Below, in pieces: positions 1 to 64,000 of a stretch of 64,000 nucleotides of DNA. The notes beneath the pieces were generated by a model, which was given only the letters and a program-made list of their open reading frames with translations, ran no database searches and was not told the origin of the DNA. The first letter of the stretch is position 1. Each line of letters begins with the position of its first letter. The stretch is taken from the NCBI GenBank assembly GCA_046704725.1, contig JBJKRI010000005.1:128001-192000 (forward strand), written 5' to 3'. Position numbers and translations under genes: made by a program. The stretch is from Candidatus Woesearchaeota archaeon. GTDB taxonomy: Archaea > Nanobdellota > Nanobdellia > Woesearchaeales > SKIA01.

Positions 1-815
1 TTGTCACCTCGCGGCTGGCGCGCTGGCTCGTGCGCCGCCACCTCCGGAGAGAGGCTTTCCGCGGCTTCGTCTGCATGTCCGAAGCGAGCAGGCACGCGTT
101 GTCGCAACTATTCCCCGAATACGCCAAGCGCATGCACGTCGCCTACCCATACGTCGCCGATCCGCATGGAAAGCCACGGAAGCCGCGCGCGCCGCGATTC
201 CTGTTCAGCAGCACGCAGTTCTCCTACAAGGGCGGGCGGCAACTGCTCGAGGCGTTCGGAGCGCTCAACGGCGAAGCGACGCTCACCCTCCTCACCAAGC
301 GGAGCAGCCTCGACGAGCAGACGCTCGAGCGCATCGAGAAGGACGAACGCATCACCCTCATCGAAGCGAAGCTCAGCAAGGAGGAGGTCTGGAGACTGTT
401 CGCGAGGCACGACGTATTCGTCGTGCCGACCCTCATGGACAGCTTCGGCATGGTCTTCCTCGAGGCCATCGCGAGCGGGCTCGCGGTCATCGCGACAGAC
501 CTGTACGCGCTCCCCGAGATGGTATCCACGGACAATGGCTTTCTCGTCGAGCCGCCCATACGCTACTTCGACAAGAAGGACCTGCCCAACCCGCGCTGGT
601 GGTCGGCGGCGCGCATCACCCGGTACGCGGACACGCACGCGCTGCCTGAATACACCGCCGAGATCAAGAACGCGATGCAGCATTATGTGGACGACCGCAA
701 GCTCGTCGAAAAGCACTCGCGCGCGAGCCTCAAGCGCTACAAGGAGCGCTTCTCGGAGAAGCGACGGCAAGAGGCGCTGCTCGAAGCCTATACGAGCGCC
801 CGGAGGAAGCCCTGA
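1..815 (+). CDS. Glycosyltransferase family 4 (GT-B), 5' truncated by window edge
   Basis: KGG motif and DVFVVPT..DSFGMVFLEAIASG..VIATD..LPEMV..NGFLV GT4 C-terminal signature; frame open from position 3. Confidence 0.9.
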   Translation, partial: VTSRLARWLVRRHLRREAFRGFVCMSEASRHALSQLFPEYAKRMHVAYPYVADPHGKPRKPRAPRFLFSSTQFSYKGGRQLLEAFGALNGEATLTLLTKRSSLDEQTLERIEKDERITLIEAKLSKEEVWRLFARHDVFVVPTLMDSFGMVFLEAIASGLAVIATDLYALPEMVSTDNGFLVEPPIRYFDKKDLPNPRWWSAARITRYADTHALPEYTAEIKNAMQHYVDDRKLVEKHSRASLKRYKERFSEKRRQEALLEAYTSARRKP

Positions 816-2569
816 TGTGCGGCATCCTCGGCGTGCTCGACTGGAACGGGAAGCTCCCGCCGCGCAAGGAGTTCGCCGCCCGCGTCAGGGAACTGCAGGA
901 CCGGGGACCCGACGGCCAGGGCGTGGAGCAGGGCGCGTGGTACCTGCTCGGCCATGCGCGCTTGTCCATCATCGACCTGTCGGTGCGGGCGGACCAGCCC
1001 ATGCGTCGCGGCGACCGCACCATCGTGTTCAACGGGGAGATCTACAACTACGCTGAACTGCGCGACGAGCTCAAGGAGAACGGGCATCAGTTCACCACGA
1101 CATCGGACACCGAGGTCGTGCTCGCCGCCTACGCTGAATGGGGGGATCGCTGCGTCGACCGGTTCGAGGGGATGTGGGCGCTGTGCATCATCGACCACCG
1201 CACGCGCGAGGCGTTCCTCGCGCGCGACCCGACCGGGCAGAAGCCATTGTTCTATCATTCCGGCAAGGGACGGCTCGTCTTCGGCTCGCGTCTCTCCACA
1301 GTAGGCGGGATGTGCGGGGCGAACAAGCTCGACCGGGAAGCGTTGGTGGCGTACCTCGCGGAGAGCTTCCGGCACGCGCCATGGGACCTCACGTTCCGCG
1401 CGGGAGTCAAGCAACTGCCGCCGGGACACGTGATGCACTGCAAGAAAGGACGGTGCCGCATCGCCGAACGGTTCTCGCCGGACTTCACCGTGCGGCCCGG
1501 AGCCGAGAAAGATTATCCCGCGATGATCGACAGGATGGTGCGCGCGACGACGGTCAGCGACGCCCCTGTCGGCGTGCTCTTGTCGGGAGGCGTGGACTCC
1601 GCGACGGTGTGCGCGCACCTGCCCAAGGATATCACCGCGTTCACCATCGCGTTCTCGGAGAAGGACACGGAACTGCTGCACGCGCGGAAGATCGCGAAAG
1701 CGCTCGGCATCCGTCACGAGACGATCCTGCTGGACAAGAAGCGCGTGGAGCACGAGCTCCTCGACCAGCTCGAAGAGCTCACGGAGAGCACGGGAGAACC
1801 GGTGGCATTGCTGCAGATGGCGTACACGCAGATCATCGCCGAGCGCGTCAGGAAGAAAGGCATCAAGGTGTTGTTGTCGGGGAACGGCGGGGATGAGCTC
1901 TTCTACGGCTACAACACCGCGCACTGGCTGCGCCTCGCCGATACCGTGGTCCCCGGACCGCTGGGAAAACGCATCAAGCCGTGGATGTACCGCAAGCGCT
2001 TCGACGATGCCAAGGCGTTGCTCGCCGACGACGCGCCGACACCGTCGTTCCCGGAACGGTTCCCCGTCCCCGACGGGGTGGCGCGCTCGTTCTATTGGTA
2101 CGGACTGCGCGTGGAGAACGAGCACAGCGTGACCGTCGTCGCCGACCGCGGCGGTATGAGCCGCGGCGTGGAGATTCGCTCGCCGTTCCTCACGCAGGGG
2201 ATGGTGCGCTATAGCCTGCAAGTGCCGACGCGCGCGAAGATCGGCAGCCTGTGGAACGACGCGGACAACAAGCACCTCATGCGCGAACACCTGCGTACAG
2301 TGCTTCCCGCTTCGCTCGCGGACGCCCCGAAGAAGGGATTCGGCTGGGATCTGCGCGTGCCGGAGCTCATCCGGACGGCCTGGAAAGAACGCTTCCAGAC
2401 GAAGCTGGAATTCCTGGAGAAGAGCGGGCTGTTCAAGGAAGGGGTGCTGCGCGCTCTGCTCGATGCGCATCTCGCGGGTGACGACCATAATGCGCTCCTC
2501 GTAAAGTGCTACACCCTTGCGTGCTGGCTGAAAAGCGATAGTCATTTAAGTATTGGCGTGGGGCGCTAG
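815..2569 (+). CDS. asnB: Asparagine synthase (glutamine-hydrolysing) family amidotransferase, probably glycan-modifying
   Basis: N-terminal MCGI, RGPD, HARLSIIDL, FNGEIYN, LSGGVDS, SGNGGDELFYGY, E.RSPFL, KKGF; located in glycan cluster. Confidence 0.92.
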   Translation: MCGILGVLDWNGKLPPRKEFAARVRELQDRGPDGQGVEQGAWYLLGHARLSIIDLSVRADQPMRRGDRTIVFNGEIYNYAELRDELKENGHQFTTTSDTEVVLAAYAEWGDRCVDRFEGMWALCIIDHRTREAFLARDPTGQKPLFYHSGKGRLVFGSRLSTVGGMCGANKLDREALVAYLAESFRHAPWDLTFRAGVKQLPPGHVMHCKKGRCRIAERFSPDFTVRPGAEKDYPAMIDRMVRATTVSDAPVGVLLSGGVDSATVCAHLPKDITAFTIAFSEKDTELLHARKIAKALGIRHETILLDKKRVEHELLDQLEELTESTGEPVALLQMAYTQIIAERVRKKGIKVLLSGNGGDELFYGYNTAHWLRLADTVVPGPLGKRIKPWMYRKRFDDAKALLADDAPTPSFPERFPVPDGVARSFYWYGLRVENEHSVTVVADRGGMSRGVEIRSPFLTQGMVRYSLQVPTRAKIGSLWNDADNKHLMREHLRTVLPASLADAPKKGFGWDLRVPELIRTAWKERFQTKLEFLEKSGLFKEGVLRALLDAHLAGDDHNALLVKCYTLACWLKSDSHLSIGVGR

Positions 2570-2572
2570 ACC

Positions 2573-3175
2573 GTGGAAAGCGCAACCGATAGCGAGACCG
2601 GAAGGACGCGATGGCGATACGTCCCCCCGCGGGGCGTCCGACGGTTCTTCAACAAGGAGCAACGCGTGCTCGATGTTGGCGCGGCGAACGTCGGTCTTGC
2701 TGAATGGGGAAAGCAGACCTTCGGCGGATTCAAGTCGTACACCATGATGGACATCTCGAAGCCCGCGATCGAGCAAGCGAAGAAGAGCGGGTACCAGGGA
2801 GTCCTGGGTGACTGCACGAAGGACTGGCCGCTCCCTGACAACTCGTTCGACGTCGTGCTCGCATCGCACATCATCGAGCACCTCCAATACCAGGAGGCCG
2901 CGCACTTCCTCAAGGAAGCGCGACGCGTCCTCGCTCCAGGAGGGCGCATCATCGTCGTGACGCCGTCCACCGCGGCGTGGTTCTTCTGGTCCGAGTGGAC
3001 GCACGTGCGTCCGCACAACCACGTGAGCCTGCACAACATGCTGCGGGACAACGGATACAAGGATGTGGTCTGGGACTATCCGCGCTCCGTGCTCCCGCTC
3101 TTCGTGAAACGATATCTCTCGAAACTTCCGGTACATTTTTCTCTGCGTGAGGTCTCCGCGACCGGTACGAGATGA
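2573..3175 (+). CDS. Class I SAM-dependent methyltransferase
   Basis: VLDVGA, PLPDNSFDVV..SHIIEHL, RVLAPGGRIIVVTP. Confidence 0.88.
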   Translation: MESATDSETGRTRWRYVPPRGVRRFFNKEQRVLDVGAANVGLAEWGKQTFGGFKSYTMMDISKPAIEQAKKSGYQGVLGDCTKDWPLPDNSFDVVLASHIIEHLQYQEAAHFLKEARRVLAPGGRIIVVTPSTAAWFFWSEWTHVRPHNHVSLHNMLRDNGYKDVVWDYPRSVLPLFVKRYLSKLPVHFSLREVSATGTR

Positions 3176-4098
3176 GCTTGCCAACCTTCTTCATCGTCGG
3201 CGCGCAGAAGAGCGGCACGACTACGCTGTACAGCCACCTTAGCGGGGTCGAAGGCGTGTACATGAGCCCCATCAAGGAGCCGAACCACTTCTGCACCGAC
3301 CTGAACGAGCACCTCGCGGAGAAGTTCAACAAGGGCATGCTCTTCGACCGCAAGAAGTACTTCTCCACCCAACCGCTCAAGCAGTTCCACATGGCGTACA
3401 TCACCGACTGGAAGGACTACCAGAAGCTGTTCTTTGCAGGGAAGGACGCGAGGGTGCGCGGAGAGGCGAGCACCAACTACCTGTACTCGACGGTCGCCGC
3501 GAAGAACATCAAGAAGCGCGTCCCCGACGCGAAGATCGTCATCATCGTGCGCGACCCGGTCAAGCGCGCCTTCAGCCACTACCTCATGGATCTCGGCGAC
3601 GGCGATAAGCTCCCGCCGTTCGACGAGGCGATTCATCTCGAGAACAACTGGCTGCGCGACGACCATCACCATAAGAACCGCTTCGTGGACTTCGGCATGT
3701 ACTACGAGCAGGTCAAGCGATACACGGACGCGTTCGGCAAGGAGAACGTGCTCGTGCTGCTCCTCGACGACCTCAAGGACGAGCCGGACAAGACGATGCG
3801 GCGCCTGCTCTCGTTCATCGGATTGCCGAAAGCGAGATTCTCCCTGGACACGGAACGCACCAACATCCGGGCCGTGCCGAAGAGCGGCCTCACGCAGTTC
3901 CTCATGCGGCAGAAACGTTTGCGGGCGTTCCTCGTGGGGCTCATGCCGCGGCGGTTCAAGAGATGGCTCATCGGCATCCTGTTCAGCGCCAAGCCGAAGC
4001 AAGGCATGAGCGACGCCGCACGGGAGGAACTGCGGGAACTGTTCGCGCCCGACGTGAAGAAGCTCGAGCGCCTCATCGGCCGGAAGACCGGCTGGTGA
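3172..4098 (+). CDS. Sulfotransferase
   Basis: PTFFIVGAQKSGTTTL (5'-PSB loop), KEPNHF, GEASTNY, RDPVKRAFSHY (3'-PB motif). Confidence 0.92.
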   Translation: MSLPTFFIVGAQKSGTTTLYSHLSGVEGVYMSPIKEPNHFCTDLNEHLAEKFNKGMLFDRKKYFSTQPLKQFHMAYITDWKDYQKLFFAGKDARVRGEASTNYLYSTVAAKNIKKRVPDAKIVIIVRDPVKRAFSHYLMDLGDGDKLPPFDEAIHLENNWLRDDHHHKNRFVDFGMYYEQVKRYTDAFGKENVLVLLLDDLKDEPDKTMRRLLSFIGLPKARFSLDTERTNIRAVPKSGLTQFLMRQKRLRAFLVGLMPRRFKRWLIGILFSAKPKQGMSDAAREELRELFAPDVKKLERLIGRKTGW

Positions 4099-4110
4099 GC
4101 GCCCCTGACG

Positions 4111-4338
4111 TCACTTCCTCTCGTCGGCATGGACAACGCCCCAGGAAACGGCTCCCCAAACACGCTCGTGCACGTAATAGATGATGAACTTGAGCACGAT
4201 CTCTATCGCTCCTAATCCGAGAGCGAGACCGATCTCGCCGGTGAATATCCACACGAGGCTTACGGTGGTGAGGGTCGCGAGGATACGAAACGTCACGCTC
4301 TTGAACACGCTTCTCGCACGAGTCTCCGTTATCTTCAT
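4111..4338 (-). CDS. DUF2061-like small membrane protein
   Basis: ET.ARS..KS.TFRI..T..T and K..IYY.HERVW..V.WG pattern. Confidence 0.8.
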   Translation of the reverse strand: MKITETRARSVFKSVTFRILATLTTVSLVWIFTGEIGLALGLGAIEIVLKFIIYYVHERVWGAVSWGVVHADERK

Positions 4339-4398
4339 CGCATGCGCTCTTCCTGCACGGCAGCACGCCGCACACGACGCGAGCCGGCCGATACGTAT

Positions 4399-5358
4399 TT
4401 ATGCCTTGTGCACGCGCGCCATCGTCTCGACGATGGTGGGAAGGTCGCTGTGCGTGGGAGTCCAGCCCAAGACCGTTCTTGCGCGCGTCGCGTCGGCGTA
4501 GACGACGGCGGGATCGCCCCGCCGCCGCGGACCGACCGTGACGGGGAAATCGTGGATCCTCTGCACCGCGTCAACGCACTCACGCACGGAAAGCGCCTTT
4601 CCAGTGCCGAGATTGAGGATGAGTCCCTTATCGCCGAGATGCTGCAATGCCTTGACGTGCGCGTCGGCGAGGTCGGTGACGTGGATGTAGTCGCGCAGGC
4701 ACGTCCCGTCGGGCGTGTCATAATCATCGCCGAAGATCGTGACGCCGTCACGCTGGCCGTCCGCCGCTTCGAAGAGGATGGGCAGCAGGTTCTGCGGGTC
4801 CTTCTCGGGCGTCGTCAGCCTGCCGTCGGGGTCGAAGCCCACGGCGTTGAAGTAGCGCAGGGCGGCGTAGCGGACGTGCTTGAGACGCCCGTGCCAGTCC
4901 AAGAGCTCCTCCACGGTTTTCTTGGTGTAGCCGTACACGCTCTCCGGCCTGAGCGGGTGCTCCTCCGTGATGGGAAGCTGCTGCGGCTCGCCGTAGACGG
5001 CCGCGCTGCTCGAGAACACGATGTCCCGTACGCCGTGGCGGTGCATGGCAGCCAATACTTGGATGCTCCCGCCGATGTTGTGCTCGGCGTACAGCTCGGG
5101 CCGCTCCATGCTCTCGCCGACCGCTTTCTTCGCGGCGAGGTGGATGACCGCATCAATGTCATGAGAATTGAACAAGCGATCGAGGTCGGTGGCGCTGCGC
5201 ACGTCACCCTTGACAAAAGGCGCTCCGGTCGCGTCCACGTTGGATTGCTGTCCGGTGGACAAGTCGTCGAAGACGACCGTTTCGTGACCGGCGTCCCGCA
5301 GGGCGAGCACGACGTGGCTGCCGATATAGCCGGCCCCTCCGAGCACTGCGACGCGCAT
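4399..5358 (-). CDS. galE: UDP-glucose 4-epimerase
   Basis: GGAGYIGSH, HLAAKKAVGES, FSSSAAVYG, YG.TK, LRYFN, DYDTPDGTC.RDYIHV.DLA. Confidence 0.95.
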   Translation of the reverse strand: MRVAVLGGAGYIGSHVVLALRDAGHETVVFDDLSTGQQSNVDATGAPFVKGDVRSATDLDRLFNSHDIDAVIHLAAKKAVGESMERPELYAEHNIGGSIQVLAAMHRHGVRDIVFSSSAAVYGEPQQLPITEEHPLRPESVYGYTKKTVEELLDWHGRLKHVRYAALRYFNAVGFDPDGRLTTPEKDPQNLLPILFEAADGQRDGVTIFGDDYDTPDGTCLRDYIHVTDLADAHVKALQHLGDKGLILNLGTGKALSVRECVDAVQRIHDFPVTVGPRRRGDPAVVYADATRARTVLGWTPTHSDLPTIVETMARVHKA

Positions 5359-5419
5359 GCGTTCTCCGTGCTCCCGCCGTTCTTAAGTCTTCGGTATTGG
5401 ATTATGGAGGAGGGGAGGC

Positions 5420-5602
5420 TTACGCCTCCACCAATTCCTCTTCCACCTGTCCTTCCAGGACCTTCTCCATGTAGGCCACGGGCTTTATCTCCGTGATCGT
5501 GGTCTGGAAGACGATGTGCTGGCCGCTCTTCGAGCGCCACATGCGTGTCTTGATGATCGGCTGATCGCGCAGCTGATCCTCTTTCTTGTTGGTCAAACCC
5601 AT
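5420..5602 (-). CDS. Small hypothetical protein (60 aa)
   Basis: GGTGAT Shine-Dalgarno before ATG; protein-like composition. Confidence 0.7.
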   Translation of the reverse strand: MGLTNKKEDQLRDQPIIKTRMWRSKSGQHIVFQTTITEIKPVAYMEKVLEGQVEEELVEA

Positions 5603-5698
5603 ATGTATCACCGCTCCTTGCTCCGCTGATGGCGTTCAAAGGGCTATCGCGCGATGAACGGCAAAAGGGAGCGTCCTTATCGGCTCGATGTCGCTTTC

Positions 5699-6610
5699 TC
5701 AGGAAGCTTTCCGGACGGCCACCAGGAAGAAGCCCTGGGTTCCGTGGCGATGGGGCCACAGGCGCCGCGCCTTGGCCATATCCGTGCGGAAGGATTTTCC
5801 GGCGAACGACGTGAGGGCGGGGTCGCCGATACGCAGTCCCGTGTCGACGAGGGACTCGTCGGTAAGGGTGCTCGTCAATAGCTGCTCGTCCTCCTCGGGC
5901 TCCAAAGAGCACGTGCTGTAGACGAGGATGCCGCCGGGCTTGAGCACGGCGAGCGCTGCGCGGAGCAAGCGCTGCTGGAGGCGGGCGCGTCCCTGCGGGT
6001 CGTGGGGCTGGCGTTTTTTCAACCATCCTTTCTCGACGGCGAAGTTGCCGCTGCACGGCGCGTCGAGCAGGACTGCGTCGAAAGTCATACCTAGGTCCTG
6101 CACGTGACGGCCGTCCTTGAGGTATGCGTGCACATTCTCGGTGCCGCAGCGCTCGAGATTGCTGGTGAGGGCTTGTGCGCGCCGCCGGTCGGCGTCGGTC
6201 GCGACGAGCGTTCCTGTGTTCCGCATCAACGCGGACAGCTGCGTGGTCTTGCTGCCCGGGGCGGCGGTCATGTCGAGGACGGTGGATGTTGTGATATCCT
6301 TTCCCGCTCTCTTCAAGGCGTGTGCGAGAGCGAGCGCCGGCAATTGGGAGGCGGCCTCCTGCAGGTAGTACAATCCGAGCAGGTATTCCTCGGTGGCTCC
6401 CAACGAGAATGGCGCCTCGTACCAGAAGGCGTCCGGCAAGAAGGGCACGGGCACGAGCTTCACGCCGCGCTTTTCCAGGCGCTGCTTGAGCTTCTTGGAC
6501 GTGGTCTTGAGCGTGTTGACGCGCAGGCACGGCCTGATCGTGAAGTCGAGGATGCGCTCGGGGCTGTCGCCGGTCATCTCCGCGTAGCGGTTGATGAAAT
6601 AGTCCGCCAT
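5699..6610 (-). CDS. RsmB/NOP2/NSun-family RNA m5C methyltransferase
   Basis: RVNTLK, YLQEAASQLP, VLDMTAAPGSKT, LLDAPCSG, VYSTCSL.PEEDE, GFF. Confidence 0.93.
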   Translation of the reverse strand: MADYFINRYAEMTGDSPERILDFTIRPCLRVNTLKTTSKKLKQRLEKRGVKLVPVPFLPDAFWYEAPFSLGATEEYLLGLYYLQEAASQLPALALAHALKRAGKDITTSTVLDMTAAPGSKTTQLSALMRNTGTLVATDADRRRAQALTSNLERCGTENVHAYLKDGRHVQDLGMTFDAVLLDAPCSGNFAVEKGWLKKRQPHDPQGRARLQQRLLRAALAVLKPGGILVYSTCSLEPEEDEQLLTSTLTDESLVDTGLRIGDPALTSFAGKSFRTDMAKARRLWPHRHGTQGFFLVAVRKAS

Positions 6611-6660
6611 GCGCGGGAAAGCACCGCAGAGCTTATAAATGGATGCGCGTTCGCCCAGAA

Positions 6661-6771
6661 TGGACGGTCACAGTGCCGTGGTTCACCCGGTCCCATTTCG
6701 AACCCGGAAGTTAAGCACGGCGACGTTCCGCGTGGTACTGCCATCCGGCGGGAAGCGCGGTTCGCTGTCCA
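6661..6771 (+). rRNA. rrf: 5S rRNA (unlinked)
   Basis: Terminal helix TGGACGG/CTGTCCA; CACCCGGTCCCATTTCGAACCCGGAAGTTAAG core, GTACTG, GGGAA..G; TATA-like TTATAAA at about 6634. Confidence 0.93.
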
Positions 6772-6824
6772 CCTCTTCTCCACTCTTGCGTAAATGCTAA
6801 ATACGATGGGCCGTGCGCGCATGG

Positions 6825-7310
6825 ATGGCGACCATATTCTCCAAAGAGACGAACACTGTCCAAACTCACTTCGTCAGATTCGTCCACGATTTCTTCGTGA
6901 TTCCACATTACTTGCATGACGAAGATAGAACGGTCATACAAGCGATGCCAAATCTCGTGCATCGACCGTTTCCGAAACGAGGGCTCTTCCGAAGGGCCCA
7001 TGGCTTCGACCATGCCCTCTACCTCCCATCACAGAACCTCCGCTCACTGGGCATCGGTAGTCGCCGTTTCGAATTCGGGCCTCGTACGCACTACTTGCCT
7101 CTCGCACGGTTCGCGGGTCTCCCAGGATTCATGCGGGACCATCCCTGGGCCTCGTATGAAGGAGACACTTTTCCCACGGACCGGCTCCACCTCGAGGTCG
7201 ACGCGCGGGCTCCCGAAGCAGTGAAGGTCGCCGTCCATAGCTTTGCGAGAGCGTATCAAAACCGATTCGGCGGGCCATTCCTCCTAGAGGAAATGGATCT
7301 CTCGCGCTAG
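6825..7310 (+). CDS. Hypothetical orphan protein
   Basis: ORF fills gap after 5S rRNA; CTAAATA box upstream; stop overlaps convergent gene. Confidence 0.55.
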   Translation: MATIFSKETNTVQTHFVRFVHDFFVIPHYLHDEDRTVIQAMPNLVHRPFPKRGLFRRAHGFDHALYLPSQNLRSLGIGSRRFEFGPRTHYLPLARFAGLPGFMRDHPWASYEGDTFPTDRLHLEVDARAPEAVKVAVHSFARAYQNRFGGPFLLEEMDLSR

Positions 7311-8359
7311 ATCTCCAGCGTGAAATCCTCGGTATCGGCCTTCGCCACGAGGGGGTGCGCGGACCACTTCTTCTCGAAATCTTCTTTAGAGAGTGACTTG
7401 CGGTCCTTCGCCGCTTCCTTGAGAATGGAATCCACCTCTTGGTAGCGCTCGTACAGCAATTCACCCTTGCGCTGGTTCTCCTCGGCCGCCTTGAGGAAAC
7501 CAGCGGCCTGCTTCTCCTGCGAGGCGAGGATACGCGCGACCTTGTCCTTTCGCTGCGTGCGCGCGGCCACACGCTCCGTCTTCTGCGCAGACTCGCGCAG
7601 GCCGTCGCGGATGGCAGCGATCGCCTCGCTGAACGTCTCCGTCTTGGCGGCACCGTCAACGACTTGCACTGGGTAGGCGCTGTCAGCGGTGTGCTCTGGA
7701 GCGCTCTCTGTAAAGAGTCGCTGCACCTCCGGGAAGAGCTTGGACGCATCCGCATCTGTCGACTGGTCGTCGATGCCAGCGCGCTTGCAGACGAGCTGGG
7801 CGTACTCGCCGCCGAGACCGATATCGCTCGCCAGAGCGATGACGACGGGCTTTCCCGTCACTATCTTGGCGAAACTTTCCTCGCTCATGGTACGGATGTC
7901 GGGCTGCGGGGCCGGCGGAGCATAGACCTGCCCGCCACGGATGGCGCGGTCGGCGAAGGTCACGTACTCGCGAGCGCTGATGACCTTGTCGTTCTCGTCG
8001 CACACGACGATATTGCCCTTGCCGAAGAGCTCGAAATAGACGTGATATATCTGTTCTTTCTCGATGTCCAGACGGAGGATGCGGTCCATGCCGAGCTGCG
8101 TGATGCCGCGGATGATGCCTTTCTGCAGTCGCTTGCGCAAGAACATGGAGAATCCTTTCGGAGGAGAGAACGCGGGCTTGCTCGTCGTGAGGTACGCGAC
8201 GGACGGCACGTCGACAACGAGGTTCACGCGCTTTTTCGCGTAGACGCTCAAGAGCACGTACTTGTCGTCGGCGTAGACCTTGTCGATACGCCCTCCCACG
8301 AGCGTCTGGAACTCGCGCACGAGATGCGCGTACTCCACGCTCGAAGCCTGGTCCTTCAT
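7307..8359 (-). CDS. NFACT/RqcH-family protein, N-terminal half only
   Basis: GGRIDKVY, P..FSMFLRKRL, I.Q.G.DRI, ELFGKGNIV, R.I..G..Y..PP, GLGGEYA, then coiled coil with KGELLYE.Y; ends at 350 aa. Confidence 0.88.
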   Translation of the reverse strand: MKDQASSVEYAHLVREFQTLVGGRIDKVYADDKYVLLSVYAKKRVNLVVDVPSVAYLTTSKPAFSPPKGFSMFLRKRLQKGIIRGITQLGMDRILRLDIEKEQIYHVYFELFGKGNIVVCDENDKVISAREYVTFADRAIRGGQVYAPPAPQPDIRTMSEESFAKIVTGKPVVIALASDIGLGGEYAQLVCKRAGIDDQSTDADASKLFPEVQRLFTESAPEHTADSAYPVQVVDGAAKTETFSEAIAAIRDGLRESAQKTERVAARTQRKDKVARILASQEKQAAGFLKAAEENQRKGELLYERYQEVDSILKEAAKDRKSLSKEDFEKKWSAHPLVAKADTEDFTLEI

Positions 8360-8444
8360 GGACGAGGAGAGCGCGTCCGCCTATATATAGTCGTGGGCGC
8401 GCATGAAACAACAGGTTTTTATCCTCCCACCGGAAAGAGGCGGT

Positions 8445-8762
8445 ATGGCCAATCAGGACGCGAAAACATACGCGCTCATCGGCGCGCTCCTGCCGATCAT
8501 CGGATTCATCATCATCTCGCTCGCCAAGAAAGGCGGGAAGTACGCGATGTACTACGGGAAGCACGGACTTGCCCTCGGGATCGTGTGGATCGTCGTCATC
8601 GTTGTGGGATCGATACTCGCGATCATCCCGTTCGTCGGCGCTATCATCTACTACGCGCTGCAGGTCATCATGCTTATCCTCTGGATACTAGGCATCGTGA
8701 ACAGCCAGAGCGGAAAACAGAAGGGCGTGCTGGTCATCGAGGAGATCGCCAAGCAGTTCTAG
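8445..8762 (+). CDS. DUF4870-like membrane protein
   Basis: Three hydrophobic segments; Y..KHGL, IPFVG, WILGIVN pattern. Confidence 0.7.
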   Translation: MANQDAKTYALIGALLPIIGFIIISLAKKGGKYAMYYGKHGLALGIVWIVVIVVGSILAIIPFVGAIIYYALQVIMLILWILGIVNSQSGKQKGVLVIEEIAKQF

Positions 8763-9199
8763 GGCTGCTCGCTCGTCCAGACGACCTCGGGGTCGTGGCC
8801 GAACTCCGTGGCCTCGACGTGGCAGACGTCGAAGATCTCGCAGTCGAGGTTCTCGCGGACCTTCTGCGCGTCATAGCCGCGTTCCTCCAAGCGTTTCTTC
8901 AGCTCGGGCAATGAGCACTTGGTCACGATCACGCGCTCGGCGTGCTCGGGCGGCAAGTAGTGGGCGAGATGCCCCTCGAGGATGAAGTCCGGGTCGTGAT
9001 GGATGAGCTCGTCGAGTATCTTGCCGAGCTCCACGACGTCGATGAGGAAGCAGTTGCGCTTGTCGTCCCACTCCGTGTCCAGGCCGCGCTCCTTGAGCAG
9101 TTCGGTGATATTGATGACGGGCAGGTCGAGCTCTTGTCCGAGCTTCTTGGCGTACGTGCTCTTGCCGGTGCCCGGAGTCCCCGTGATGACGATTGCCAT
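8759..9199 (-). CDS. Fap7/hCINAP-type adenylate kinase/ATPase
   Basis: ITGTPGTGKST P-loop, EGHLAH, L.KRLEERGY...KVRENL.CEI. Confidence 0.9.
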   Translation of the reverse strand: MAIVITGTPGTGKSTYAKKLGQELDLPVINITELLKERGLDTEWDDKRNCFLIDVVELGKILDELIHHDPDFILEGHLAHYLPPEHAERVIVTKCSLPELKKRLEERGYDAQKVRENLDCEIFDVCHVEATEFGHDPEVVWTSEQP

Positions 9200-9333
9200 G
9201 CAGGGCGGAGCGAAGCGCCCTTTAAGAGTTCTGCGACGTGGGCTGATAGAACTGAAATCTCTCTGAAAATGGTTTGTACGCTCGTTTTTCCATGCACAAA
9301 TCATAAATAAGGCAGAAACGAAGATACTCCACA

Positions 9334-9885
9334 ATGAGACAAATCCTGATTGACGCCATGAAACTGGGCATCGGCACGTTGGACCTCACGCACGAGCAGG
9401 TCGAGAAGTTCGTCGCGAAGGTCGAGAAGAAGTACGGCAAGGAGATCAAAGACAGCAGGAAGATGGTGGACGACCTGTTCGCGCAAGCGGAGAAGAACCA
9501 ATCCAAGGTCCATCGCAAGATCCAGAAAGAGGTCAAGGACGCGATGCGAAAGCAGAAGCTCGTGAAAGAAGAAGACCTCAAGGCGTTCCAGAAACAGGCC
9601 AAGGCACTGGCCAAGACCTCGCTCCACATGGCCAAGACCGCAAGCGGCGCGATCGCCGACGAAGTCTCCAAGCGCGTCGCCGAAAAGAAGCGGACGACGC
9701 GGCGCAAGAGCGCGAAGCGCGCGACCCGTAAGCGCGCCGCGAAGAAGAGCACTCGCAAGCGAACGGCCAAGAAGACTGCTCGCCGCACGGCGAAGAAATC
9801 AACTCGCAAGCGTCCCGCACGGAAATCGACGCGGAGACGTCCTGCGAAGCGCGCTTCGCGAAGGCGTAACGGACGCAGGAGATAG
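9334..9885 (+). CDS. Phasin-like helical protein with histone-H1-like Lys/Arg-rich tail
   Basis: N-terminal LGIG...LT.E.VEKFV pattern; C-terminal ~60 aa of repeated (K/R)RxAKK(S/T)TRK units. Confidence 0.7.
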   Translation: MRQILIDAMKLGIGTLDLTHEQVEKFVAKVEKKYGKEIKDSRKMVDDLFAQAEKNQSKVHRKIQKEVKDAMRKQKLVKEEDLKAFQKQAKALAKTSLHMAKTASGAIADEVSKRVAEKKRTTRRKSAKRATRKRAAKKSTRKRTAKKTARRTAKKSTRKRPARKSTRRRPAKRASRRRNGRRR

Positions 9886-9887
9886 GA

Positions 9888-11798
9888 TCAGCGCAATTCC
9901 TTCTCGAGGACGGCGATAGCGCCCTTGCGGCTGGTGTTCCTGAGCTTGCTGGCGAGCTTCTCGTCCTTGTACACGTCGAGCACCCAGTCTGCGATATCGT
10001 TGCGCGCGTGCGTGACATGCTTCTCGTAGTCGGCGTCAGGAAGCTCTTTCAATCCGTTGACCAGCTCGCGCAGGCTGCGGATGTGCAGGTCGCTGAGCAC
10101 CAATGCACGCTCCTCGGCTATCTGTTGATTGCCCAGGAAAGCGCTGATACGCGTCCCCGCGCCGGAGAGCTCGAAGTACCTGACACGCGCCAGTCGCTGG
10201 ACGATCATGATGAGCGCGAACAGGGCGACGCAATACAGCAACAGCACGACAAGATACGACCCGACCGCACCCAGACCGAACGAGAACACGAGAGCTCCCT
10301 TGAGCAGTTCAGAGGAGAGCACGAAGGGATTCGCCTTGATGATGAACTGCACGGCGGACGGCAGCGTGCTCACAGGGAGCACCAATCCGCTCACGAACAG
10401 CAGCACGGAAGACACCGCGATAGCGGCGAGCATGACGCCCTCCTGGTTGCGGAAGATATAGCCGAGCAGCATGCCCAAGAGCGAGAAGAAGGTCACTGCC
10501 AACAACAACGCGAGAATCGTCGTCCCGATGGCGGCGGGGAACGCGATGGAGAACAGTGTCGCGGCGAGGAAGATGATGAAGAGCTGCAACGCGAGGACGA
10601 TGAGAGTGGTCACATAGGTCGCGACGACGAAGAGCCATGGCGGCGTGGGTGTGGTGAAATTCCTGAAGTACGCGCTCGATCGGCGCTCACGCACGATGAC
10701 CGTGCTCGCGAGCAATACGGCGGTGAACATGATGATGAGGGCGAGGAAGGATGGGAACGCGAAGGCGAAGCGGCTCTGCTGAGAGACGACCGGCTCGAGG
10801 ACAGGAACGATGGGATGCGTGATGTCCTGCTGGGTCACGCCGAGCGACGAGAGCCTCTGGTGGGTCGCGTCCACGCTCGACAGCACCGCATCTACGGTGT
10901 CGCTGGCGGAAGAGACGCCGTTGCCGACCTGCTCGGCCTGCAGGGACAATGCCTGTGCGCGCTTCTGCGACTGCTGGACCTGTGTCTGCAACGAGTCGAG
11001 GCCGGACAGCAACGTGGAGAACGTGGTGTCGGCGGAGGTCGTGGAACGGTTCTCGATGGTGGATAACTGGGTCTCGTAGGCATTCACGTTCGATTGCATC
11101 GATGAGCTGTTGTCACTGGTGGCTGCGGCGCTGTAGTCAGCGAGCACCTGGGTGGCGAGCGCCTTGTAGTCGTCGCGGGCCTTCTGCGTCTGGTCGATAG
11201 CGTCAGAGACCTGTGCGCGGCTCACCAGCTGTACACTCAGCTGCAATCCCATGAGGTCATGCGAGAGCGAGGACGCTTGGGTCGCCTGGTTCTGCAGCAC
11301 GACAGATGCGCTCTGCAGGTTGTCGGAATCCGTCTTGAGCGACCCGCTCGCATTGGCCACCGCTCCGAGCAATTGCCCTGTCAGGCTTTCGCGCACCGTT
11401 GACGAACGGTTCTCCAATTGTCCGGTCACGCGGTCGATGACAGAATACACGACATTGACGTCCGACGGGTCCACGTAGATGCGGGCCTGCGGAGGCGTTC
11501 CCGGCGAGAACGCGACGCAAGACACGATCATCCCTTGACGGACGGCGTCCGCGCAGGTCTTTGCATCGGTGAAGGACGTGACGGTGAAGGCGTCCTTGAG
11601 GGACTGCACGTAGCCGTCGACGCTCGCGTTGCCGCTCACGACACCGACCGTCAGCTGCGTGCCACCACCATGGCTGAAGACGAGCCCGACGAGCAGGACG
11701 ACGAGCAGCGGGCCCAGGACGACGGCGAGCGTGCTCGAACGGCTGCGCAGCAAGAGCTTGATGTCCTTTCCGATCATCATAAGAAGTTCGCGGATCAT
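9888..11798 (-). CDS. ABC-2 type transporter permease with long extracellular coiled coil
   Basis: KDIKLLLR, N-terminal TM, large helical domain, six C-terminal TMs; ATGA overlap with ATPase gene. Confidence 0.85.
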   Translation of the reverse strand: MIRELLMMIGKDIKLLLRSRSSTLAVVLGPLLVVLLVGLVFSHGGGTQLTVGVVSGNASVDGYVQSLKDAFTVTSFTDAKTCADAVRQGMIVSCVAFSPGTPPQARIYVDPSDVNVVYSVIDRVTGQLENRSSTVRESLTGQLLGAVANASGSLKTDSDNLQSASVVLQNQATQASSLSHDLMGLQLSVQLVSRAQVSDAIDQTQKARDDYKALATQVLADYSAAATSDNSSSMQSNVNAYETQLSTIENRSTTSADTTFSTLLSGLDSLQTQVQQSQKRAQALSLQAEQVGNGVSSASDTVDAVLSSVDATHQRLSSLGVTQQDITHPIVPVLEPVVSQQSRFAFAFPSFLALIIMFTAVLLASTVIVRERRSSAYFRNFTTPTPPWLFVVATYVTTLIVLALQLFIIFLAATLFSIAFPAAIGTTILALLLAVTFFSLLGMLLGYIFRNQEGVMLAAIAVSSVLLFVSGLVLPVSTLPSAVQFIIKANPFVLSSELLKGALVFSFGLGAVGSYLVVLLLYCVALFALIMIVQRLARVRYFELSGAGTRISAFLGNQQIAEERALVLSDLHIRSLRELVNGLKELPDADYEKHVTHARNDIADWVLDVYKDEKLASKLRNTSRKGAIAVLEKELR

Positions 11799-12769
11799 CG
11801 CGAATCCTCCTCGCCCAAGCGGAGGAACACTTCGTCGAGCGACGCCCCCGCGACGCGCAGGTCGGTCACGGATTCCTTGGCGGAGCGCGCCGAGGACAGG
11901 ATATGCCCCAATGCTTTCTCGACATCCTTGGCGGTGACGATGAGCGATTGCCCGTCCTGCGTCACCTCGGTGATGCTGTTGTGCGTGAGCTTGGGGATGA
12001 GCTTGTCGTACTTGCCGGGATAGGTCTGCAAGAAGATCGTCTCGGTCTTGATGTATTGCTTCTTGATGTTGTCGGGAGTGTCCACCCCCAGGAGCTTGCC
12101 GTGATGGACGATCGCGACGCGGTCGCACAACGTCTCCACGTCTGCGAGTAGGTGGCTCGAGACGATAACCGTTGTACCCTGCTTGTTGATCTTACGGATG
12201 ATGTCCCAGATGTGCTTGCGCAAGAACGGGTCGAGGTCCGCTGTCGGCTCGTCGAGAATGAGGACCCGCGGACGATGCACCATGGCGCACGCCAGGTCGA
12301 GCCGGCGCTGCATACCGCCGGAGAGGTTCTCGCCTAAGGTGTTGCGCGCCTCGGTCAGGTCCATGAGCTGCAGCAGGATATCGGCTGTCCGCTCAGCCGC
12401 CGCCTTCGGGATGCCTTGCAGGGCGGCGAAGTACTCGAGGTTCTCTTGCGCGGTGAGGTTCATGTAGATGCTCGGGTGCTGGCTGGCGAAGCCGAAGATG
12501 CGCTTGACCGCGTCGGTGTGGCGCGAGACGCTCGTGTACAGCTCGTGCTGGTGCCCCTTGATGTATCGCGAGCGAATGAGGATGTCACCCTTCTCGGGCT
12601 TGAAGAAACCGATGAGCAATCGCAGCAACGTGGTCTTGCCGCTTCCGGATGGACCGATGACGCCGAATATCTCGCCTTCCCTGACGTCGAGATTGACATC
12701 GTAGAGGATGACCCTGTCGCCGAGGATCTTCACGACGGATTGCGCGCGTATCAGGTCCTTATCGGCCAC
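11795..12769 (-). CDS. ABC transporter ATP-binding protein
   Basis: GPSGSGKTT, LSGGMQRR, ILDEPT, SSH. Confidence 0.95.
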   Translation of the reverse strand: MADKDLIRAQSVVKILGDRVILYDVNLDVREGEIFGVIGPSGSGKTTLLRLLIGFFKPEKGDILIRSRYIKGHQHELYTSVSRHTDAVKRIFGFASQHPSIYMNLTAQENLEYFAALQGIPKAAAERTADILLQLMDLTEARNTLGENLSGGMQRRLDLACAMVHRPRVLILDEPTADLDPFLRKHIWDIIRKINKQGTTVIVSSHLLADVETLCDRVAIVHHGKLLGVDTPDNIKKQYIKTETIFLQTYPGKYDKLIPKLTHNSITEVTQDGQSLIVTAKDVEKALGHILSSARSAKESVTDLRVAGASLDEVFLRLGEEDSR

Positions 12770-12826
12770 TGTTCCCCCCTCCGGAATGGACGGCGAGGGG
12801 CACCTTTTAATGGTTTCTGTCTGTGG

Positions 12827-13348
12827 TCAGGCGCGGTAGCGCTGCAGGAACGAGACGATGAGGATGCCGACGAGCATGGCTCCGGCGCCGAGGAGGACCC
12901 ACGGCCAGACGGGAGTCGACGCGGCGGGGGCCGCTACAGGCGCCATGGTTATCTGCGCCTCCATGGGCTGCACAGTCGGCGGGCGGAGGGCGAAGTAGGT
13001 TATCGCCGCGGCAGCGACGGTGAGGACGAGGCCGCCGAGGATGGTGGGTGGTTCCGCGAGACGGCGCGTGCTGATGACGACGTGCTCGGACGCCAATTTG
13101 TAGTGGCGCACCTCCTTTCCCTTCTCGGAGTACGTGTACTCGTCGGAGCGCACGAGACCGGCCTCCTGCAGTCTTTGCACGTTGTAATGGACGGTCGAGA
13201 GCGGCAATCCTAATTCTTTTCCCAGAGCGGTCTCGGACTTGCTCTTGTCCGACACGGCGTCCATGATGCGTCGTGCGGTGTCGTTGCCAAGAAGCTGCGC
13301 GACCTTCTTCGCGCGGTCGGCGGACAGTTCGAGATGCAGGATGCTCAT
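12827..13348 (-). CDS. Membrane-anchored ArsR-like HTH transcription regulator
   Basis: L.N.TARRI, SE..L.KELGLPLSTVHYN...L.EAGLV, YSEKGKEV; two C-terminal TM segments. Confidence 0.85.
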   Translation of the reverse strand: MSILHLELSADRAKKVAQLLGNDTARRIMDAVSDKSKSETALGKELGLPLSTVHYNVQRLQEAGLVRSDEYTYSEKGKEVRHYKLASEHVVISTRRLAEPPTILGGLVLTVAAAAITYFALRPPTVQPMEAQITMAPVAAPAASTPVWPWVLLGAGAMLVGILIVSFLQRYRA

Positions 13349-13371
13349 CTGTCCGGCGAGAGATGCGCGGC

Positions 13372-14463
13372 TTAAGAAGCTTTTGCAAGCCCGTCGGTCA
13401 CGCGTTCGGAGAAGGCCTTCCGGAATTCTTCCCAACTCTTCTCCGGGATGAACGCGCCCGCGGCGGGTGCGTGGCCGCCTCCGGTGCCGCCGAAACGCGG
13501 CGTGAGCTCACGCAGGATGTTCCCGAGATGGACTGTCGCGTGCTGGAAACGCGTGTTGACGGAGTAGCCGTCGACCTGCTCGCGATAGCCCGCGAAGACC
13601 CGGTCCGGATATTTCACGGAGATGAGCGTGGTGACCCATCCATTGATGGAGTACTTGCTCTCGATGGGCAGCCAGTGCACCGCTCCCATCTTCTCGGCGA
13701 GCCCGAGCCCGCGACGGACGTAGTCGTTCACCTCGTCGATGACCTGGCTGCAGGGGTTGCCGAGTTCCAGCGCGTTCACGAATGATTCCTGCTCTTTCAG
13801 AGATTCGACGTAGGACAAGAGCTCTTGTTCGCCCGCGGCGCTGCAGCACTCGATGGCTTCAGCGATCTTGCCGAAGTCTGAGGTGTAGGGGTCCTCTGGG
13901 AGTGTGATGTCGTTGCGCTCGGCCTCCTCCTCGAGGAAGGATCTGAAGCGCACCGAGGCGTTGTCGCCGAGGATTCCGAGGCATGCGAGCCAGCCCAGGT
14001 CCGCTGCTTCCTCCACGGACTGGCACAGGTCGTAGATGAGCTTGGCGCTCGGTATCTTCGAGCCGTCGACGCCGTACACCACTTTCGGATGGACGAAGAC
14101 CGCGTCGTCGTACTCCTGCACGAAATGATGGTCGATGATGATGAGCGGCACATCGGGGAAGACCTCGCGGAGCCTCTCGTAATGGCCGTAGCTCTTGGGG
14201 TCCTGGTCGGTGATGCACAGGACCTCCGGGTCGAACCGCTCTTTGATGCGCACGAGCTCCTCATGCGCCATGCCCATGCCTCTGCCCACGCGCGTGGAGG
14301 CCGTGGCTTTCGCGCCCAAGCGCTCCAGGGTGTGCCGCAGCAGCAGCCCGCCGCTGATGCCGTCCACGTCGTAATCGTGGATGACATGGGTGCGCTTTCC
14401 TTTCGTGTTGCGCAGGAAGTCCTGCGCTTCTCTCCAGCGCTTCTTATCGATGATGATGTCCAT
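13372..14463 (-). CDS. DHH-family phosphoesterase (RecJ-like, DHHA1)
   Basis: HDYDVDG, TD, IIDHH, GD, GGGHAPAAGA. Confidence 0.9.
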   Translation of the reverse strand: MDIIIDKKRWREAQDFLRNTKGKRTHVIHDYDVDGISGGLLLRHTLERLGAKATASTRVGRGMGMAHEELVRIKERFDPEVLCITDQDPKSYGHYERLREVFPDVPLIIIDHHFVQEYDDAVFVHPKVVYGVDGSKIPSAKLIYDLCQSVEEAADLGWLACLGILGDNASVRFRSFLEEEAERNDITLPEDPYTSDFGKIAEAIECCSAAGEQELLSYVESLKEQESFVNALELGNPCSQVIDEVNDYVRRGLGLAEKMGAVHWLPIESKYSINGWVTTLISVKYPDRVFAGYREQVDGYSVNTRFQHATVHLGNILRELTPRFGGTGGGHAPAAGAFIPEKSWEEFRKAFSERVTDGLAKAS

Positions 14464-14503
14464 TCCGGTGCGCCGGGAGCGTGGCTTAAAGCGTTTGCGG
14501 TGC

Positions 14504-14791
14504 TCAGGCCGCGCGGCGAGCGATGTACCTGTCGAGTTCCGGCACCCCTTCCAGCCAGCGGTTCACATTGTGCTGCGGCTCCTCGCGGAGCTCTTCAGCC
14601 ATTCGCCGGAGCGCGAGATCCATCGCGATGCGCTGAAGGGGGTTCGCCTTGTTGCCGGCGAGGTTCTGCCAGACGTGCGGGAGGTGCTCCTGATAGAGGC
14701 GATCCACCATCCCCGTCTCGTCGAACTGGGTGACTGCAGCGCTGAGGAACTGGTATTCATTGTGGACGACGTTCTCGAACTGCGTCCGCAT
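14504..14791 (-). CDS. Hypothetical orphan protein (start uncertain)
   Basis: Open frame with helical protein-like composition between DHH gene and RNase P RNA. Confidence 0.45.
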   Translation of the reverse strand: MRTQFENVVHNEYQFLSAAVTQFDETGMVDRLYQEHLPHVWQNLAGNKANPLQRIAMDLALRRMAEELREEPQHNVNRWLEGVPELDRYIARRAA

Positions 14792-14980
14792 GTATCGTGC
14801 ATTATGCGTCGTCACACGCGGGAGCAGGCCGTTCGCGCTCGGCCGGTGTAAATGACGGTTGGATGTCATTCCCGTCGTAGTAAGGCGCTCGGATATAAAC
14901 GTTAGCATCTTTTACGTCCTTTACAGTGGTGATACGCCTATTTCGTCGTATTTAAAAAGAGTCGGTGGTTTCTCCGCTGT

Positions 14981-15342
14981 GCGTAGGGCGTCACGCGGCA
15001 ATCGGAGACGCGCAGTCCTGGAGAAGCGTTCCAAGGTTTCATCCGGGTTCAAGGCGCGCCGCTGAGGAACGTCCGCCCACCGAGTACAAGGAACCCGAAA
15101 GGGAGGGGGAAACCCCCTGGCAAACCGCACAAGAGACGATACCGTGCGCGAGGAGGATGATGGGCTGTGCCTGCCGGCGACGGCGGGAGGAGGCCCTGAC
15201 GCTCTCGCGCGAGAGGCTGAGACGGCGAGTCCCTTCCTGGTGCAACCGCTTCGAGCGGGCACAGGAGAATGCCGCAGGCCGGATCGGCGGGTATGTAGCC
15301 CCGCTTCGCCGGCCACAGAAGGCGGCGTACGGCGCCCTACGC
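14981..15342 (+). ncRNA. rnpB: RNase P RNA
   Basis: P1 GCGTAGGGCGTC/GGCGCCCTACGC; CR-I GAGGAACGTCCGCC pairs with CR-V ACAGAAGGCGGCGTA (P4); GGTGCAA; TTTAAAAA box at 14951. Confidence 0.92.
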
Positions 15343-15390
15343 ATTTCTTCTCACCGAAAACCGTATAAGCTCCTCTCTGCGAGAGCGGGT

Positions 15391-15756
15391 ATGGACGTGT
15401 GGGGCAGGGTACGAAAGACGGTCTTCGGGCCCCCTACTACAGACTGGTATGTGGAGCTGTCTGAGACGCGCGCTCGGCTCTACAAGGTGCGAGGCGGTGA
15501 GATTCTCCAGCAATTCACCCGGAGCCAGCATCCGGAAGCTCCCGCAGGGGACCACTCCCGATGGTATATCCCGCTGAGTATCGAGACACTGACCGATGGC
15601 ACGCGGGTGGAGCGTGATATGGATGCTCCGCTCATCGTTGCTGAGCCGGTTCCGGGAGATCCGAAGGGCCTCGCAGAGATTCGAATCCTCTATCCTGGCG
15701 GCGCTGTCCAGAAAGGACTGCTCGTGCGTCTTGGCCCGAACGGCCAACACCATTAA
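15391..15756 (+). CDS. Hypothetical orphan protein
   Basis: TATAAG box about 25 nt before ATG 15391; fills gap. Confidence 0.55.
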   Translation: MDVWGRVRKTVFGPPTTDWYVELSETRARLYKVRGGEILQQFTRSQHPEAPAGDHSRWYIPLSIETLTDGTRVERDMDAPLIVAEPVPGDPKGLAEIRILYPGGAVQKGLLVRLGPNGQHH

Positions 15757-15780
15757 AAACCCCGACGCGTTCACACGCAT

Positions 15781-15942
15781 ATGGCGAAAGACGACAAGAT
15801 CCGCATGCCCAGCTCGATGGCGGGCATCACGCAGTATTTCGACGAGGCGACCAGCAATGTCGTCGTCACGCCAAAACAGGTCATCATCCTGATCGTGGCC
15901 GTCGTGCTCTTCGTGATCGCGCTGCACGTGCTCGTGCACTAA
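15781..15942 (+). CDS. secG: Preprotein translocase subunit Sec61beta (not in ORF track)
   Basis: MAKDDKIRMPSSMAGITQYFDE...TPKQVI plus one TM helix, 53 aa. Confidence 0.9.
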   Translation: MAKDDKIRMPSSMAGITQYFDEATSNVVVTPKQVIILIVAVVLFVIALHVLVH

Positions 15943-15974
15943 ACATTCTTAAAGCGCCGCGCCGTTCTCCGAAC

Positions 15975-16316
15975 ATGCTCCCCGGAATGAATCCCAAGCA
16001 GGCCGCGAAGATGATGAAGCAGATGGGCATCAAGCAAGAGCCCGTCCCCGCCGTGCGCGTCGAGGTCGTCATGGCCGACGGCTCGCGCCTCGTCTTCGAG
16101 GAACCGGAGCTCCTCAAGGTGGACATGATGGGACAGGAGATGTACCAATTAACCGGCGTGCCGCACGAGGAATCCGCCGATCCGACGCCGGAGATCTCCG
16201 ACGAGGACGTCAAGACGGTCATGGACCAGACCGGAGCGACGGAGGAAGAGGCCCGCAGCGCAATCGAGGACGCGGGCGGGGATCTCGCCGACGCCATCAT
16301 GCAACTCAGTGAGTAG
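15975..16316 (+). CDS. nac: Archaeal nascent polypeptide-associated complex protein
   Basis: MNPKQ..KMMKQMGI, MGQ..YQ..G, UBA-like EDV..V..QTG...EEA..A.....GDLA.AI. Confidence 0.93.
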   Translation: MLPGMNPKQAAKMMKQMGIKQEPVPAVRVEVVMADGSRLVFEEPELLKVDMMGQEMYQLTGVPHEESADPTPEISDEDVKTVMDQTGATEEEARSAIEDAGGDLADAIMQLSE

Positions 16317-16347
16317 CTTTTTATCCTTCGGCCGTCTAGGAGGGGGA

Positions 16348-16764
16348 ATGGATCGCGTCGTCATCGCCGAGCACCTGCTCAACAACAGCTATCCGGCGCT
16401 CAAGGACCCCAAGATATTGCTGTCGGTCGTGCAGAACCTGCTCGACGCCATCGAGGAGCGCGTCACCGCAAGCCTCGAGGAAGCACGCAAGAACCATGAG
16501 ATACCGCCCTACAGCGACACGCTCAACGGCAAGCTCACCGCCTACAGGATGCACCTGGCGAAGAAGAAAGGCGTGCATCCCGTGGACTTCATGCTCGTTT
16601 CGGAACTCCAGGAGCTGTTGACGCAGCACGACAGCGCACCGGTCGAGTTCCGGCGAAAGGACGCCCTGGTCATCGCGGACGCGGACTACAGGCTCTCCAC
16701 ATTGACCAAAGAGAAGACAAAGACATATATAGAACGCACAAAATCGCTGCTGACGCGCGCATGA
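16348..16764 (+). CDS. Hypothetical helical protein
   Basis: GGAGG SD; A.HLL..SYP..KDPK.LL; VEFRRKD; coupled to next gene. Confidence 0.75.
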   Translation: MDRVVIAEHLLNNSYPALKDPKILLSVVQNLLDAIEERVTASLEEARKNHEIPPYSDTLNGKLTAYRMHLAKKKGVHPVDFMLVSELQELLTQHDSAPVEFRRKDALVIADADYRLSTLTKEKTKTYIERTKSLLTRA

Positions 16765-17252
16765 CCGAAGAATCCGAATTTCTCGAGGAGGCCGTCGAAG
16801 AGCTCAAGCGCGTGGACCACCTGGTCTACGTCTCGCTCAAGTACACTCGAACAGTCGATGTGCTGCTCAACATCATCAACCGCATGATCGACGGCTACGA
16901 GGAGATGTGGAACGCATTGCTGGCGCGGCTGCACAACGAGAAGAAGATAGAGGAGGTGCCGACAGCCCCCATCGTGAAAGCGAACGTCATCCTCGACAAC
17001 TACGAGCAGCAGGAGATACAGGACAACGTCCAATTGTACCTGCTCTTGCGCAAGCTGCACCGCTCGAATCCTGAACGGGAACAGGAGTACCGGCGCCACG
17101 TCACGATGCGCACGATCATCGACGGGCGCGAGGAGATCGTGAACATCGACATCATCACCCAATACTACCACATGCAGAAATCCTTTCTCATGTGGCTGTA
17201 CCAGTTCTTCAAGCCGCCCGAAGAGCCCGCGAAGAAGAAAAAGAAGAAGTAG
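16761..17252 (+). CDS. Hypothetical helical protein, possibly paralogous to preceding gene
   Basis: EELKRVDHLVYVSLKYTRTVDV, EYRRHVTM; ATGA overlap. Confidence 0.8.
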   Translation: MTEESEFLEEAVEELKRVDHLVYVSLKYTRTVDVLLNIINRMIDGYEEMWNALLARLHNEKKIEEVPTAPIVKANVILDNYEQQEIQDNVQLYLLLRKLHRSNPEREQEYRRHVTMRTIIDGREEIVNIDIITQYYHMQKSFLMWLYQFFKPPEEPAKKKKKK

Positions 17253-17277
17253 TGCAGCACGATCATTGGATTCCACG

Positions 17278-17726
17278 ATGAAGGACATCTACCTCACCTC
17301 AACGCTCAAGCACGAATGGAACAGGGATTTCAACCCCTTGCTGTGCCAAGAGCTTGAGAAACGCGGCTTTTCATGCCATCTCCCCAGCGGGACACCGATC
17401 AGGACGGCACTTCGGAAGATAAGTACGTCCAGAACATCGCGGCCATGGACGATGCTCGTCTTGTCATCGCCGTGGGCGAGCATGAGAGTGTGAACTGGGG
17501 ATTAGAGGTCGGCTACGCTTTCGGGAAAGGGCAGCCTGTGGTGCTTCTCACGCAGTCTGAGCACTTCATCCCTGTCATGTCACTCGGCATGTATGCCGAA
17601 ATCGTCCGTGCAGACGATCTGGACCGTATCGAGGCGTATATCGAAACGTTGGAGCGGGCCTGTCGACGTTCAATCGCCGCGCTGGAGGACGCTCCTGTAC
17701 CTGCGGCGACTCGAGAAGGCGTGTAG
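17278..17726 (+). pseudogene. Nucleoside 2-deoxyribosyltransferase-like gene with a 1-nt frameshift
   Basis: MKDIYLTS...GFSCHLP continues in another frame as PQRD...GLEVGYAFGKGQPV; shift lies in the CCCC run at 17382-17385. Confidence 0.75.
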
Positions 17727-18082
17727 CGTCATACTTCTTCACACGTTTACCGGAATCTCTATTTAAACACAGCCAAATCTTTAAATACGATTCCGCCATC
17801 CCGCTCATTGCGCACGGCATAGGTCCTTCCACAAGCGAGGCGTGACGCCTAGCGATGAATGCGGAGCCACAACCGCGCGCATCAGCCCTCAACGAGAGTA
17901 CCCGTACGAGCTCACGGTGACACCACCAACGCTATGAAGGCGGGAGTTAGTTGCGAGGGCATCACCATCACCCGACATCACCGCATCACCACTCACAATC
18001 ACGACGCGCCGGCACGGGAGCACCTGCCGGCAAGACGCAAGTGATTTCTTGAGGGCAGACGGTGGTGGGAGGACCACCACAA

Positions 18083-19324
18083 ATGGCCAAAATCAGCCAA
18101 GCATCGGCAAAATACATCATCCACGCGAAAATCGACATAGACGGCGTCGTCGACCGCCCCGACGTGGTCGGCGCCATCTTCGGGCAGATCGAGGGGCTCC
18201 TCGGAGCGGACCTCGAACTGCGCGAGCTCCAACGCAGCGGCCGCATCGGCCGCATCGAGGTCAACGTCGACTCCAAGGGCGGCAAGACGAGCGGGACCAT
18301 CATGATCCCCAGCTCCTTGGACAAGGCGGAGACAGCGATCGTCGGCGGCGCGCTCGAGATCATCGAGCGCATCGGCCCGTGCAGCGCGAAGATCAACGTC
18401 ACGCGCATCGAGGACGAACGCATCGCCAAGCGACAGCAAGTCATCAACCGCGCCAAGCAACTGCTCAAGACACTGACGGACACGGAGCTTCCCGACAGCC
18501 AAGAACTCAGCACGGAAGTCAGCGACTCGGTCAAGATGAGCGACATCAAGGCGTACGGCAAGGACAAGCTCGCCTGCGGCCCGGACATCGCCACCAGCGA
18601 AGAGATCATCTTCGTGGAAGGGCGCGCCGACGTCGTGAACCTGCTCCGTCATGGCTTCAAGAACGCGATCGCCGTGAACGGCACGAGCGCTCCCGAGACC
18701 GCGCGAAAGCTCAGCAAGGAGAAGACCGTTACATTGTTCACCGACGGGGACCGAGGAGGAGACCTCATCATCAAGGAACTCATGTCCGTGTGCAAGCTCG
18801 ACTACATTACCAAGGCCCCCGACGGAAAAGAGGTCGAGGAGCTGCAGAAAAAAGAGATCCACCAGGCGCTGCGCAGCCGCGTGCCCTCAAAGGACTGGGG
18901 CAAGCGCGGACGCGCCAAGACGAGCCGGCGCGAATCGAAGACGAGCACGCGCAAGGACAGCCGCTCGCGCTCGAGCCGCTCAAGGAATGACTCGCGCGAC
19001 TCTCGCGGACGCTCCCCGAAGAAGAGCTCCCCGACACTGACCGCGGACGACAAGAAGCGCTTCTCCAAGCTCCAGAAAGAGCTCGAAGGCAGCAAGGACG
19101 CCTACGTGCTCGACAAGAAAGGAGAAGTCCTCGGAAAGGTTCCCGTCAAGGAACTGCCGGGGATACTGCCTAACCTCGACAACGTCAGCGCGGTCATCTG
19201 CGACGGCGAGGTCGACAAGGACGCTGCCGCCGCCATAGACAAGGCGCGCGTGAAGTGCGTCGTGGTCAACGAGGAGGCGCCCAAGATGCGCGTCGCCACC
19301 GTGACCGCAGAGGAACTCCAGTAG
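18083..19324 (+). CDS. dnaG: Archaeal DnaG-type primase / exosome-associated protein
   Basis: GVVDRPDVVGAIFGQ.EGLLG..L.LRELQ.SGRIGRI, TOPRIM VEGRADV, DGDRGG, APDGKEVEEL. Confidence 0.96.
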   Translation: MAKISQASAKYIIHAKIDIDGVVDRPDVVGAIFGQIEGLLGADLELRELQRSGRIGRIEVNVDSKGGKTSGTIMIPSSLDKAETAIVGGALEIIERIGPCSAKINVTRIEDERIAKRQQVINRAKQLLKTLTDTELPDSQELSTEVSDSVKMSDIKAYGKDKLACGPDIATSEEIIFVEGRADVVNLLRHGFKNAIAVNGTSAPETARKLSKEKTVTLFTDGDRGGDLIIKELMSVCKLDYITKAPDGKEVEELQKKEIHQALRSRVPSKDWGKRGRAKTSRRESKTSTRKDSRSRSSRSRNDSRDSRGRSPKKSSPTLTADDKKRFSKLQKELEGSKDAYVLDKKGEVLGKVPVKELPGILPNLDNVSAVICDGEVDKDAAAAIDKARVKCVVVNEEAPKMRVATVTAEELQ

Positions 19325-19332
19325 GAATCCCC

Positions 19333-19809
19333 ATGGCAGTCGCGGTCGCAGATATCCGTGAACGCTTGGACGCACTGCACCGGAAACCAGGAATAGACAT
19401 CGCTGAAGAGGCGAAATTCGCGGATCGGCGAATCGAAAATGCGACGTGGGCTCCCCCGCTCACCTCGTGCTTCACGTATGCGCTGCGCCAAGAAAGACAG
19501 ATTAATCCAAGACACGCACTTGCGCTCATGCGAATCGCGCAATGGACGGACACGCCGCGGCCGAGCGATCTCGCCTGGTATGTGCGGGGCGGCGAACCGA
19601 AGCACCTCGGCGTCTATGTCGGCGAAGAGATGGTTCGATCAAAGTGGGGAGAAGGGCCTGCCCTGCGCCATCCACCGCTGTCGGTTCCCTCGCGTTACGG
19701 CGAGCTTCGTTACTCGCGCCCGTTGAAACAAGAGGATGTGGATGCGGTGATCGCTGCGTTCGACGCACAAGACCTGCGCGCATGCATGGGGGGCGCTTTT
19801 GGCAATTAA
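19333..19809 (+). CDS. Hypothetical protein, possible Cys-His papain-like fold
   Basis: SCFTYAL ... HLGVY ... VRSKWG.GP...H....VP..YG. Confidence 0.6.
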   Translation: MAVAVADIRERLDALHRKPGIDIAEEAKFADRRIENATWAPPLTSCFTYALRQERQINPRHALALMRIAQWTDTPRPSDLAWYVRGGEPKHLGVYVGEEMVRSKWGEGPALRHPPLSVPSRYGELRYSRPLKQEDVDAVIAAFDAQDLRACMGGAFGN

Positions 19810-20476
19810 CCCGTCGCGGGAGGAGTGGAAGATCCGGAAAGGAGTCTTCGACGCCTTCACGCTGCGGGTGCTGGAAAAACTGCGCGGACAAGGGCACTTC
19901 GAGGATATCAAGAGCCCGGTCGCTCTGGGAAAAGAGGCGAACGTCTTCACCGCCGTCGCTGAAGAGCCGACCATCATCAAGATCTACCGCTTGGAGAACC
20001 GCGATTTCACGCGTATGCTCGAGTACCTGCGCGCGGACCCGCGATACATGCACGTGAAGCGGAGAAAGCGCGACATCGTCTTCGCCTGGACGCAACGGGA
20101 GTACCGCAACCTCTTGCTGGCGAGAGAAGCCATACCCGTGCCCAAACCCATCGCTTTTTCCAAGAACGTGCTGCTCATGTCGCAGGTCGGCAAGATTCCA
20201 GCGCCCAAGCTCAAGGACGCGAAGCTCGACGACCCCGACGCGTTCTTCTCATTGGTCGTGGAGCGCATGCACGCCTTGAAGAGGCGCGGATTGGTGCACG
20301 GCGACCTATCGGACTTCAATATCCTCGTGGACGACCAGCAGCCGATATTCATCGACTTCTCGCAAGCGAGCCCTGTGAGCTCGCCGCACGCGCAAGAGAT
20401 GTGGGAGCGCGACGTCAAGAACATCACGACCGCAGCCAATCGCTTCGGCGTGACGCTCGAACTCGGCCCCTTCTGA
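19799..20476 (+). CDS. rio1: RIO1-family Ser/Thr kinase
   Basis: GKEANVF, IKIYR, W...EYRNL, LVHGDLS.FNIL, IDFSQ, RDV.N. Confidence 0.94.
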   Translation: MAINPSREEWKIRKGVFDAFTLRVLEKLRGQGHFEDIKSPVALGKEANVFTAVAEEPTIIKIYRLENRDFTRMLEYLRADPRYMHVKRRKRDIVFAWTQREYRNLLLAREAIPVPKPIAFSKNVLLMSQVGKIPAPKLKDAKLDDPDAFFSLVVERMHALKRRGLVHGDLSDFNILVDDQQPIFIDFSQASPVSSPHAQEMWERDVKNITTAANRFGVTLELGPF

Positions 20477-20518
20477 ACCCCGCCCAAGCTTTATAAGGCG
20501 CAGGCTATTCGCCAAGCC

Positions 20519-21073
20519 ATGTTCTCCTACGAGGTCAGGGTCCCCAAAGAGCGCGTCGCGGTCGTCATCGGCCATAACGGCGAGTCCAAGCGCGCCTTGG
20601 AGGAAGCGACGAAGACGCGTATCGAGGTGGACAGCCAGGAAGGCCTGGTCACGGTGTCGGGAGAAGAAGCGGTCTTGCTATACACCGCGCAGCAGGTCAT
20701 CAAGGCCATAGGCCGCGGATTCAATCCTGACGTGGCGATGCGATTGCTCAAGCAGGACTGGGCCTTCGAGCTCATCGACCTGTCCGACTACAGCACGCAC
20801 AAGAACCATCAGCTGCGCATGAAAGGACGCGTCATCGGACAAGGAGGGAAAGCGCGGCGCATCATCGAGGACCTGGCAGAGGCGAGCGTCTCGGTCTACG
20901 GCAAGACAATAGCGATCATCGCGCCCATCGAGACGATGGGCATGGCCAAGAACGCCGTCGAATCATTGCTCGAAGGAGCCAAGCACAGCACAGTGTACAA
21001 GGCATTGGAGCGGAAGCGCAGGGAACTGCGATTCGCACGCGCGACGGGAACGAATCCCGAGCGAAGCGGGTAA
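20519..21073 (+). CDS. KH-domain pre-rRNA processing protein (Dim2/Pno1)
   Basis: ER..V.IG..G, AIGRGF.P, KGRVIG.GGK.R, G.KH..VY..LE; adjacent to rio1. Confidence 0.93.
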   Translation: MFSYEVRVPKERVAVVIGHNGESKRALEEATKTRIEVDSQEGLVTVSGEEAVLLYTAQQVIKAIGRGFNPDVAMRLLKQDWAFELIDLSDYSTHKNHQLRMKGRVIGQGGKARRIIEDLAEASVSVYGKTIAIIAPIETMGMAKNAVESLLEGAKHSTVYKALERKRRELRFARATGTNPERSG

Positions 21074-21105
21074 ACGCTTTTTAAGGACCGGTCCTTGCGC
21101 AACAC

Positions 21106-21960
21106 GTGGCGCAGATACAGGTCTTCTACATCATCGGCGTGGGGGTCGCGACGATCGTCCTCGCGCAGCTCGCGAACTGGCTCATGAAGCGCAGCTTCAA
21201 GCGCATCGACAAGGAAGCGAAGAAATTGTCCATGCTCAAGCTCGAGCCGTACGCGGAGCGCGCGACGCGTTTCGCAGTGGTGCGAAGACTGATCGTGGCC
21301 GCCATCGGTGTGGTCGGCCTCGGATTCATCGTGCTCTCGCTGCCGGGAGCGCAGAACATCGCCTACAGCCTCTTGGCAGGGGCGGGCGTGGCAGCGATCA
21401 TCGTGGGCCTTGCCGTCCAGAAGAGCTTCGCGAACGTGTTCGCCGGAGTGATGATCGCGTTCTCGCAACCGTTCCGGATCGGCGACAACGTGAACTTCCG
21501 CGGGGATTTCTGCACCGTCGAGGATATCGGACTGGCCTACACGACGATGCGTATCTGGACGAACGAACGAATCGTCATACCGAACAGCGTGCTCTCCGAA
21601 GAGGTCATCCACAACTACTCGTTGCACGATACAAAAATGTTCGGGGTGCTCTACATGAACGTCGCGTACGACACCAACCTCAAGAAAGCGCGCGAGATAC
21701 TGCTCGAAGAGGTGCGAAAGCACCCGAACTTCCTCGACGCGCGAACCAGCAAAGAGAAGGGCGCTGGCGCGCCGGACGCGGAGGTGCTCATGACCGACCT
21801 CAAAGATTCATCAGTGGAACTGCGCGCGCAGTTCTGGGCGGCGAACCAAGGGAATCTCTGGCGCATGCAACAGGACGTGCGAGAAGCGGTCTTCGAGCGG
21901 TTCAAGAAAGCAGGGATCACCGTGCCGTACCCGCAACGCGACGTACACGTCAAGCGTTAG
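21106..21960 (+). CDS. mscS: MscS mechanosensitive channel
   Basis: GLA.Q...AN..AG, PFRIGD, IPNS, V.YDT, GI..PYPQR. Confidence 0.92.
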   Translation: MAQIQVFYIIGVGVATIVLAQLANWLMKRSFKRIDKEAKKLSMLKLEPYAERATRFAVVRRLIVAAIGVVGLGFIVLSLPGAQNIAYSLLAGAGVAAIIVGLAVQKSFANVFAGVMIAFSQPFRIGDNVNFRGDFCTVEDIGLAYTTMRIWTNERIVIPNSVLSEEVIHNYSLHDTKMFGVLYMNVAYDTNLKKAREILLEEVRKHPNFLDARTSKEKGAGAPDAEVLMTDLKDSSVELRAQFWAANQGNLWRMQQDVREAVFERFKKAGITVPYPQRDVHVKR

Positions 21961-22652
21961 AACCGATTGCTGTCGATAGTCTCTCCCTGCTCCCAGTGCA
22001 TCTGGTGCAAGAAACCGTCCTTCGCTTGTCCGAGCGCGTAGTCCAGCGCCTGCACCATCTTTTTCGTGAACGGAGCGAGCACGTACGCCTTGGCCAGGCG
22101 GGTGACCGGGAAGCGCGGGGCGCTCACAGGAGCCTCTTCTTGCTGTATGCGGACCGCCCATTGCCCCGCGACGTGGAAGTCGGACGCGGAGGGAAGCGTG
22201 CCGAGCGTGTACAGCAAGTCGATGAGGCTCTTGTTCCCTCGTACGAGCGGCTCGGTCTTCTCTTTGGAGGGAAAGCCCATCGCCTCCTGGATGCCCTGGT
22301 GCATGTAGACGTCTTGCTGATCGCTGCCGCGTAGGCGTCGCTTGAACCAAGGATGCGGTGACCGCACCACTCTCACCTCAGACAGTCCGGAACCGAGGTC
22401 GTAGGACGACTCCACCGAACTCACCGGCCAGGTGCTCTGGATGACTGCCGCAGCGAAGGCCTGCGCGCTCTCTTGGAGAGACTCCATTCCTATTGCGATG
22501 GTGTGCGGCTCTTCGTTGAGGCGGAACCACATGCCATACCTGCTCGGATAGTCTGTCGCCGTGAAATGCGCGTATTCGGGCCCGGAGTGCCTCCATAACT
22601 CCCGCATAAGCGCTGGAAGGTTCGGTGGCGTTGTCCTCAATTCGACGTGCAT
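21957..22652 (-). CDS. Hypothetical orphan protein
   Basis: 231-aa ORF, AAATAT box upstream, stop overlaps mscS. Confidence 0.6.
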   Translation of the reverse strand: MHVELRTTPPNLPALMRELWRHSGPEYAHFTATDYPSRYGMWFRLNEEPHTIAIGMESLQESAQAFAAAVIQSTWPVSSVESSYDLGSGLSEVRVVRSPHPWFKRRLRGSDQQDVYMHQGIQEAMGFPSKEKTEPLVRGNKSLIDLLYTLGTLPSASDFHVAGQWAVRIQQEEAPVSAPRFPVTRLAKAYVLAPFTKKMVQALDYALGQAKDGFLHQMHWEQGETIDSNRF

Positions 22653-22678
22653 GGCCCTGGCACGACTAAGCCATATTT

Positions 22679-23092
22679 CTACCTTGCGGGACCAAGGTGG
22701 AACGCCCGCTCCCCACCGAACTGTCTCAGCCGCAACGTCGAGTACTCACTTCCGATTTCGGGGGGCTGATAGGCGCCCATCCCCTGCACGATAAGCGCGT
22801 GCGGATTGTCCGATCGGAGATATTCTGCAACGTCAACGAACACTCCGGGCGACGATGGGGTCCAATCCCGACCGGCGAATCCGTGATACACATCGATGCG
22901 CAGGAGCTTTCCGCCCATCGGAAGCCGCACAGAAACTCTGAAGGACAGTGGCTCGGTAAAGCCCGCCTGGACGCGCGCCATCGCGCCGATGTTCGTGCCT
23001 CGACCACCGGGGAGACCCAGTCCGTTCCCGCGCGGGACGACGAGGACCTTATTCTCCTGGATGATGCATGCTAGCGACTCGTCGGCTTCCAT
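22679..23092 (-). CDS. Hypothetical protein
   Basis: 137-aa ORF; N-terminus loosely NUDIX-like (KVLVV.R...GLPGG) without a Nudix box. Confidence 0.5.
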
Positions 23093-23169
23093 ACGGACGG
23101 AAGCTTCGGTCCGTTCAAGAAGCTGCCGGTCGCGATACCCTTAAAAAACCCGGTTTTCCCTCAGTCGGT

Positions 23170-24819
23170 GTGGCGACAGCGGAGGAACTGGCGAAGAAGC
23201 AACGCGAGATCAGCATCGCGGAGTTCTTCGAGAAGAACCGCCACTTATTGGGTTTCGATAACAAGCGGAAAGCGTTGCTGACCACGGTCAAGGAGGCCGT
23301 GGACAACGCCCTGGACGCGTGCGAGGAGGCGGGCATCCTGCCCGACCTCGAGGTCGAGCTCATCGACATGGGAAGCGACCGCTACCGCATCATCGTCGAG
23401 GACAACGGACCGGGCATCGTGCGCGCCCAGATACCCAAGATCTTCGCCAAGCTCTTGTACGGCAGCAAGTTTCACAAGCTCGCGCAGAGCCGTGGACAGC
23501 AGGGCATCGGCATATCGGCCTCGGTCATGTACGGGCAGCTCACGACGGGACGCGCGGCCAAGATCACGAGCAAGACAGAGAAAGAGAAACCGGCGCACTA
23601 CTTCGAGCTGCGCATCGACACGAGAAAGAACGAAGCGGAGATCGTGGCCGACGACATCAAGGAGTGGAGCAAGGAGCACGGAACGCGCATCGAGATAGAC
23701 CTGGAAGGACAGTACGCGAAGGGCGGGCAGAGCGTGGACGAGTACCTCAAGCAGACCGCGATCGTGAACCCCCACCTGCAATTGGTGTACGTGAACGCGC
23801 GCGGAGAGCAATACCTGTTCCCGCGAGCAACGAAGCAATTGCCCGAGGAGCCCGCCGAGATTCAGCCGCACCCCTACGGCATCGAGCTGGGCATGCTCTT
23901 GAAGATGCTGCAGCAGACCAAGCAACGCACGGTATTGGCGTTCCTGCGCGGGGAGTTCAGCAGGGTCTCGAACAGCGTGGCCAACGAGATCCTCGAGAAA
24001 GCCAAGATACCTCCCAAGACCAAGCCCGGCGCGCTGAGCAGGCAGCAGGGCGAGGACGTCATGAAGGCTATCCGGGACACGAAGATCATGGCCCCACCAA
24101 CGGACTGTATCAGCCCCATCGGGGAGGAACTATTGCTGAAAGGCCTCAAGAAGGAGATCAATGCCGAGTTCTACACGAGCGTCACGCGAAAGCCGGCGGT
24201 GTACCGCGGCAACCCGTTCGTCATCGAATGCGGCATCGCGTACGGCGGCAACCTCAAGGCGGACGGGAGCATCGACCTGCTGCGCTTCGCGAACAAAGTG
24301 CCCTTGCTCTACCAGCAAGGGGCATGCGCGGTCACAAAAGCCGTGTCCGAGACGAACTGGAAATCCTACGGCCTCGAGCAGAGCGGCAACAACCTGCCGC
24401 GCGGGCCCGCGGTGATCCTCGTGCACATGGCATCCGTGTGGGTGCCGTTCACTTCCGAAGCGAAAGAGGCTATCGCTCACTACGACGACATCATCAAGGA
24501 GATCAAGCTCGCCGTGCAAGAAGCGGGCAGGAAGCTGCAGGCCTACACCAAGAAGAAGCACCGCGTGCACCAGGAGCTCAAGAAGCGCTCGTACATCGAG
24601 AAATACATCCCGCACCTCGCACAAGGCGTGACCGACATCCTTGGACTCGATGTGGCGGACGAGGAGGCGCTCGAGCAAGAGCTCGTCGCATTGCTGGAGA
24701 AGCACCGCGGAAAGCTCGCCGACGTCGAGTTCGACGCGGGAAAGAACACGGAGTACGACGAGAGCTTCGCCAAGATCGGCAAGGAAGAGCCCGTGGAGGT
24801 GACCGATGGCGAAGAGTGA
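23170..24819 (+). CDS. top6B: DNA topoisomerase VI subunit B
   Basis: [56 protein letters not shown]. Confidence 0.97.
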
Positions 24820-25906
24820 GGCTGCGAAGGACGTGGTCAAGAAGATACAGGCCGTCGCGCTCAACATCAAGCAGCAGGCCGAGAAGAAAAAAGCGCCGGT
24901 CATGCGCACGCCCGTGCGATCGCTCTCCAACGTCAACTACGATACCAAGGCGGGCTATTTCATGCTCGGGAAGAACGTGAAGGAACGGCGCCTCAACGCG
25001 AACAGCGTCAAGACCTTCGCGCAGACCATGCTGTTGCTCAACGAGGCCAAGAAGGTCGTCGAGACAGATGACATCATGACGAAAAGGGAGGCCTACTACG
25101 TCTCGAAGAACTGGGGAGACGCCAAGTTCAACGAGCAGCCCGAATCCGACACCGTCATGGACGACATCGAGGCCATGCTGCGCGTGCAGCGCGAGCAGCT
25201 CGGTTTCGTGCCGGAGGAGGACGGCGGGGCGTGCGCGGGAAAGCTCGTCATCATCGACCACGACCCGGACACGGGAGAGGAGATCCGCGTGGACTGCAGC
25301 AAGATGGGTTCGGGAGCGTACAACATCCCGTCCGACGTCGAGCAATTGACATTCGAGACGAAGGCCAAGTTCATCCTCGCCATCGAGACGGCGGGCATGT
25401 TCCAGCGATTGGTCAAGCACAAGTATTACGACAAGGCGAGCTGCATACTCGTGAGCATGAAAGGCGTTCCTTCACGCGCGACACGGCGCTTCATCCGGCG
25501 GTTGTCGGACGCGTACAAGCTGCCCGTCTACGTCTTCACGGACGGCGACCCGTACGGGCACATGAACATCTACCGCACGCTGAAAGTCGGCTCCGGGAAC
25601 GCGGCGCACATCAACGAGTTCTTCTGCGTGCCCAACGCGCACTATCTCGGGGTCACGCCGCAGGACATCGAGGACTACGACCTGCCCACGCACAAACTGA
25701 CGGACACGGACGTGAAGCGCGCCAAGGACGCGCTCAAGAACGACCCATTCGTCAAGCAGCACAAGGAGTGGGAGAACGCCATCAAGCAACAGATCAAACT
25801 GGGCGTGCGTGCGGAACAGCAAGCATTGGCCAAGCATGGATTGAACTACGTGATGGAGAAGTACTTGCCGGACAAGATCGCCCATCCCGAGAAGTTCCTG
25901 CCCTGA
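24806..25906 (+). CDS. top6A: DNA topoisomerase VI subunit A
   Basis: TKREAYY catalytic Tyr, F.EQ.ESD, IET, KGVP.RATR, DGDPYG, EQQAL. Confidence 0.97.
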
Positions 25907-25922
25907 AGAGGCCGGCTCGCAG

Positions 25923-27086
25923 CTATTGCTCCTGCATCCAGGGAATCATCTGGGGCAGATCGCCGATTCGCCGGGGGAGATGATCGATGAGGTTGTACGG
26001 GTTATTGTCTTCGCTCGAGAGCGCCTGCTGCCGCACCGCTTTGATGATCTCCCGTTTCCGCCTGACGTTGGGGAAGCTGTGCGAGAGTGTATGCAGCAGC
26101 CGACCGAAGTCGTCATCGAGGGTCTTCGGATTGTCGGTCCAGAAATAGAAGTCAGGATCGATGTCCACCATAGTGGCGGTGTCGCTCTTCCTCGTCTTCT
26201 GCCAACAATAGTGCGCTACTTGCCGGTCGTAGGCTCCGAACAGCCCCACAGAGTGGAGCTGCCCCGCATATCCCCCGATCACTTCCGGTTTCAACGGTCT
26301 GTCCTTCGCGCTGTCCAGGAACGCTCGGAGGAAGTAGATATCGCCATTCTCCGTATCAGCCTCGATTCCGAGCATTCGTGGTGTGATGCGTTCGAGCTGG
26401 TCGTCCTTGTACAGCTGTTCGAGCGCCCCGTGCAAATACGGCTCTGGGATGATGAGCGCGCCCGTGTGCGGCTGACCGAGGATGAGATTCCGCAAATCGT
26501 GACCTGCGCCTCTGTCGAAAGTGTTCAGCCACCTGTAGTTCGCGGCTGAGTTGAACTGCTTTCTTGCGGCTTCTTTCCGCGTGGGATTGCCCCATGTTCG
26601 TGCGGCCCGCATGATGACCACCGGGCCGGATTGGTCTTCGAGATAGAGGATGTTCGGCAGACGGAAACGCGGCTGCTGCATCCGCGGATTCGGATGATTC
26701 CGGTATTCAAGGTCGTTACGCGGCGTGACTGTGAGCTCGCGCGGTCCGCTGTGCGTCTCCAGCACTGCAGTGATCACGGGGAGAGTATCATGCCAAATGC
26801 CTAGCAGCTCCTCTTCCTTGTCGTCTCGTGGCGCGAGCCATTCCCTATTCGCGCGGTCGCCTCCGCGCCTCTTGATTTCCACCGTGGCCTGATTGTGCTT
26901 GATGACCTCTTCAAGGCCTTTGTACACTGTCTTGAATGCTTCTTTGGCAGAGATCTGCACCGCTCCGGTATACTCGGTCCTTCCGTGCGATGTGCGACGT
27001 GTCGCTTGGCCTTCGAAGAACCGGATATCTACAACATCGTGCATGAGTTGCTCAGAAGTGAGGATTCCGTTCGGGCATTCACTCAT
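25923..27086 (-). CDS. Hypothetical protein, possible divergent kinase fold
   Basis: 387-aa ORF; TTTATATA box upstream; C-terminal PRMLG..YFL, G.LHS.G...DR, VDID. Confidence 0.65.
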   Translation of the reverse strand: MSECPNGILTSEQLMHDVVDIRFFEGQATRRTSHGRTEYTGAVQISAKEAFKTVYKGLEEVIKHNQATVEIKRRGGDRANREWLAPRDDKEEELLGIWHDTLPVITAVLETHSGPRELTVTPRNDLEYRNHPNPRMQQPRFRLPNILYLEDQSGPVVIMRAARTWGNPTRKEAARKQFNSAANYRWLNTFDRGAGHDLRNLILGQPHTGALIIPEPYLHGALEQLYKDDQLERITPRMLGIEADTENGDIYFLRAFLDSAKDRPLKPEVIGGYAGQLHSVGLFGAYDRQVAHYCWQKTRKSDTATMVDIDPDFYFWTDNPKTLDDDFGRLLHTLSHSFPNVRRKREIIKAVRQQALSSEDNNPYNLIDHLPRRIGDLPQMIPWMQEQ

Positions 27087-27162
27087 GGTGCTTTGAAGGC
27101 GAGATTGGTATATAAACCTTTCCGATTTAATCACTTTATAGTGGTACAGTAATTCAATGGCC

Positions 27163-27627
27163 TCACGCCCGGACGTCCACGATTTCGGCCGATTCGCGGT
27201 ATTGTGTAATCGCCTCTGGAGCGTACTCCAGCCCGTACTGGAGGTCTCCGGAACCCGTGTTGATTTTCTGAAGCTCCATCACGCTCGGGTCCACGAAAAG
27301 GGGCCCGGGGACCGTGAGCGGGCAGCATTCGCCGGGCTCCCAGCCCAATCCCCGCATCTCGTCGGGATGCAGGGGGGAGACGGCGGAATCAACAAGGGCG
27401 CGGACCTTCTTGTAGCTCACGCGGTCCTTTCCGCGCACGGCGACAGCGAAAGGGGTGCCATCCGATTTGCGCTTGAACAATATGGTCTTGACTATCCCTT
27501 CAGGGTCGACATCTACCTTGTCGAGCACGTCGCGGGTGCGGACAGCGGGCCCGCCGAGGTCGATGACGCGATAGGCGATGCCCAGGGCTTCCAGGCGCTC
27601 CACAGTGGCCTTCAGACGCTCGTTCAT
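27163..27627 (-). CDS. YbaK/ProX aminoacyl-tRNA deacylase family protein
   Basis: IVKTILFK, G..RVS.KKV, G.EPG...PL, ..DPSV, .N.GSG. Confidence 0.85.
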   Translation of the reverse strand: MNERLKATVERLEALGIAYRVIDLGGPAVRTRDVLDKVDVDPEGIVKTILFKRKSDGTPFAVAVRGKDRVSYKKVRALVDSAVSPLHPDEMRGLGWEPGECCPLTVPGPLFVDPSVMELQKINTGSGDLQYGLEYAPEAITQYRESAEIVDVRA

Positions 27628-27682
27628 GGTGTTTCCCGAGCGCAAAGATATTTAAAAACCACGGCGTCCTCCCCATCAATAA

Positions 27683-27755
27683 GTCCCCGTAGCTTAGCGG
27701 CTATAGCGGCCGGCTGTTAACCGGCAGGTCCCCAGTTCGAATCTGGGCGGGGACG
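27683..27755 (+). tRNA. tRNA-Asn (GTT)
   Basis: Acceptor GTCCCCG/CGGGGAC; anticodon arm GCCGG-CTGTTAA-CCGGC; T-loop TTCGAAT; TATTTAAA upstream. Confidence 0.96.
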
Positions 27756-27775
27756 TTCTTCATCCCTCGCGAGAG

Positions 27776-29062
27776 CTAGGGCGTATAGCGCAAAGGCGTC
27801 CGTGGGAAGGGGATCGCGTCCTTGATGGTGTCAAGGCCGCACACCCAGGCGATGACGCGCTCCATGCCCAGGCCGAAACCGCCGTGCGGCACGCTGCCGT
27901 ACTTTCGGGTATCCAGGTAGTAGCCGTAGTCCTTGGGGTCCTCGCCTTCTTCCTTGAGACGCTCGACGATGAGCTCGATATCCTCCTCGCGCTGGGAGCC
28001 GCCGATGACCTCACCGTAGCCCTCGGGGGCGATGAAGTCCACGCCGAGCACGACATCCGGATTGTCGGGGGCTTTTTTCATGTAGAAAGCCTTGACCTTG
28101 GTGGGATAGCGCGTCACGATGACGGGCGTGTCGTAGTGCGCGGACAGCTTGTCCTCCTCGACGGTGCGCAGGTCCTTGCCCCATTCCACTTTGAGACCGT
28201 CCTTGTCCTTGAGGAGCTTGAGGACGTCGTCGTAGGTCATGCGCGGGAACTTCTTGTCGACGGTCGGCCGCAGCTTCTCGGGATCGCGTTCCAGGACCGC
28301 GAGATCGTGCAGGTTGTCTTGCAGCACGCGCTCGACCATGCGCTTGAGCACGCCCTCGCCGTGGGCGATGACGGTGTCGAAATCCACCCAGGCCATCTCC
28401 ATCTCGGCCATCCAGAACTCGGTGAGGTGGCGCGAGGTCTTGGATTTCTCCGCCCGGAAGGTCGGCGCTATGGTATAGATGTTCTCGACCGAGAAGATGC
28501 CCGCCTCGGCGTAGAGCTGCCAGGTCTGCGACAAGAAGACCTCGTGCTCGAAGTACTTGACCGCGAACAACTCGGAGCCGCCCTCGGACTGCGTGGCCTG
28601 GAAGATCGGGCTGTGATACTCGTAGAAGCCTTTCTTGTCGAAGTACTCCCGAAACGCCGAGAAGCACGTGTGCCGGATCTTCAATATAGCGTTCATCTTG
28701 CGGCTGCGAAGCCACAAGTGCCTATTGTTGGCGAGATGCTCCGCGCTGAAGTCCTTGGTGATGGGGAAATCCACGGACGGACCGACAACGGTCAGCTCAG
28801 AGACGACGAGCTCGACGCCCGTCGGCGCGCGCTTCTCCTCGTGGAGCGTGCCGGTGACGGTGACCGCCGCCTCGACCTTGAGCTCTTGCGCATTGTCCCA
28901 GACCTGCTCTGGCACGTCGTCTTTCTTGATGACGCACTGCAGCACGTCATCGGTGTCACGGAGGACCAGGAAGCGCAGCTGATTCGAGCCCCGCTCCCGG
29001 TACACCCACCCCGAGACGGTGATCTCTCCTGTCTGTTGTTCAAGCGCTTTCCTGATGTGCAT
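27776..29062 (-). CDS. asnS: Asparagine--tRNA ligase
   Basis: OB-fold GWV...R...FL.LRD, RHLWLRS, LSQ..QLY.E, FRAEKSKTSRHLTEFW, EVIGGSQRE, GSVPH.GFGLG.ER. Confidence 0.9.
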   Translation of the reverse strand: MHIRKALEQQTGEITVSGWVYRERGSNQLRFLVLRDTDDVLQCVIKKDDVPEQVWDNAQELKVEAAVTVTGTLHEEKRAPTGVELVVSELTVVGPSVDFPITKDFSAEHLANNRHLWLRSRKMNAILKIRHTCFSAFREYFDKKGFYEYHSPIFQATQSEGGSELFAVKYFEHEVFLSQTWQLYAEAGIFSVENIYTIAPTFRAEKSKTSRHLTEFWMAEMEMAWVDFDTVIAHGEGVLKRMVERVLQDNLHDLAVLERDPEKLRPTVDKKFPRMTYDDVLKLLKDKDGLKVEWGKDLRTVEEDKLSAHYDTPVIVTRYPTKVKAFYMKKAPDNPDVVLGVDFIAPEGYGEVIGGSQREEDIELIVERLKEEGEDPKDYGYYLDTRKYGSVPHGGFGLGMERVIAWVCGLDTIKDAIPFPRTPLRYTP

Positions 29063-29142
29063 GGTCCTTGTATCCCTCCTTGTTCTTTTATTCCTTTGCG
29101 CCGTCGCACCGCTATAATTGCATATGTGGGGGCGGCGACGCC

Positions 29143-29196
29143 CTACTGATTATTGCGGCCGCTGCGAGAAGGTCCGTGTGCAGTGGCCGGTGTCAT
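29143..29196 (-). CDS. Candidate 17-aa leader peptide upstream of asnS (MTPATAHGPSRSGRNNQ)
   Basis: TTTTTATA box at 29226-29219, GGAGGT at 29203-29198, tandem AAT AAT codons before CAG-TAG. Confidence 0.35.
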   Translation of the reverse strand: MTPATAHGPSRSGRNNQ

Positions 29197-29294
29197 AACC
29201 TCCCTGAAAGAGCGTTCCTATAAAAACCTCTCGGCTGTTGCAGCGGTGGACACGCGCGCGGCATCTTTATTAATCGTGGAGGCCTCCATCAGCC

Positions 29295-29447
29295 ATGCCC
29301 TCGAAGATGGTCAGGATTCCCCGAGACGAGTACCGCGCGCTCCTCGAAGAAGTGGGCATCCTGCGCAATGAAGAAATGATGCGCGCCATCACGGAGAGCG
29401 AGGAAGCGAAGAAGCGCGGTCAAGAGCCTCACGAGCTTCACCTGTAA
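29295..29447 (+). CDS. RelB/Phd-like antitoxin, 50 aa (not in ORF track)
   Basis: MPSKMVRIPRDEYRALLEEVGILRNEEMMRAITESEEAKKRG...; typical EY..L.E...IL......I.ES.....RG pattern; TTTATTAA box upstream. Confidence 0.8.
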   Translation: MPSKMVRIPRDEYRALLEEVGILRNEEMMRAITESEEAKKRGQEPHELHL

Positions 29448-29698
29448 GCCGTATTGTGCGATCCCGCGGCGACGACAATGATGCGCTGGTTCTCATCGTC
29501 GATCTCATAGACGAGACGGAGGCCCGGGCCCAGCACGCAACTCCACTTGCCCTGGAGCTTCCCCCGCAACGGATGCGCGCCCGAATTGGTCCGTGGATCC
29601 TTGCTGAGCGATGAGAGACGCTTCCGGACGCCTGGACGGTCAAGAACGGCGTAGAACTGCTTTTCAGCCCGTCGGCTCCTCGTCCAGAACGAATACAT
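29438..29698 (-). CDS. RelE/YoeB-family toxin
   Basis: RAEKQF, L.KDP, HPLRGKLQGKWS, LRLVYEID, IIVV..GSH...Y. Confidence 0.85.
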   Translation of the reverse strand: MYSFWTRSRRAEKQFYAVLDRPGVRKRLSSLSKDPRTNSGAHPLRGKLQGKWSCVLGPGLRLVYEIDDENQRIIVVAAGSHNTAYR

Positions 29699-29794
29699 GG
29701 AGCACGCATATCGGATGCGCTATCAACGCTTGCTCTTGTCCGTGTCCAGTGATCCTGCCGCACGCTTTATATGCACCGCCGTATCTCTGCGGGC

Positions 29795-31186
29795 ATGCTC
29801 AGGACGCACACCTGCGGGGAACTCCGCAAAAACGACGCCGGCAAGACCGTGACCCTGGCCGGCTGGGTCGAGACGTTGCGCATCAGCGGGAAGATCGGTT
29901 TTCTGCTCCTGCGCGATCGCTACGGCATCACCCAGTGCTTCTTGAACGCCACGCTGGCGGAGCAGCTCAAGGATGTCAGGAGAGAATCCGTCGTGCAGGT
30001 GACGGGCGAGGTCAAGGAGCGTCCGGACAAGCAGAAGAAGCCAGAGATGGCGACCGGCGACATCGAGCTGTCCGTGAAAGAAGCGAACGTGCTGAGTGCG
30101 GCAGACCCGCTCCCCCTGGAGCTCGATGAGAGCGTGGAGACCAGCGAGGACACGAGGCTCAAGTATCGCTACCTCGACCTGCGACGGCCGCCCATGCAAG
30201 ACATGATCGCGAAACGGGACGCGTTCATCCACGCGATACGAGAGCATCTGCACCAGCAGGGATTCCTCGAGGTATCGACGCCAGTATTGACGAAGAGCAC
30301 GCCAGAAGGCGCGAGGGACTTCCTCGTGCCGAGCAGGCTGCACCGAGGCAAGTTCTACGCGCTGCCGCAGAGCCCGCAGCAGTACAAGCAATTGCTCATG
30401 GTCGCCGGCGCGGACAAGTACTTCCAAATCGCGCCATGCTTCCGCGACGAGGACGCGCGGGCCGACAGGAGCCCCGGAGAGTTCTACCAGCTCGACCTGG
30501 AGATGAGCTTCCCCGAGCAAGAGGACGTCCTGCGATTGACAGAAGAATTGTTCACGAAGGTGGTGACGGAGGTCTTCCCCGACAAGCGACTCACGACGCC
30601 CTTCCCGCGGCTCACCTACAAACAGGCTATGGAGAAGTACGGTACGGACAAGCCGGACCTGCGAAAGGACAAGAATGACCCTGATGAAATGGCGTTCTGC
30701 TGGGTCGTGGACTTCCCCCTCTTCGAGCCCGAGCTCGAGGACGGACACTACGCGCCCATGCATCATATGTTTACCATGCCCCACGAGGACGACCTGCCAC
30801 TGCTGAAGAGCGACCCCGGGAAGGCGCGGAGCTACCAGCACGACCTCGTCCTCAACGGCTTCGAGGTCGGCGGGGGCAGCATCCGTATCCACGACGCGAA
30901 GATCCAGGAGAAGATCTTCGAGCTCATCGGTTTCTCCAAGGAACAGGAAGAGTATTTCGCGCACATGCTCGAGGCCTTCCGCTACGGCGTGCCACCGCAC
31001 GGCGGCATCGCGCCGGGCATCGACCGCATGCTCATGGTACTGATGGGCAAGAAGAGCATCCGCGAGGTCATCGCTTTCCCCAAGAACAAGGACGCGCGCG
31101 ACGTGATGATGGACGCTCCCTCGACGGTGGACAAGGGCCAGCTCGACGATCTGGGCATCGCGCTCAAGGACACGCATCACTCATGA
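29795..31186 (+). CDS. aspS: Bacterial-type aspartate--tRNA ligase lacking the GAD insertion
   Basis: MLRTHTCGELR, RLKYRYLDLRR, TPEGARDFLVPSR, LPQSPQ, FRDED.RADR, YGTDKPDLR joined directly to WVVDFP, PPHGGIA.G.DR. Confidence 0.95.
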   Translation: MLRTHTCGELRKNDAGKTVTLAGWVETLRISGKIGFLLLRDRYGITQCFLNATLAEQLKDVRRESVVQVTGEVKERPDKQKKPEMATGDIELSVKEANVLSAADPLPLELDESVETSEDTRLKYRYLDLRRPPMQDMIAKRDAFIHAIREHLHQQGFLEVSTPVLTKSTPEGARDFLVPSRLHRGKFYALPQSPQQYKQLLMVAGADKYFQIAPCFRDEDARADRSPGEFYQLDLEMSFPEQEDVLRLTEELFTKVVTEVFPDKRLTTPFPRLTYKQAMEKYGTDKPDLRKDKNDPDEMAFCWVVDFPLFEPELEDGHYAPMHHMFTMPHEDDLPLLKSDPGKARSYQHDLVLNGFEVGGGSIRIHDAKIQEKIFELIGFSKEQEEYFAHMLEAFRYGVPPHGGIAPGIDRMLMVLMGKKSIREVIAFPKNKDARDVMMDAPSTVDKGQLDDLGIALKDTHHS

Positions 31187-31902
31187 GGGACACGCACGAC
31201 TACAACGCCGACGTCTACGACGTGGCGTACGCACCCTACTTCCCGCCGGAGAAGACAGCCGCGGAGCTCGAACGCATGCGCTCCCTTCTCCCCGAGCATG
31301 GGCGCGTGCTCGACCTTGGCTGCGGCACGGGACGCCATCTTGTCCCGCTCGCAAAAGAAGGCTATCGCGTGACGGGTGTGGACTCCTCCGAGGGCATGCT
31401 CAAAGCGTGCAAGAGAAAGCTCGCCGAAGCAGGAGCGAAGGCAAGGCTCATCCATGGCGATGCCACCACGGCGGAGCTCGGGGGGCACTATGGCCTTGCT
31501 GTCATCATGTGGAACGCCTTTTGCGAACTCGCTCCCGATGAAGGGGCGGCGGTCGCTTTCCTGAGGCGCATCAATGATTCCCTCGCAGAGGACGGGATGT
31601 TGCTCATCCAGCAGCATGACCCTGATGTGTTCAGCGAGGGACAGGAATCGCACTATGACGTCGTGGACGGCGATACCCGGTACACCGTTTCCTGGTATGT
31701 CCGGGAAAAGCATGATAAGACGACAGTCTCTGAAGAACAGCTCACTATCCGCTCGCCCGACAGAGAAGAGAAGCGCGTCTCAGAATTGCGGCAGCGCTGG
31801 TACTCGCGAACGGAATACGCCGCGCTCTTATTGCAGGCAGGATTTCTGGACGTGCGTTTCGAGGGCGAAGACGAGTTTCTTATCATAGCGAAGGGGGCAT
31901 AG
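31183..31902 (+). CDS. Class I SAM-dependent methyltransferase
   Basis: VLDLGCGTGRH, VTGVDSS..ML, GDA. Confidence 0.9.
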   Translation: MRDTHDYNADVYDVAYAPYFPPEKTAAELERMRSLLPEHGRVLDLGCGTGRHLVPLAKEGYRVTGVDSSEGMLKACKRKLAEAGAKARLIHGDATTAELGGHYGLAVIMWNAFCELAPDEGAAVAFLRRINDSLAEDGMLLIQQHDPDVFSEGQESHYDVVDGDTRYTVSWYVREKHDKTTVSEEQLTIRSPDREEKRVSELRQRWYSRTEYAALLLQAGFLDVRFEGEDEFLIIAKGA

Positions 31903-31932
31903 CTTCTTAATCAGACGGCATACCCTCTCCCC

Positions 31933-32361
31933 ATGAGAACTATCGCGGCTGGAGCGCTCCTCGCGCTCGCTCTGGGATGCTCGTCCCCGAAAGTACCGGT
32001 GCGCATGCGCGTTCTTGAGACTTCGAGGAGCGAATGGGTCGTGCGGCTCACGGATGCGCACGCGGGATTCGCCTGTGAAGTCGACCTCGACCTGGCGCGT
32101 CGGGCAGCGGAGAAGGGGTTGCCCATGGAACGCTCGTTCATAGAAGGCGTCGCGTACGCGCAGGGAGGGAAGGAACTCGTCTGGTATCGACGCGGAAGCT
32201 CATTCTTCGATCAGTTAATAGACACCGCGGAATTGGGCGAACAATGCGTCAATCTCGCACGAGCGATGAAAAAGACCGTGGCTGGTATCCCTACCGGGGC
32301 ACAAGTGTATCGAGCAGTGTCCGATACGACAGTGGAAGTCCCTCGCTATCAGCACCCGTGA
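31933..32361 (+). CDS. Putative lipoprotein
   Basis: Signal peptide with lipobox-like ALGC. Confidence 0.6.
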   Translation: MRTIAAGALLALALGCSSPKVPVRMRVLETSRSEWVVRLTDAHAGFACEVDLDLARRAAEKGLPMERSFIEGVAYAQGGKELVWYRRGSSFFDQLIDTAELGEQCVNLARAMKKTVAGIPTGAQVYRAVSDTTVEVPRYQHP

Positions 32362-32364
32362 TGC

Positions 32365-32943
32365 CTACGGATACAGGTAGACGCGCTGCGTAGTGATCAC
32401 GTCTGGGGTGTTGAACTCCACGAGAGTCGGCGTGCCGATCTTCGGGATGAAGTTCAGGCGGATATGCGCGTCCTGTCCGACGGAGTACGGCAGGGCGAAA
32501 TCGACCTGGATGACATCTCCGCGCTGGAGGTTGCCGTCGATATGATTGGTCCCGTTGATGAGGTAGCTCACGCCGAACGTGCCTGTGGAATTGGTCGTGT
32601 TGAACGTCGTGCCGCCGCTATAGACAAGGGTCGTCGTGGAGTTGTCCGTATCCTCCGTGAGGGTGACCTGATCGAGCTTGATCGGCTCGGAACCGGGGCT
32701 GAGCTTCATCTGCATGCTCAGGTTCTCGAGGGTCTGGTCGGTGCCGTCCACACCGGATACTTCGATGACGCGGGCGTTCGTGGAGATCTCTCCCTTGGAC
32801 TGCTCTCCGGTGGAGAGTGCCTTCTGCTGGAGACTGCCCGCTGTCTGCAACAACACTCCGGCCGCGACAGCCGCCACGAGGAGCATCGCGATGAAGATAA
32901 TCAGTGTTCCGACGCCCATCTCGGCTTTCCGGTTGCTGTGCAT
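32365..32943 (-). CDS. flaB: Archaellin (flagellin)
   Basis: Class III signal peptide RKA|EMGVGTLIIFIAMLLVAAVAAGVL.QT...LQQKA..TG. Confidence 0.92.
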   Translation of the reverse strand: MHSNRKAEMGVGTLIIFIAMLLVAAVAAGVLLQTAGSLQQKALSTGEQSKGEISTNARVIEVSGVDGTDQTLENLSMQMKLSPGSEPIKLDQVTLTEDTDNSTTTLVYSGGTTFNTTNSTGTFGVSYLINGTNHIDGNLQRGDVIQVDFALPYSVGQDAHIRLNFIPKIGTPTLVEFNTPDVITTQRVYLYP

Positions 32944-33079
32944 GAGGCGTTTTCTCTAGTGCATCGTTTAAAAATATTTCGTATAGACCTTTGCGGCTTG
33001 CAGGGAGGCGATATGTGCCGTTCTTCCACCTGCACCCGCAATCCAATAGCGTTTTAAATGGTCATTTTTTGGCCTGGGG

Positions 33080-34447
33080 ATGGTCCGCGACTACACGACA
33101 GGCAACATGCTCCGCGCGATCGCAAGCCTGTCGGTGCCCATCGTTCTGGCGAACATGCTGCAGAGCGCCTACCAGATCGTGGACACCTTCTGGGTCGGTC
33201 GTCTGGGAGCGGACGCCGTGGCCGCGGTGTCACTGTCGTTCCCCGTCTTGTTCCTGTTCCTCAGCCTGGGAGCGGGTCTGGCGGTGGGCGGTTCGGTATT
33301 GGTCGCGCAATCCCTGGGGCGCAAGGACAAGAAGGGCGTCGAGCACTTCGCCACGCAAGCCACCATCTCCGTGCTCGCCGTATCGGTCGTCTTCGCGATC
33401 ATCGGGTATTTCCTGTCGGGCGCGGCGATGCGGCTGCTCGGGGCGTCAGCGGCGGTCTGGCCGCTCGCCACGCAATACCTGCAGATCAGCTTCATCGGCA
33501 TGCCCTTCCTCTTCGGCTACTTCATCTACATGAGCGTGACGCGCGGTGTTGGCGAAGTGCGTATCCCGCTCCTCATCGTGCTGTCCACCGTATTGCTGGA
33601 CCTCGTGCTCGATCCCTTGTTCATCTACGGCTGGTGGTTCATCCCGGCGTCGGGCGTCGCCGGGGCCGCGTGGGCGAGCGTTGGAACGCAGCTCGTGAGC
33701 ATGATCCTCGGATTCACCCTCTTGCTGCGGGGAACGCACGGCGTGCGGCTGCACTGGCGCGACGCGAAGCCGGACAAAGAGGCGCAGCAGCGCATACTCC
33801 AGATCGGGTTCCCGCAGAGCATCAACCAGAGCAGCCGGGCGGCCGGCCTGCTCATCATGGCAGGACTCGTCGCTGCCCTGGGGACCGAGGTCATCGCCGC
33901 GTACGGCATCGGCATCCGGATATTCAGCTTCATCATCATCCCCGCGGCCGGCATGGCCATCGCGACGCAGACCCTCGTAGGGCAGAACATCGGAGCGGGA
34001 AAACCCGACCGCGCGGAACAGGCCGTCAAGCTCTCCGGATGGATATCCGCATTGATCCTGACCGGCGTCGGCGCCCTGGTCTTCTTGTTCGCACGACCCT
34101 TGGCAGCGTTCTTCATCCCCAACGACGCGCAGGTCATCGCCATGAGCGCGCAGTTCCTGCGCATCATGTCCTGGTCGTTCGGCCTGTTCGCGGTGCAGTT
34201 CGCCATCGCCGGCGGCTTCCGCGGGACCGGCCACACGGTCAAGGCACTGGTCATCACGCTCATCAGCTTGTTCCTCGTGCAGATCCCCGTGGCGTACATC
34301 CTGTCCAATTTCACATCGCTCAAGGAGGTGGGATTCTGGATATCGATACCAGCGGCGAACGTGGTGGGAGCGGTCGTGGGCGTTCTCTGGTTCCGGACGG
34401 GATCGTGGCGCAAGCCCGCGAAGGGTTCCGTGGCAAGGCGTCAGTAG
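33080..34447 (+). CDS. MATE-family efflux transporter
   Basis: P...N.LQ..Y..VDT..VG.LG, RG.G....P, LDPLFI, GV.GAA.A, duplicated architecture. Confidence 0.93.
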   Translation: MVRDYTTGNMLRAIASLSVPIVLANMLQSAYQIVDTFWVGRLGADAVAAVSLSFPVLFLFLSLGAGLAVGGSVLVAQSLGRKDKKGVEHFATQATISVLAVSVVFAIIGYFLSGAAMRLLGASAAVWPLATQYLQISFIGMPFLFGYFIYMSVTRGVGEVRIPLLIVLSTVLLDLVLDPLFIYGWWFIPASGVAGAAWASVGTQLVSMILGFTLLLRGTHGVRLHWRDAKPDKEAQQRILQIGFPQSINQSSRAAGLLIMAGLVAALGTEVIAAYGIGIRIFSFIIIPAAGMAIATQTLVGQNIGAGKPDRAEQAVKLSGWISALILTGVGALVFLFARPLAAFFIPNDAQVIAMSAQFLRIMSWSFGLFAVQFAIAGGFRGTGHTVKALVITLISLFLVQIPVAYILSNFTSLKEVGFWISIPAANVVGAVVGVLWFRTGSWRKPAKGSVARRQ

Positions 34448-36159
34448 ATGTCGAGGGACCAGGCGCGCTCGAGGTACTCGTTCACCATGCGGTGCGTGTT
34501 GAAATAGCTCGCCAACGACAATGCGTGGACCATGTGCTCTTTCCAGCGGCCGGGATGGTCGTAGAAGACGCGGATGATGTGGCCGTACAACTCGTACAAT
34601 GATAATTGGTCCTGGCCGTCGTGGCGGTGGCGGATGGTCCAGCCCGCCTGCGGGTTCTTCGCGATGCCCTCGATCCACCAGCCGTCGAGCGTTGAGAGGT
34701 TGGGCACGCCGTTCGCGGCGGCCTTCATGCCTGACGTTCCAGACGCTTCCTGCGGCGGGACGGGATTGTTCTGCCAGAGGTCGCAGCCGGCGACCATCTT
34801 CTGGGCGATGGTCGTGTCGTAATCGTCGAGGAAGACGATGTCGACTTGTCCCTTGAGGCGCTCGGCGACGTCGCAGACGCGCTTGATGATGTCTTTTCCC
34901 TCCTGATCGGCGGGATGCGCCTCGCCCGCGAAGATGACCTGAAGCTTGCCTTTCGCGAGCTTGAGGAAGGCGTCGATATCGGCGAACATGAGGTCGGCGC
35001 GCTTGTAGGCGGCGAAACGCCTGGCGAAACCGATGGTGAGCAGGTCCTGTTTGAGCTCGCGGCCCGTGCGCTCCTTGACGAAATCCAAGAGCTCGGCCTT
35101 GGCCTTCTGGTGGGCGTCCCAGAGCTGGTCGGGATCGATGATGAGATAGCAATGGTCGAGGATGGACGGCTCATGACGCCAAGACGGCATCGTCTCGTCG
35201 AGCAACGCCTGCACGTGGGGCGACATCCAGGTGGGCAGGTGCACGCCGTTGGTGACCGAGTCGAAGCGATAGCCGGGGAACATGCGCCTGCTGACCTCCG
35301 CGTGGCGCTTGGCAACCCCGTTAGCGTATCTGCTCAGGTTCAATGCGAGGCGCGTCATGTTGCAATCCGGATGGCCGCCCAGGTCGAGGCTGCCCCAGGC
35401 GAAATCGTCCTTTCCGAGGACTTCGCGCATCATCTCGTAGGGGAATCGGTCGTGCCCGGCCGGGACGGGCGTGTGGGTGGTGAAGACGTGCGCGCTCTTG
35501 ACGAGCTTGTGGATCTGGGGGCGGTTGAACTTGTAGTAGCGCGAGAGGTAGAAGACATCCTCCATGGGGGCGAAGGCTCCGTGGCCCTCGTTCATGTGGA
35601 AGGTGTTTATCTTGCGGCAGCCGAGCTTGCGCAACACGCGCTTTCCTCCGATGCCGAGGATGGCCTCCTGCTTGAGGCGCCAGCGCAGGTCGCCGGCGAA
35701 GAGCCGGTCGGTGATGGGGCGGACTCGCGGGTCGTTCACGTCGAGGTGCGTGTCCAGGAACAATACGGGGACGAGGTGCTTGTCGCCGTGGCCCACGATG
35801 ATGCCGACGCGCGGCTCGACCCAGACAGTCCTTCCTTCGATGATGAGATTGATGCGCGCGTCGGGGATGGGAACGGTGTACTCGTCCACATCCCACGGCT
35901 CGGGATCCTCGGATTGGACGCCGTTGGTGAGCAGCTGGCGGAAAAAGCCGTCGCGATAGAGCAGGGTGAGGCCGGTGACGTTCAAGGAGAGGTCGGCGCA
36001 GCTACGGAGCAGGTCTCCGGCGAGGACTCCCAATCCACCGCTATAGGTGCGGATCACCGGCTCGAGCGCGATCTCCATGGACGCGTAGAAGGTCTCTGAG
36101 CCGCGGATGGTATCGAGGGCGTAGTCGATGCTGTCCGGCTTGAAGAAGGACTGTTCCAT
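34441..36159 (-). CDS. glgP: Alpha-glucan (glycogen/maltodextrin) phosphorylase
   Basis: YSGGLGVLAGD, HMNEGH, FTTHTPVPAGHD, TNGVH, FARRF..YKR, EASGTSGMK PLP site, LDGWW.EG; GAGGTGA SD. Confidence 0.96.
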   Translation of the reverse strand: MEQSFFKPDSIDYALDTIRGSETFYASMEIALEPVIRTYSGGLGVLAGDLLRSCADLSLNVTGLTLLYRDGFFRQLLTNGVQSEDPEPWDVDEYTVPIPDARINLIIEGRTVWVEPRVGIIVGHGDKHLVPVLFLDTHLDVNDPRVRPITDRLFAGDLRWRLKQEAILGIGGKRVLRKLGCRKINTFHMNEGHGAFAPMEDVFYLSRYYKFNRPQIHKLVKSAHVFTTHTPVPAGHDRFPYEMMREVLGKDDFAWGSLDLGGHPDCNMTRLALNLSRYANGVAKRHAEVSRRMFPGYRFDSVTNGVHLPTWMSPHVQALLDETMPSWRHEPSILDHCYLIIDPDQLWDAHQKAKAELLDFVKERTGRELKQDLLTIGFARRFAAYKRADLMFADIDAFLKLAKGKLQVIFAGEAHPADQEGKDIIKRVCDVAERLKGQVDIVFLDDYDTTIAQKMVAGCDLWQNNPVPPQEASGTSGMKAAANGVPNLSTLDGWWIEGIAKNPQAGWTIRHRHDGQDQLSLYELYGHIIRVFYDHPGRWKEHMVHALSLASYFNTHRMVNEYLERAWSLDIY

Positions 36160-36290
36160 GCTCACCTCTGCGTTCCGAGCGGGGCGTCCCCTTTAAGAGG
36201 TTTGTGCAGGTACTCCTAACGAGTGTTCTTGACGAATTTTTCAGAAAGCGTAAAAGGGATGCGCGCATGCAACGGTCGGGGTGATACTCG

Positions 36291-36362
36291 ATGGATGATG
36301 ATTGGTGGGACGAAGAATGGGAATACTTCGACGGCTACCTGCGGCTGAAGCAAGAGGCGTAA
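36291..36362 (+). CDS. Candidate 23-aa acidic/aromatic micro-protein (MDDDWWDEEWEYFDGYLRLKQEA)
   Basis: GGGGTGAT SD before ATG; strongly biased composition. Confidence 0.45.
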   Translation: MDDDWWDEEWEYFDGYLRLKQEA

Positions 36363-36433
36363 GCGCCCGCTGGGAATCGAACCCAGGAATGACCGCTCTG
36401 CAGGCGGTTGCCTTACCGCTTGGCTACGGACGC
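36362..36433 (-). tRNA. tRNA-Cys (GCA)
   Basis: Reverse complement GCGTCCG...ACCGC-CTGCAGA-GCGGT...GGTTCGATTCC-CAGCGGGCGCT. Confidence 0.95.
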
Positions 36434-36459
36434 GTCATTGCGGACGAGCGGCCGTCCGT

Positions 36460-36750
36460 TTAAATGGGTTTCTGCGCGTACGGACGGTCGGCGAAGAAAT
36501 CGAGCGTCCTGTACAACCGCCCGTCCGGATGGTCGTTCGCGTAGCCGCGCACCACACGATATAACGAGTGCGCGGCCAGGATACCAGTCCCGACCGCCAC
36601 CAGACCGACGAGATCCCGCGTGCTCTCCGGTCCGGGCGCGGTCGACCCGATCGCGGCACCCGCAGTCAACGCGGTGAGCTCGAGAGTGCGTCGGACTCCT
36701 CTCCAGTATGGGAGGTCTTTCAGGCGGGTCGCTGCGGGCTGTTTCTGCAC
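36460..36750 (-). CDS. Hypothetical membrane protein
   Basis: Two hydrophobic segments; TTTAAAAA box about 25 nt upstream. Confidence 0.5.
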   Translation of the reverse strand: MQKQPAATRLKDLPYWRGVRRTLELTALTAGAAIGSTAPGPESTRDLVGLVAVGTGILAAHSLYRVVRGYANDHPDGRLYRTLDFFADRPYAQKPI

Positions 36751-36785
36751 GGCCTGATAGGGTTTCGTGCCTTTTTAAATATGCG

Positions 36786-36890
36786 CTACAGGCAAGCCAC
36801 GCAGACGGCGACCCCGCCGAGCAAGGCGTACTCGTCGGCGCAGGTCACGCACATCTCGCGGCCGCAGCTCGCGCATTTTCCTTTTCGCAT
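36786..36890 (-). CDS. 34-aa Cys-rich zinc-binding micro-protein (not in ORF track)
   Basis: MRKGKCASCGREMCVTCADEYALLGGVAVCVACL: three CxxC pairs; shared upstream motif at 36944-36920. Confidence 0.7.
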   Translation of the reverse strand: MRKGKCASCGREMCVTCADEYALLGGVAVCVACL

Positions 36891-36919
36891 GCGATCCTTC
36901 TGTGCAAGGGGGAAGAAGA

Positions 36920-36944
36920 GCCTTACGCGCGTGGATGTCCGGTG
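36920..36944 (-). promoter_or_regulatory. Copy of shared upstream motif (CACCGGACATCCACGCGCGTAAGGC)
   Basis: Matches copies at 62472, 62941 and 63460; begins 54 nt before ATG 36890. Confidence 0.65.
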
Positions 36945-36974
36945 GACCACAAGAAGGGCACGATACGCTGGACG

Positions 36975-37373
36975 CTAGCCATGATTCTGCATCCTCGGGA
37001 AGGGTTGGAGCATGCTCAGGCGATTGCCCTCCGTGTCCTCGAAGCCGACGCTCAGGCCCACACCCGGAATCTCCGTCGGCTTTCCGCGCACCGTGCCGCC
37101 CGCTTTCTCGACGCGTTCCATCGCTTTTTTGATGTCCTCGACAGCGACGACCACCGCAGGAGCGTCGCCGGGACGCTTGGCATAGATGCCGCCGTTGATC
37201 GAGCCGGGCTTCTCGGGAAGCCCGTCCGCGCCAGGCTTGGAGGTCGTGACGATGACATAACTGCCCATGTCCTCGCCCAGCTGCTGGAGCCCCCACTCGA
37301 AGGCTTCACTGTAGAACGTCTTTGCGCGCGGGGTATCCTCCGCGGGAAGCTCGAAATGCACGACAGGGTCCAT
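36975..37373 (-). CDS. VOC/glyoxalase-family protein
   Basis: VVHFELPAED..RA..FY...F.W, INGG, V.DI......V..AGG, F.DTEGN. Confidence 0.92.
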   Translation of the reverse strand: MDPVVHFELPAEDTPRAKTFYSEAFEWGLQQLGEDMGSYVIVTTSKPGADGLPEKPGSINGGIYAKRPGDAPAVVVAVEDIKKAMERVEKAGGTVRGKPTEIPGVGLSVGFEDTEGNRLSMLQPFPRMQNHG

Positions 37374-37411
37374 CCGGGCGCTACGATGCGCGGGCATATA
37401 GGTGTTGTGCA

Positions 37412-37486
37412 TGACCCCGGAGGGATTTGAACCCTCGGCTTCCGGCTTAGAAGGCCAGCACTCTGTCCAGACTGAGTTACGGGGCC
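37412..37486 (-). tRNA. tRNA-Arg (TCT)
   Basis: Reverse complement GGCCCCG...CTGGC-CTTCTAA-GCCGG...GGTTCAAATCC-CTCCGGGGTCA. Confidence 0.95.
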
Positions 37487-37575
37487 GAGGGCAGAAGACG
37501 GTTTGGAGTATAAAAAGGATGCACCGGCTGTGCAGCGATCTACCCACAGGTTTAAATAGAACTTCCAGCAAAGTG

Positions 37576-37628
37576 TCTGATATTCAGATAGAGTGACGGA
37601 AATGCAGCAGGATAATCTGAATTTCAGA
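37576..37628. promoter_or_regulatory. Two palindromic operators TCTGA-N3-TCAGA (37576-37588 and 37616-37628)
   Basis: Identical inverted-repeat arms, 40 bp apart, downstream of TTTAAATA (37551) and upstream of the AbrB-type gene. Confidence 0.65.
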
Positions 37629-37684
37629 GTTGGTTGGGCGGATCCCCCGGCCGCCCAACCCCTCGCACTCCACAGGAGCGCACC

Positions 37685-37957
37685 ATGAAGCGCTTCCCCA
37701 AGCTCGTCTCGGCGGACAAGCGCGGGCAGTTCGTCATCCCCAAAGAGGTCCGCGACGCGCTCGACATCGACGAGACCACAGGATTCTACGTCTACATCAT
37801 CCCCGACGAGGGCATCCTGCTCAAGCGCGTCAACCCGCCAGACCTCGAGAACGACAAGACCGTCGACGACCTCAAGCAGCACGCCGAGCAGCTCGGCATC
37901 AGTCCCGAAGCGCTCGACCGCGCCATCAAGGACTACAAGAAGGAGGAAGGGCTATGA
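37685..37957 (+). CDS. AbrB/MazE/SpoVT-family DNA-binding protein
   Basis: DKRGQFVIPKEVR.AL.I, GILLK. Confidence 0.85.
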   Translation: MKRFPKLVSADKRGQFVIPKEVRDALDIDETTGFYVYIIPDEGILLKRVNPPDLENDKTVDDLKQHAEQLGISPEALDRAIKDYKKEEGL

Positions 37958-40131
37958 AACGAGCGATACTCCTCCTCGCCCTCCTGCTCATCGCAGCGAC
38001 GAGCATCGACCAGCTCAACGCCGACTTCAACGCCGGCACGCTCACGAACGTGAACGTCACCAACAACAGCGTCATCCTCAACGGCACTCCAGGCAACTAC
38101 ACCGCGAGCGGAACTTTCCTCAGCAGCATCAAGGACCTCGGGAGCAACCCTGCGGCCACCATCAGCTGGACTGCGTTATCGGGCAGCGGCACGAGCCTGC
38201 TCGTGACGAGCCGGAGCGGGAACACGAGCACGCCCGACAGCAGCTGGAGCGCATGGGCAGGCCCGTACGCGAGCGCCGCCGGAAGCTTCGTGACAGCGCC
38301 GACCGGACGATACCACCAATACCGATTGCAGCTCGCGACCACGAACACGAGCAACACGCCGACCGTGCAGAGCGTCATGCTCACCTACAGCGAGCTCGGA
38401 CCGTCGATCGCGCGATCGAGCACGACAAGCAACCTCACCGAGCAGAGCTCGGGGACCTACTACTATTACGCCACCGCGCAAGACACCGTGCCAATCAGCG
38501 TCGAGGCACGATACAAGATCGGGAGCGACAACTATACAGCATACAGCGCCATGCCAAAATCGGGGAGCACCTACTACATCGGCATCCCGGAGCCGAGCGG
38601 GAACTGGAGCGCCCGCAAAGGCGAGACGCTGTACGTGAACGTGTACGCGAACGACAGCGAGAACCTCAGCACGAATACGACGCTCACCGAGCTCATCGAC
38701 AAGATCAACCAGCCGCCGGTGCTCCAGCCCATATCGAACACGACGGCGACAGAACGCGTGGAAAAGAAGATCTTCATCAGCGGATACGACCCGGACGGGG
38801 ACAACATCACCTTCGGAACGGACCACGGAGTCATCCAGAACCTGAGCGCGACCAGCGCGTACATCGTCTGGACGCCGAACGGAACCCAGACCGGTCTGGT
38901 CAACGTGACGGCGAGCGTGAACGACGGATACACGACGGTGAGCCAGACCTTCGTGGTGAACGTGACGAGCGTGAACGACCCACCGGTCATGGCGGCAGTG
39001 ACGAGCCAGAGCGGCTACTACGGCGACCAGATCGTCTTCGACATCACCGTCCACGACCTCGACCCCAATCAGACGCATATCTACACGGTGGATCCGCCGC
39101 TGTTCGCGGTCAAGGCGTACACCCCCGCGAACGCGAGCCAATACACATACTACGCGCGAGCGAACTTCACCGCGCTCGACAACCAGAAAGGATTCCACAA
39201 TCTCACGTTCACCGTGAGCGACGGTTACGCGACGAGCAGCCAGAACGCCACGCTCAACATCTCGTACTGCGGTGACGGCGTGTGCCAGACCAACGAGAAC
39301 GCGACAGCCTGCGCCGTCGATTGCGCCGCCGCCGTGGCCGCGCCGCAGTATATCGCGATCCAAGTTCCCGACCGGTTGTGCGTGAACAAGACCTTCGACG
39401 TCGAGACCTTCAGCGCTTCGAGCAGATACACTTGCCATTACCAGGGCAAGGCGTTCAACGGCGCCGCGTACTGCGCGCCCCTCGGAGGGGTCGGACTGAC
39501 CGTGTACGCCCTCGACAACGGGATGCGCACGCAGAGCGCGACGCTCACGACCTCAACCAATGGAACCGGTGGCTTCACGCCGCAATCCATCGGCGAGTAC
39601 AAGATCGACGCCGAGAAGACGAACTACATCGGCAGCTCCATCATCGTGACCGTCGGCGACTGCCTGGGGAACATCAGCACAGGTCAAGAGGTCGTCCACT
39701 TCCCGACGCCGCACGTCACGACACTACAGCAAGGACCGAGCGCGCAGAACAGCACGCCGCAGACGCAGCACCCTGCGCTCACACAGCAACAGACTTCGCT
39801 ATTGAGCATCATCATCTGGTACGTGCTCTTGCCCTTGCTGTTGGCGGCGCTCGTGTATACGGGAAACGCCTACTACGAGATCAACAAGGACACGGACGCT
39901 CGCATCCTGCGGGCACGGCTCGCGCTGACAGAACTCTACATCCGGATGACGCCGACAGTGGTGCGGGCGTGGGAGACGATAAAGCCGATCGTGGCACCCC
40001 CTGCGAGATTCGTATGGAACTTCGCGCTCGAACCGTTCTGGCACCTCATCCTGCGGCCCGTCTGGAAGGTCATCAAGCCGTACGCTGAGCAGGTGGGCGA
40101 GATCCTGCGCTGGATCTTCCGACGCATCTAG
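37954..40131 (+). CDS. Large membrane-anchored surface glycoprotein with Ig/cadherin-like repeats
   Basis: Signal peptide, many N-x-S/T sequons, NQPPVL/NDPPV..DPDGD repeats, CGDGVC...E....C..DC motif, C-terminal TM. Confidence 0.85.
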   Translation: MKRAILLLALLLIAATSIDQLNADFNAGTLTNVNVTNNSVILNGTPGNYTASGTFLSSIKDLGSNPAATISWTALSGSGTSLLVTSRSGNTSTPDSSWSAWAGPYASAAGSFVTAPTGRYHQYRLQLATTNTSNTPTVQSVMLTYSELGPSIARSSTTSNLTEQSSGTYYYYATAQDTVPISVEARYKIGSDNYTAYSAMPKSGSTYYIGIPEPSGNWSARKGETLYVNVYANDSENLSTNTTLTELIDKINQPPVLQPISNTTATERVEKKIFISGYDPDGDNITFGTDHGVIQNLSATSAYIVWTPNGTQTGLVNVTASVNDGYTTVSQTFVVNVTSVNDPPVMAAVTSQSGYYGDQIVFDITVHDLDPNQTHIYTVDPPLFAVKAYTPANASQYTYYARANFTALDNQKGFHNLTFTVSDGYATSSQNATLNISYCGDGVCQTNENATACAVDCAAAVAAPQYIAIQVPDRLCVNKTFDVETFSASSRYTCHYQGKAFNGAAYCAPLGGVGLTVYALDNGMRTQSATLTTSTNGTGGFTPQSIGEYKIDAEKTNYIGSSIIVTVGDCLGNISTGQEVVHFPTPHVTTLQQGPSAQNSTPQTQHPALTQQQTSLLSIIIWYVLLPLLLAALVYTGNAYYEINKDTDARILRARLALTELYIRMTPTVVRAWETIKPIVAPPARFVWNFALEPFWHLILRPVWKVIKPYAEQVGEILRWIFRRI

Positions 40132-40169
40132 CGGCAAAGGATTAAGAGGACTGACGCGTTCCCGCTCGC

Positions 40170-40985
40170 ATGCAGGTCAACCGTATCCTCATCGACGGCA
40201 ACGGACGCGCCTTCGTGCAGCAGAAAGGGCAGGACGTGCACTGCCAGCACGGACGCATACGCGCAGCCGATATAGAAGGAGCGGCGAACGGCGATGTTGT
40301 CAATAGCGACCTGGGCGTTGCGCTCGTCGTGATCGCGCCGGCGTTCATCGACCGCTACAAGCGCATCCATCGCGACGCGCAGATCATCACCCTCAAGGAC
40401 GCGGGCGTCATCCTCGCCACTGCCGGGCTCGGATCCGAGAGCGTCGTCGCGGAGGCGGGATCGGGCTCGGGAGCGCTCACCATCTTTCTCGCGCGGCACT
40501 GCAAGCAAGTCTACAGCTATGATATCGACAAGGAGAAGCAAGCGGTGGCGAGAGAGAACGTCGCGCTCTTCTCCATGGAGAACGTGACCTTCCGCGAACA
40601 GGACGCGGCAGCAGGCATACCCGACAACGAACTCGATTGTCTCATCCTCGACTTGCCCGAGCCATGGAACGCGCTGCACGTCGGGGCATTGCGCGTGGGC
40701 GGATATGTCGTGACGTACACGCCGAGCACCACACAGCTCCACAAGACGCGCGAAGCGGCTGAGAAAGCGGGGCTTTCGCACGTGCGCACCGTCGAGGTGA
40801 CCGAACGGCACTGGATGGTGCGCGGACAGGCCGTGCGTCCGACGAGCAGGAACGTCGCGTTCACCGCATTCCTCTCGTTCTTCCGCTGGTACGGCAAGAA
40901 ATGGAAGACGATACGGTCGAAAGAGCCGCCGAAAGGGGAAGGCATGCGCATGCCCCCCGAGGATGTCATGCGCGAGGCGTTCTGA
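40170..40985 (+). CDS. trmI: tRNA (adenine-N1)-methyltransferase TrmI/GCD14 family
   Basis: R.AQII..KD, EAGSGSGALT, LDLPEPW, YTP...Q, E...R.W, VRP. Confidence 0.9.
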   Translation: MQVNRILIDGNGRAFVQQKGQDVHCQHGRIRAADIEGAANGDVVNSDLGVALVVIAPAFIDRYKRIHRDAQIITLKDAGVILATAGLGSESVVAEAGSGSGALTIFLARHCKQVYSYDIDKEKQAVARENVALFSMENVTFREQDAAAGIPDNELDCLILDLPEPWNALHVGALRVGGYVVTYTPSTTQLHKTREAAEKAGLSHVRTVEVTERHWMVRGQAVRPTSRNVAFTAFLSFFRWYGKKWKTIRSKEPPKGEGMRMPPEDVMREAF

Positions 40986-41275
40986 TGCGGTACGGATTGC
41001 GAATATCGCTGACCGCGGCGCTCACACTCGCGCTGGGTGCTGGAGGCTTTTTCGGGTATGAGGCGTACGAAGGACGCGAGTACGCGAGAACGCACACCTG
41101 CGAGCAGGTGCGGGGATCCCTGTTCAGCTCCTTGCTCCCTGCATATGAATGGGCGCTGCACCACTATGCGCGAGGGCGCTGCACGGACCTGAAGTACGCG
41201 AGCAATCCGATGCCCGAGACGAAGCAGAGCGCTCCCCAGACAGCCGCGTACGCGACGAAGAACGTCTCCGGATAG
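40985..41275 (+). CDS. Hypothetical protein with N-terminal TM
   Basis: TGATG coupling to trmI; 3' end overlaps the convergent gene by 112 nt. Confidence 0.45.
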   Translation: MRYGLRISLTAALTLALGAGGFFGYEAYEGREYARTHTCEQVRGSLFSSLLPAYEWALHHYARGRCTDLKYASNPMPETKQSAPQTAAYATKNVSG

Positions 41276-41682
41276 GTCTGGATGATGAGCGATGACGCCG
41301 GGAACATCCAGTCGCCCTGCGGGAACAAGAGCGCATGCATGCCCGTGAACGCCGCATTCCACGGGATGAGCGCGAGGACGACCGGGATGGCGGCAAGCGC
41401 GCCGCCGGCCCAGAGCGCGATGCTCTTGTCCAAGAAGAAGGCCCAGAGCGCGAGGATGACTGCGAGCGCGGTGACGATGCGCGCGAGAAGCAGGACATGA
41501 TAGACATCGCCCATGTGGTGGTTGGCGTCGGACGAGAACGGCAGCTGGCCCTGTCCGGTCTCCATGTAGGACTTGACCTGCAGGCGCAACGGCGTGTTCG
41601 CGTGGAAGGCGAAGACCGCGAAGAACAATACTCCAGCGATAGCGAGCACGGCGAGGACGCTTCCGATGATCCGCACGAGCAT
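41164..41682 (-). CDS. DUF1461-like integral membrane protein
   Basis: HM.DV, F...H.LLFP.G.W.F...S..I..YPE.FF. Confidence 0.8.
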   Translation of the reverse strand: MLVRIIGSVLAVLAIAGVLFFAVFAFHANTPLRLQVKSYMETGQGQLPFSSDANHHMGDVYHVLLLARIVTALAVILALWAFFLDKSIALWAGGALAAIPVVLALIPWNAAFTGMHALLFPQGDWMFPASSLIIQTYPETFFVAYAAVWGALCFVSGIGLLAYFRSVQRPRA

Positions 41683-41759
41683 GCGATACGCATCCTGCCC
41701 TTGGATATAATGCTTTTGCGAAGCGACAAGCAGAAAAAGGAGAGGGATAAGATAGAGCC

Positions 41760-42347
41760 ATGCTCTCGCACATCTTCAGCCTCTCCGAGGGGATATCCAC
41801 GGTGCTTCCCTTGGCATTGTTCGCCATCGGCGTGGCGGTCTACACCGTCTTCATCTGGAAGTTCTATCGTTTTCTCGCGCGGCGGGACATCCTCAAGCTC
41901 GACCTCAACCAGTACAACACCCTCACGCACCCTCTCTTCGAGAAGGCCGCGGCCGTGTTCTTCTACGCGTTGCAGTTCCTCGTCGTGTTCCCCGCGCTCG
42001 TGTTCTTCTGGTTCCTCGTATTGACGGCGCTTCTCATATTCCTCGCGGAGAAGCAAGGGCTCGAGAACATCCTGCTGGTCGCGATGGCCGTGGTCGCGGC
42101 GGTACGCATCACTGCGTACGTGAGCGAGGACATCAGCAAGGATGTGGCGAAACTGCTTCCGTTCGCGCTGCTCGGCGTGTTCCTCGTGGACGTCACGTAC
42201 TTCAACCTGTCCAAGTCGCTCACGATGATCGGCCAGCTGCCAGGGGAGTGGGTGACGCTCGTGTACTACCTGCTCTTCGCGGTCGGACTCGAGATCGTGC
42301 TGCGCATCCTCTCCCCTCTCCTCCAGGCGCTGGGCAAGGGAGACTGA
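41760..42347 (+). CDS. Hypothetical membrane protein
   Basis: Multiple TMs; FYRFLA.RD, VRITAY.SEDISKDVAK.LP. Confidence 0.8.
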   Translation: MLSHIFSLSEGISTVLPLALFAIGVAVYTVFIWKFYRFLARRDILKLDLNQYNTLTHPLFEKAAAVFFYALQFLVVFPALVFFWFLVLTALLIFLAEKQGLENILLVAMAVVAAVRITAYVSEDISKDVAKLLPFALLGVFLVDVTYFNLSKSLTMIGQLPGEWVTLVYYLLFAVGLEIVLRILSPLLQALGKGD

Positions 42348-42350
42348 AGA

Positions 42351-43049
42351 CTATTGCAGACGCACGCCTGCTGAGACGTACGTGACTGTGGGCAACCCGT
42401 TGAATCCGTACTGGCGATGCAATCCAAAACGCACTCCGATGCCATCGATCTTCGTGGTCAGGTCTGCTCCAACATCGATGCGTCCCAAGCCGTTGTGGGT
42501 AAAGAAATCATCGAGATACGCTGCCTGCATGCAAGGATCGATGCTGAGACCCACTTCATTGGCACGCAGCGCGATAGGCTTATTGATCTGGAGCGTTGTG
42601 AGCGAACCGCTTCGTTGCGGATTGCGGGAGATCACTTGACGGTACATCGCTTGCGCGTCGAGTGTGCCGTTGTATGTCGCTCCCATCTTCGCCGCGACAT
42701 CCTGGTTTCCCAGGCGCCCGGACGGGTACTTCCAGACGGCCGCCACGGCAGAGATCGTTAGACCGTCAGCGACGCGCTTGTTCACGCTGATGCTGCCGTC
42801 AATCTCGTCGAGCCCGCTTTCGGGATTCTCATCGAACCAGACGTACGCGGAGATGCTCTTGTTCGCGTAGGGGATGAGCGCGTCGATGACGGGGCCCTTG
42901 CTCATGACAAAGCCCGCCGGACGCACGTCGCGGCTGCGGACCTCGATGGACTGTGCGGCTGCCTGGGAGGCACTGAAAGCGGAGAGAGCGACAATAGCGG
43001 CTCCCGCCGCGAGCGACGCCCAACGACTTCTCCTGCGGTGCGCGGTCAT
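42351..43049 (-). CDS. Secreted beta-rich protein, outer-membrane-barrel-like
   Basis: Signal peptide ending AAA; alternating amphipathic strands; C-terminal YVSAGVRLQ. Confidence 0.6.
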   Translation of the reverse strand: MTAHRRRSRWASLAAGAAIVALSAFSASQAAAQSIEVRSRDVRPAGFVMSKGPVIDALIPYANKSISAYVWFDENPESGLDEIDGSISVNKRVADGLTISAVAAVWKYPSGRLGNQDVAAKMGATYNGTLDAQAMYRQVISRNPQRSGSLTTLQINKPIALRANEVGLSIDPCMQAAYLDDFFTHNGLGRIDVGADLTTKIDGIGVRFGLHRQYGFNGLPTVTYVSAGVRLQ

Positions 43050-43864
43050 GCTGTCCTCACCACTCTTCTGTGCGCTGACGTGTATGCCATCTCCGTGGTT
43101 GTCTCGTATGTGGGATATCCCGCTTCGCGCATTGCAGCTATCAGCTTCGGATGGCGCTCCGCAATAACGTCGAAGCCGACTTTGCGTACCTGTCGCTTGT
43201 ACTCGCGCATGGTGATAGGCATGTTATCGATTGCAACCTCAATCCGGGTGTCGTTCCATCCGAGATGGAAACCTGCTTTGGTCCCGTCCGTCAACCTATA
43301 GACTGCGTTGCTCCACGTCTTTGGTTTGTAGTCGTCGTGCTCTGTTACAGAGATCTCAGTCATCGCAAATCGGAGTCTATTGAACGCCTTGCTCGCGTCC
43401 TCGTGCTGCCAGTGTTCGTCAACGTCTCTACTGTCGATGTATCCTGAGGCGTGAGCGTATGGCGCTGGCGTCATCCGCGGTTCGCGCACGCATACCTTTA
43501 TACCGAGGGCGGTGGCGACCTCCGTCGCCACGTCTAAGGCCTTTCTTCGGCAGCCTTCCATCGCCCCCTTTCGCGTCCAATAGTTGCCAATATGTTCACC
43601 TGCGGTCAGGTGCGTGAACCCACGAACGCGATATCGTCTCCAGTGCCCTTCAGCAATGGGCATGAAATGCTCGATGGCCTGCTTGGTAGGGCCGATTTCG
43701 TGCGGATCGTCAGAGTCCAGAAGAACTCCTATTCCTTCCGGAGTCTCCCTCACGCTCACAAAGCGCGTGACGGTCTTCCCATGCTCTTTGTTCCACTCGT
43801 CACCGTGTTCTATGGCTGAGCGGTATGCCTTGATACTGTCAGTGAGTGAGTCTTTCCGTATCAT
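43046..43864 (-). CDS. Hypothetical orphan protein
   Basis: 272-aa ORF coupled (ATGA) to the next gene, divergent from TrmB-family gene. Confidence 0.65.
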   Translation of the reverse strand: MIRKDSLTDSIKAYRSAIEHGDEWNKEHGKTVTRFVSVRETPEGIGVLLDSDDPHEIGPTKQAIEHFMPIAEGHWRRYRVRGFTHLTAGEHIGNYWTRKGAMEGCRRKALDVATEVATALGIKVCVREPRMTPAPYAHASGYIDSRDVDEHWQHEDASKAFNRLRFAMTEISVTEHDDYKPKTWSNAVYRLTDGTKAGFHLGWNDTRIEVAIDNMPITMREYKRQVRKVGFDVIAERHPKLIAAMREAGYPTYETTTEMAYTSAHRRVVRTA

Positions 43865-43868
43865 ATGC

Positions 43869-43895
43869 ACTACTTACTCGTAGTACTATAACTAC
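43869..43895. promoter_or_regulatory. Candidate TrmB operator (TACT-CGT-AGTA at 43875-43885 within ACTAC-N6-GTAGT-N6-ACTAC)
   Basis: Nested palindromes in the short divergent intergenic region next to a TrmB gene. Confidence 0.5.
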
Positions 43896-43923
43896 ATATA
43901 TCCTCTCAATAAGGAGGATAGTG

Positions 43924-44649
43924 ATGGATACTGCCGTCCTCGAGGACCTGGGGCTCACGCACGCCGAGATCACGGTCTACGTGACCCTCCTGGAGCTGGG
44001 CTCCGCGCACGCCGGGCAGGTGCTGGAAAAGAGCGGGCTCGCCAATTCTGTCGTGCACCGGGCACTCAACAGCCTCATCGAGAAAGGCATCGTCAACTAC
44101 GTGCTCGAAGGACGACGACGCGTCTACCACGCCACCGATCCCGAATCGTTCTACGGCTACATCGACGAGAAGAAACGACAATTCACCGAGATCCTGCCGG
44201 CGCTCAAGGAGAAGCAGAAGCTCGCCGGAACTTCGGAGGCAGCGCGCATCTACAAAGGGCTGCGAGGTATCAAGGAAGTGTACAGCATCATGATCGAGGG
44301 CGGCCCGGAATACCTCACCTTCGGCGGAGGCCATGCGGTGGCCGAACGGATGGGGATGGCCTGGTGGCGGAACCTGCACACGAGGCGCATCGCGAAACGA
44401 TTGCCGTCACGGCAGGTCTTCGACGAGAGCGTGCGCGCGCAGAGCGGCGACATCGCGGGCAGGCCTATCACGAGCATCCGCTGGCTGCCGGCCGAGTTCG
44501 CATCGTTCCAGGAGACGGTGATCGTCGGCGACAAGGTCGCCATCAACGTCTTCACCGAAGAGCCATACAGCTTCCTCATCGAGGACGCGTCCGTCGCGGA
44601 AGGCTACAAGAAGCACTTCGAGGTGCTCTGGGAGCGCGCGAAAGCGTGA
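43924..44649 (+). CDS. TrmB-family transcription regulator
   Basis: L.DLGLT..E..VY..LL..G, V...L..L.EKG.V, Y.G..G.K, I.GDKV, F..LW; GGAGG SD. Confidence 0.9.
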   Translation: MDTAVLEDLGLTHAEITVYVTLLELGSAHAGQVLEKSGLANSVVHRALNSLIEKGIVNYVLEGRRRVYHATDPESFYGYIDEKKRQFTEILPALKEKQKLAGTSEAARIYKGLRGIKEVYSIMIEGGPEYLTFGGGHAVAERMGMAWWRNLHTRRIAKRLPSRQVFDESVRAQSGDIAGRPITSIRWLPAEFASFQETVIVGDKVAINVFTEEPYSFLIEDASVAEGYKKHFEVLWERAKA

Positions 44650-44665
44650 TGCATCTCTCTGTGAT

Positions 44666-46513
44666 TCACTCCCACTCCGTCGTCCCTGGGGGCTTGGCGG
44701 TGAGGTCGTACACGACGCGCGCGACCCCAGGAAGCTCCCTTAGCTGCGAGACGATATCCGATAGAACGTCCAATGGGATATCCTTCCCAGGGACCGCGGG
44801 CAAGCCGGTCATGAAGTCGCGCGTAATAAAGGGCCGCAAAGCGATAGAGCGTTTGCCCTTTTCGCCAAAGTCAGCGGGAAAGACGATGACCGGCACTTGG
44901 CTCAGTCGCCGATGCACGCCTGCCTTCCGAAGTGTGCTCTGTACGATGGCATCTGCTTCTCGAGCCAACGAAACCACAGCCTGACTTAGGCGCGTGTCCG
45001 TAACCTGCCCTTCGTCGCAACCCCCGAATGCGTATACGACGCGGTTCACTTGATGAACTTGGCGTGGAATTTCCTTGGCGGTACGCAGTAGATCGGGCCA
45101 ACGATCCTCTCCGGAAAGACACGCAAGAAGGCCGTACGATCGACCGTCGCCCTGCACTCCGACGGTCCGCACCGGTAGCACCGTTGCGGTTATGCCATTT
45201 CCGGAGAACTTCTGTACTCTTGCTCTCACAGCATCCAATTCTTCATGGGCGCTGGAAGTTGAGGTGCACAGGACCCGTACAGCAAGGCCTGGCCCAGGGA
45301 AAGGTTGTCGTTCAACGAGCTCGTTGGGCAGTCCGAGCATATGGCCGAGCTCCCGTACTTCATCTTTGTGCAAGTCCTTCAGTGGTTCAATGACTTTTCC
45401 CTTTCGTCGAAGTTCGCGCACGAGGGCGGTATCGTTATGATGTGTCTTTATCGTGGAGGCGCGAGCACTTGCCATCTCGGATGCACTCTCAATCAGGTCC
45501 GGGCGCAACGTTCCTTGCGCGAGAAACGTCCGGTCGTCGGGGAGACTGAGCTCGTCCAGATGCTGCTGCGCGACGCGGATGAACGTGTCCCCGATAATCT
45601 TGCGCTTCTCCTCGGGACTGCGCACTTCCCCCAGCGGTCCGATTCTTTTCCCATCCACTTCCGTGGTCGCAGAGAAGAACTCCTTGGAGGCGTCCACGAC
45701 ACGAAGATCGACACCGAGCGGCGCCAGTGCCTTGCGCACAGCTGCGCTCTCGTTCTTACGCATGAATCCCGTGTCGATGTGGAGGGCGTGTACATGCTCT
45801 GGGGGAATCGCTTTTGCGACGAGCGCAGCGCACACCGTGCTATCCACGCCTCCTGAGACGAGGACGAGCACATGAGAATCTCCTACTGTGTCAATGATGC
45901 CCTGGAGTGCCTCCTCTTCTCGGCTCTCCATCTGGAAATCTCCCGTGCAACCACAGATATCATACAGGAAATTCCGGAGCATCTGCGTGCCGTTCTCCGT
46001 GAGATCGACCTCCGGATGGAACTGCACGCCGAAGAGCTTGCGCCCTGGGTCGTCGATAGCTGCAACGATATCGCCAGAGAGGGCTGTGGTCCGAAAACCG
46101 GGAGCGAGTCGCTCGATGCTGTCTCCATGCGTGAGCAGCACCTGTTGCGGAGACGAGAGACCCTTGAACATCGCGCTTTCTTCTACGATGTCTATTGGGT
46201 ATTGACCGTCCTCCCGCTGCTGCTTGCGTTCAATGCCGCCCCCCAGGGCGTAATTCATCAATTGCATGCCATAGCAGATGCCGAGGATTGGTACACCGAC
46301 CTCGAAAAGCTTCGGATGCGCCTTGGGAGCGGACGGGTCATACACGCTCTCCGGGCCGCCAGAGATGATGATGCCGCTGAATCCCTTCAATACTTCCGGA
46401 TTGCTGTCGAGCGGGAGTATGTCGCTACGGATGTTGAGCTCTCGCACTCGGCGGTCTATCACCTTTCCGTACTGCGCGCCTGCGTCGAGAATCGCGACTT
46501 TCTCCGGATGCAT
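44666..46513 (-). CDS. guaA: GMP synthase (glutamine-hydrolysing), fused long form
   Basis: ILDAGAQY, SGGP.SV, LGICYGMQ, QFHPEV, SGGVDS, IKTHHN, PFPGPGL, KPPGTTEWE. Confidence 0.96.
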   Translation of the reverse strand: MHPEKVAILDAGAQYGKVIDRRVRELNIRSDILPLDSNPEVLKGFSGIIISGGPESVYDPSAPKAHPKLFEVGVPILGICYGMQLMNYALGGGIERKQQREDGQYPIDIVEESAMFKGLSSPQQVLLTHGDSIERLAPGFRTTALSGDIVAAIDDPGRKLFGVQFHPEVDLTENGTQMLRNFLYDICGCTGDFQMESREEEALQGIIDTVGDSHVLVLVSGGVDSTVCAALVAKAIPPEHVHALHIDTGFMRKNESAAVRKALAPLGVDLRVVDASKEFFSATTEVDGKRIGPLGEVRSPEEKRKIIGDTFIRVAQQHLDELSLPDDRTFLAQGTLRPDLIESASEMASARASTIKTHHNDTALVRELRRKGKVIEPLKDLHKDEVRELGHMLGLPNELVERQPFPGPGLAVRVLCTSTSSAHEELDAVRARVQKFSGNGITATVLPVRTVGVQGDGRSYGLLACLSGEDRWPDLLRTAKEIPRQVHQVNRVVYAFGGCDEGQVTDTRLSQAVVSLAREADAIVQSTLRKAGVHRRLSQVPVIVFPADFGEKGKRSIALRPFITRDFMTGLPAVPGKDIPLDVLSDIVSQLRELPGVARVVYDLTAKPPGTTEWE

Positions 46514-46564
46514 TTCGATTTTGGAAGCATAGGTTTCTTAAAAACACGTCGACAGGAGACTCAG

Positions 46565-47269
46565 GTGAGCAAGGAATCAGTGGCTCTCGCTGTTGAAGAG
46601 GCGTTTTCCTCCAGAACATATGGTATGGCTTTCCTCACAGAACGGCCCTTCCTGTGGAATCTGCCGCTCATGTATTTCGAGGATGGACTCTCGTTGCGAA
46701 AAAGATTTTTTGAATGCGCGCAAGCTGCTCTTCTCTTGTATGAGCGCCTGGCGAACGAGAACCTGGCCGCAACCATCTGCAGAGGAAAGGACGCTTTGGG
46801 GCTATTCGCTCCTGATGGACACTATTTCGTTGAATGTGAAGGCGTACAGTTGGATGCCACAGGGTTGTACGAAGTCATTAATCCAGGTCATACGAAAACT
46901 GCCAGTGTATCTTACGAGGGCGTCAGAGAATCGCTTGTTCGGCAGCATTGGGTGCCTTTTCCCCACTCAACCATGATCCCTCTCGGAGCGGATAGACGAT
47001 TGAAGACTGCCTCGTTTATCTCTGTACTATACCCTGAGTATCTTCGAGCGAACCAGTTCGGCTTCAAGACAAGGCCGCTGCTCGATGACTTTGTGTTCAA
47101 ATATACCGTCCGACATCCTGGTATTGAGGAGTCCGTATTGCTCAGCGCTCGCGATGCGAAAGAACTCGTGTTTCGTAATAGGCCGGGAAAGCTTGTGCAC
47201 AATGGACTCCAGAACGATCTCGGAGTATTGACGAAGTTTGTGGCGCGATTCCGCGAGGCATTCCCCTGA
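46565..47269 (+). CDS. Hypothetical orphan protein (start uncertain)
   Basis: Open frame divergent from guaA, visibly more AT-rich; TTAAAA box upstream. Confidence 0.55.
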   Translation: MSKESVALAVEEAFSSRTYGMAFLTERPFLWNLPLMYFEDGLSLRKRFFECAQAALLLYERLANENLAATICRGKDALGLFAPDGHYFVECEGVQLDATGLYEVINPGHTKTASVSYEGVRESLVRQHWVPFPHSTMIPLGADRRLKTASFISVLYPEYLRANQFGFKTRPLLDDFVFKYTVRHPGIEESVLLSARDAKELVFRNRPGKLVHNGLQNDLGVLTKFVARFREAFP

Positions 47270-47270
47270 T

Positions 47271-49019
47271 TCATTTGGAACTGCTGTAATACAGGTTCCC
47301 GCTTCCGCGCTGCTCCTTGTCCTTGACAGAGCCGGGCTTGTTCACGCGCGGACGGCCGGAATCCTCGTCGCGCCGGAACGTGATGCCCAGGTCGCGCAAG
47401 AAGATGTTCATGCCTTCCTCCATCGTGTAGGGCCCGCGCGCGTGTCCCGAGACGGCGGGCTCGCCGTCGAAGACGACGAGCTTCTCGGAGAGGTAGTCGA
47501 TGAAGAGCAGGTCGTGGTCCACGACAAGGCACGCTTTCCCCTTCGCCTCCATCATCTCGGCGATGATCTTGGACATGCGCAACCGCTGCTCGACGTCGAG
47601 GTACGCGGACGGCTCGTCTAACAAGAACAGGTCGGCGTCCTCCGCCAGTTTCTTGGCGATGACCACGCGCTGCAACTGGCCGCCCGAGAGCTCCGAGAGC
47701 ATGCGCTCGAACAACGGCTCGAGCTCCAACGGATCGATGAGTTGCGTGCGGTACTTCATGGCGTCGGAAAGATACGTCATGACGAGTTGGTCGTCCGGCG
47801 TCAGGTACTGCGGCTTGTGGCTCACCTTCAACGCGCCGGTCTTGGTTTGTCCCTCGATGCGCGCCAGTTCGTTCACGAAGGTCGTCTTTCCGATGCCGTT
47901 CTCGCCGAGCACGCCGATGACGTCGTGCGTGTTGATCGTGCCGGCGTCCGCCTCCAAGGAGAAGTCGCCCTTCTTCACCTTGAACGCGGGCCAGTCGGCG
48001 AGGAAGGTGTCGCGCTCGATCGTGGACGGCGCGCGCACCTCGAAAGTGATCTGCGAGGGACGGAAGCGCACGTTCTCCTCGGGAAGATAGCCGGAGAGGT
48101 ACACGTTGATGCCGCTCTTGGTGGTCTTGACCTGGCTGACGATGCCGTAGGCGTTCTCCTTGCCGTACATGAGGTGCACGAGATCTGTCAAGTAGTCGAG
48201 GATGATGAGGTCGTGCTCGATGACGAGGACGGACACGTCATCTTTTGCCAAGGAGCGCAGGAAGCGGCTGATCTTGATGCGCTGGGTGATATCGAGGTAG
48301 GATGTCGGTTCGTCGAAGATGTAGACGTTCGCGTCCTTGAGGACGGTGGCCGCGATGGCCACGCGCTGCAACTCCCCGCCGGAGATGTCCTTCACGTTGC
48401 GGTCGAGCACCTTGGTGAGCTCCAACGTCTCGGCGATCGAGTCGAGACGCTTGGTCTCATCCACCTTCTCGAGCAGCTCTCGCACCGTGCCCGAGAATTG
48501 CCGGGGGATGTGCTCGACCTGCTGGGGCTTGTACGCGACGGTGATCTTGCCGTCGCGCAGCTTCTCGAAATAGGCCTGGGCTTCTGTGCCCTTGAAGTAC
48601 TGCACGAGCTCGTCCCACGAGGCCTCGTGGTCGGACTTGAGGTTCGGCCTTAAGAGACCAGCGAGGATCTTGACGGCCGTGGACTTACCGATGCCGTTGC
48701 GGCCGAGGATGCCCACCACCTTGCCGGGCAGGGGCACGGGCAGGTTGAAGAGCTGGAAGCCCGACTCGCCGTAGCGATGGACGGGCTGCTCGTCGAACTC
48801 CTCGGGGAGATTGACGATGGTGATGGCGTTGGTGGGGCATTTCTTGGGGCAGATGCCGCAGCCCACGCAGAGCGACTCGACGATCTTCGCCTTCTTGTCC
48901 TCACCCTCATAGACGCACTGCTCGCCGGAACGATTGACCGGGCAGACCCGCGCGCACAGCAATCCACCGCACTTGGACTGGTTGCACTTGTCCGCCTCCA
49001 CCACAGCTATCCGCGCCAT
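47271..49019 (-). CDS. Ribosome recycling ATPase ABCE1/Rli1
   Basis: N-terminal Fe-S Cys motifs (CP; CVGCGIC..KCP), two ABC domains (GRNGIGKST, GENGIGKTT), TFRRD..SGRPR.NK.GS. Confidence 0.97.
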   Translation of the reverse strand: MARIAVVEADKCNQSKCGGLLCARVCPVNRSGEQCVYEGEDKKAKIVESLCVGCGICPKKCPTNAITIVNLPEEFDEQPVHRYGESGFQLFNLPVPLPGKVVGILGRNGIGKSTAVKILAGLLRPNLKSDHEASWDELVQYFKGTEAQAYFEKLRDGKITVAYKPQQVEHIPRQFSGTVRELLEKVDETKRLDSIAETLELTKVLDRNVKDISGGELQRVAIAATVLKDANVYIFDEPTSYLDITQRIKISRFLRSLAKDDVSVLVIEHDLIILDYLTDLVHLMYGKENAYGIVSQVKTTKSGINVYLSGYLPEENVRFRPSQITFEVRAPSTIERDTFLADWPAFKVKKGDFSLEADAGTINTHDVIGVLGENGIGKTTFVNELARIEGQTKTGALKVSHKPQYLTPDDQLVMTYLSDAMKYRTQLIDPLELEPLFERMLSELSGGQLQRVVIAKKLAEDADLFLLDEPSAYLDVEQRLRMSKIIAEMMEAKGKACLVVDHDLLFIDYLSEKLVVFDGEPAVSGHARGPYTMEEGMNIFLRDLGITFRRDEDSGRPRVNKPGSVKDKEQRGSGNLYYSSSK

Positions 49020-49113
49020 GGGTCAGCAGAACAGAAGCTGGTTTAAAAATGGTGTCGCTCGGACGTCAAGAATCATCCGGAAAGCATATAGTCAGAGGGA
49101 TGTGACGTGGCAT

Positions 49114-49944
49114 ATGGACCACGTCTGGGAGTACACGGGCGATTCGAGCAATCCTGGACTCGACTTGCTGTGCTACGGTATTGTGCACGACCGCGAACCA
49201 TCCTACGCGAGTTGCACGTATCTGACCTTGAGTCCGGATACGGTCGATGACAAGCCCCTCCAGCTCGCGGAAGGGGTCGCTCTGCCGCCTCTCGAAGAAT
49301 GGAACAGACAGCTCAAGTCGATTATGATATCGTTCAACCTTTCCAAAGGGCGCGTGAGGGAATTCCCGAACAGAATATTTCTCGGGGACTATGATTACGA
49401 TGCATCCGCCGTCAATGCGCAAAAGTCCCAAGGGACCACCTGGGCTGTGCGCATGGGACAACTTCTCCGCGGAACGACCTGTCCGCGGATGCCGTGCTTC
49501 GAGCGGCTCGAACCATTCTATACCCATATTGGTGATATGCTGCAAAGAGCGTACGGCCTACGGGTTGGTGAACGGATGGAAGAGCTTGGTGAAGAGGTCC
49601 AAGCGATGAAGGACTACATAGGTTCCCAATCCTGTCTGACGAAGTTCGAGATGCTTGAGGCCGGCGAGGTGCTCAACGAGACGAGTGTCATGCTACTGGA
49701 CTGGGAGAGCGAGGAGGCGGTCCGACGGGCAGCGTACTGGCTTGCGGCTATCGTTGTGCAGGAGCGTTTCAGCGTGCCATACATGCGTCTGGATCTCCGA
49801 AATGTGGCGCAGAGGACGCGCGGGCCACGGCCGACCGGGAGCGCGCAAGAGGTCGACCGCCTGATTGATGTCGCTGGTCGTTCACACCTGCGCGGGGTCT
49901 TGCTCGGAGAGCTGGAACAACTGAGGAAGCAGCGCTCTACTTGA
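49114..49944 (+). CDS. Hypothetical orphan protein
   Basis: 276-aa ORF with CATATA box upstream. Confidence 0.6.
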   Translation: MDHVWEYTGDSSNPGLDLLCYGIVHDREPSYASCTYLTLSPDTVDDKPLQLAEGVALPPLEEWNRQLKSIMISFNLSKGRVREFPNRIFLGDYDYDASAVNAQKSQGTTWAVRMGQLLRGTTCPRMPCFERLEPFYTHIGDMLQRAYGLRVGERMEELGEEVQAMKDYIGSQSCLTKFEMLEAGEVLNETSVMLLDWESEEAVRRAAYWLAAIVVQERFSVPYMRLDLRNVAQRTRGPRPTGSAQEVDRLIDVAGRSHLRGVLLGELEQLRKQRST

Positions 49945-50299
49945 GTTCGGGAAGCACGTATTTCTTGCGCTGCCAGAAAGCGACGACGAGCACTTCCATG
50001 CGCTTGACCAAGACGCCTGCAGGGCCCCATACCAATGGCAGCCAGATGAAGGCGACGGGCATGTTCTGGGGCTGCTTCACGCTTCCGACGAGCGACCAGG
50101 CCGTGAACAACGTCCCGACGAGCGCGCCGACGATATAGGACAATCCGGTGGAGGCGTACGGCCAGAACCAGACGGACAGCCCGAGCGGGAGCAGCAAGAG
50201 CAAGGCGAGGAAGTACGGCACTTGCCACAGGAACGCGACGAGGAATACTGTGAGGAAGAGCACGAGCACCATCCGACCGATCTCCCGCGGAAAACCCAT
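49937..50299 (-). CDS. Hypothetical membrane protein
   Basis: Four hydrophobic segments, WLPLVWG; TTATAAA box upstream. Confidence 0.7.
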   Translation of the reverse strand: MGFPREIGRMVLVLFLTVFLVAFLWQVPYFLALLLLLPLGLSVWFWPYASTGLSYIVGALVGTLFTAWSLVGSVKQPQNMPVAFIWLPLVWGPAGVLVKRMEVLVVAFWQRKKYVLPELK

Positions 50300-50397
50300 G
50301 GCTCCGCGGTACTGAATCTCCTTTATAACGATTTTCTGCGAGAAGACACCACTCGCGAGTGCGACAAAGATATATAGCAGTGTTCCCGCGCGGTGCT

Positions 50398-50574
50398 ATG
50401 GCGTTCCAGAAGTACGTGGCTGCACTCGGGGTCATCGCGCTATCCGCGGGTGCGACCGTCTCAACCGTGCCGCAGCCTGATAGAGCTAACAGAGAACCTG
50501 TCCCGTACACGGCTCCGGCCCCCGCCGATTCCGGCGGACCCGTTCCTGAGATGCGTACCGCGAGCGATTCCTGA
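50398..50574 (+). CDS. Small secreted protein
   Basis: Signal-peptide-like N-terminus; TATATA box about 25 nt upstream. Confidence 0.45.
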   Translation: MAFQKYVAALGVIALSAGATVSTVPQPDRANREPVPYTAPAPADSGGPVPEMRTASDS

Positions 50575-50628
50575 CAGGCAATCTACGTGAACATCCTCAC
50601 ACGGGGAACACGCGCACGTTGCGATTCC

Positions 50629-51210
50629 ATGGATTTCTCCTTCCGGGGCGTCAGCATCCCGAACATCAAGGGACTCATCGTCGCGGAGGCGCGAGATGAC
50701 TGGGGACGGCCGACGTTGGTACTCGGGTCCGAAGACAAGAAGAATCTCGTGCTCTACGCCGACAAGGGCGCCGACGGGGTGCCCGATGCCGTCGTGGTCT
50801 TGCGCGGCGGCCCGCGCGCCATCGGTCCATATATCAGGGCGCAATGCGCGCTCTTGCGTGGGGAGTATCTCAACGTGCCTGAAGTGGACGTCCCGGAGTG
50901 GATGGGGAGATACAAGATTGTCTATGCGGACCTACACGGAATGACCACGCTCGAGAGGAATCTCTTCGGCGCCATGTTCCGCGTCGCCTACAATAGCCTC
51001 GTCCTCCCGTCAGTGGACACAAAGACCCTCTCCGGCAAACCATTAAAACAGCGCGCGCCATCCAAGGGCCGTGGAACAGGGATTCATCCTCTATCCGACA
51101 TACCAGGCCACGGCGGACGGCGCGACCGTACAGCTCACCGGCCGACTGGAGAACGGCGCGACCTTCCGCGCGGACATCAAGCAAATCCCGTACTTCTTCA
51201 TCGCCGCTAG
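50629..51210 (+). CDS. Hypothetical protein; 3' end overlaps polB
   Basis: Protein-like up to about 51040, then reads through into polB in another frame. Confidence 0.4.
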   Translation: MDFSFRGVSIPNIKGLIVAEARDDWGRPTLVLGSEDKKNLVLYADKGADGVPDAVVVLRGGPRAIGPYIRAQCALLRGEYLNVPEVDVPEWMGRYKIVYADLHGMTTLERNLFGAMFRVAYNSLVLPSVDTKTLSGKPLKQRAPSKGRGTGIHPLSDIPGHGGRRDRTAHRPTGERRDLPRGHQANPVLLHRR

Positions 51211-53380
51211 CGACGCTGAACGCGCGAAAGAGCTCACGGAGCTCGCGCTCGAGGAAACGAAACTCACGACGCTCGATGGAGCGCCCGTCAAGAAAGTCAC
51301 TGTCCGCATCCCCAAGGACGTGCCGCCGTTGCGAAAGCAGCTCGAGGACGGGGGGATCCCCTGCTACGAGGCGGACATCCGATTCTCGTACCGCTATCTC
51401 ATCGACAACGGACTGACGGCGAGCATCGGCATCGACGGTCAGTACGAGAAGGGCGTGCACGTGGACCGCATCTACAAAGAACCGAGGATCGTCCGGGGAG
51501 ACTGGAAAGGAGAACTGTCTGTACTGTCGTTCGACATCGAGACCGACAGGAAGAGCAAGGAGCTGTGGTGCGTGTCGCTCGTGTGCGGCAAGCGCACCGA
51601 ACGGCTCATCGTCGGGAAAGAAGTGAAGGACGCGACGAGTTGCAAGACAGAGAAGGAACTGCTCGAGCGGCTGACCGCGCTTGTGAAGGAGATCGACCCG
51701 GATATCATCACGGGATGGAACGTCATCGACTTCGACCTGCAGGTGCTCGAGAAGCTATACGCGAAGTACGGACTGCCGTTCGCGTGGGCGCGCTCGGACC
51801 GGCCGTGCAAGCTGCGCGTGCAGAAAAGCTATATGCGCGACAGCAGGGCGGACATCCCGGGACGCATGGTGCTCGACGGACTGTCGCTCTTGCGCACGAG
51901 CTTCATCAAGCTCGATTCGTACACCCTGGAGAGCGTCGCCGAAGAGGTATTGGGCGACGGGAAGATCTTCAAGGGGAAGGACCGGCACCGGGACATCCAA
52001 GCGGCGTACAAGGACGACCCCGCATTGCTGCTCGACTACAACGAGAAGGACGCGCGGCTCGTGCTGGACATCCTCGACAAGAGCGGGGCGCTCGCGCTCA
52101 CCATCAAGCGCTCCCTGCTGACAGGCATGCAGCTCGACCGCGTGAAAGCGAGCATCGCCTCACTTGACATGCTGTATTTGCCGCGACTGCGCAAGCGTGG
52201 CCATGTCGCGCCGACGAGCGGCTATGTCACCAAAGAGGAGCGCATCACCGGCGGCTTTGTCATGTCATCGAAACCAGGGGTGTTCGATTACGTCATCGTC
52301 TGCGACTTCAAGAGCCTGTACCCGAGCATCATGCGCACGCTCAATATCGATCCGCTCGCCTATCAGCCAGCGAAGAAGCAGGAGAAGAGCAGCGCGAAGT
52401 TCGTCGTCGCCGAGAATGGCGCCGTCTTCAGTCAGGAAGCGGGCATCCTGCCGGATATCCTCGCGGAGTTATGGGCGGAACGCGACAAGGCGCGCGCGGA
52501 AAAAGACGAATTGCGCCGGTACGCCATCAAGATACTGATGAACAGCTTCTTCGGGGTGCTCGCGAGCCCGAACTGCCGCTTCTTCTCGCTCGACATGGCC
52601 AACGCCATCACCAAGACCGGACAGCACCTCATCAAGACCACCGCAGAGCATATCCGGGAGCAGGGATACGAGGTCATCTACGGTGACACGGACAGCCTAT
52701 TTATAGACTTGAAGATAGATGATGAAAAACAAGCTTCCGAGATAGGGAAAACAATCGAGAAGGATGTCAATGCCTTCCTCAAGACATATGTCGAGGATCG
52801 CTACAAACGACCGTCATTCCTGGAGCTCGAGTACGAGAAGACCTACGTGCGCTTCCTCATGCCCAAGACGCGCAGCGGCGAGGGGAGCAAGAAGCGCTAC
52901 GCCGGACTGCTCGTCAAGGACGGCAAGGAGGACATCGACTTCACCGGATTGGAGTTCGTGCGACGCGATTGGACCGATCTTGCCAAGGACTTCCAGCTGG
53001 GGATATTGGACCGGGTCTTCCACAGGAGGGACCCTGCGCCGTTCATCCGCAGTTTCGTCGAGGAGGTGCGAGCGGGAAAGCACGATGACCTGCTCGTCTA
53101 CCGCAAGGCATTGCGCAAGAGCGTCGAGGAGTACACGAAGACCACGCCGCCGCACGTGAAGGCCGCGAAGCTCCTCGACGAGATACGCAGCAACATCATC
53201 GAGTACGTGCAGACCGTGGACGGTCCCGAGCCATTGGGAAAAGTGACGCACAGCATCGACTACGAGCACTATATCGACAAGCAGCTCAAGCCCATCGCGG
53301 ACAGCATCCTCGTGTTCTACAAGACGAGCTTCGCGGACGTGCTCTTAGGAACGACACAGAAAGGGCTGTTCGAATTCTAG
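51071..53380 (+). CDS. polB: Family B DNA polymerase (Pol II-like), catalytically intact
   Basis: Exo motifs FDIET, GWN..DFD, YN.KD; Pol motifs DFKSLYPS, K..MNSFFG, YGDTDS, KKRYAG. Confidence 0.96.
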   Translation: MEQGFILYPTYQATADGATVQLTGRLENGATFRADIKQIPYFFIAASDAERAKELTELALEETKLTTLDGAPVKKVTVRIPKDVPPLRKQLEDGGIPCYEADIRFSYRYLIDNGLTASIGIDGQYEKGVHVDRIYKEPRIVRGDWKGELSVLSFDIETDRKSKELWCVSLVCGKRTERLIVGKEVKDATSCKTEKELLERLTALVKEIDPDIITGWNVIDFDLQVLEKLYAKYGLPFAWARSDRPCKLRVQKSYMRDSRADIPGRMVLDGLSLLRTSFIKLDSYTLESVAEEVLGDGKIFKGKDRHRDIQAAYKDDPALLLDYNEKDARLVLDILDKSGALALTIKRSLLTGMQLDRVKASIASLDMLYLPRLRKRGHVAPTSGYVTKEERITGGFVMSSKPGVFDYVIVCDFKSLYPSIMRTLNIDPLAYQPAKKQEKSSAKFVVAENGAVFSQEAGILPDILAELWAERDKARAEKDELRRYAIKILMNSFFGVLASPNCRFFSLDMANAITKTGQHLIKTTAEHIREQGYEVIYGDTDSLFIDLKIDDEKQASEIGKTIEKDVNAFLKTYVEDRYKRPSFLELEYEKTYVRFLMPKTRSGEGSKKRYAGLLVKDGKEDIDFTGLEFVRRDWTDLAKDFQLGILDRVFHRRDPAPFIRSFVEEVRAGKHDDLLVYRKALRKSVEEYTKTTPPHVKAAKLLDEIRSNIIEYVQTVDGPEPLGKVTHSIDYEHYIDKQLKPIADSILVFYKTSFADVLLGTTQKGLFEF

Positions 53381-53628
53381 ACGCCGAGGATGGCGAGCTG
53401 CTTGACGGGGACGTCGAGCAGGTCGCCGGTGTTCGTGTCGCGCTCCCAGAAACGCACATGGGAATCCTCGAGCATAAGCAGGAAGCGCGGGTTCTCGGGG
53501 GAATCGCCGATGCGGTTGAGCTCCAAGAGCAGGTCCTCATCCTGGCGCACGCCCAGTATCTCGTAGCGCTCGCCGTTGATGGCGAGCACGTCGTTGCGGT
53601 CGAGTTGGGCAAGGCGCGAACTAATCAT
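53377..53628 (-). CDS. Small hypothetical protein
   Basis: 83-aa beta-rich ORF; stop overlaps polB stop. Confidence 0.6.
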   Translation of the reverse strand: MISSRLAQLDRNDVLAINGERYEILGVRQDEDLLLELNRIGDSPENPRFLLMLEDSHVRFWERDTNTGDLLDVPVKQLAILGV

Positions 53629-53673
53629 GGGTAGGCGCAAGTGCTCATCGAATAAATACCCTATGCAAAAAGC

Positions 53674-53946
53674 TCAGATGCGCTCGAGAAAGCCCGCTGC
53701 GGGCTTTCGCACCATGTGGTCTCGTTCGAGCTCGTCGATGAGCTGCAATGCCTCACGCTCTGGGATTCCGTTCAAGGAGGCCTCGATGAGCACAGCCTCT
53801 GTCTGGGCGCGTTTCCTGCCGTTCTCGGTGAGGTCGTTGATGATATTGAGGATGTCGATCTTGCGGTCGACGCGCTGCTCCTGCATCAATCGCTGGCTCA
53901 TGGCCTGCTGGATGCGGAGAATCTCCTCGAAGTCTTCTCGTGCCAT
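53674..53946 (-). CDS. Stand-alone winged-helix protein resembling the MCM C-terminal domain
   Basis: IL.II..L......E.V..EA...GI.E......I..L......P..G...RI. Confidence 0.7.
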   Translation of the reverse strand: MAREDFEEILRIQQAMSQRLMQEQRVDRKIDILNIINDLTENGRKRAQTEAVLIEASLNGIPEREALQLIDELERDHMVRKPAAGFLERI

Positions 53947-54070
53947 TCATAGAGACAGTCAGACTGCCTACCCCCAACACCAGTATACCTGAACGTATAT
54001 TTATATGGTTCGGTCCTCCCACCGTCCACGCGCCCGCAAGGCTTTTGAATTGCGTAGGGTCGGGATCCGT

Positions 54071-54820
54071 GTGCTGCAAAACACCTTCTGCCACCTGCCG
54101 CGTCTCGGAGAGACGAGCGAGCAGCGGCTGTGGAGCGCGGGCATCCTGACCTGGAAGGACTTCCTGGAGGCGCAGAGCGTGCCCCGCATCAGCGACGCGA
54201 AAAAACCCTGGTTCGATAGGCAGTTGCGCCTCGCGCAGAAAGCGGTGTTCGACGGGGACAGCGCGTTCTTCACGTGCCTTCCCTCCACGCAAGCGTGGCG
54301 CTTGTGGGAGGAGTTCGGGAATGAAGCGGCGTTCGTCGACATCGAGACGAACTACCGGCAGAACATCACCGTGCTCGGCATCGCCGACGCAGAAGGGAAC
54401 GTGTACCAATTCGTGCGCCACCACAACCTCGACGGAAGAGCGGTGCGCGACTTGTTGAGGCAATACAAGCTGCTCGTGACGTTCAACGGAGCGTCGTTCG
54501 ATCTGCCGATCATCCGCCAGTACTTCAACGGCGTGCTGCCCGACGTGCCGCACATCGACCTGCGCTGGGCCGCCCAGCGCGCCGGATACACAGGCGGGCT
54601 CAAACGCGTGGAGAAAGCGCTGGGCATCGGGCGCGACGAGGAGGTCGAAGGCGTGACCGGAGCGGACGCGTTGCAGCTGTGGGCCGCGTACCGTAACACG
54701 GGAAACGAGACCTTCAGGGACCTGCTCTTGGAGTACAACGCCGCCGATATCGTCAATCTCAAGCCGCTCGCGGATATCGTGTACGACAAGCTGCGAAAGC
54801 AATTGCTCGGCGCGCGCTGA
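54071..54820 (+). CDS. YprB/RNase H-like DEDD exonuclease
   Basis: FVDIET, VTFNG..FDLP, HIDL, GGLK.VE..LGI.R, LL.YN..D. Confidence 0.9.
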   Translation: MLQNTFCHLPRLGETSEQRLWSAGILTWKDFLEAQSVPRISDAKKPWFDRQLRLAQKAVFDGDSAFFTCLPSTQAWRLWEEFGNEAAFVDIETNYRQNITVLGIADAEGNVYQFVRHHNLDGRAVRDLLRQYKLLVTFNGASFDLPIIRQYFNGVLPDVPHIDLRWAAQRAGYTGGLKRVEKALGIGRDEEVEGVTGADALQLWAAYRNTGNETFRDLLLEYNAADIVNLKPLADIVYDKLRKQLLGAR

Positions 54821-54868
54821 ACCGCAACGCGAGGAAATCCTTAAAAAGCGATTCGCCATAAGGAGCGC

Positions 54869-55180
54869 ATGCCGAAGAAGACCTCGAAGCGCCCGAAACG
54901 CAGTCCCGCGGCCGAGAAAGCGCGCGCGAAAGTGAACAGTGCGGCTCGCAAGGCACGCGCCGCCATCGACAAGGCGGATATCGCCGCGCAAAAAGCGCAG
55001 CGCCGAGCGAAATTCGCCAAGACGAAATCGCAGTACAAGGCGGGCGACGCGAAGGATAAGCTGACTGGAAAGGCCGAGCACGTCGAGGCGTGGATCAGGG
55101 AGCATCCAGGCAAAGCCATCGCTATCGCGGTGGGAGCCGCCTGGCTGCTCGGGAAGATCGCCGGCAGGAGGAAACACTGA
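54869..55180 (+). CDS. YqjD/ElaB (DUF883)-like tail-anchored protein
   Basis: Basic helical N-terminus, E..IREHP.KAI.IA.GA..LLG.....R. Confidence 0.75.
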   Translation: MPKKTSKRPKRSPAAEKARAKVNSAARKARAAIDKADIAAQKAQRRAKFAKTKSQYKAGDAKDKLTGKAEHVEAWIREHPGKAIAIAVGAAWLLGKIAGRRKH

Positions 55181-55461
55181 TGGGGACATTCTCCGACATA
55201 TTCAAGACGATAGGGACGTACTTCACCGGAGAGGCGCTGATGGACGTGGTGGACAACGTGCAGGACCGCGTCGAGCAGACCACACGCAAGGTCATCAAGA
55301 GCGCCGCGCTGTTCGTGCTGTTCGTGGTCGGGCTCTTGTTCGTGCTCATCGGCCTCTCGCAATGGGTGGAGACGAACTGGCACTTTGCGCACGGCGTCGG
55401 ACTATTGCTCGTGGGCGGTATCATCGTCTTCCTCGCTTTCGTCATCAAAGCCTTCCGATGA
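55180..55461 (+). CDS. YqjE/holin-like two-TM membrane protein
   Basis: TGATG coupling; two TM helices; follows the YqjD-like gene. Confidence 0.65.
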   Translation: MGTFSDIFKTIGTYFTGEALMDVVDNVQDRVEQTTRKVIKSAALFVLFVVGLLFVLIGLSQWVETNWHFAHGVGLLLVGGIIVFLAFVIKAFR

Positions 55462-55913
55462 AGACGATCTTTCAGGCGCTCACGCTCAATCCCGTCTGGC
55501 GCTACCAGCACCACGTGGACTACCTGCGAAAGCACATCGAGATAACAGACGACGAGGACAAGGAGAGCTTCACGCACATCTCATCGGCGTTTGACAAGAG
55601 CGCACGCGCCGTGCGCGCGTACCAACGCATACGCCTGGTCCTGTTCGTTCTCTTGTACCTGACAGCGGGAACGGCAATCGTGCAGAGCCTGTCCCCCGCG
55701 CTCGCGCAGGCGTTGCGACCGCTGCAATTGCTCGTCGCATGGTTCGGCGTGGGAGCGCTATCGGTATTGGTGCTCGTCTTCACCAAGCTCGTGAACGCCG
55801 CGCTCACGGACGTGGAGATCGCGCACACGCACCTGGTCGCGCTCGCCGTCAAGCACAGCGACTTCGTGGCACGGCCGAAGGTGCGCGCGGGACTGTACAC
55901 GCGCTACGGATGA
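55458..55913 (+). CDS. Hypothetical two-TM membrane protein
   Basis: ATGA coupling; two TM helices. Confidence 0.65.
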   Translation: MKTIFQALTLNPVWRYQHHVDYLRKHIEITDDEDKESFTHISSAFDKSARAVRAYQRIRLVLFVLLYLTAGTAIVQSLSPALAQALRPLQLLVAWFGVGALSVLVLVFTKLVNAALTDVEIAHTHLVALAVKHSDFVARPKVRAGLYTRYG

Positions 55914-55953
55914 ACGGAACGTTTATATCCGTCGGATTTCGTTTCTCGCAGTA

Positions 55954-56511
55954 ATGAGCACCGCAGTCATCGTCGGCATCGTCGTGGTCCTTGCCATCAT
56001 CATCGCGTATATCATCACGATTTTCAACGGATTGATCACGCTCAAGAACAATATCAGCAAGAGCTCGGCGAACATCGACGTTTTGCTCAAGCAGCGCAAC
56101 GACGAGGTGCCGAACCTCGTGGCGACCGTCAAGGGCTATGCCAAGCACGAGAAAGAGGTGCTCGAGAACATCACGAAAGCGCGAACCGCGATGCTCCAAG
56201 CGTCGGGGATGGCGCAGAAAGCGGCGGCGAACGAGCAGCTCAGCGGCATGCTCAAATCATTGTTCGCGGTCGCGGAGAACTACCCGCAGCTCAAGGCGAA
56301 CGAGAACTTCCTCGCCCTGCAGAAACGCATCAGCCAGATCGAGGACATGATAGCGGACCGGCGTGAGTTCTACAACGACAGCGTGACCAACTACAACATC
56401 CGTATCAAGCAGTTCCCCGACGTGATCGTGGCGAACATGATGCACTCAAAGAAGCAACCGTTGTTCAAAGCGACCGAAGCGGAGCGGCAAGTTGTGAAGG
56501 TGGACGCGTGA
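55954..56511 (+). CDS. lemA: LemA family protein
   Basis: IDV.LKQR.D..PNLV.TVKGYA.HE, AVAENYPQLKANENFL.LQ, R.FYN..V..YN..I..FP. Confidence 0.95.
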   Translation: MSTAVIVGIVVVLAIIIAYIITIFNGLITLKNNISKSSANIDVLLKQRNDEVPNLVATVKGYAKHEKEVLENITKARTAMLQASGMAQKAAANEQLSGMLKSLFAVAENYPQLKANENFLALQKRISQIEDMIADRREFYNDSVTNYNIRIKQFPDVIVANMMHSKKQPLFKATEAERQVVKVDA

Positions 56512-57185
56512 CGCTCGCCGTCACCATCATCGTGCTACTCATCGGGGCGGTCTGCCTTCTCGTGGGGTTCTCGCAACTGCGCAAGCGGCGCGTGATACAG
56601 AACATCCCGACGAGCAAGATACGCAGTGCCGCGATGGGCCAGGTGGAGGTGAAGGGCACCGTCCACTCCAGCGAGACGTACACCGCACCGCTCAGCGGGG
56701 ATCCATGCGTATGGTATCGCCTGATCACCCGACAGTACTATCCCGACGGCAAGGGCGGAGGCACATGGAGGGAGACAGGACGCGAGGAGAAGGGTCGATA
56801 CCTGTATCTCCAGGACGAGACGGGAACTTGTCTGCTCGACCTCCAGGGCGCTGACATCGAGGTCGCCCTTCACAAGGACACGCAACCGCGCAACAACGGA
56901 CTGCAGATGGGCGTGATGGTGCATGTCGGCTCGAAGCGGATACGGAAAGAGGAGTACATCATCACAGAGGGAGAGCGGCTCTACACCCTCGCGAACGCCG
57001 CTCCCAACGAGGACGCCCAGACGAAAGAGGCCGCGCCGTTGCGGCTCGGGAAAGGGGCTGCGTTCTTCACGGTCAGCGACAAGTCGGAGAAGAAGCTCAC
57101 GCGGAACCTCCTCGTGTCGTCCCTCGTGTTCACGCTCATCGGAGCGGCACTGCTCATCTACGGCATAGTGACTGCGCTCGCATAA
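56508..57185 (+). CDS. GIDE-domain membrane protein
   Basis: TM, PTSKIRS..MG.VEVKG, APLSG..CVWY, DETG, E..I..G..LY, SDKSE, C-terminal TM. Confidence 0.8.
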   Translation: MTLAVTIIVLLIGAVCLLVGFSQLRKRRVIQNIPTSKIRSAAMGQVEVKGTVHSSETYTAPLSGDPCVWYRLITRQYYPDGKGGGTWRETGREEKGRYLYLQDETGTCLLDLQGADIEVALHKDTQPRNNGLQMGVMVHVGSKRIRKEEYIITEGERLYTLANAAPNEDAQTKEAAPLRLGKGAAFFTVSDKSEKKLTRNLLVSSLVFTLIGAALLIYGIVTALA

Positions 57186-57269
57186 CCGCGGAAATCTTTA
57201 TGAAGGACCGGATACCTGTCCGATGATGCTTCATGCGGGCATCTGCCGTGCATCATCGAGGATAGGCCG

Positions 57270-57932
57270 ATGGATGTGATGCACGCGACATATTTTGTCA
57301 TCGGGGGAGCGATCTTCGTGCTGGGAGGATTCACGCGTCTGCGCAAGCGACGGCTCATGCAGGATCTGCCTGTGAGTACGATACGCGGAGCGGCGATGGG
57401 CCTTGTTCAGATACGCGGCACGGCGCATGCGGACACGCAACAGAAGGCCCCGCTGAGCAAGAAGAAGTGCGTCTGGTACCGTGTGGTCATTGAGGAAACG
57501 AATATTATCACTGGTGACTGGAAGCAAGTGGATACTGAGGAAAAAGGCGGTCGCTTGTTCCTGCACGACGAGACAGGAATATGCGTGCTCGACCCGTCCG
57601 GATCGAAGCTGGACCTGCCGCTATCAGGGAGGACAGACACTTCGCAAGAAGAATCGGATCCGAATGATATCAGCGTGCATAAGGACACGCGGAAAAGCGA
57701 GTACATCATCACCGATGGCCAGGAACTCTATGTGCTGGCGAACGCAAGGCCCAACGAGGACGAACGCACAAAAGAGAAAGCGCCATTGCTGTTGGGGAAG
57801 GGATCGACCTATTTCACGGTGAGCGACAAGCCAGGATCCAAGTCAGAGCGCAGACTCCTCTATCTGTCGGCTCTGTCCACCGCATTCGGAGCGGCCATCA
57901 TGATATGGGGGCTTGTGAGTCTCTTGTCGTAG
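57270..57932 (+). CDS. GIDE-domain membrane protein, tandem paralog
   Basis: Same motifs as upstream gene (AAMG, APLS..CVWY, EEKG, DETG, EYIIT.G..LY.LANA.PNED, LGKG..FTVSDK). Confidence 0.8.
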   Translation: MDVMHATYFVIGGAIFVLGGFTRLRKRRLMQDLPVSTIRGAAMGLVQIRGTAHADTQQKAPLSKKKCVWYRVVIEETNIITGDWKQVDTEEKGGRLFLHDETGICVLDPSGSKLDLPLSGRTDTSQEESDPNDISVHKDTRKSEYIITDGQELYVLANARPNEDERTKEKAPLLLGKGSTYFTVSDKPGSKSERRLLYLSALSTAFGAAIMIWGLVSLLS

Positions 57933-57971
57933 CTGCATAACTCTTATGTACGAACCGGGGTTCGCCCATCC

Positions 57972-58691
57972 ATGCCGACCATCCAGCCGTACATGTCCGA
58001 TGCTTACACCAAGGAGTTCGACGCGACCGTCACGTCCGTCAAGGACGGCAAGTTCGTCACGCTCTCCACCACCTATTTCTATCCCTCGAGCGGCGGCCAG
58101 CCGCACGACACCGGAGTCCTGCGCACGAAGGACGGAAAGGAGGTGAAGGTCATCTACGCCGGCTTCTTCGACGGCACCGTCAGCCACCAGGTCGAGCCCG
58201 AAGACGTGCTGAAAGAGGGCGACGAGGTGCACGGCGTCATCGACTGGGAACGGCGCTACAAGCACATGCGCATGCACACGGCAGCGCACCTGGTGAGCTA
58301 TGTCTTCGAGCACGAGAAGGGCGCGAAGGTGACGGGCAACCAGATAGGCGAGGACAAGACGCGCATCGACTACCAGCTCGACGATTACAATCCCGAGGAG
58401 CTGCGCGGTTTCGAGGACAAGGTCAACGAACTCATCGCGCGCGACCTGCCGGTGTCGGCGGAAGTGCTTCCGCGTGCCGAAGCGGAGGAGAAGCTCGAGC
58501 GATTGACAACGCTCGCCATGGGCTTTCCCGAAGAGATCACAGAGGTACGATTGCTCTCCATCGGCGATGTCGACGTGCAGGCCGACGGCGGGACGCATGT
58601 CAAGAGCACGAAAGAGATCGGGAAGGTGCGTTTCCTCAAGTTCGACAACAAGGGAAAGAACAATCGCAGGGTCTACTTCACGCTAGAGTGA
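57972..58691 (+). CDS. alaX: AlaX alanyl-tRNA editing protein
   Basis: FYP..GGQP.DTG, IDWERRY..MR.HTA.H, D.Q.DGGTHV..T.EIG, KGK.N.R. Confidence 0.92.
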   Translation: MPTIQPYMSDAYTKEFDATVTSVKDGKFVTLSTTYFYPSSGGQPHDTGVLRTKDGKEVKVIYAGFFDGTVSHQVEPEDVLKEGDEVHGVIDWERRYKHMRMHTAAHLVSYVFEHEKGAKVTGNQIGEDKTRIDYQLDDYNPEELRGFEDKVNELIARDLPVSAEVLPRAEAEEKLERLTTLAMGFPEEITEVRLLSIGDVDVQADGGTHVKSTKEIGKVRFLKFDNKGKNNRRVYFTLE

Positions 58692-58715
58692 TCGCCTCGC
58701 CGCATGAGCAACACC

Positions 58716-59060
58716 CTACAATGCTCTTCTTTCCGCAGGGTCGCGCACCCGATACCACGGACCGGGGTCTTCGGCGTCATCGAAGACACGCATGCCCTCC
58801 GGCCGCTCGGGAAGCACATCGACGAGCCCTTCGCGCTCCCACGCCCCAATTCGACGAGGCAATGAGCGCCTGACGCTCCTGAAACCATCATCATCCCTCG
58901 GGGACGCGGCCGTCCGGGTCAAAACGTCGAGGAACGCGTTATGGCCATACGCCACCCGGATGCCCAATGACCGCTCCCAGAGCCGCTGATCATGCAGAGC
59001 CCCTACTATGTACACGTCACCCACCTCAACCATACAGCCGTGCATGTCGCGCACAATCAT
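58716..59060 (-). CDS. Possible hypothetical protein
   Basis: 3' part of a long minus-strand ORF fills an otherwise empty gap; start uncertain. Confidence 0.3.
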   Translation of the reverse strand: MIVRDMHGCMVEVGDVYIVGALHDQRLWERSLGIRVAYGHNAFLDVLTRTAASPRDDDGFRSVRRSLPRRIGAWEREGLVDVLPERPEGMRVFDDAEDPGPWYRVRDPAERRAL

Positions 59061-59210
59061 ATGTCTTGTGGAGAATTCCGCACTGCACGAAAGGAGCCTC
59101 CCTTTCGCCGGAACCGAAAGTATCAGTGAAGCGTACACTCGTCTACGATGCTCAGCAAAACCAAGCCATACCCTTATAAGCGATTCCGCACATTTTGTTA
59201 TCAGGGGGAA

Positions 59211-59354
59211 ATGGCAGGCGACCAGGAATCCGCAAGACACACGATCGACGTGTACACGCAGCAGGGGGGCTGCGTCGTGCACCGTCAGGTCGAATACCGG
59301 GACGGGCGCCTGTTCATGCGCGTGCAAAAGCGCAGCGTGCTCGACCTCATCTGA
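59211..59354 (+). CDS. Small hypothetical protein
   Basis: TTATAA box and AGGGGG SD upstream. Confidence 0.45.
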   Translation: MAGDQESARHTIDVYTQQGGCVVHRQVEYRDGRLFMRVQKRSVLDLI

Positions 59355-59393
59355 GGACGAAAGCTTAATCAACGCGGTCCGCTGGGATATCAT

Positions 59394-59696
59394 ATGCGCG
59401 CCGCATTCCTCGCTGTCATCGGCTTTCTCCTGCTCGCTGGATGCGTCTCGAACATCTGCCCGCAACAGCTCAATCTCACGAATCCCATCCCATACAATAT
59501 GCAGCCGTCGATGATGGGGATGACGAAGGTCTACGACCAGTCCATCAGCGTGAAAGGAGAGGTCTACCTGCTCCAGGTCTGGTCCGAGGGCAACGGCACG
59601 TACTACGTGCGTTACGAGCCAGAGAACTTCGGGGGACGCACCCTCTACGGACCGTTCATCGGTAACGCGACCACCGATATCCAGTGCCATGGCTGA
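59394..59696 (+). CDS. Putative lipoprotein
   Basis: Lipobox LLAGC. Confidence 0.7.
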   Translation: MRAAFLAVIGFLLLAGCVSNICPQQLNLTNPIPYNMQPSMMGMTKVYDQSISVKGEVYLLQVWSEGNGTYYVRYEPENFGGRTLYGPFIGNATTDIQCHG

Positions 59697-59865
59697 ATTC
59701 GAGAAGCCCCGGATGCGCTGGAACACGGGCACGATGCAGTACGAGCCCGTCATCGAGAGCGAAGGAGACGAAAAACCGCCGCAGAAGGGAATGGGCTGGT
59801 ACGTCGTGGCGATCATCATCCTCTTGCTGGTACTGCTTGTCCTCGTGCTCCTAACACACATATGA
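59689..59865 (+). CDS. Small C-terminally anchored membrane protein (58 aa, not in ORF track)
   Basis: MAEFEKPRMRWNTG...WYVVAIIILLLVLLVLVLL; overlaps preceding stop. Confidence 0.65.
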   Translation: MAEFEKPRMRWNTGTMQYEPVIESEGDEKPPQKGMGWYVVAIIILLLVLLVLVLLTHI

Positions 59866-59922
59866 CCACTTATAAGTGGTTAAAATAGGAAATATTTTAA
59901 ACTCCGACACCCCCTACAACAC

Positions 59923-60777
59923 ATGCGTTCTCTGGCTGAATCGAAGCGCGCTATCTCGCCCGATGGCATGGAGATCAGGTATTGGGTCAACTGGCAGAAA
60001 GGCATGAGAGACACGTTCACCGTGCTGCATCCCGGGGCGGCGCTCAACCACAGCTCCCTGGAACGGCTCGAGGATGGACTGCACTTGCGAGGCATCCCGA
60101 CGGTGGTCTTCGACCCGCGCGGATCCGGATACTCGGACCACCCCATATCGAGGGAGTACTTCCGACTGGAGCGGTTGACAGACGATCTGGAGGTCATCGC
60201 AGAGCAGGAAGGACTGGAGCGGCCCTGCTTCGTGACGCACAGCTTCGGCTTCATGCCGGCGGTGGACTATGCGGTACGCACGGCCAATGCGCAGGGCATC
60301 ACAGGCATAGGCGCGAGCCATAACTTCCGGAGGACCGCGCCCAACACGCTCCTGTTCGAGCTCTTCGACAAGGTGCTCATCCACTCGGAATACATCGGAA
60401 GCCTCGGGACGCTCGTAGGACACTGCCTTTCCGGCACGCAGCGTCCCGCGTGCACCGATCAATCACTGTCCGAATCAGAATTCCAGCTCTGGCAATCCAT
60501 CGTGGACATCCCGCTCGCGCAAGCGGCCAGCCATGTAATCGGGCAACGCGAATGCAACTGCTGGGACATCACCGAACAACTCGGTCGGCTCGAAGCCCCC
60601 GTGCTCCTCATCCACGGCGAAAAAGACATGATGGTCCGGCCTGTCGCGGGGACCTATATAGAGGAACGCACGAACGCCCCATGCGAGCGCTATGTCGTCG
60701 AAGGGGCGACGCATTCTCTTCCAGTGTTCCGGCCCGAAACGGTCCTATCCATCATGGATGCGTATGACCGACGCTGA
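59923..60777 (+). CDS. Alpha/beta hydrolase
   Basis: LHPG, D.RG.GYSD, HSFG nucleophile elbow, PVLLIHGEKD, GATH. Confidence 0.88.
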   Translation: MRSLAESKRAISPDGMEIRYWVNWQKGMRDTFTVLHPGAALNHSSLERLEDGLHLRGIPTVVFDPRGSGYSDHPISREYFRLERLTDDLEVIAEQEGLERPCFVTHSFGFMPAVDYAVRTANAQGITGIGASHNFRRTAPNTLLFELFDKVLIHSEYIGSLGTLVGHCLSGTQRPACTDQSLSESEFQLWQSIVDIPLAQAASHVIGQRECNCWDITEQLGRLEAPVLLIHGEKDMMVRPVAGTYIEERTNAPCERYVVEGATHSLPVFRPETVLSIMDAYDRR

Positions 60778-60810
60778 AAGCTTTTTATAGCGCTTCTCCG
60801 TGCCAGAGGC

Positions 60811-61389
60811 ATGCGATTCTCCCAACAAGAGGTCCGGGACCTGCTCATCGCGTGGGTCATGATCAGCATCGCGTTCGGAATCCTCTTCAGGGACCAGACC
60901 ACATTCCTGACGGCGATACTTATCAGCGCGGTCACAGCAGGCATCGGTTTCCTGCTCCACGAGCTCGCGCACAAGGCCGTCGCGCAGCGCATGGGCAAGT
61001 TCGCGGAGTTCCACGCCTACCTGCCGACACTCGTCATCAGCGTGGTGCTCGCCTTCACAGGGCTCGTGGTAGCGGCGCCGGGAGCCGTGGTCATCAGCGG
61101 CTTCGTCAACCGGCGTGAGAACGGACTGATAAGCGCGGCAGGACCGCTCACCAACATCGCGCTCGCCGTGATATTCCTGCTCCTGCTCCTGCTGTCGCCA
61201 CTGCATTCATTGCTTGCCATCATCGCGGGCATGGGCTTTGTCATCAACAGCTGGCTCGCATTGTTCAACCTGATACCCTTCGGCATCTTCGACGGTGCCA
61301 AGATCATCCAGTGGAACAAGGCGTTCTTCTCCGCCATGGCGGTAGCGAGCGTCGTCCTCGTCTTCTTCAGCGCCATCCTCCACCCGTGA
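60811..61389 (+). CDS. Site-2 protease (M50) metalloprotease
   Basis: HELAH, AGP..N, FNLIP....DG. Confidence 0.92.
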   Translation: MRFSQQEVRDLLIAWVMISIAFGILFRDQTTFLTAILISAVTAGIGFLLHELAHKAVAQRMGKFAEFHAYLPTLVISVVLAFTGLVVAAPGAVVISGFVNRRENGLISAAGPLTNIALAVIFLLLLLLSPLHSLLAIIAGMGFVINSWLALFNLIPFGIFDGAKIIQWNKAFFSAMAVASVVLVFFSAILHP

Positions 61390-61979
61390 ACGCGCGCGGA
61401 CCGCTCAGCCTTGTCGCGATCCTCATCGTGCTCGTCGCGCTCGGGGCAATACTGCTCAGCCACCTGCCGAGCACGGTCACCGGACTCGCATTGTTCTTCC
61501 TCGTCATCCTCGAGACGGTGGTCGCGCCCATCCCCGGAGGCGCCGTCGCGTACCTCGGAGCCGCGACGCTCGGATTCTGGCGGTCGTGGCCGATATTGTA
61601 TGTGGGAAACGTCATAGGCACGGCAATCGTGTTCACGCTCGCAAGACGCATCGGAAAGCCCTACGTGGACCGCATGGTCCCCGCGAAAAAGCGCAAGCGC
61701 TACGAGAACCTGTTGACACGGCACCAACGACTGCTCTGGTTCGTTTACGCGATGCCCCTGTTCCCGCTGGATATGATCAGTATCCTCGCAGGATTCACGA
61801 AGATGCCGACGAGGCGCTTTCTCATCATCGCCGTGACCGCGCTGCCGTTCTCGACGGGGATGGTCGCTTTCGCCGGAGCGTTCCTCGGAAAATACCTGGG
61901 CGTGCTCAACATGGTATCGCTCATCGTGCTCGGAGCGCTCGCCCTCGGCGCGGTCTGGCTCTGGCGCCGACACCACTGA
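61386..61979 (+). CDS. TVP38/VTT (DedA-superfamily) membrane protein
   Basis: APIPG, G..IG....F..AR..G, P..P.D.....AG. Confidence 0.85.
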   Translation: MNARGPLSLVAILIVLVALGAILLSHLPSTVTGLALFFLVILETVVAPIPGGAVAYLGAATLGFWRSWPILYVGNVIGTAIVFTLARRIGKPYVDRMVPAKKRKRYENLLTRHQRLLWFVYAMPLFPLDMISILAGFTKMPTRRFLIIAVTALPFSTGMVAFAGAFLGKYLGVLNMVSLIVLGALALGAVWLWRRHH

Positions 61980-62436
61980 CGATACGACGCCACTCGATGA
62001 CGACAAGGATGAATATCGCGGCGTCGACCACGGTGAGAATCGTGAGCAATACCGATCCCGTGGCGAGTATCTGGACGACCTGCACGCCGATGAGGGCGAG
62101 CAAGGCGACAAGAGCGACGGGGAAGACCCAGAGAATCTCGAGCCACAAGCCGATGGCCAAAGCGACCTTGATGACACCGTGCCCGAGCAGGTAGAGCGCT
62201 GCGAACGACGCGGTGCCGGGAGAGACGCCCCCCAAGTGCCCGAGCAGGAAGGTCGCGACAAGGTCGTGTGGATCCTCGGCGACCTCCGCGACCGCCATAC
62301 GCGCTATGATGGACAGCAACGCTTTCGCGCCCACAGCGAGCACGGCGATGCCGCTGAAAAGCTCGATCACTCCGTCGAGCCCCTTGATGACGACGCCCAA
62401 TCGATAGAGCCAATGGGTGACTGACGAGAAACGCAT
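61921..62436 (-). CDS. DUF2127-like membrane protein
   Basis: KG.DG..E...G, E..EDP.D..A, FAA.YLL.HG..K, D........EW. Confidence 0.75.
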   Translation of the reverse strand: MRFSSVTHWLYRLGVVIKGLDGVIELFSGIAVLAVGAKALLSIIARMAVAEVAEDPHDLVATFLLGHLGGVSPGTASFAALYLLGHGVIKVALAIGLWLEILWVFPVALVALLALIGVQVVQILATGSVLLTILTVVDAAIFILVVIEWRRIVSGVGARARPRRGRALRAR

Positions 62437-62471
62437 GGGCGGCTGACCACGTACCGGAATATAAAGCCTGC

Positions 62472-62490
62472 CACCGGACAAACGCGCGTA
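62472..62490 (+). promoter_or_regulatory. Shared upstream motif copy CACCGGACAAACGCGCGTA
   Basis: 18/19 identical to 62941 copy; begins 51 nt before GTG 62523. Confidence 0.7.
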
Positions 62491-62522
62491 GCGTACAAGA
62501 AACGTGAGGATATCCTCGCGCC

Positions 62523-62960
62523 GTGCTGGTCGGGGTGCTCGGGAAACGACGGGAGACGGATGCTGCCGTATTGCGGTACGCGTGCCGACACCCGCCCGCA
62601 TTGGTCATCGACTGCGGGAACGCGGCCGACCCCCACGCCCTGTTCCCCGCGGCGAGCGCCGAACAGCTCGAACGCGTGCGCAGCGTGCCCATCGACCTGC
62701 TCTACCAATTGCGCGACGCCGCACGCATCCTGCCGGAACTTGTGGGGGACGCGCGCCTTGTCGTCGTGACATCGCCGTACCACCTGTTCAACTACCACGA
62801 CGAAGAGGAGAACACCGCGGTCGAGCAGCACGCGTGGGAACTGCTCGCGAAGCACGGCAAGCGGCTGCACATCCTCGTCTCCGTGCCGGCAGGGACACGC
62901 CACGAGCGCTGGGCCCGACGCTACTGCGAGCGCATCCACGCACTGGACAAACGCGCGTAA
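62523..62960 (+). CDS. Truncated, inactive RadA/RecA-like protein (PolB2-cassette type)
   Basis: VIDCGN.ADPH, LERV......YQL; no Walker A. Confidence 0.7.
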   Translation: MLVGVLGKRRETDAAVLRYACRHPPALVIDCGNAADPHALFPAASAEQLERVRSVPIDLLYQLRDAARILPELVGDARLVVVTSPYHLFNYHDEEENTAVEQHAWELLAKHGKRLHILVSVPAGTRHERWARRYCERIHALDKRA

Positions 62961-62966
62961 GGCATA
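62941..62966 (+). repeat. Direct repeat / motif copy left of TA module
   Basis: CACTGGACAAACGCGCGTAAGGCATA, 23/26 identical to 63460-63485. Confidence 0.8.
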
Positions 62967-63011
62967 TGGGGGACGAAAGGATTTAAGACCTGCCGCAGCT
63001 TCTCAGCTTTG

Positions 63012-63212
63012 ATGGCAAAGGATATGCAAGACATCACACGCGAAATCGAGGCCCTTCGCAAGGATATAAAAGATATCCGCTCGCGGATGGTGGACGTGGA
63101 CATGCTCCTTTCCGAACGCGAGCGAAAACGCCTTGAAGAATCGCTCGATGAACTGCGTTCAGGCAAGGCCATCTCGCATGAGGAGCTCGTAAGAGAGCTC
63201 CATGACGCTTGA
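63012..63212 (+). CDS. RelB-like antitoxin
   Basis: LS..E...LEES..E.R.GK.IS.EEL..EL; overlaps toxin start. Confidence 0.85.
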   Translation: MAKDMQDITREIEALRKDIKDIRSRMVDVDMLLSERERKRLEESLDELRSGKAISHEELVRELHDA

Positions 63213-63459
63213 ACGACGCTACTCCTCGCACGCGCAACATGCTATCAACAAGCTTTCTGAGCGGCTACGCGGGCGGATCCTCGCACGGATATCCGAACTG
63301 CAGGAAGAGCCGTTCCCACCTGACGCGAAACGCGTCGTGAACCGCAAGGAAAAAACGTTCCGCGTACGGGTCGGCGGGTACCGTATCCTCTACGTCGTGC
63401 TCGCCGAAGAAGGAATCCTGTTCATCTCCGACGTGGACAAGCGCGAACGCGTCTACTAG
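63202..63459 (+). CDS. relE: RelE/ParE-family toxin
   Basis: RI...I.EL..EP.P, FRVRVGGYRILY, I..VDKRERVY. Confidence 0.92.
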   Translation: MTLERRYSSHAQHAINKLSERLRGRILARISELQEEPFPPDAKRVVNRKEKTFRVRVGGYRILYVVLAEEGILFISDVDKRERVY

Positions 63460-63485
63460 CACTGGACAAGGACGCGTAAGGCATA
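63460..63485 (+). repeat. Direct repeat / motif copy right of TA module
   Basis: CACTGGACAAGGACGCGTAAGGCATA; begins 51 nt before ATG 63511. Confidence 0.8.
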
Positions 63486-63510
63486 CGAATACGGGATGAC
63501 TAGCGATCGC

Positions 63511-63750
63511 ATGGGGCACACGGCATCCAGCCAGCGACAGGTCGTCGACCGGTTGCTGCGGGAATTGCACGATTACGGACGGGCGTTGCGGCCTGAGGAA
63601 CGGGTGTTGTACGAGCGCCTATTGGAGGCGCCGCTCCTGCACTTCGGCGCGACGAGCAACGCGTCGAGCCTGCACACCTGGGCGTTCCTGCTCTTGTCGG
63701 TGATGCTCGAGCAGGAGAAACGCATCGCCGCGCTCGAAGGGGCGCGTTAA
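63511..63750 (+). CDS. Small helical protein of the family usually encoded beside archaeal PolB2
   Basis: MG.T..S.R......... Y.RALR.E.R...E.L......H..A.SNA......LLS..LEQEK.I..L. Confidence 0.75.
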   Translation: MGHTASSQRQVVDRLLRELHDYGRALRPEERVLYERLLEAPLLHFGATSNASSLHTWAFLLLSVMLEQEKRIAALEGAR

Positions 63751-63886
63751 ACCTGTGTTATATGCTATACTCATCGTCCTGCGCATGCGAATCGAGACCG
63801 ATCCACTCACGGACTGGAACTGCGGTCAGGGGATGTCGCATGCGAATTGATTGTTCGATGCGCTGTGTTGATGAAATGCGAGCGGT

Positions 63887-64000
63887 TTAATCTCCAAGCT
63901 CGCGGTGTCCTATCGATTCTTGAACACCAAACAGAATTGCTGTAGCGAGCAATAGGAAGAACGCGATTGTTGGCGTGAAAGCAAAAAGCGCGAGGATAAT
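63887..64000 (-). CDS. Possible 3' end of a membrane protein running off the window
   Basis: Open hydrophobic frame IILALFAFTPTIAFFLLLATAILFG...GD* from the window edge. Confidence 0.35.
   Translation of the reverse strand: MILALFAFTPTIAFFLLLATAILFGVQESIGHRELGD

Follow-up and report, generated by a model that had tools for sequence, protein, structure and literature searches.

Within a 64,000-nucleotide stretch (the window) of a 1.18-Mb Woesearchaeota genome (G000), several scattered genes are preceded at a nearly constant distance by the same short word. Do these genes belong to one regulon, and what would that regulon respond to? The original prediction described a position-fixed promoter-upstream element linking scattered DNA-repair, toxin-antitoxin and small genes in a DPANN-type archaeon. 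The element is genuine, and the best matches to the genome are Woesearchaeota MAGs. A word that holds a fixed place before repair and replication genes across a whole order, as this one does, has the appearance of a control site for an SOS-like set of genes. On the sequence evidence, the likely overall reading is that CACTGGACA is a transcription-factor site of a regulon, probably activator-assisted, for DNA recombination, repair and replication that may be an analogue of SOS.

A fixed word upstream of the core promoter

In G000 the 9-base word CACTGGACA occupies a fixed position directly 5' of the BRE/TATA core promoter and takes a genome-specific extended form, CACTGGACA-NN-CRYG. Its first base, from which start-codon distances are counted throughout, lies 15-18 nt 5' of the BRE/TATA window and 51-54 nt 5' of the start codon, the latter spacing arising because most mRNAs are leaderless. 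Averaging the upstream regions of about 1135 genes, called with a crude purpose-made caller, places BRE at -35 to -32 and TATA at -29 to -23 relative to the start codon. BRE/TATA matches are most frequent at +15 to +18 relative to the motif (66 offset hits; six shuffled cores gave 3-14), in one orientation only, and a match starting at +13 to +20 follows 20 of the 26 exact copies in the genome. The positional peak that the original prediction asked for lies at about -52, and when the 6-mers of upstream regions were scanned by position without bias, CACTGG at -52 proved to be the most position-restricted word 5' of BRE. The extended part 'GCGTAAGGC' consists of BRE plus a weak TATA and lies outside the upstream site.

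About 50 promoters in the genome carry the site. A position weight matrix (PWM) trained genome-wide reaches a score of at least 12 at just 118 of 2,367,116 positions. Its specificity when used alone is limited (41 sites above 14 versus 9 expected; 420 above 10 versus 229), and a PWM score above 10 combined with a correctly placed TATA yields 53 sites against 8.0 expected from column-permuted PWMs. The exact word occurs 26 times in the genome and its reverse 9 times, and CACYGGACA is present in six copies in the window, where 1.06 are expected.

Sites in and beside the window

All eight motif sequences originally listed are present, with correct coordinates and strands. By PWM score, five are among the 118 best of the 2.37 million positions in the genome, one (29244) is borderline, and the two that had been called a 'variant' (54020) and 'weaker' (51011) are indeed weak, with PWM scores of 6.3 and 7.4.

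Four motif promoters follow one another at the end of the window and just beyond it. Motif CACCGGACAAACGCGC (62472..62487, plus strand; PWM 12.8, TATA 4.0), with a weak BRE/TATA from +15, forms the promoter of a 145-aa ORF (62523..62960, plus strand; GTG at +51). The 'RadA-like' label given to this ORF is doubtful: it belongs to no known family, with no match in Pfam or NCBIfam, and the true radA lies elsewhere, at C5:53050-53997. Overlapping its 3' end is motif CACTGGACAAACGCGC (62941..62956, plus strand; PWM 15.6, TATA 3.5), 5' of a toxin-antitoxin pair, with start codons at +68/+71 and a second TATA-like sequence, TTTAAG, at 62982. The pair comprises a 66-aa ORF from the ORF list (63012..63212, plus strand), which matches no family above cut-off and is a putative antitoxin by its position, and an 85-aa ParE/RelE-type toxin gene (63202..63459, plus strand; Pfam ParE_toxin, E 1.1e-7, 32.7 bits, above cut-off) whose start the ORF overlaps. 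Motif CACTGGACAAGGACGC (63460..63475, plus strand; PWM 16.6, TATA 1.6) lies directly 3' of the toxin stop codon and is the promoter of a 79-aa ORF (63511..63750, plus strand; ATG at +51) of no known family, with no Pfam or NCBIfam match. The next motif promoter, at C5:192520, 520 nt beyond the window end, precedes a PolB-like 719-aa gene that matches Pfam DNA_pol_B and an NCBIfam type B polymerase.

On the minus strand, motif CACTGGACACGGACAA (29736..29751; PWM 15.6, TATA 3.9, ATG at +53) is the promoter of an 86-aa RelE/ParE/YafQ-like toxin gene (29438..29698), whose Pfam matches to YafQ_toxin (E 3.9e-5) and ParE_toxin (E 1.9e-4) both fall below the curated cut-offs, and motif CACCGGACATCCACGC (36929..36944; PWM 15.6, TATA -1.7, ATG at +54) precedes a 34-codon ORF (36786-36890). 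The borderline motif CGGTGGACACGCGCGC (29244..29259, plus strand; PWM 9.5, ATG at +51) has a strong TATA (8.6) and is followed by a 50-aa ORF (29295-29447) with no family in Pfam or NCBIfam. The weak variant CACCGTCCACGCGCCC (54020..54035, plus strand; TATA 7.7, start at +49/+51) precedes an RNase_H_2 (YprB-like) exonuclease gene (Pfam RNase_H_2, E 4e-32), and its membership in the regulon is doubtful. The sequence CAGTGGACAC before polB (51011..51026, plus strand; start at +60) is not supported as a site, there being no BRE/TATA at the motif's usual spacing (score -9.0).

Four members (62523, 63511, 29698 and 36890) had been said to lack a good TATA box. Their TATA scores are weak (4.0, 1.6, 3.9 and -1.7, where other promoters have a median of 9.5), but 'absent' is too strong, as each has a weak BRE/TATA-like sequence at the correct place.

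Genes of the proposed regulon and their conservation

The motif lies 5' of radA and its small partner, which radA directly follows in the same operon, and of Rad50, Hef, UvrA/B and nuclease genes, as anticipated for repair genes. By Pfam name, the repair and recombination members in G000 are ERCC4 plus helicase (Hef), UvrD/RQC/HRDC, Rad50/SMC, UvrB, Hjc and Nre_N/C (NreA), and the others include Cdc6, DNA_pol_B, PDDEXK_1/Cas4, VRR_NUC, NrdR, NUDIX, five LAGLIDADG_3, PIN, MazE and ParE. In all, six LAGLIDADG genes and several toxin-antitoxin genes are members. MCM has the strongest site, 141 nt upstream, RFC-S is a member through a weak site, both Orc1/Cdc6 genes carry the motif, the canonical Orc1 included, and the nrdR-RNR operon is a member in which RNR directly follows nrdR. 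The motif is scarce before a random set of other genes. Of 33 members scanned, 17 function in DNA metabolism, versus 2 of 20 genes with random motif-less promoters (Fisher p = 0.002), a small control set, and the six LAGLIDADG paralogues are non-independent; without them p = 0.03. The site is absent in G000 before PCNA, ligase, UvrC, RFC-L, a RadB-like gene, a second UvrD-like gene, TopoVI-B and the main polB.

Across 153 genomes of the Woesearchaeales the exact word occurs 1801 times, versus 376 for the reversed-word control, and 140 of the 153 exceed their own control. The motif is conserved 5' of orthologues, as the original prediction required. Of 49 genomes, 45 (28 of 30, then 17 of a further 19) have it before the small-gene-radA operon, among them genomes with just 2-6 copies of the word. 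Alignment of these 45 promoters shows a nearly invariant 9-mer with free adjoining bases; likewise, G000/G001 orthologue pairs keep the motif in diverged flanks, and the word persists over a GC content of 0.23-0.63 across the examined loci. In G001, an ORF of at least 40 aa starts at +42 to +56 from 21 of 26 distinct sites, and the scanned targets include MgsA, RFC-S, RFC-L, MCM, UvrA, KilA-N, Bro-N and an RNase_T exonuclease. Downstream genes in G021 and G008 include Hef, UvrA, UvrB, MCM, NreA, a Cas4-like nuclease, RadC, LAGLIDADG, Bro-N and DinD-like genes, several of these names being assigned by eye or from BLAST clusters and DinD-like by eye. A gene of G021 (L099), possibly similar by eye to the exonuclease gene at 54020, has the exact motif. 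Membership is plastic between genomes: the hjc promoter motif is confined to G000 (0 of 29 relatives at up to one mismatch and promoter distance), and the motif occurs in 8 of 79 orthologous promoters of the Orc1-like paralogue and in 8 of 29 for the Zn-ribbon gene.

Damage response or replication programme

Because the regulon holds MCM, Orc1/Cdc6, RFC-S and nrdR-RNR, the damage reading has a rival in replication or the cell cycle. The same element and gene set would then serve an S-phase-like programme, with a factor that turns on genes for replication, recombination and dNTP supply once in every cycle, like MBF/E2F in eukaryotes. Such a programme is conceivable, if rather unlikely. It would account for MCM, both Orc1/Cdc6 genes, RFC-S (weak site), the nrdR-RNR operon and the PolB-like gene in G000, and for MCM, RFC-S, RFC-L and MgsA in G001; however, PCNA, ligase, RFC-L and the main polB have no site in G000, and radA is the most conserved target. 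The accessory members are also SOS-typical: bacterial SOS regulons typically include UvrA/B/D, PolB-like, toxin-antitoxin, Bro-N/KilA-N and DinD-like genes, and genes of these kinds are members here and in relatives (DinD-like by eye).

Eukaryotic G1/S elements (MCB/SCB, bound by the APSES-domain factors MBF/SBF, and E2F sites) resemble the present case in that genes for replication and repair are co-ordinated through a single short word upstream, but they share no sequence similarity with it. KilA-N proteins are related to APSES domains and are regulon members in G001. The G001 KilA-N and Bro-N proteins have no orthologues in G000 (tblastn, E 1e-8) and thus cannot be the common regulator.

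Mode of action and candidate regulators

Alternatively, the site may be a repressor operator with LexA-like logic, damage leading to removal or inactivation of the repressor. Derepression is how most known bacterial damage regulons operate, and the core promoters of some members are strong, with TATA scores of 10-15 (for example C2:46723, C6:142881 and C6:153585). Tandem motif copies 7 or 9 nt apart, found in 19 of the 45 radA promoters, are not accounted for by an activator-assisted regulon and could nucleate repressor oligomers that spread over BRE/TATA. The site, however, lies entirely 5' of BRE, whereas archaeal repressors usually block TBP/TFB/RNAP binding and activators bind 5' of the core promoter, according to excerpts of PMC5817253. 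Core promoters of members are also weaker on average (median BRE/TATA score 5.8 versus 9.5 for non-members; MWU p = 0.04, n = 16 versus 683), and several window members are almost without TATA. This position and these weaker core promoters weakly suggest activation. The bound factor is probably an activator, and repression is a tentative, less probable reading.

It is doubtful that the word is an ORB-like element through which an Orc1/Cdc6 protein regulates transcription. Orc1-2 does act as a transcription regulator in the Sulfolobus damage response, the motif precedes both Orc1/Cdc6 genes of G000, and two inverted copies flank a single TTATAA at C6:153585/153630. The reverse complement, TGTCCAGTG, shares the heptamer TCCAGTG with the Pyrococcus mini-ORB TTCCAGTGGAACT, but the 'TTCC' and 'GAA' described as perfectly conserved in ORB motifs (both from excerpts of PMC1904270) are not kept, the word having GTCC and no GAA. 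Up to 800 nt 5' of canonical orc1, an exact promoter-oriented copy occurs in only 2 of 30 loci (G000 and G004), three further loci have a one-mismatch copy on the opposite strand, and other, more ORB-like repeats occur there. In the 30 relatives the word forms no cluster around an AT-rich stretch beside orc1; it keeps a single orientation and a fixed spacing relative to BRE/TATA. Tandem copies that overlap, being 7 nt apart, would be easier to reconcile with a small DNA-binding module than with the footprint of Orc1. The Orc1-like paralogue is present in 183 of 201 genomes, some without the word, so its distribution is uninformative. Orc1/ORB was not supported as the regulator. Nor was support found for NrdR, a sigma-like protein, the LAGLIDADG proteins or the small partner of radA when each was tested in this role.

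That the word is non-regulatory, a compositional artefact or a passenger of mobile or duplicated promoter cassettes (LAGLIDADG, toxin-antitoxin, small ORFs), is very improbable despite the many selfish or multi-copy members (six LAGLIDADG paralogues, several toxin-antitoxin genes) and three near-identical upstream copies at C6:109159, 109922 and 110577, and is largely refuted by its conservation in orthologous promoters of single-copy genes (the radA operon; Hef, UvrA/B and MCM in several families), as a fixed 9-mer in free flanks over a wide GC range, with reversed or shuffled control words 3-5 times rarer.

Comparison with known systems and proposed model

The UV-inducible motif of Sulfolobales, 5'-A(N)TTTC-3' in the ups, tfb3 and related promoters, is, like CACTGGACA, short, non-palindromic and just 5' of BRE, and is linked to a damage-related set of many genes and conserved between species in only a subset of orthologous promoters (excerpts of PMC5817253). 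It differs in sequence and place (-39 to -44 from the TSS, against about -53 to -45, with the extension to -39, for CACTGGACA), and the regulon there, as excerpted, centres on pili, DNA exchange and tfb3. Expression of DNA-repair genes is not raised after UV, according to excerpts of PMC2246294, whereas the members here are bona fide repair and recombination genes. A motif before a TFB paralogue, which the original prediction had proposed to look for, does not exist, the genome having a single TFB gene and no paralogue.

The bacterial SOS regulon holds recA, uvr, polymerase, toxin-antitoxin, din and prophage-type genes. The present set matches it in a recA homologue, uvrA/uvrB/uvrD, a B-family polymerase, RelE/ParE-type toxin-antitoxin genes and dNTP supply, and further in DinD-like (by eye) and prophage-type (Bro-N, KilA-N) genes. 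The LexA box, a palindromic operator, overlaps the promoter and binds a repressor that cleaves itself; the site here is a non-palindromic 9-mer 5' of an archaeal BRE/TATA. There may also be a likeness in architecture to the systems of PafBC in mycobacteria and DriD in Caulobacter, in which, as excerpted from PMC6789036 and PMC12340889, an activator on an upstream promoter motif drives repair genes. PafBC and DriD are WYL-domain proteins, and a search of this genome returned no WYL domain.

We propose that a sequence-specific transcription factor binds the predicted site CACTGGACA directly 5' of BRE/TATA and, as an activator, would help TFB/TBP onto weak core promoters. The evolutionary core of the regulon would be the operon of an uncharacterised 77-aa protein and radA, surrounded by Hef, Rad50, UvrA/B, the UvrD/RQC helicase, NreA, Hjc, MCM, Orc1/Cdc6, the PolB-like protein, nucleases and nrdR-RNR. 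LAGLIDADG and toxin-antitoxin genes here, and Bro-N, KilA-N and DinD-like (by eye) genes in relatives, would be selfish or accessory members. The signal may be DNA damage or replication stress; if so, these archaea would possess a functional analogue of the SOS regulon.

Promoter architecture and an upstream word

The genome under study, G000, comprises 1.18 Mb in eight contigs (prefixed C below) at roughly 60% GC; the window is C5:128001-192000. Its attribution to a DPANN-type archaeon holds: one of its proteins finds its best matches, at 75-82% identity, in Candidatus Woesearchaeota MAGs. About 1140 genes were called with our own crude codon-usage caller, and in their averaged upstream profile an A-rich BRE occupies -35 to -32 from the start codon and a TATA box of the type TTTAAAA occupies -29 to -23; a clear Shine-Dalgarno signal is lacking. 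Most mRNAs of G000 thus appear to be leaderless, and anything tied to the core promoter therefore keeps a fixed distance from the start codon.

The original prediction placed a fixed-distance motif upstream of DNA-repair, toxin-antitoxin and micro-protein genes in the window. All eight of its sequences are present (window positions 62472, 62941, 63460, 29244, 54020 and 51011, and 29751 and 36944 on the minus strand), with start codons at the distances it gave. The expected positional peak emerged from an unbiased search for 6-mers peaking upstream of the BRE, in which CACTGG at -52 ranked first, followed by ACTGGA, CTGGAC and TGGACA, each shifted one base further; this positional test replaced a ranking by upstream 6-mer enrichment, which AT-rich words dominated.

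The signal is a non-palindromic 9-mer, CACTGGACA (hereafter the word), with 26 exact copies in G000 against 9 of the reversed word. A BRE/TATA match begins +13 to +20 after 20 of these 26 copies. Allowing up to one mismatch, BRE/TATA matches peak at +15 to +18 from the motif, with 66 hits at these offsets compared with 3-14 for six shuffled cores. This fixed spacing and orientation directly upstream of the core promoter is the position of upstream activating sites of the Ptr2, TFB-RF1 and ARA-box class. Iterative refinement of a position weight matrix (PWM) added a weaker extension, CACTGGACA-NN-C-R-Y-G. The PWM alone is moderately specific (41 sites scoring above 14 versus 9 expected). Combined with a correctly placed BRE/TATA it returns 53 sites versus 8.0 expected at scores above 10, and 77 versus 19 above 9; these joint counts are somewhat circular because the training sites were chosen for TATA, a bias shared by the column-permuted control.

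Five of the window sites have PWM scores of 12.8-16.6, and the remaining three score 9.5 (29244), 6.3 (54020) and 7.4 (51011). The longer motif first proposed, running on to GCGTAAGGC, is to be shortened, as that stretch comprises the BRE and a weak TATA; the arrangement CGTAAG-N-TATATAAA recurs order-wide. Several window members have almost no TATA, and the median BRE/TATA score is 5.8 in members versus 9.5 in non-members (p = 0.04, n = 16).

At the end of the window, four motif promoters follow one another within 2.1 kb and form an island (window 62472-64000, its genes running on to C5:194732). These promoters precede, in order, a 145-aa ORF, an antitoxin and ParE-like pair, a 79-aa ORF and a 719-aa PolB-like gene just beyond the window end. 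Elsewhere in G000, three tandem cassettes (C6:109159, C6:109922 and C6:110577), about 650-760 nt from one another, have nearly the same upstream sequence, which ends in CACAGGACA, a variant with one mismatch; a PIN-domain gene is driven by the first. Inverted motif pairs, 45 and 69 nt apart, lie at C6:153585-153638 and C3:93949-94026, and may be overlapping divergent promoters. At the former, located before an Orc1-like gene, a single palindromic TTATAA stands between both copies.

Genes carrying the word in G000

Member ORFs were defined as having at least 40 codons and a start at +49 to +58 from a site with a score of 12 or more, or of 10 or more where a TATA was present. Thirty-nine ORFs qualified; five were dropped as probable antisense or tiny ORFs without TATA and NAC (the name is our own reading) was left unscanned, so that 33 were scanned with Pfam. 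They include Hef (ERCC4 plus helicase), a UvrD helicase with RQC and HRDC domains, Rad50, UvrB, Hjc, NreA, an Orc1/Cdc6-like AAA+ protein, a PolB-family protein, a PD-(D/E)XK Cas4/Dna2-like nuclease and VRR-NUC, as well as NrdR, NUDIX, PIN, MazE/AbrB-type and ParE/RelE-type proteins and, at a weak site, a peptidase A4. About ten small members belong to no family. The canonical Orc1 with a Cdc6_C domain (C3:29372) is also a member, as is MCM, which has the strongest site in G000, 141 nt upstream. Two further genes are members through the gene ahead of them: radA lies directly behind a 77-aa gene bearing the site, and a ribonucleotide reductase gene lies behind nrdR.

The set is functionally coherent above background. 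DNA-metabolism genes account for 17 of the 33 members compared with 2 of 20 random genes with motif-less promoters, a small control sample (Fisher p = 0.002, or p = 0.03 with LAGLIDADG paralogues dropped); the two in the control are a second UvrD-like helicase and TopoVI-B. Targets of the SOS type are present, namely radA, UvrB, UvrD-like and UvrA. In G000, UvrA and RFC-S carry weak versions of the site only, the UvrA site being exact in two relatives (G001 and G021). The site is absent in G000 before PCNA, DNA ligase, UvrC, RFC-L, a RadB-like gene and the main polB.

Six free-standing LAGLIDADG_3 genes of G000 (C3:184277-185209, C8:56536-57471, C6:24369-25046, C5:231829-232269, C6:50157-51041 and C4:77039-77812) each have the motif in their promoter; five were recognized by Pfam and the sixth by BLAST cluster. 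Several have an N-terminal stretch that, by eye, is HTH-like, and the family is also part of the regulon in G001, G021 and G008. These members look like homing-endonuclease-like genes riding on a repair promoter. Many LAGLIDADG_3 matches across the class sit in ORFs of 800-2500 aa, which suggests that inteins are widespread there. The MCM gene of G001 (locus L086 on its contig C8) carries one, with a Pfam Intein_splicing match inside the ORF.

Conservation across Woesearchaeales and beyond

Across 153 genomes of the same order, which are not independent of one another, the exact word occurs 1801 times versus 376 for the reversed word; 140 of them exceed their own control, and in 67 the count reaches 8 or more and is at least fourfold the control. 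Other orders of the class, represented by 47 genomes, give counts of 150 and 48, with four genomes clearly enriched, among them G090 (21 copies versus 0). Word-rich genomes include G001, G133, G124, G144, G090 and G201, and word-poor ones G031 and G048 (family f26), G072 and G078 (f50), G150 and G219 (f51) and most of the other orders.

The geometry is retained in G001, a member of the same genus with much lower GC: an ORF of at least 40 aa starts +42 to +56 from 21 of its 26 distinct sites, and in printed contexts the TATA lies, by eye, about 24 nt after the motif start. Carriers in G001 that are orthologous to G000 members encode the UvrD/RQC helicase, the Orc1-like protein (a paralogue of canonical Orc1), the Cas4-like nuclease, a 131-aa protein, a Zn-ribbon protein, MCM and LAGLIDADG proteins; others encode MgsA, RFC-S, RFC-L, UvrA, KilA-N and Bro-N proteins and an RNase_T exonuclease. 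In G021 and G008, from other families, the word precedes Hef, UvrA, UvrB, MCM, NreA, a Cas4-like nuclease and RadC, along with a primase-like gene, a recombinase, a C5-methyltransferase, LAGLIDADG, Bro-N and DinD-like genes, several of these names being our own readings, made partly by eye and partly from BLAST clusters.

The word is thus kept before orthologous genes while the surrounding bases drift, over a GC range of 0.23-0.63. This retention is seen in several G000/G001 pairs and in the radA operon, and membership of genes other than the radA operon changes between genomes. The hjc promoter has the site in G000 only (0 of 29 relatives); of 79 Woesearchaeota promoters of the Orc1-like gene, 8 carry it, most of them at -53, and for the Zn-ribbon gene the figure is 8 of 29.

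The radA operon

The strongest case of conservation is the operon of the 77-aa gene and radA, which lies outside the window in G000 (C5:52796-53997) and was compared with the relatives' loci L239-L268 and L306-L329. In 29 of 30 loci radA directly follows the small gene. The motif, with up to one mismatch, is upstream of the operon in 28 of 30 genomes and in 17 of 19 further ones (45 of 49), even where a genome has only 2-6 copies in total. When the 45 radA promoters are aligned, nine bases are nearly invariant and their neighbours are free, and a BRE/TATA lies at +15 to +17 in 35 of them. A second copy is found 7, 8 or 9 nt upstream in 19 of the 45. Outside the order, the word also forms pairs but with different spacing, namely 14 nt (G090), 9 nt (G201) and 13 nt (G166).

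The 77-aa protein has 4803 homologues, all named 'hypothetical' and devoid of Pfam domains. It matches no Pfam or NCBIfam family, falls into unnamed clusters only in the ESM Atlas, and gave nothing below E 0.7 in a profile search of the PDB. An AF2 model (pLDDT 93.8) predicts a beta-beta-beta-beta-alpha fold with weak likeness to Pur-alpha (3n8b, E 0.27, best Foldseek row) and to the YbaB-like HP0035 (Z 5.2, rmsd 2.7 over 56 residues, best VIA row). Many family members have an acidic C-terminal tail, often ending in hydrophobic residues. The protein may act as a partner of RadA or bind ssDNA.

Unlike the leaderless majority, the radA operon has a 5' leader of 58-150 nt (G000:C5:52728-52798; matching leaders in L240-L266). 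Its 3' part is conserved as TGAAAYAARATGCGAA(A)GCAAGGAGG, followed by 8-10 nt and the ATG, with anti-SD-like CTTCC/CTCC words further upstream. A mini-hairpin, GC-GNNA-GC, is maintained across three G-C to C-G swaps, and some lineages have large hairpin insertions in its loop. Ten operon loci gave no match in Rfam. The leader is probably structured and may be a translational operator.

Comparison with known systems

The word's gene set resembles the bacterial SOS regulon, which comprises the same kinds of genes: a recombinase, UvrA/B/D, a B-family polymerase, toxin-antitoxin pairs, DinD-like genes (identified by eye) and prophage-type proteins. The site itself differs, in that the LexA box is palindromic and overlaps the promoter, whereas the word is a non-palindromic 9-mer wholly upstream of the BRE. 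In the latter respect it resembles the Sulfolobus UV-promoter motif A(N)TTTC, which PMC5817253 places at -39 to -44, likewise upstream of the BRE; however, the two differ in sequence and position. The Sulfolobales damage response also uses a TFB3-type TFB paralogue. Such a paralogue, a possible home of the motif under the original prediction, is missing from G000, whose only TFB gene has two TFIIB repeats in one ORF.

The reverse complement of the word shares TCCAGTG with the Pyrococcus mini-ORB TTCCAGTGGAACT (PMC1904270). However, the ORB/mini-ORB core has conserved TTCC and GAA motifs, whereas the reverse complement of the word reads TGTCCAGTG followed by unconstrained bases. ORB elements also flank an AT-rich stretch beside orc1 in several copies, unlike the word, for which a single promoter-oriented exact copy was found within 800 nt upstream of orc1 in 2 of 30 loci. 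Upstream of the canonical orc1 of G000 (C3:29180-29420) there is an AT-rich stretch at C3:29290-29360 and, at about C3:29220, a GTGTGGAAAC sequence, ORB-like by eye; this is likely an origin region. Many relatives have hjc no more than a few kb from orc1, and G022 and G034 have the small gene in that region as well. The NrdR box does not fit either, as NrdR does not co-occur with the word across genomes.

No description of the word was found in the open-access literature searched. The word works like an upstream activating site, its gene set looks like an SOS regulon, and it belongs to none of these named systems.

Candidate regulators

None of the candidate regulators suggested by the data held. 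The ECF-sigma-like gene beside the radA operon and the 131-aa member protein occur in only 3 and 9 of 41 genomes, respectively. Of 201 genomes, 174 encode the 77-aa radA partner, some of them word-free; searches of the word-rich G001 and G002 did not find it. The HTH-LAGLIDADG proteins belong to an intein-dominated Pfam family that occurs in word-free genomes and was not found in the word-rich G101 and G081. NrdR was found in the word-free G067, G086, G126, G138 and G176, and not in the word-rich G041, G083, G096 and G026. Orc1/Cdc6, both genes of which are members in G000, is not supported, since TTCC plus GAA is missing and the word does not cluster upstream of orc1 in 30 relatives; the genome distribution of the Orc1-like paralogue is uninformative in this respect. 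The 62-aa Zn-ribbon protein, found in 33 of 41 genomes, is not supported either: just 8 of 29 promoters of its gene carry the motif. No WYL-domain activator was found in G000, and the KilA-N and Bro-N proteins of G001 have no G000 orthologue (tblastn, E 1e-8).

The sigma-like gene is a 213-aa ORF just upstream of the radA operon and outside the window (G000:C5:52033-52671). Read by eye, it encodes a complete ECF-type sigma-70 factor, including GTVKSRLHRAR, the signature of region 4, and it is probably a recent acquisition from bacteria because so few relatives have it.

A candidate damage regulon

These results establish a real, order-conserved cis-element, and the genes it marks make up a candidate regulon for recombination, repair and replication in Woesearchaeales. 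Most likely the word is the binding site of a transcription factor, given its fixed distance and orientation relative to BRE/TATA, its conservation before orthologues amid drift, and the coherence of the gene set. We predict with modest confidence that this factor is an activator because the site lies wholly upstream of the BRE, the members' core promoters are weaker, and several TATA boxes in the window are almost absent. Archaeal activators bind upstream of the core promoter (PMC5817253).

The SOS-like regulon first proposed stands in part: the element marks recombination and repair genes order-wide, yet replication genes are members too. A replication or cell-cycle programme, in place of a damage response, is therefore a serious rival, and MCM, Orc1/Cdc6, RFC and ribonucleotide reductase among the members argue for it. 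The SOS-type targets point the other way, to a damage response. On the sequence evidence we regard it as quite possible, if somewhat short of probable, that Woesearchaeales and some neighbouring orders have a true SOS-like programme, in which one predicted factor reads CACTGGACA and the set is centred on radA. Under such a damage programme, a single transcription factor, possibly of a new family, would read CACTGGACA just upstream of the BRE and activate the recombination, repair and replication set upon DNA damage or replication stress. Bacterial-type UvrABC and UvrD genes, which were acquired from bacteria, would have been wired into archaeal promoter logic, with toxin-antitoxin pairs and homing-endonuclease-like genes as hitch-hikers on that signal.

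To our knowledge archaea lack LexA, as the original prediction also presumed. UV does not raise DNA-repair gene expression in Sulfolobus, according to the abstract of PMC2246294. The candidate regulon therefore bears on whether any archaeon co-ordinates its repair genes. This regulon is sequence-defined and order-wide, with a sharp cis-element, a clear core target in the radA operon and a prediction set of about 50 promoters in G000 and similar numbers in well over a hundred other genomes. By-products worth study are the uncharacterized family co-transcribed with radA, the conserved 5' leader and the selfish genes recruited to a repair promoter. Almost all DPANN archaea are uncultured, and the word offers a way into their gene regulation; if the damage reading is true, no damage regulon of repair genes would have been defined in Archaea before this one, and it would be accessible in a DPANN lineage not yet in culture.
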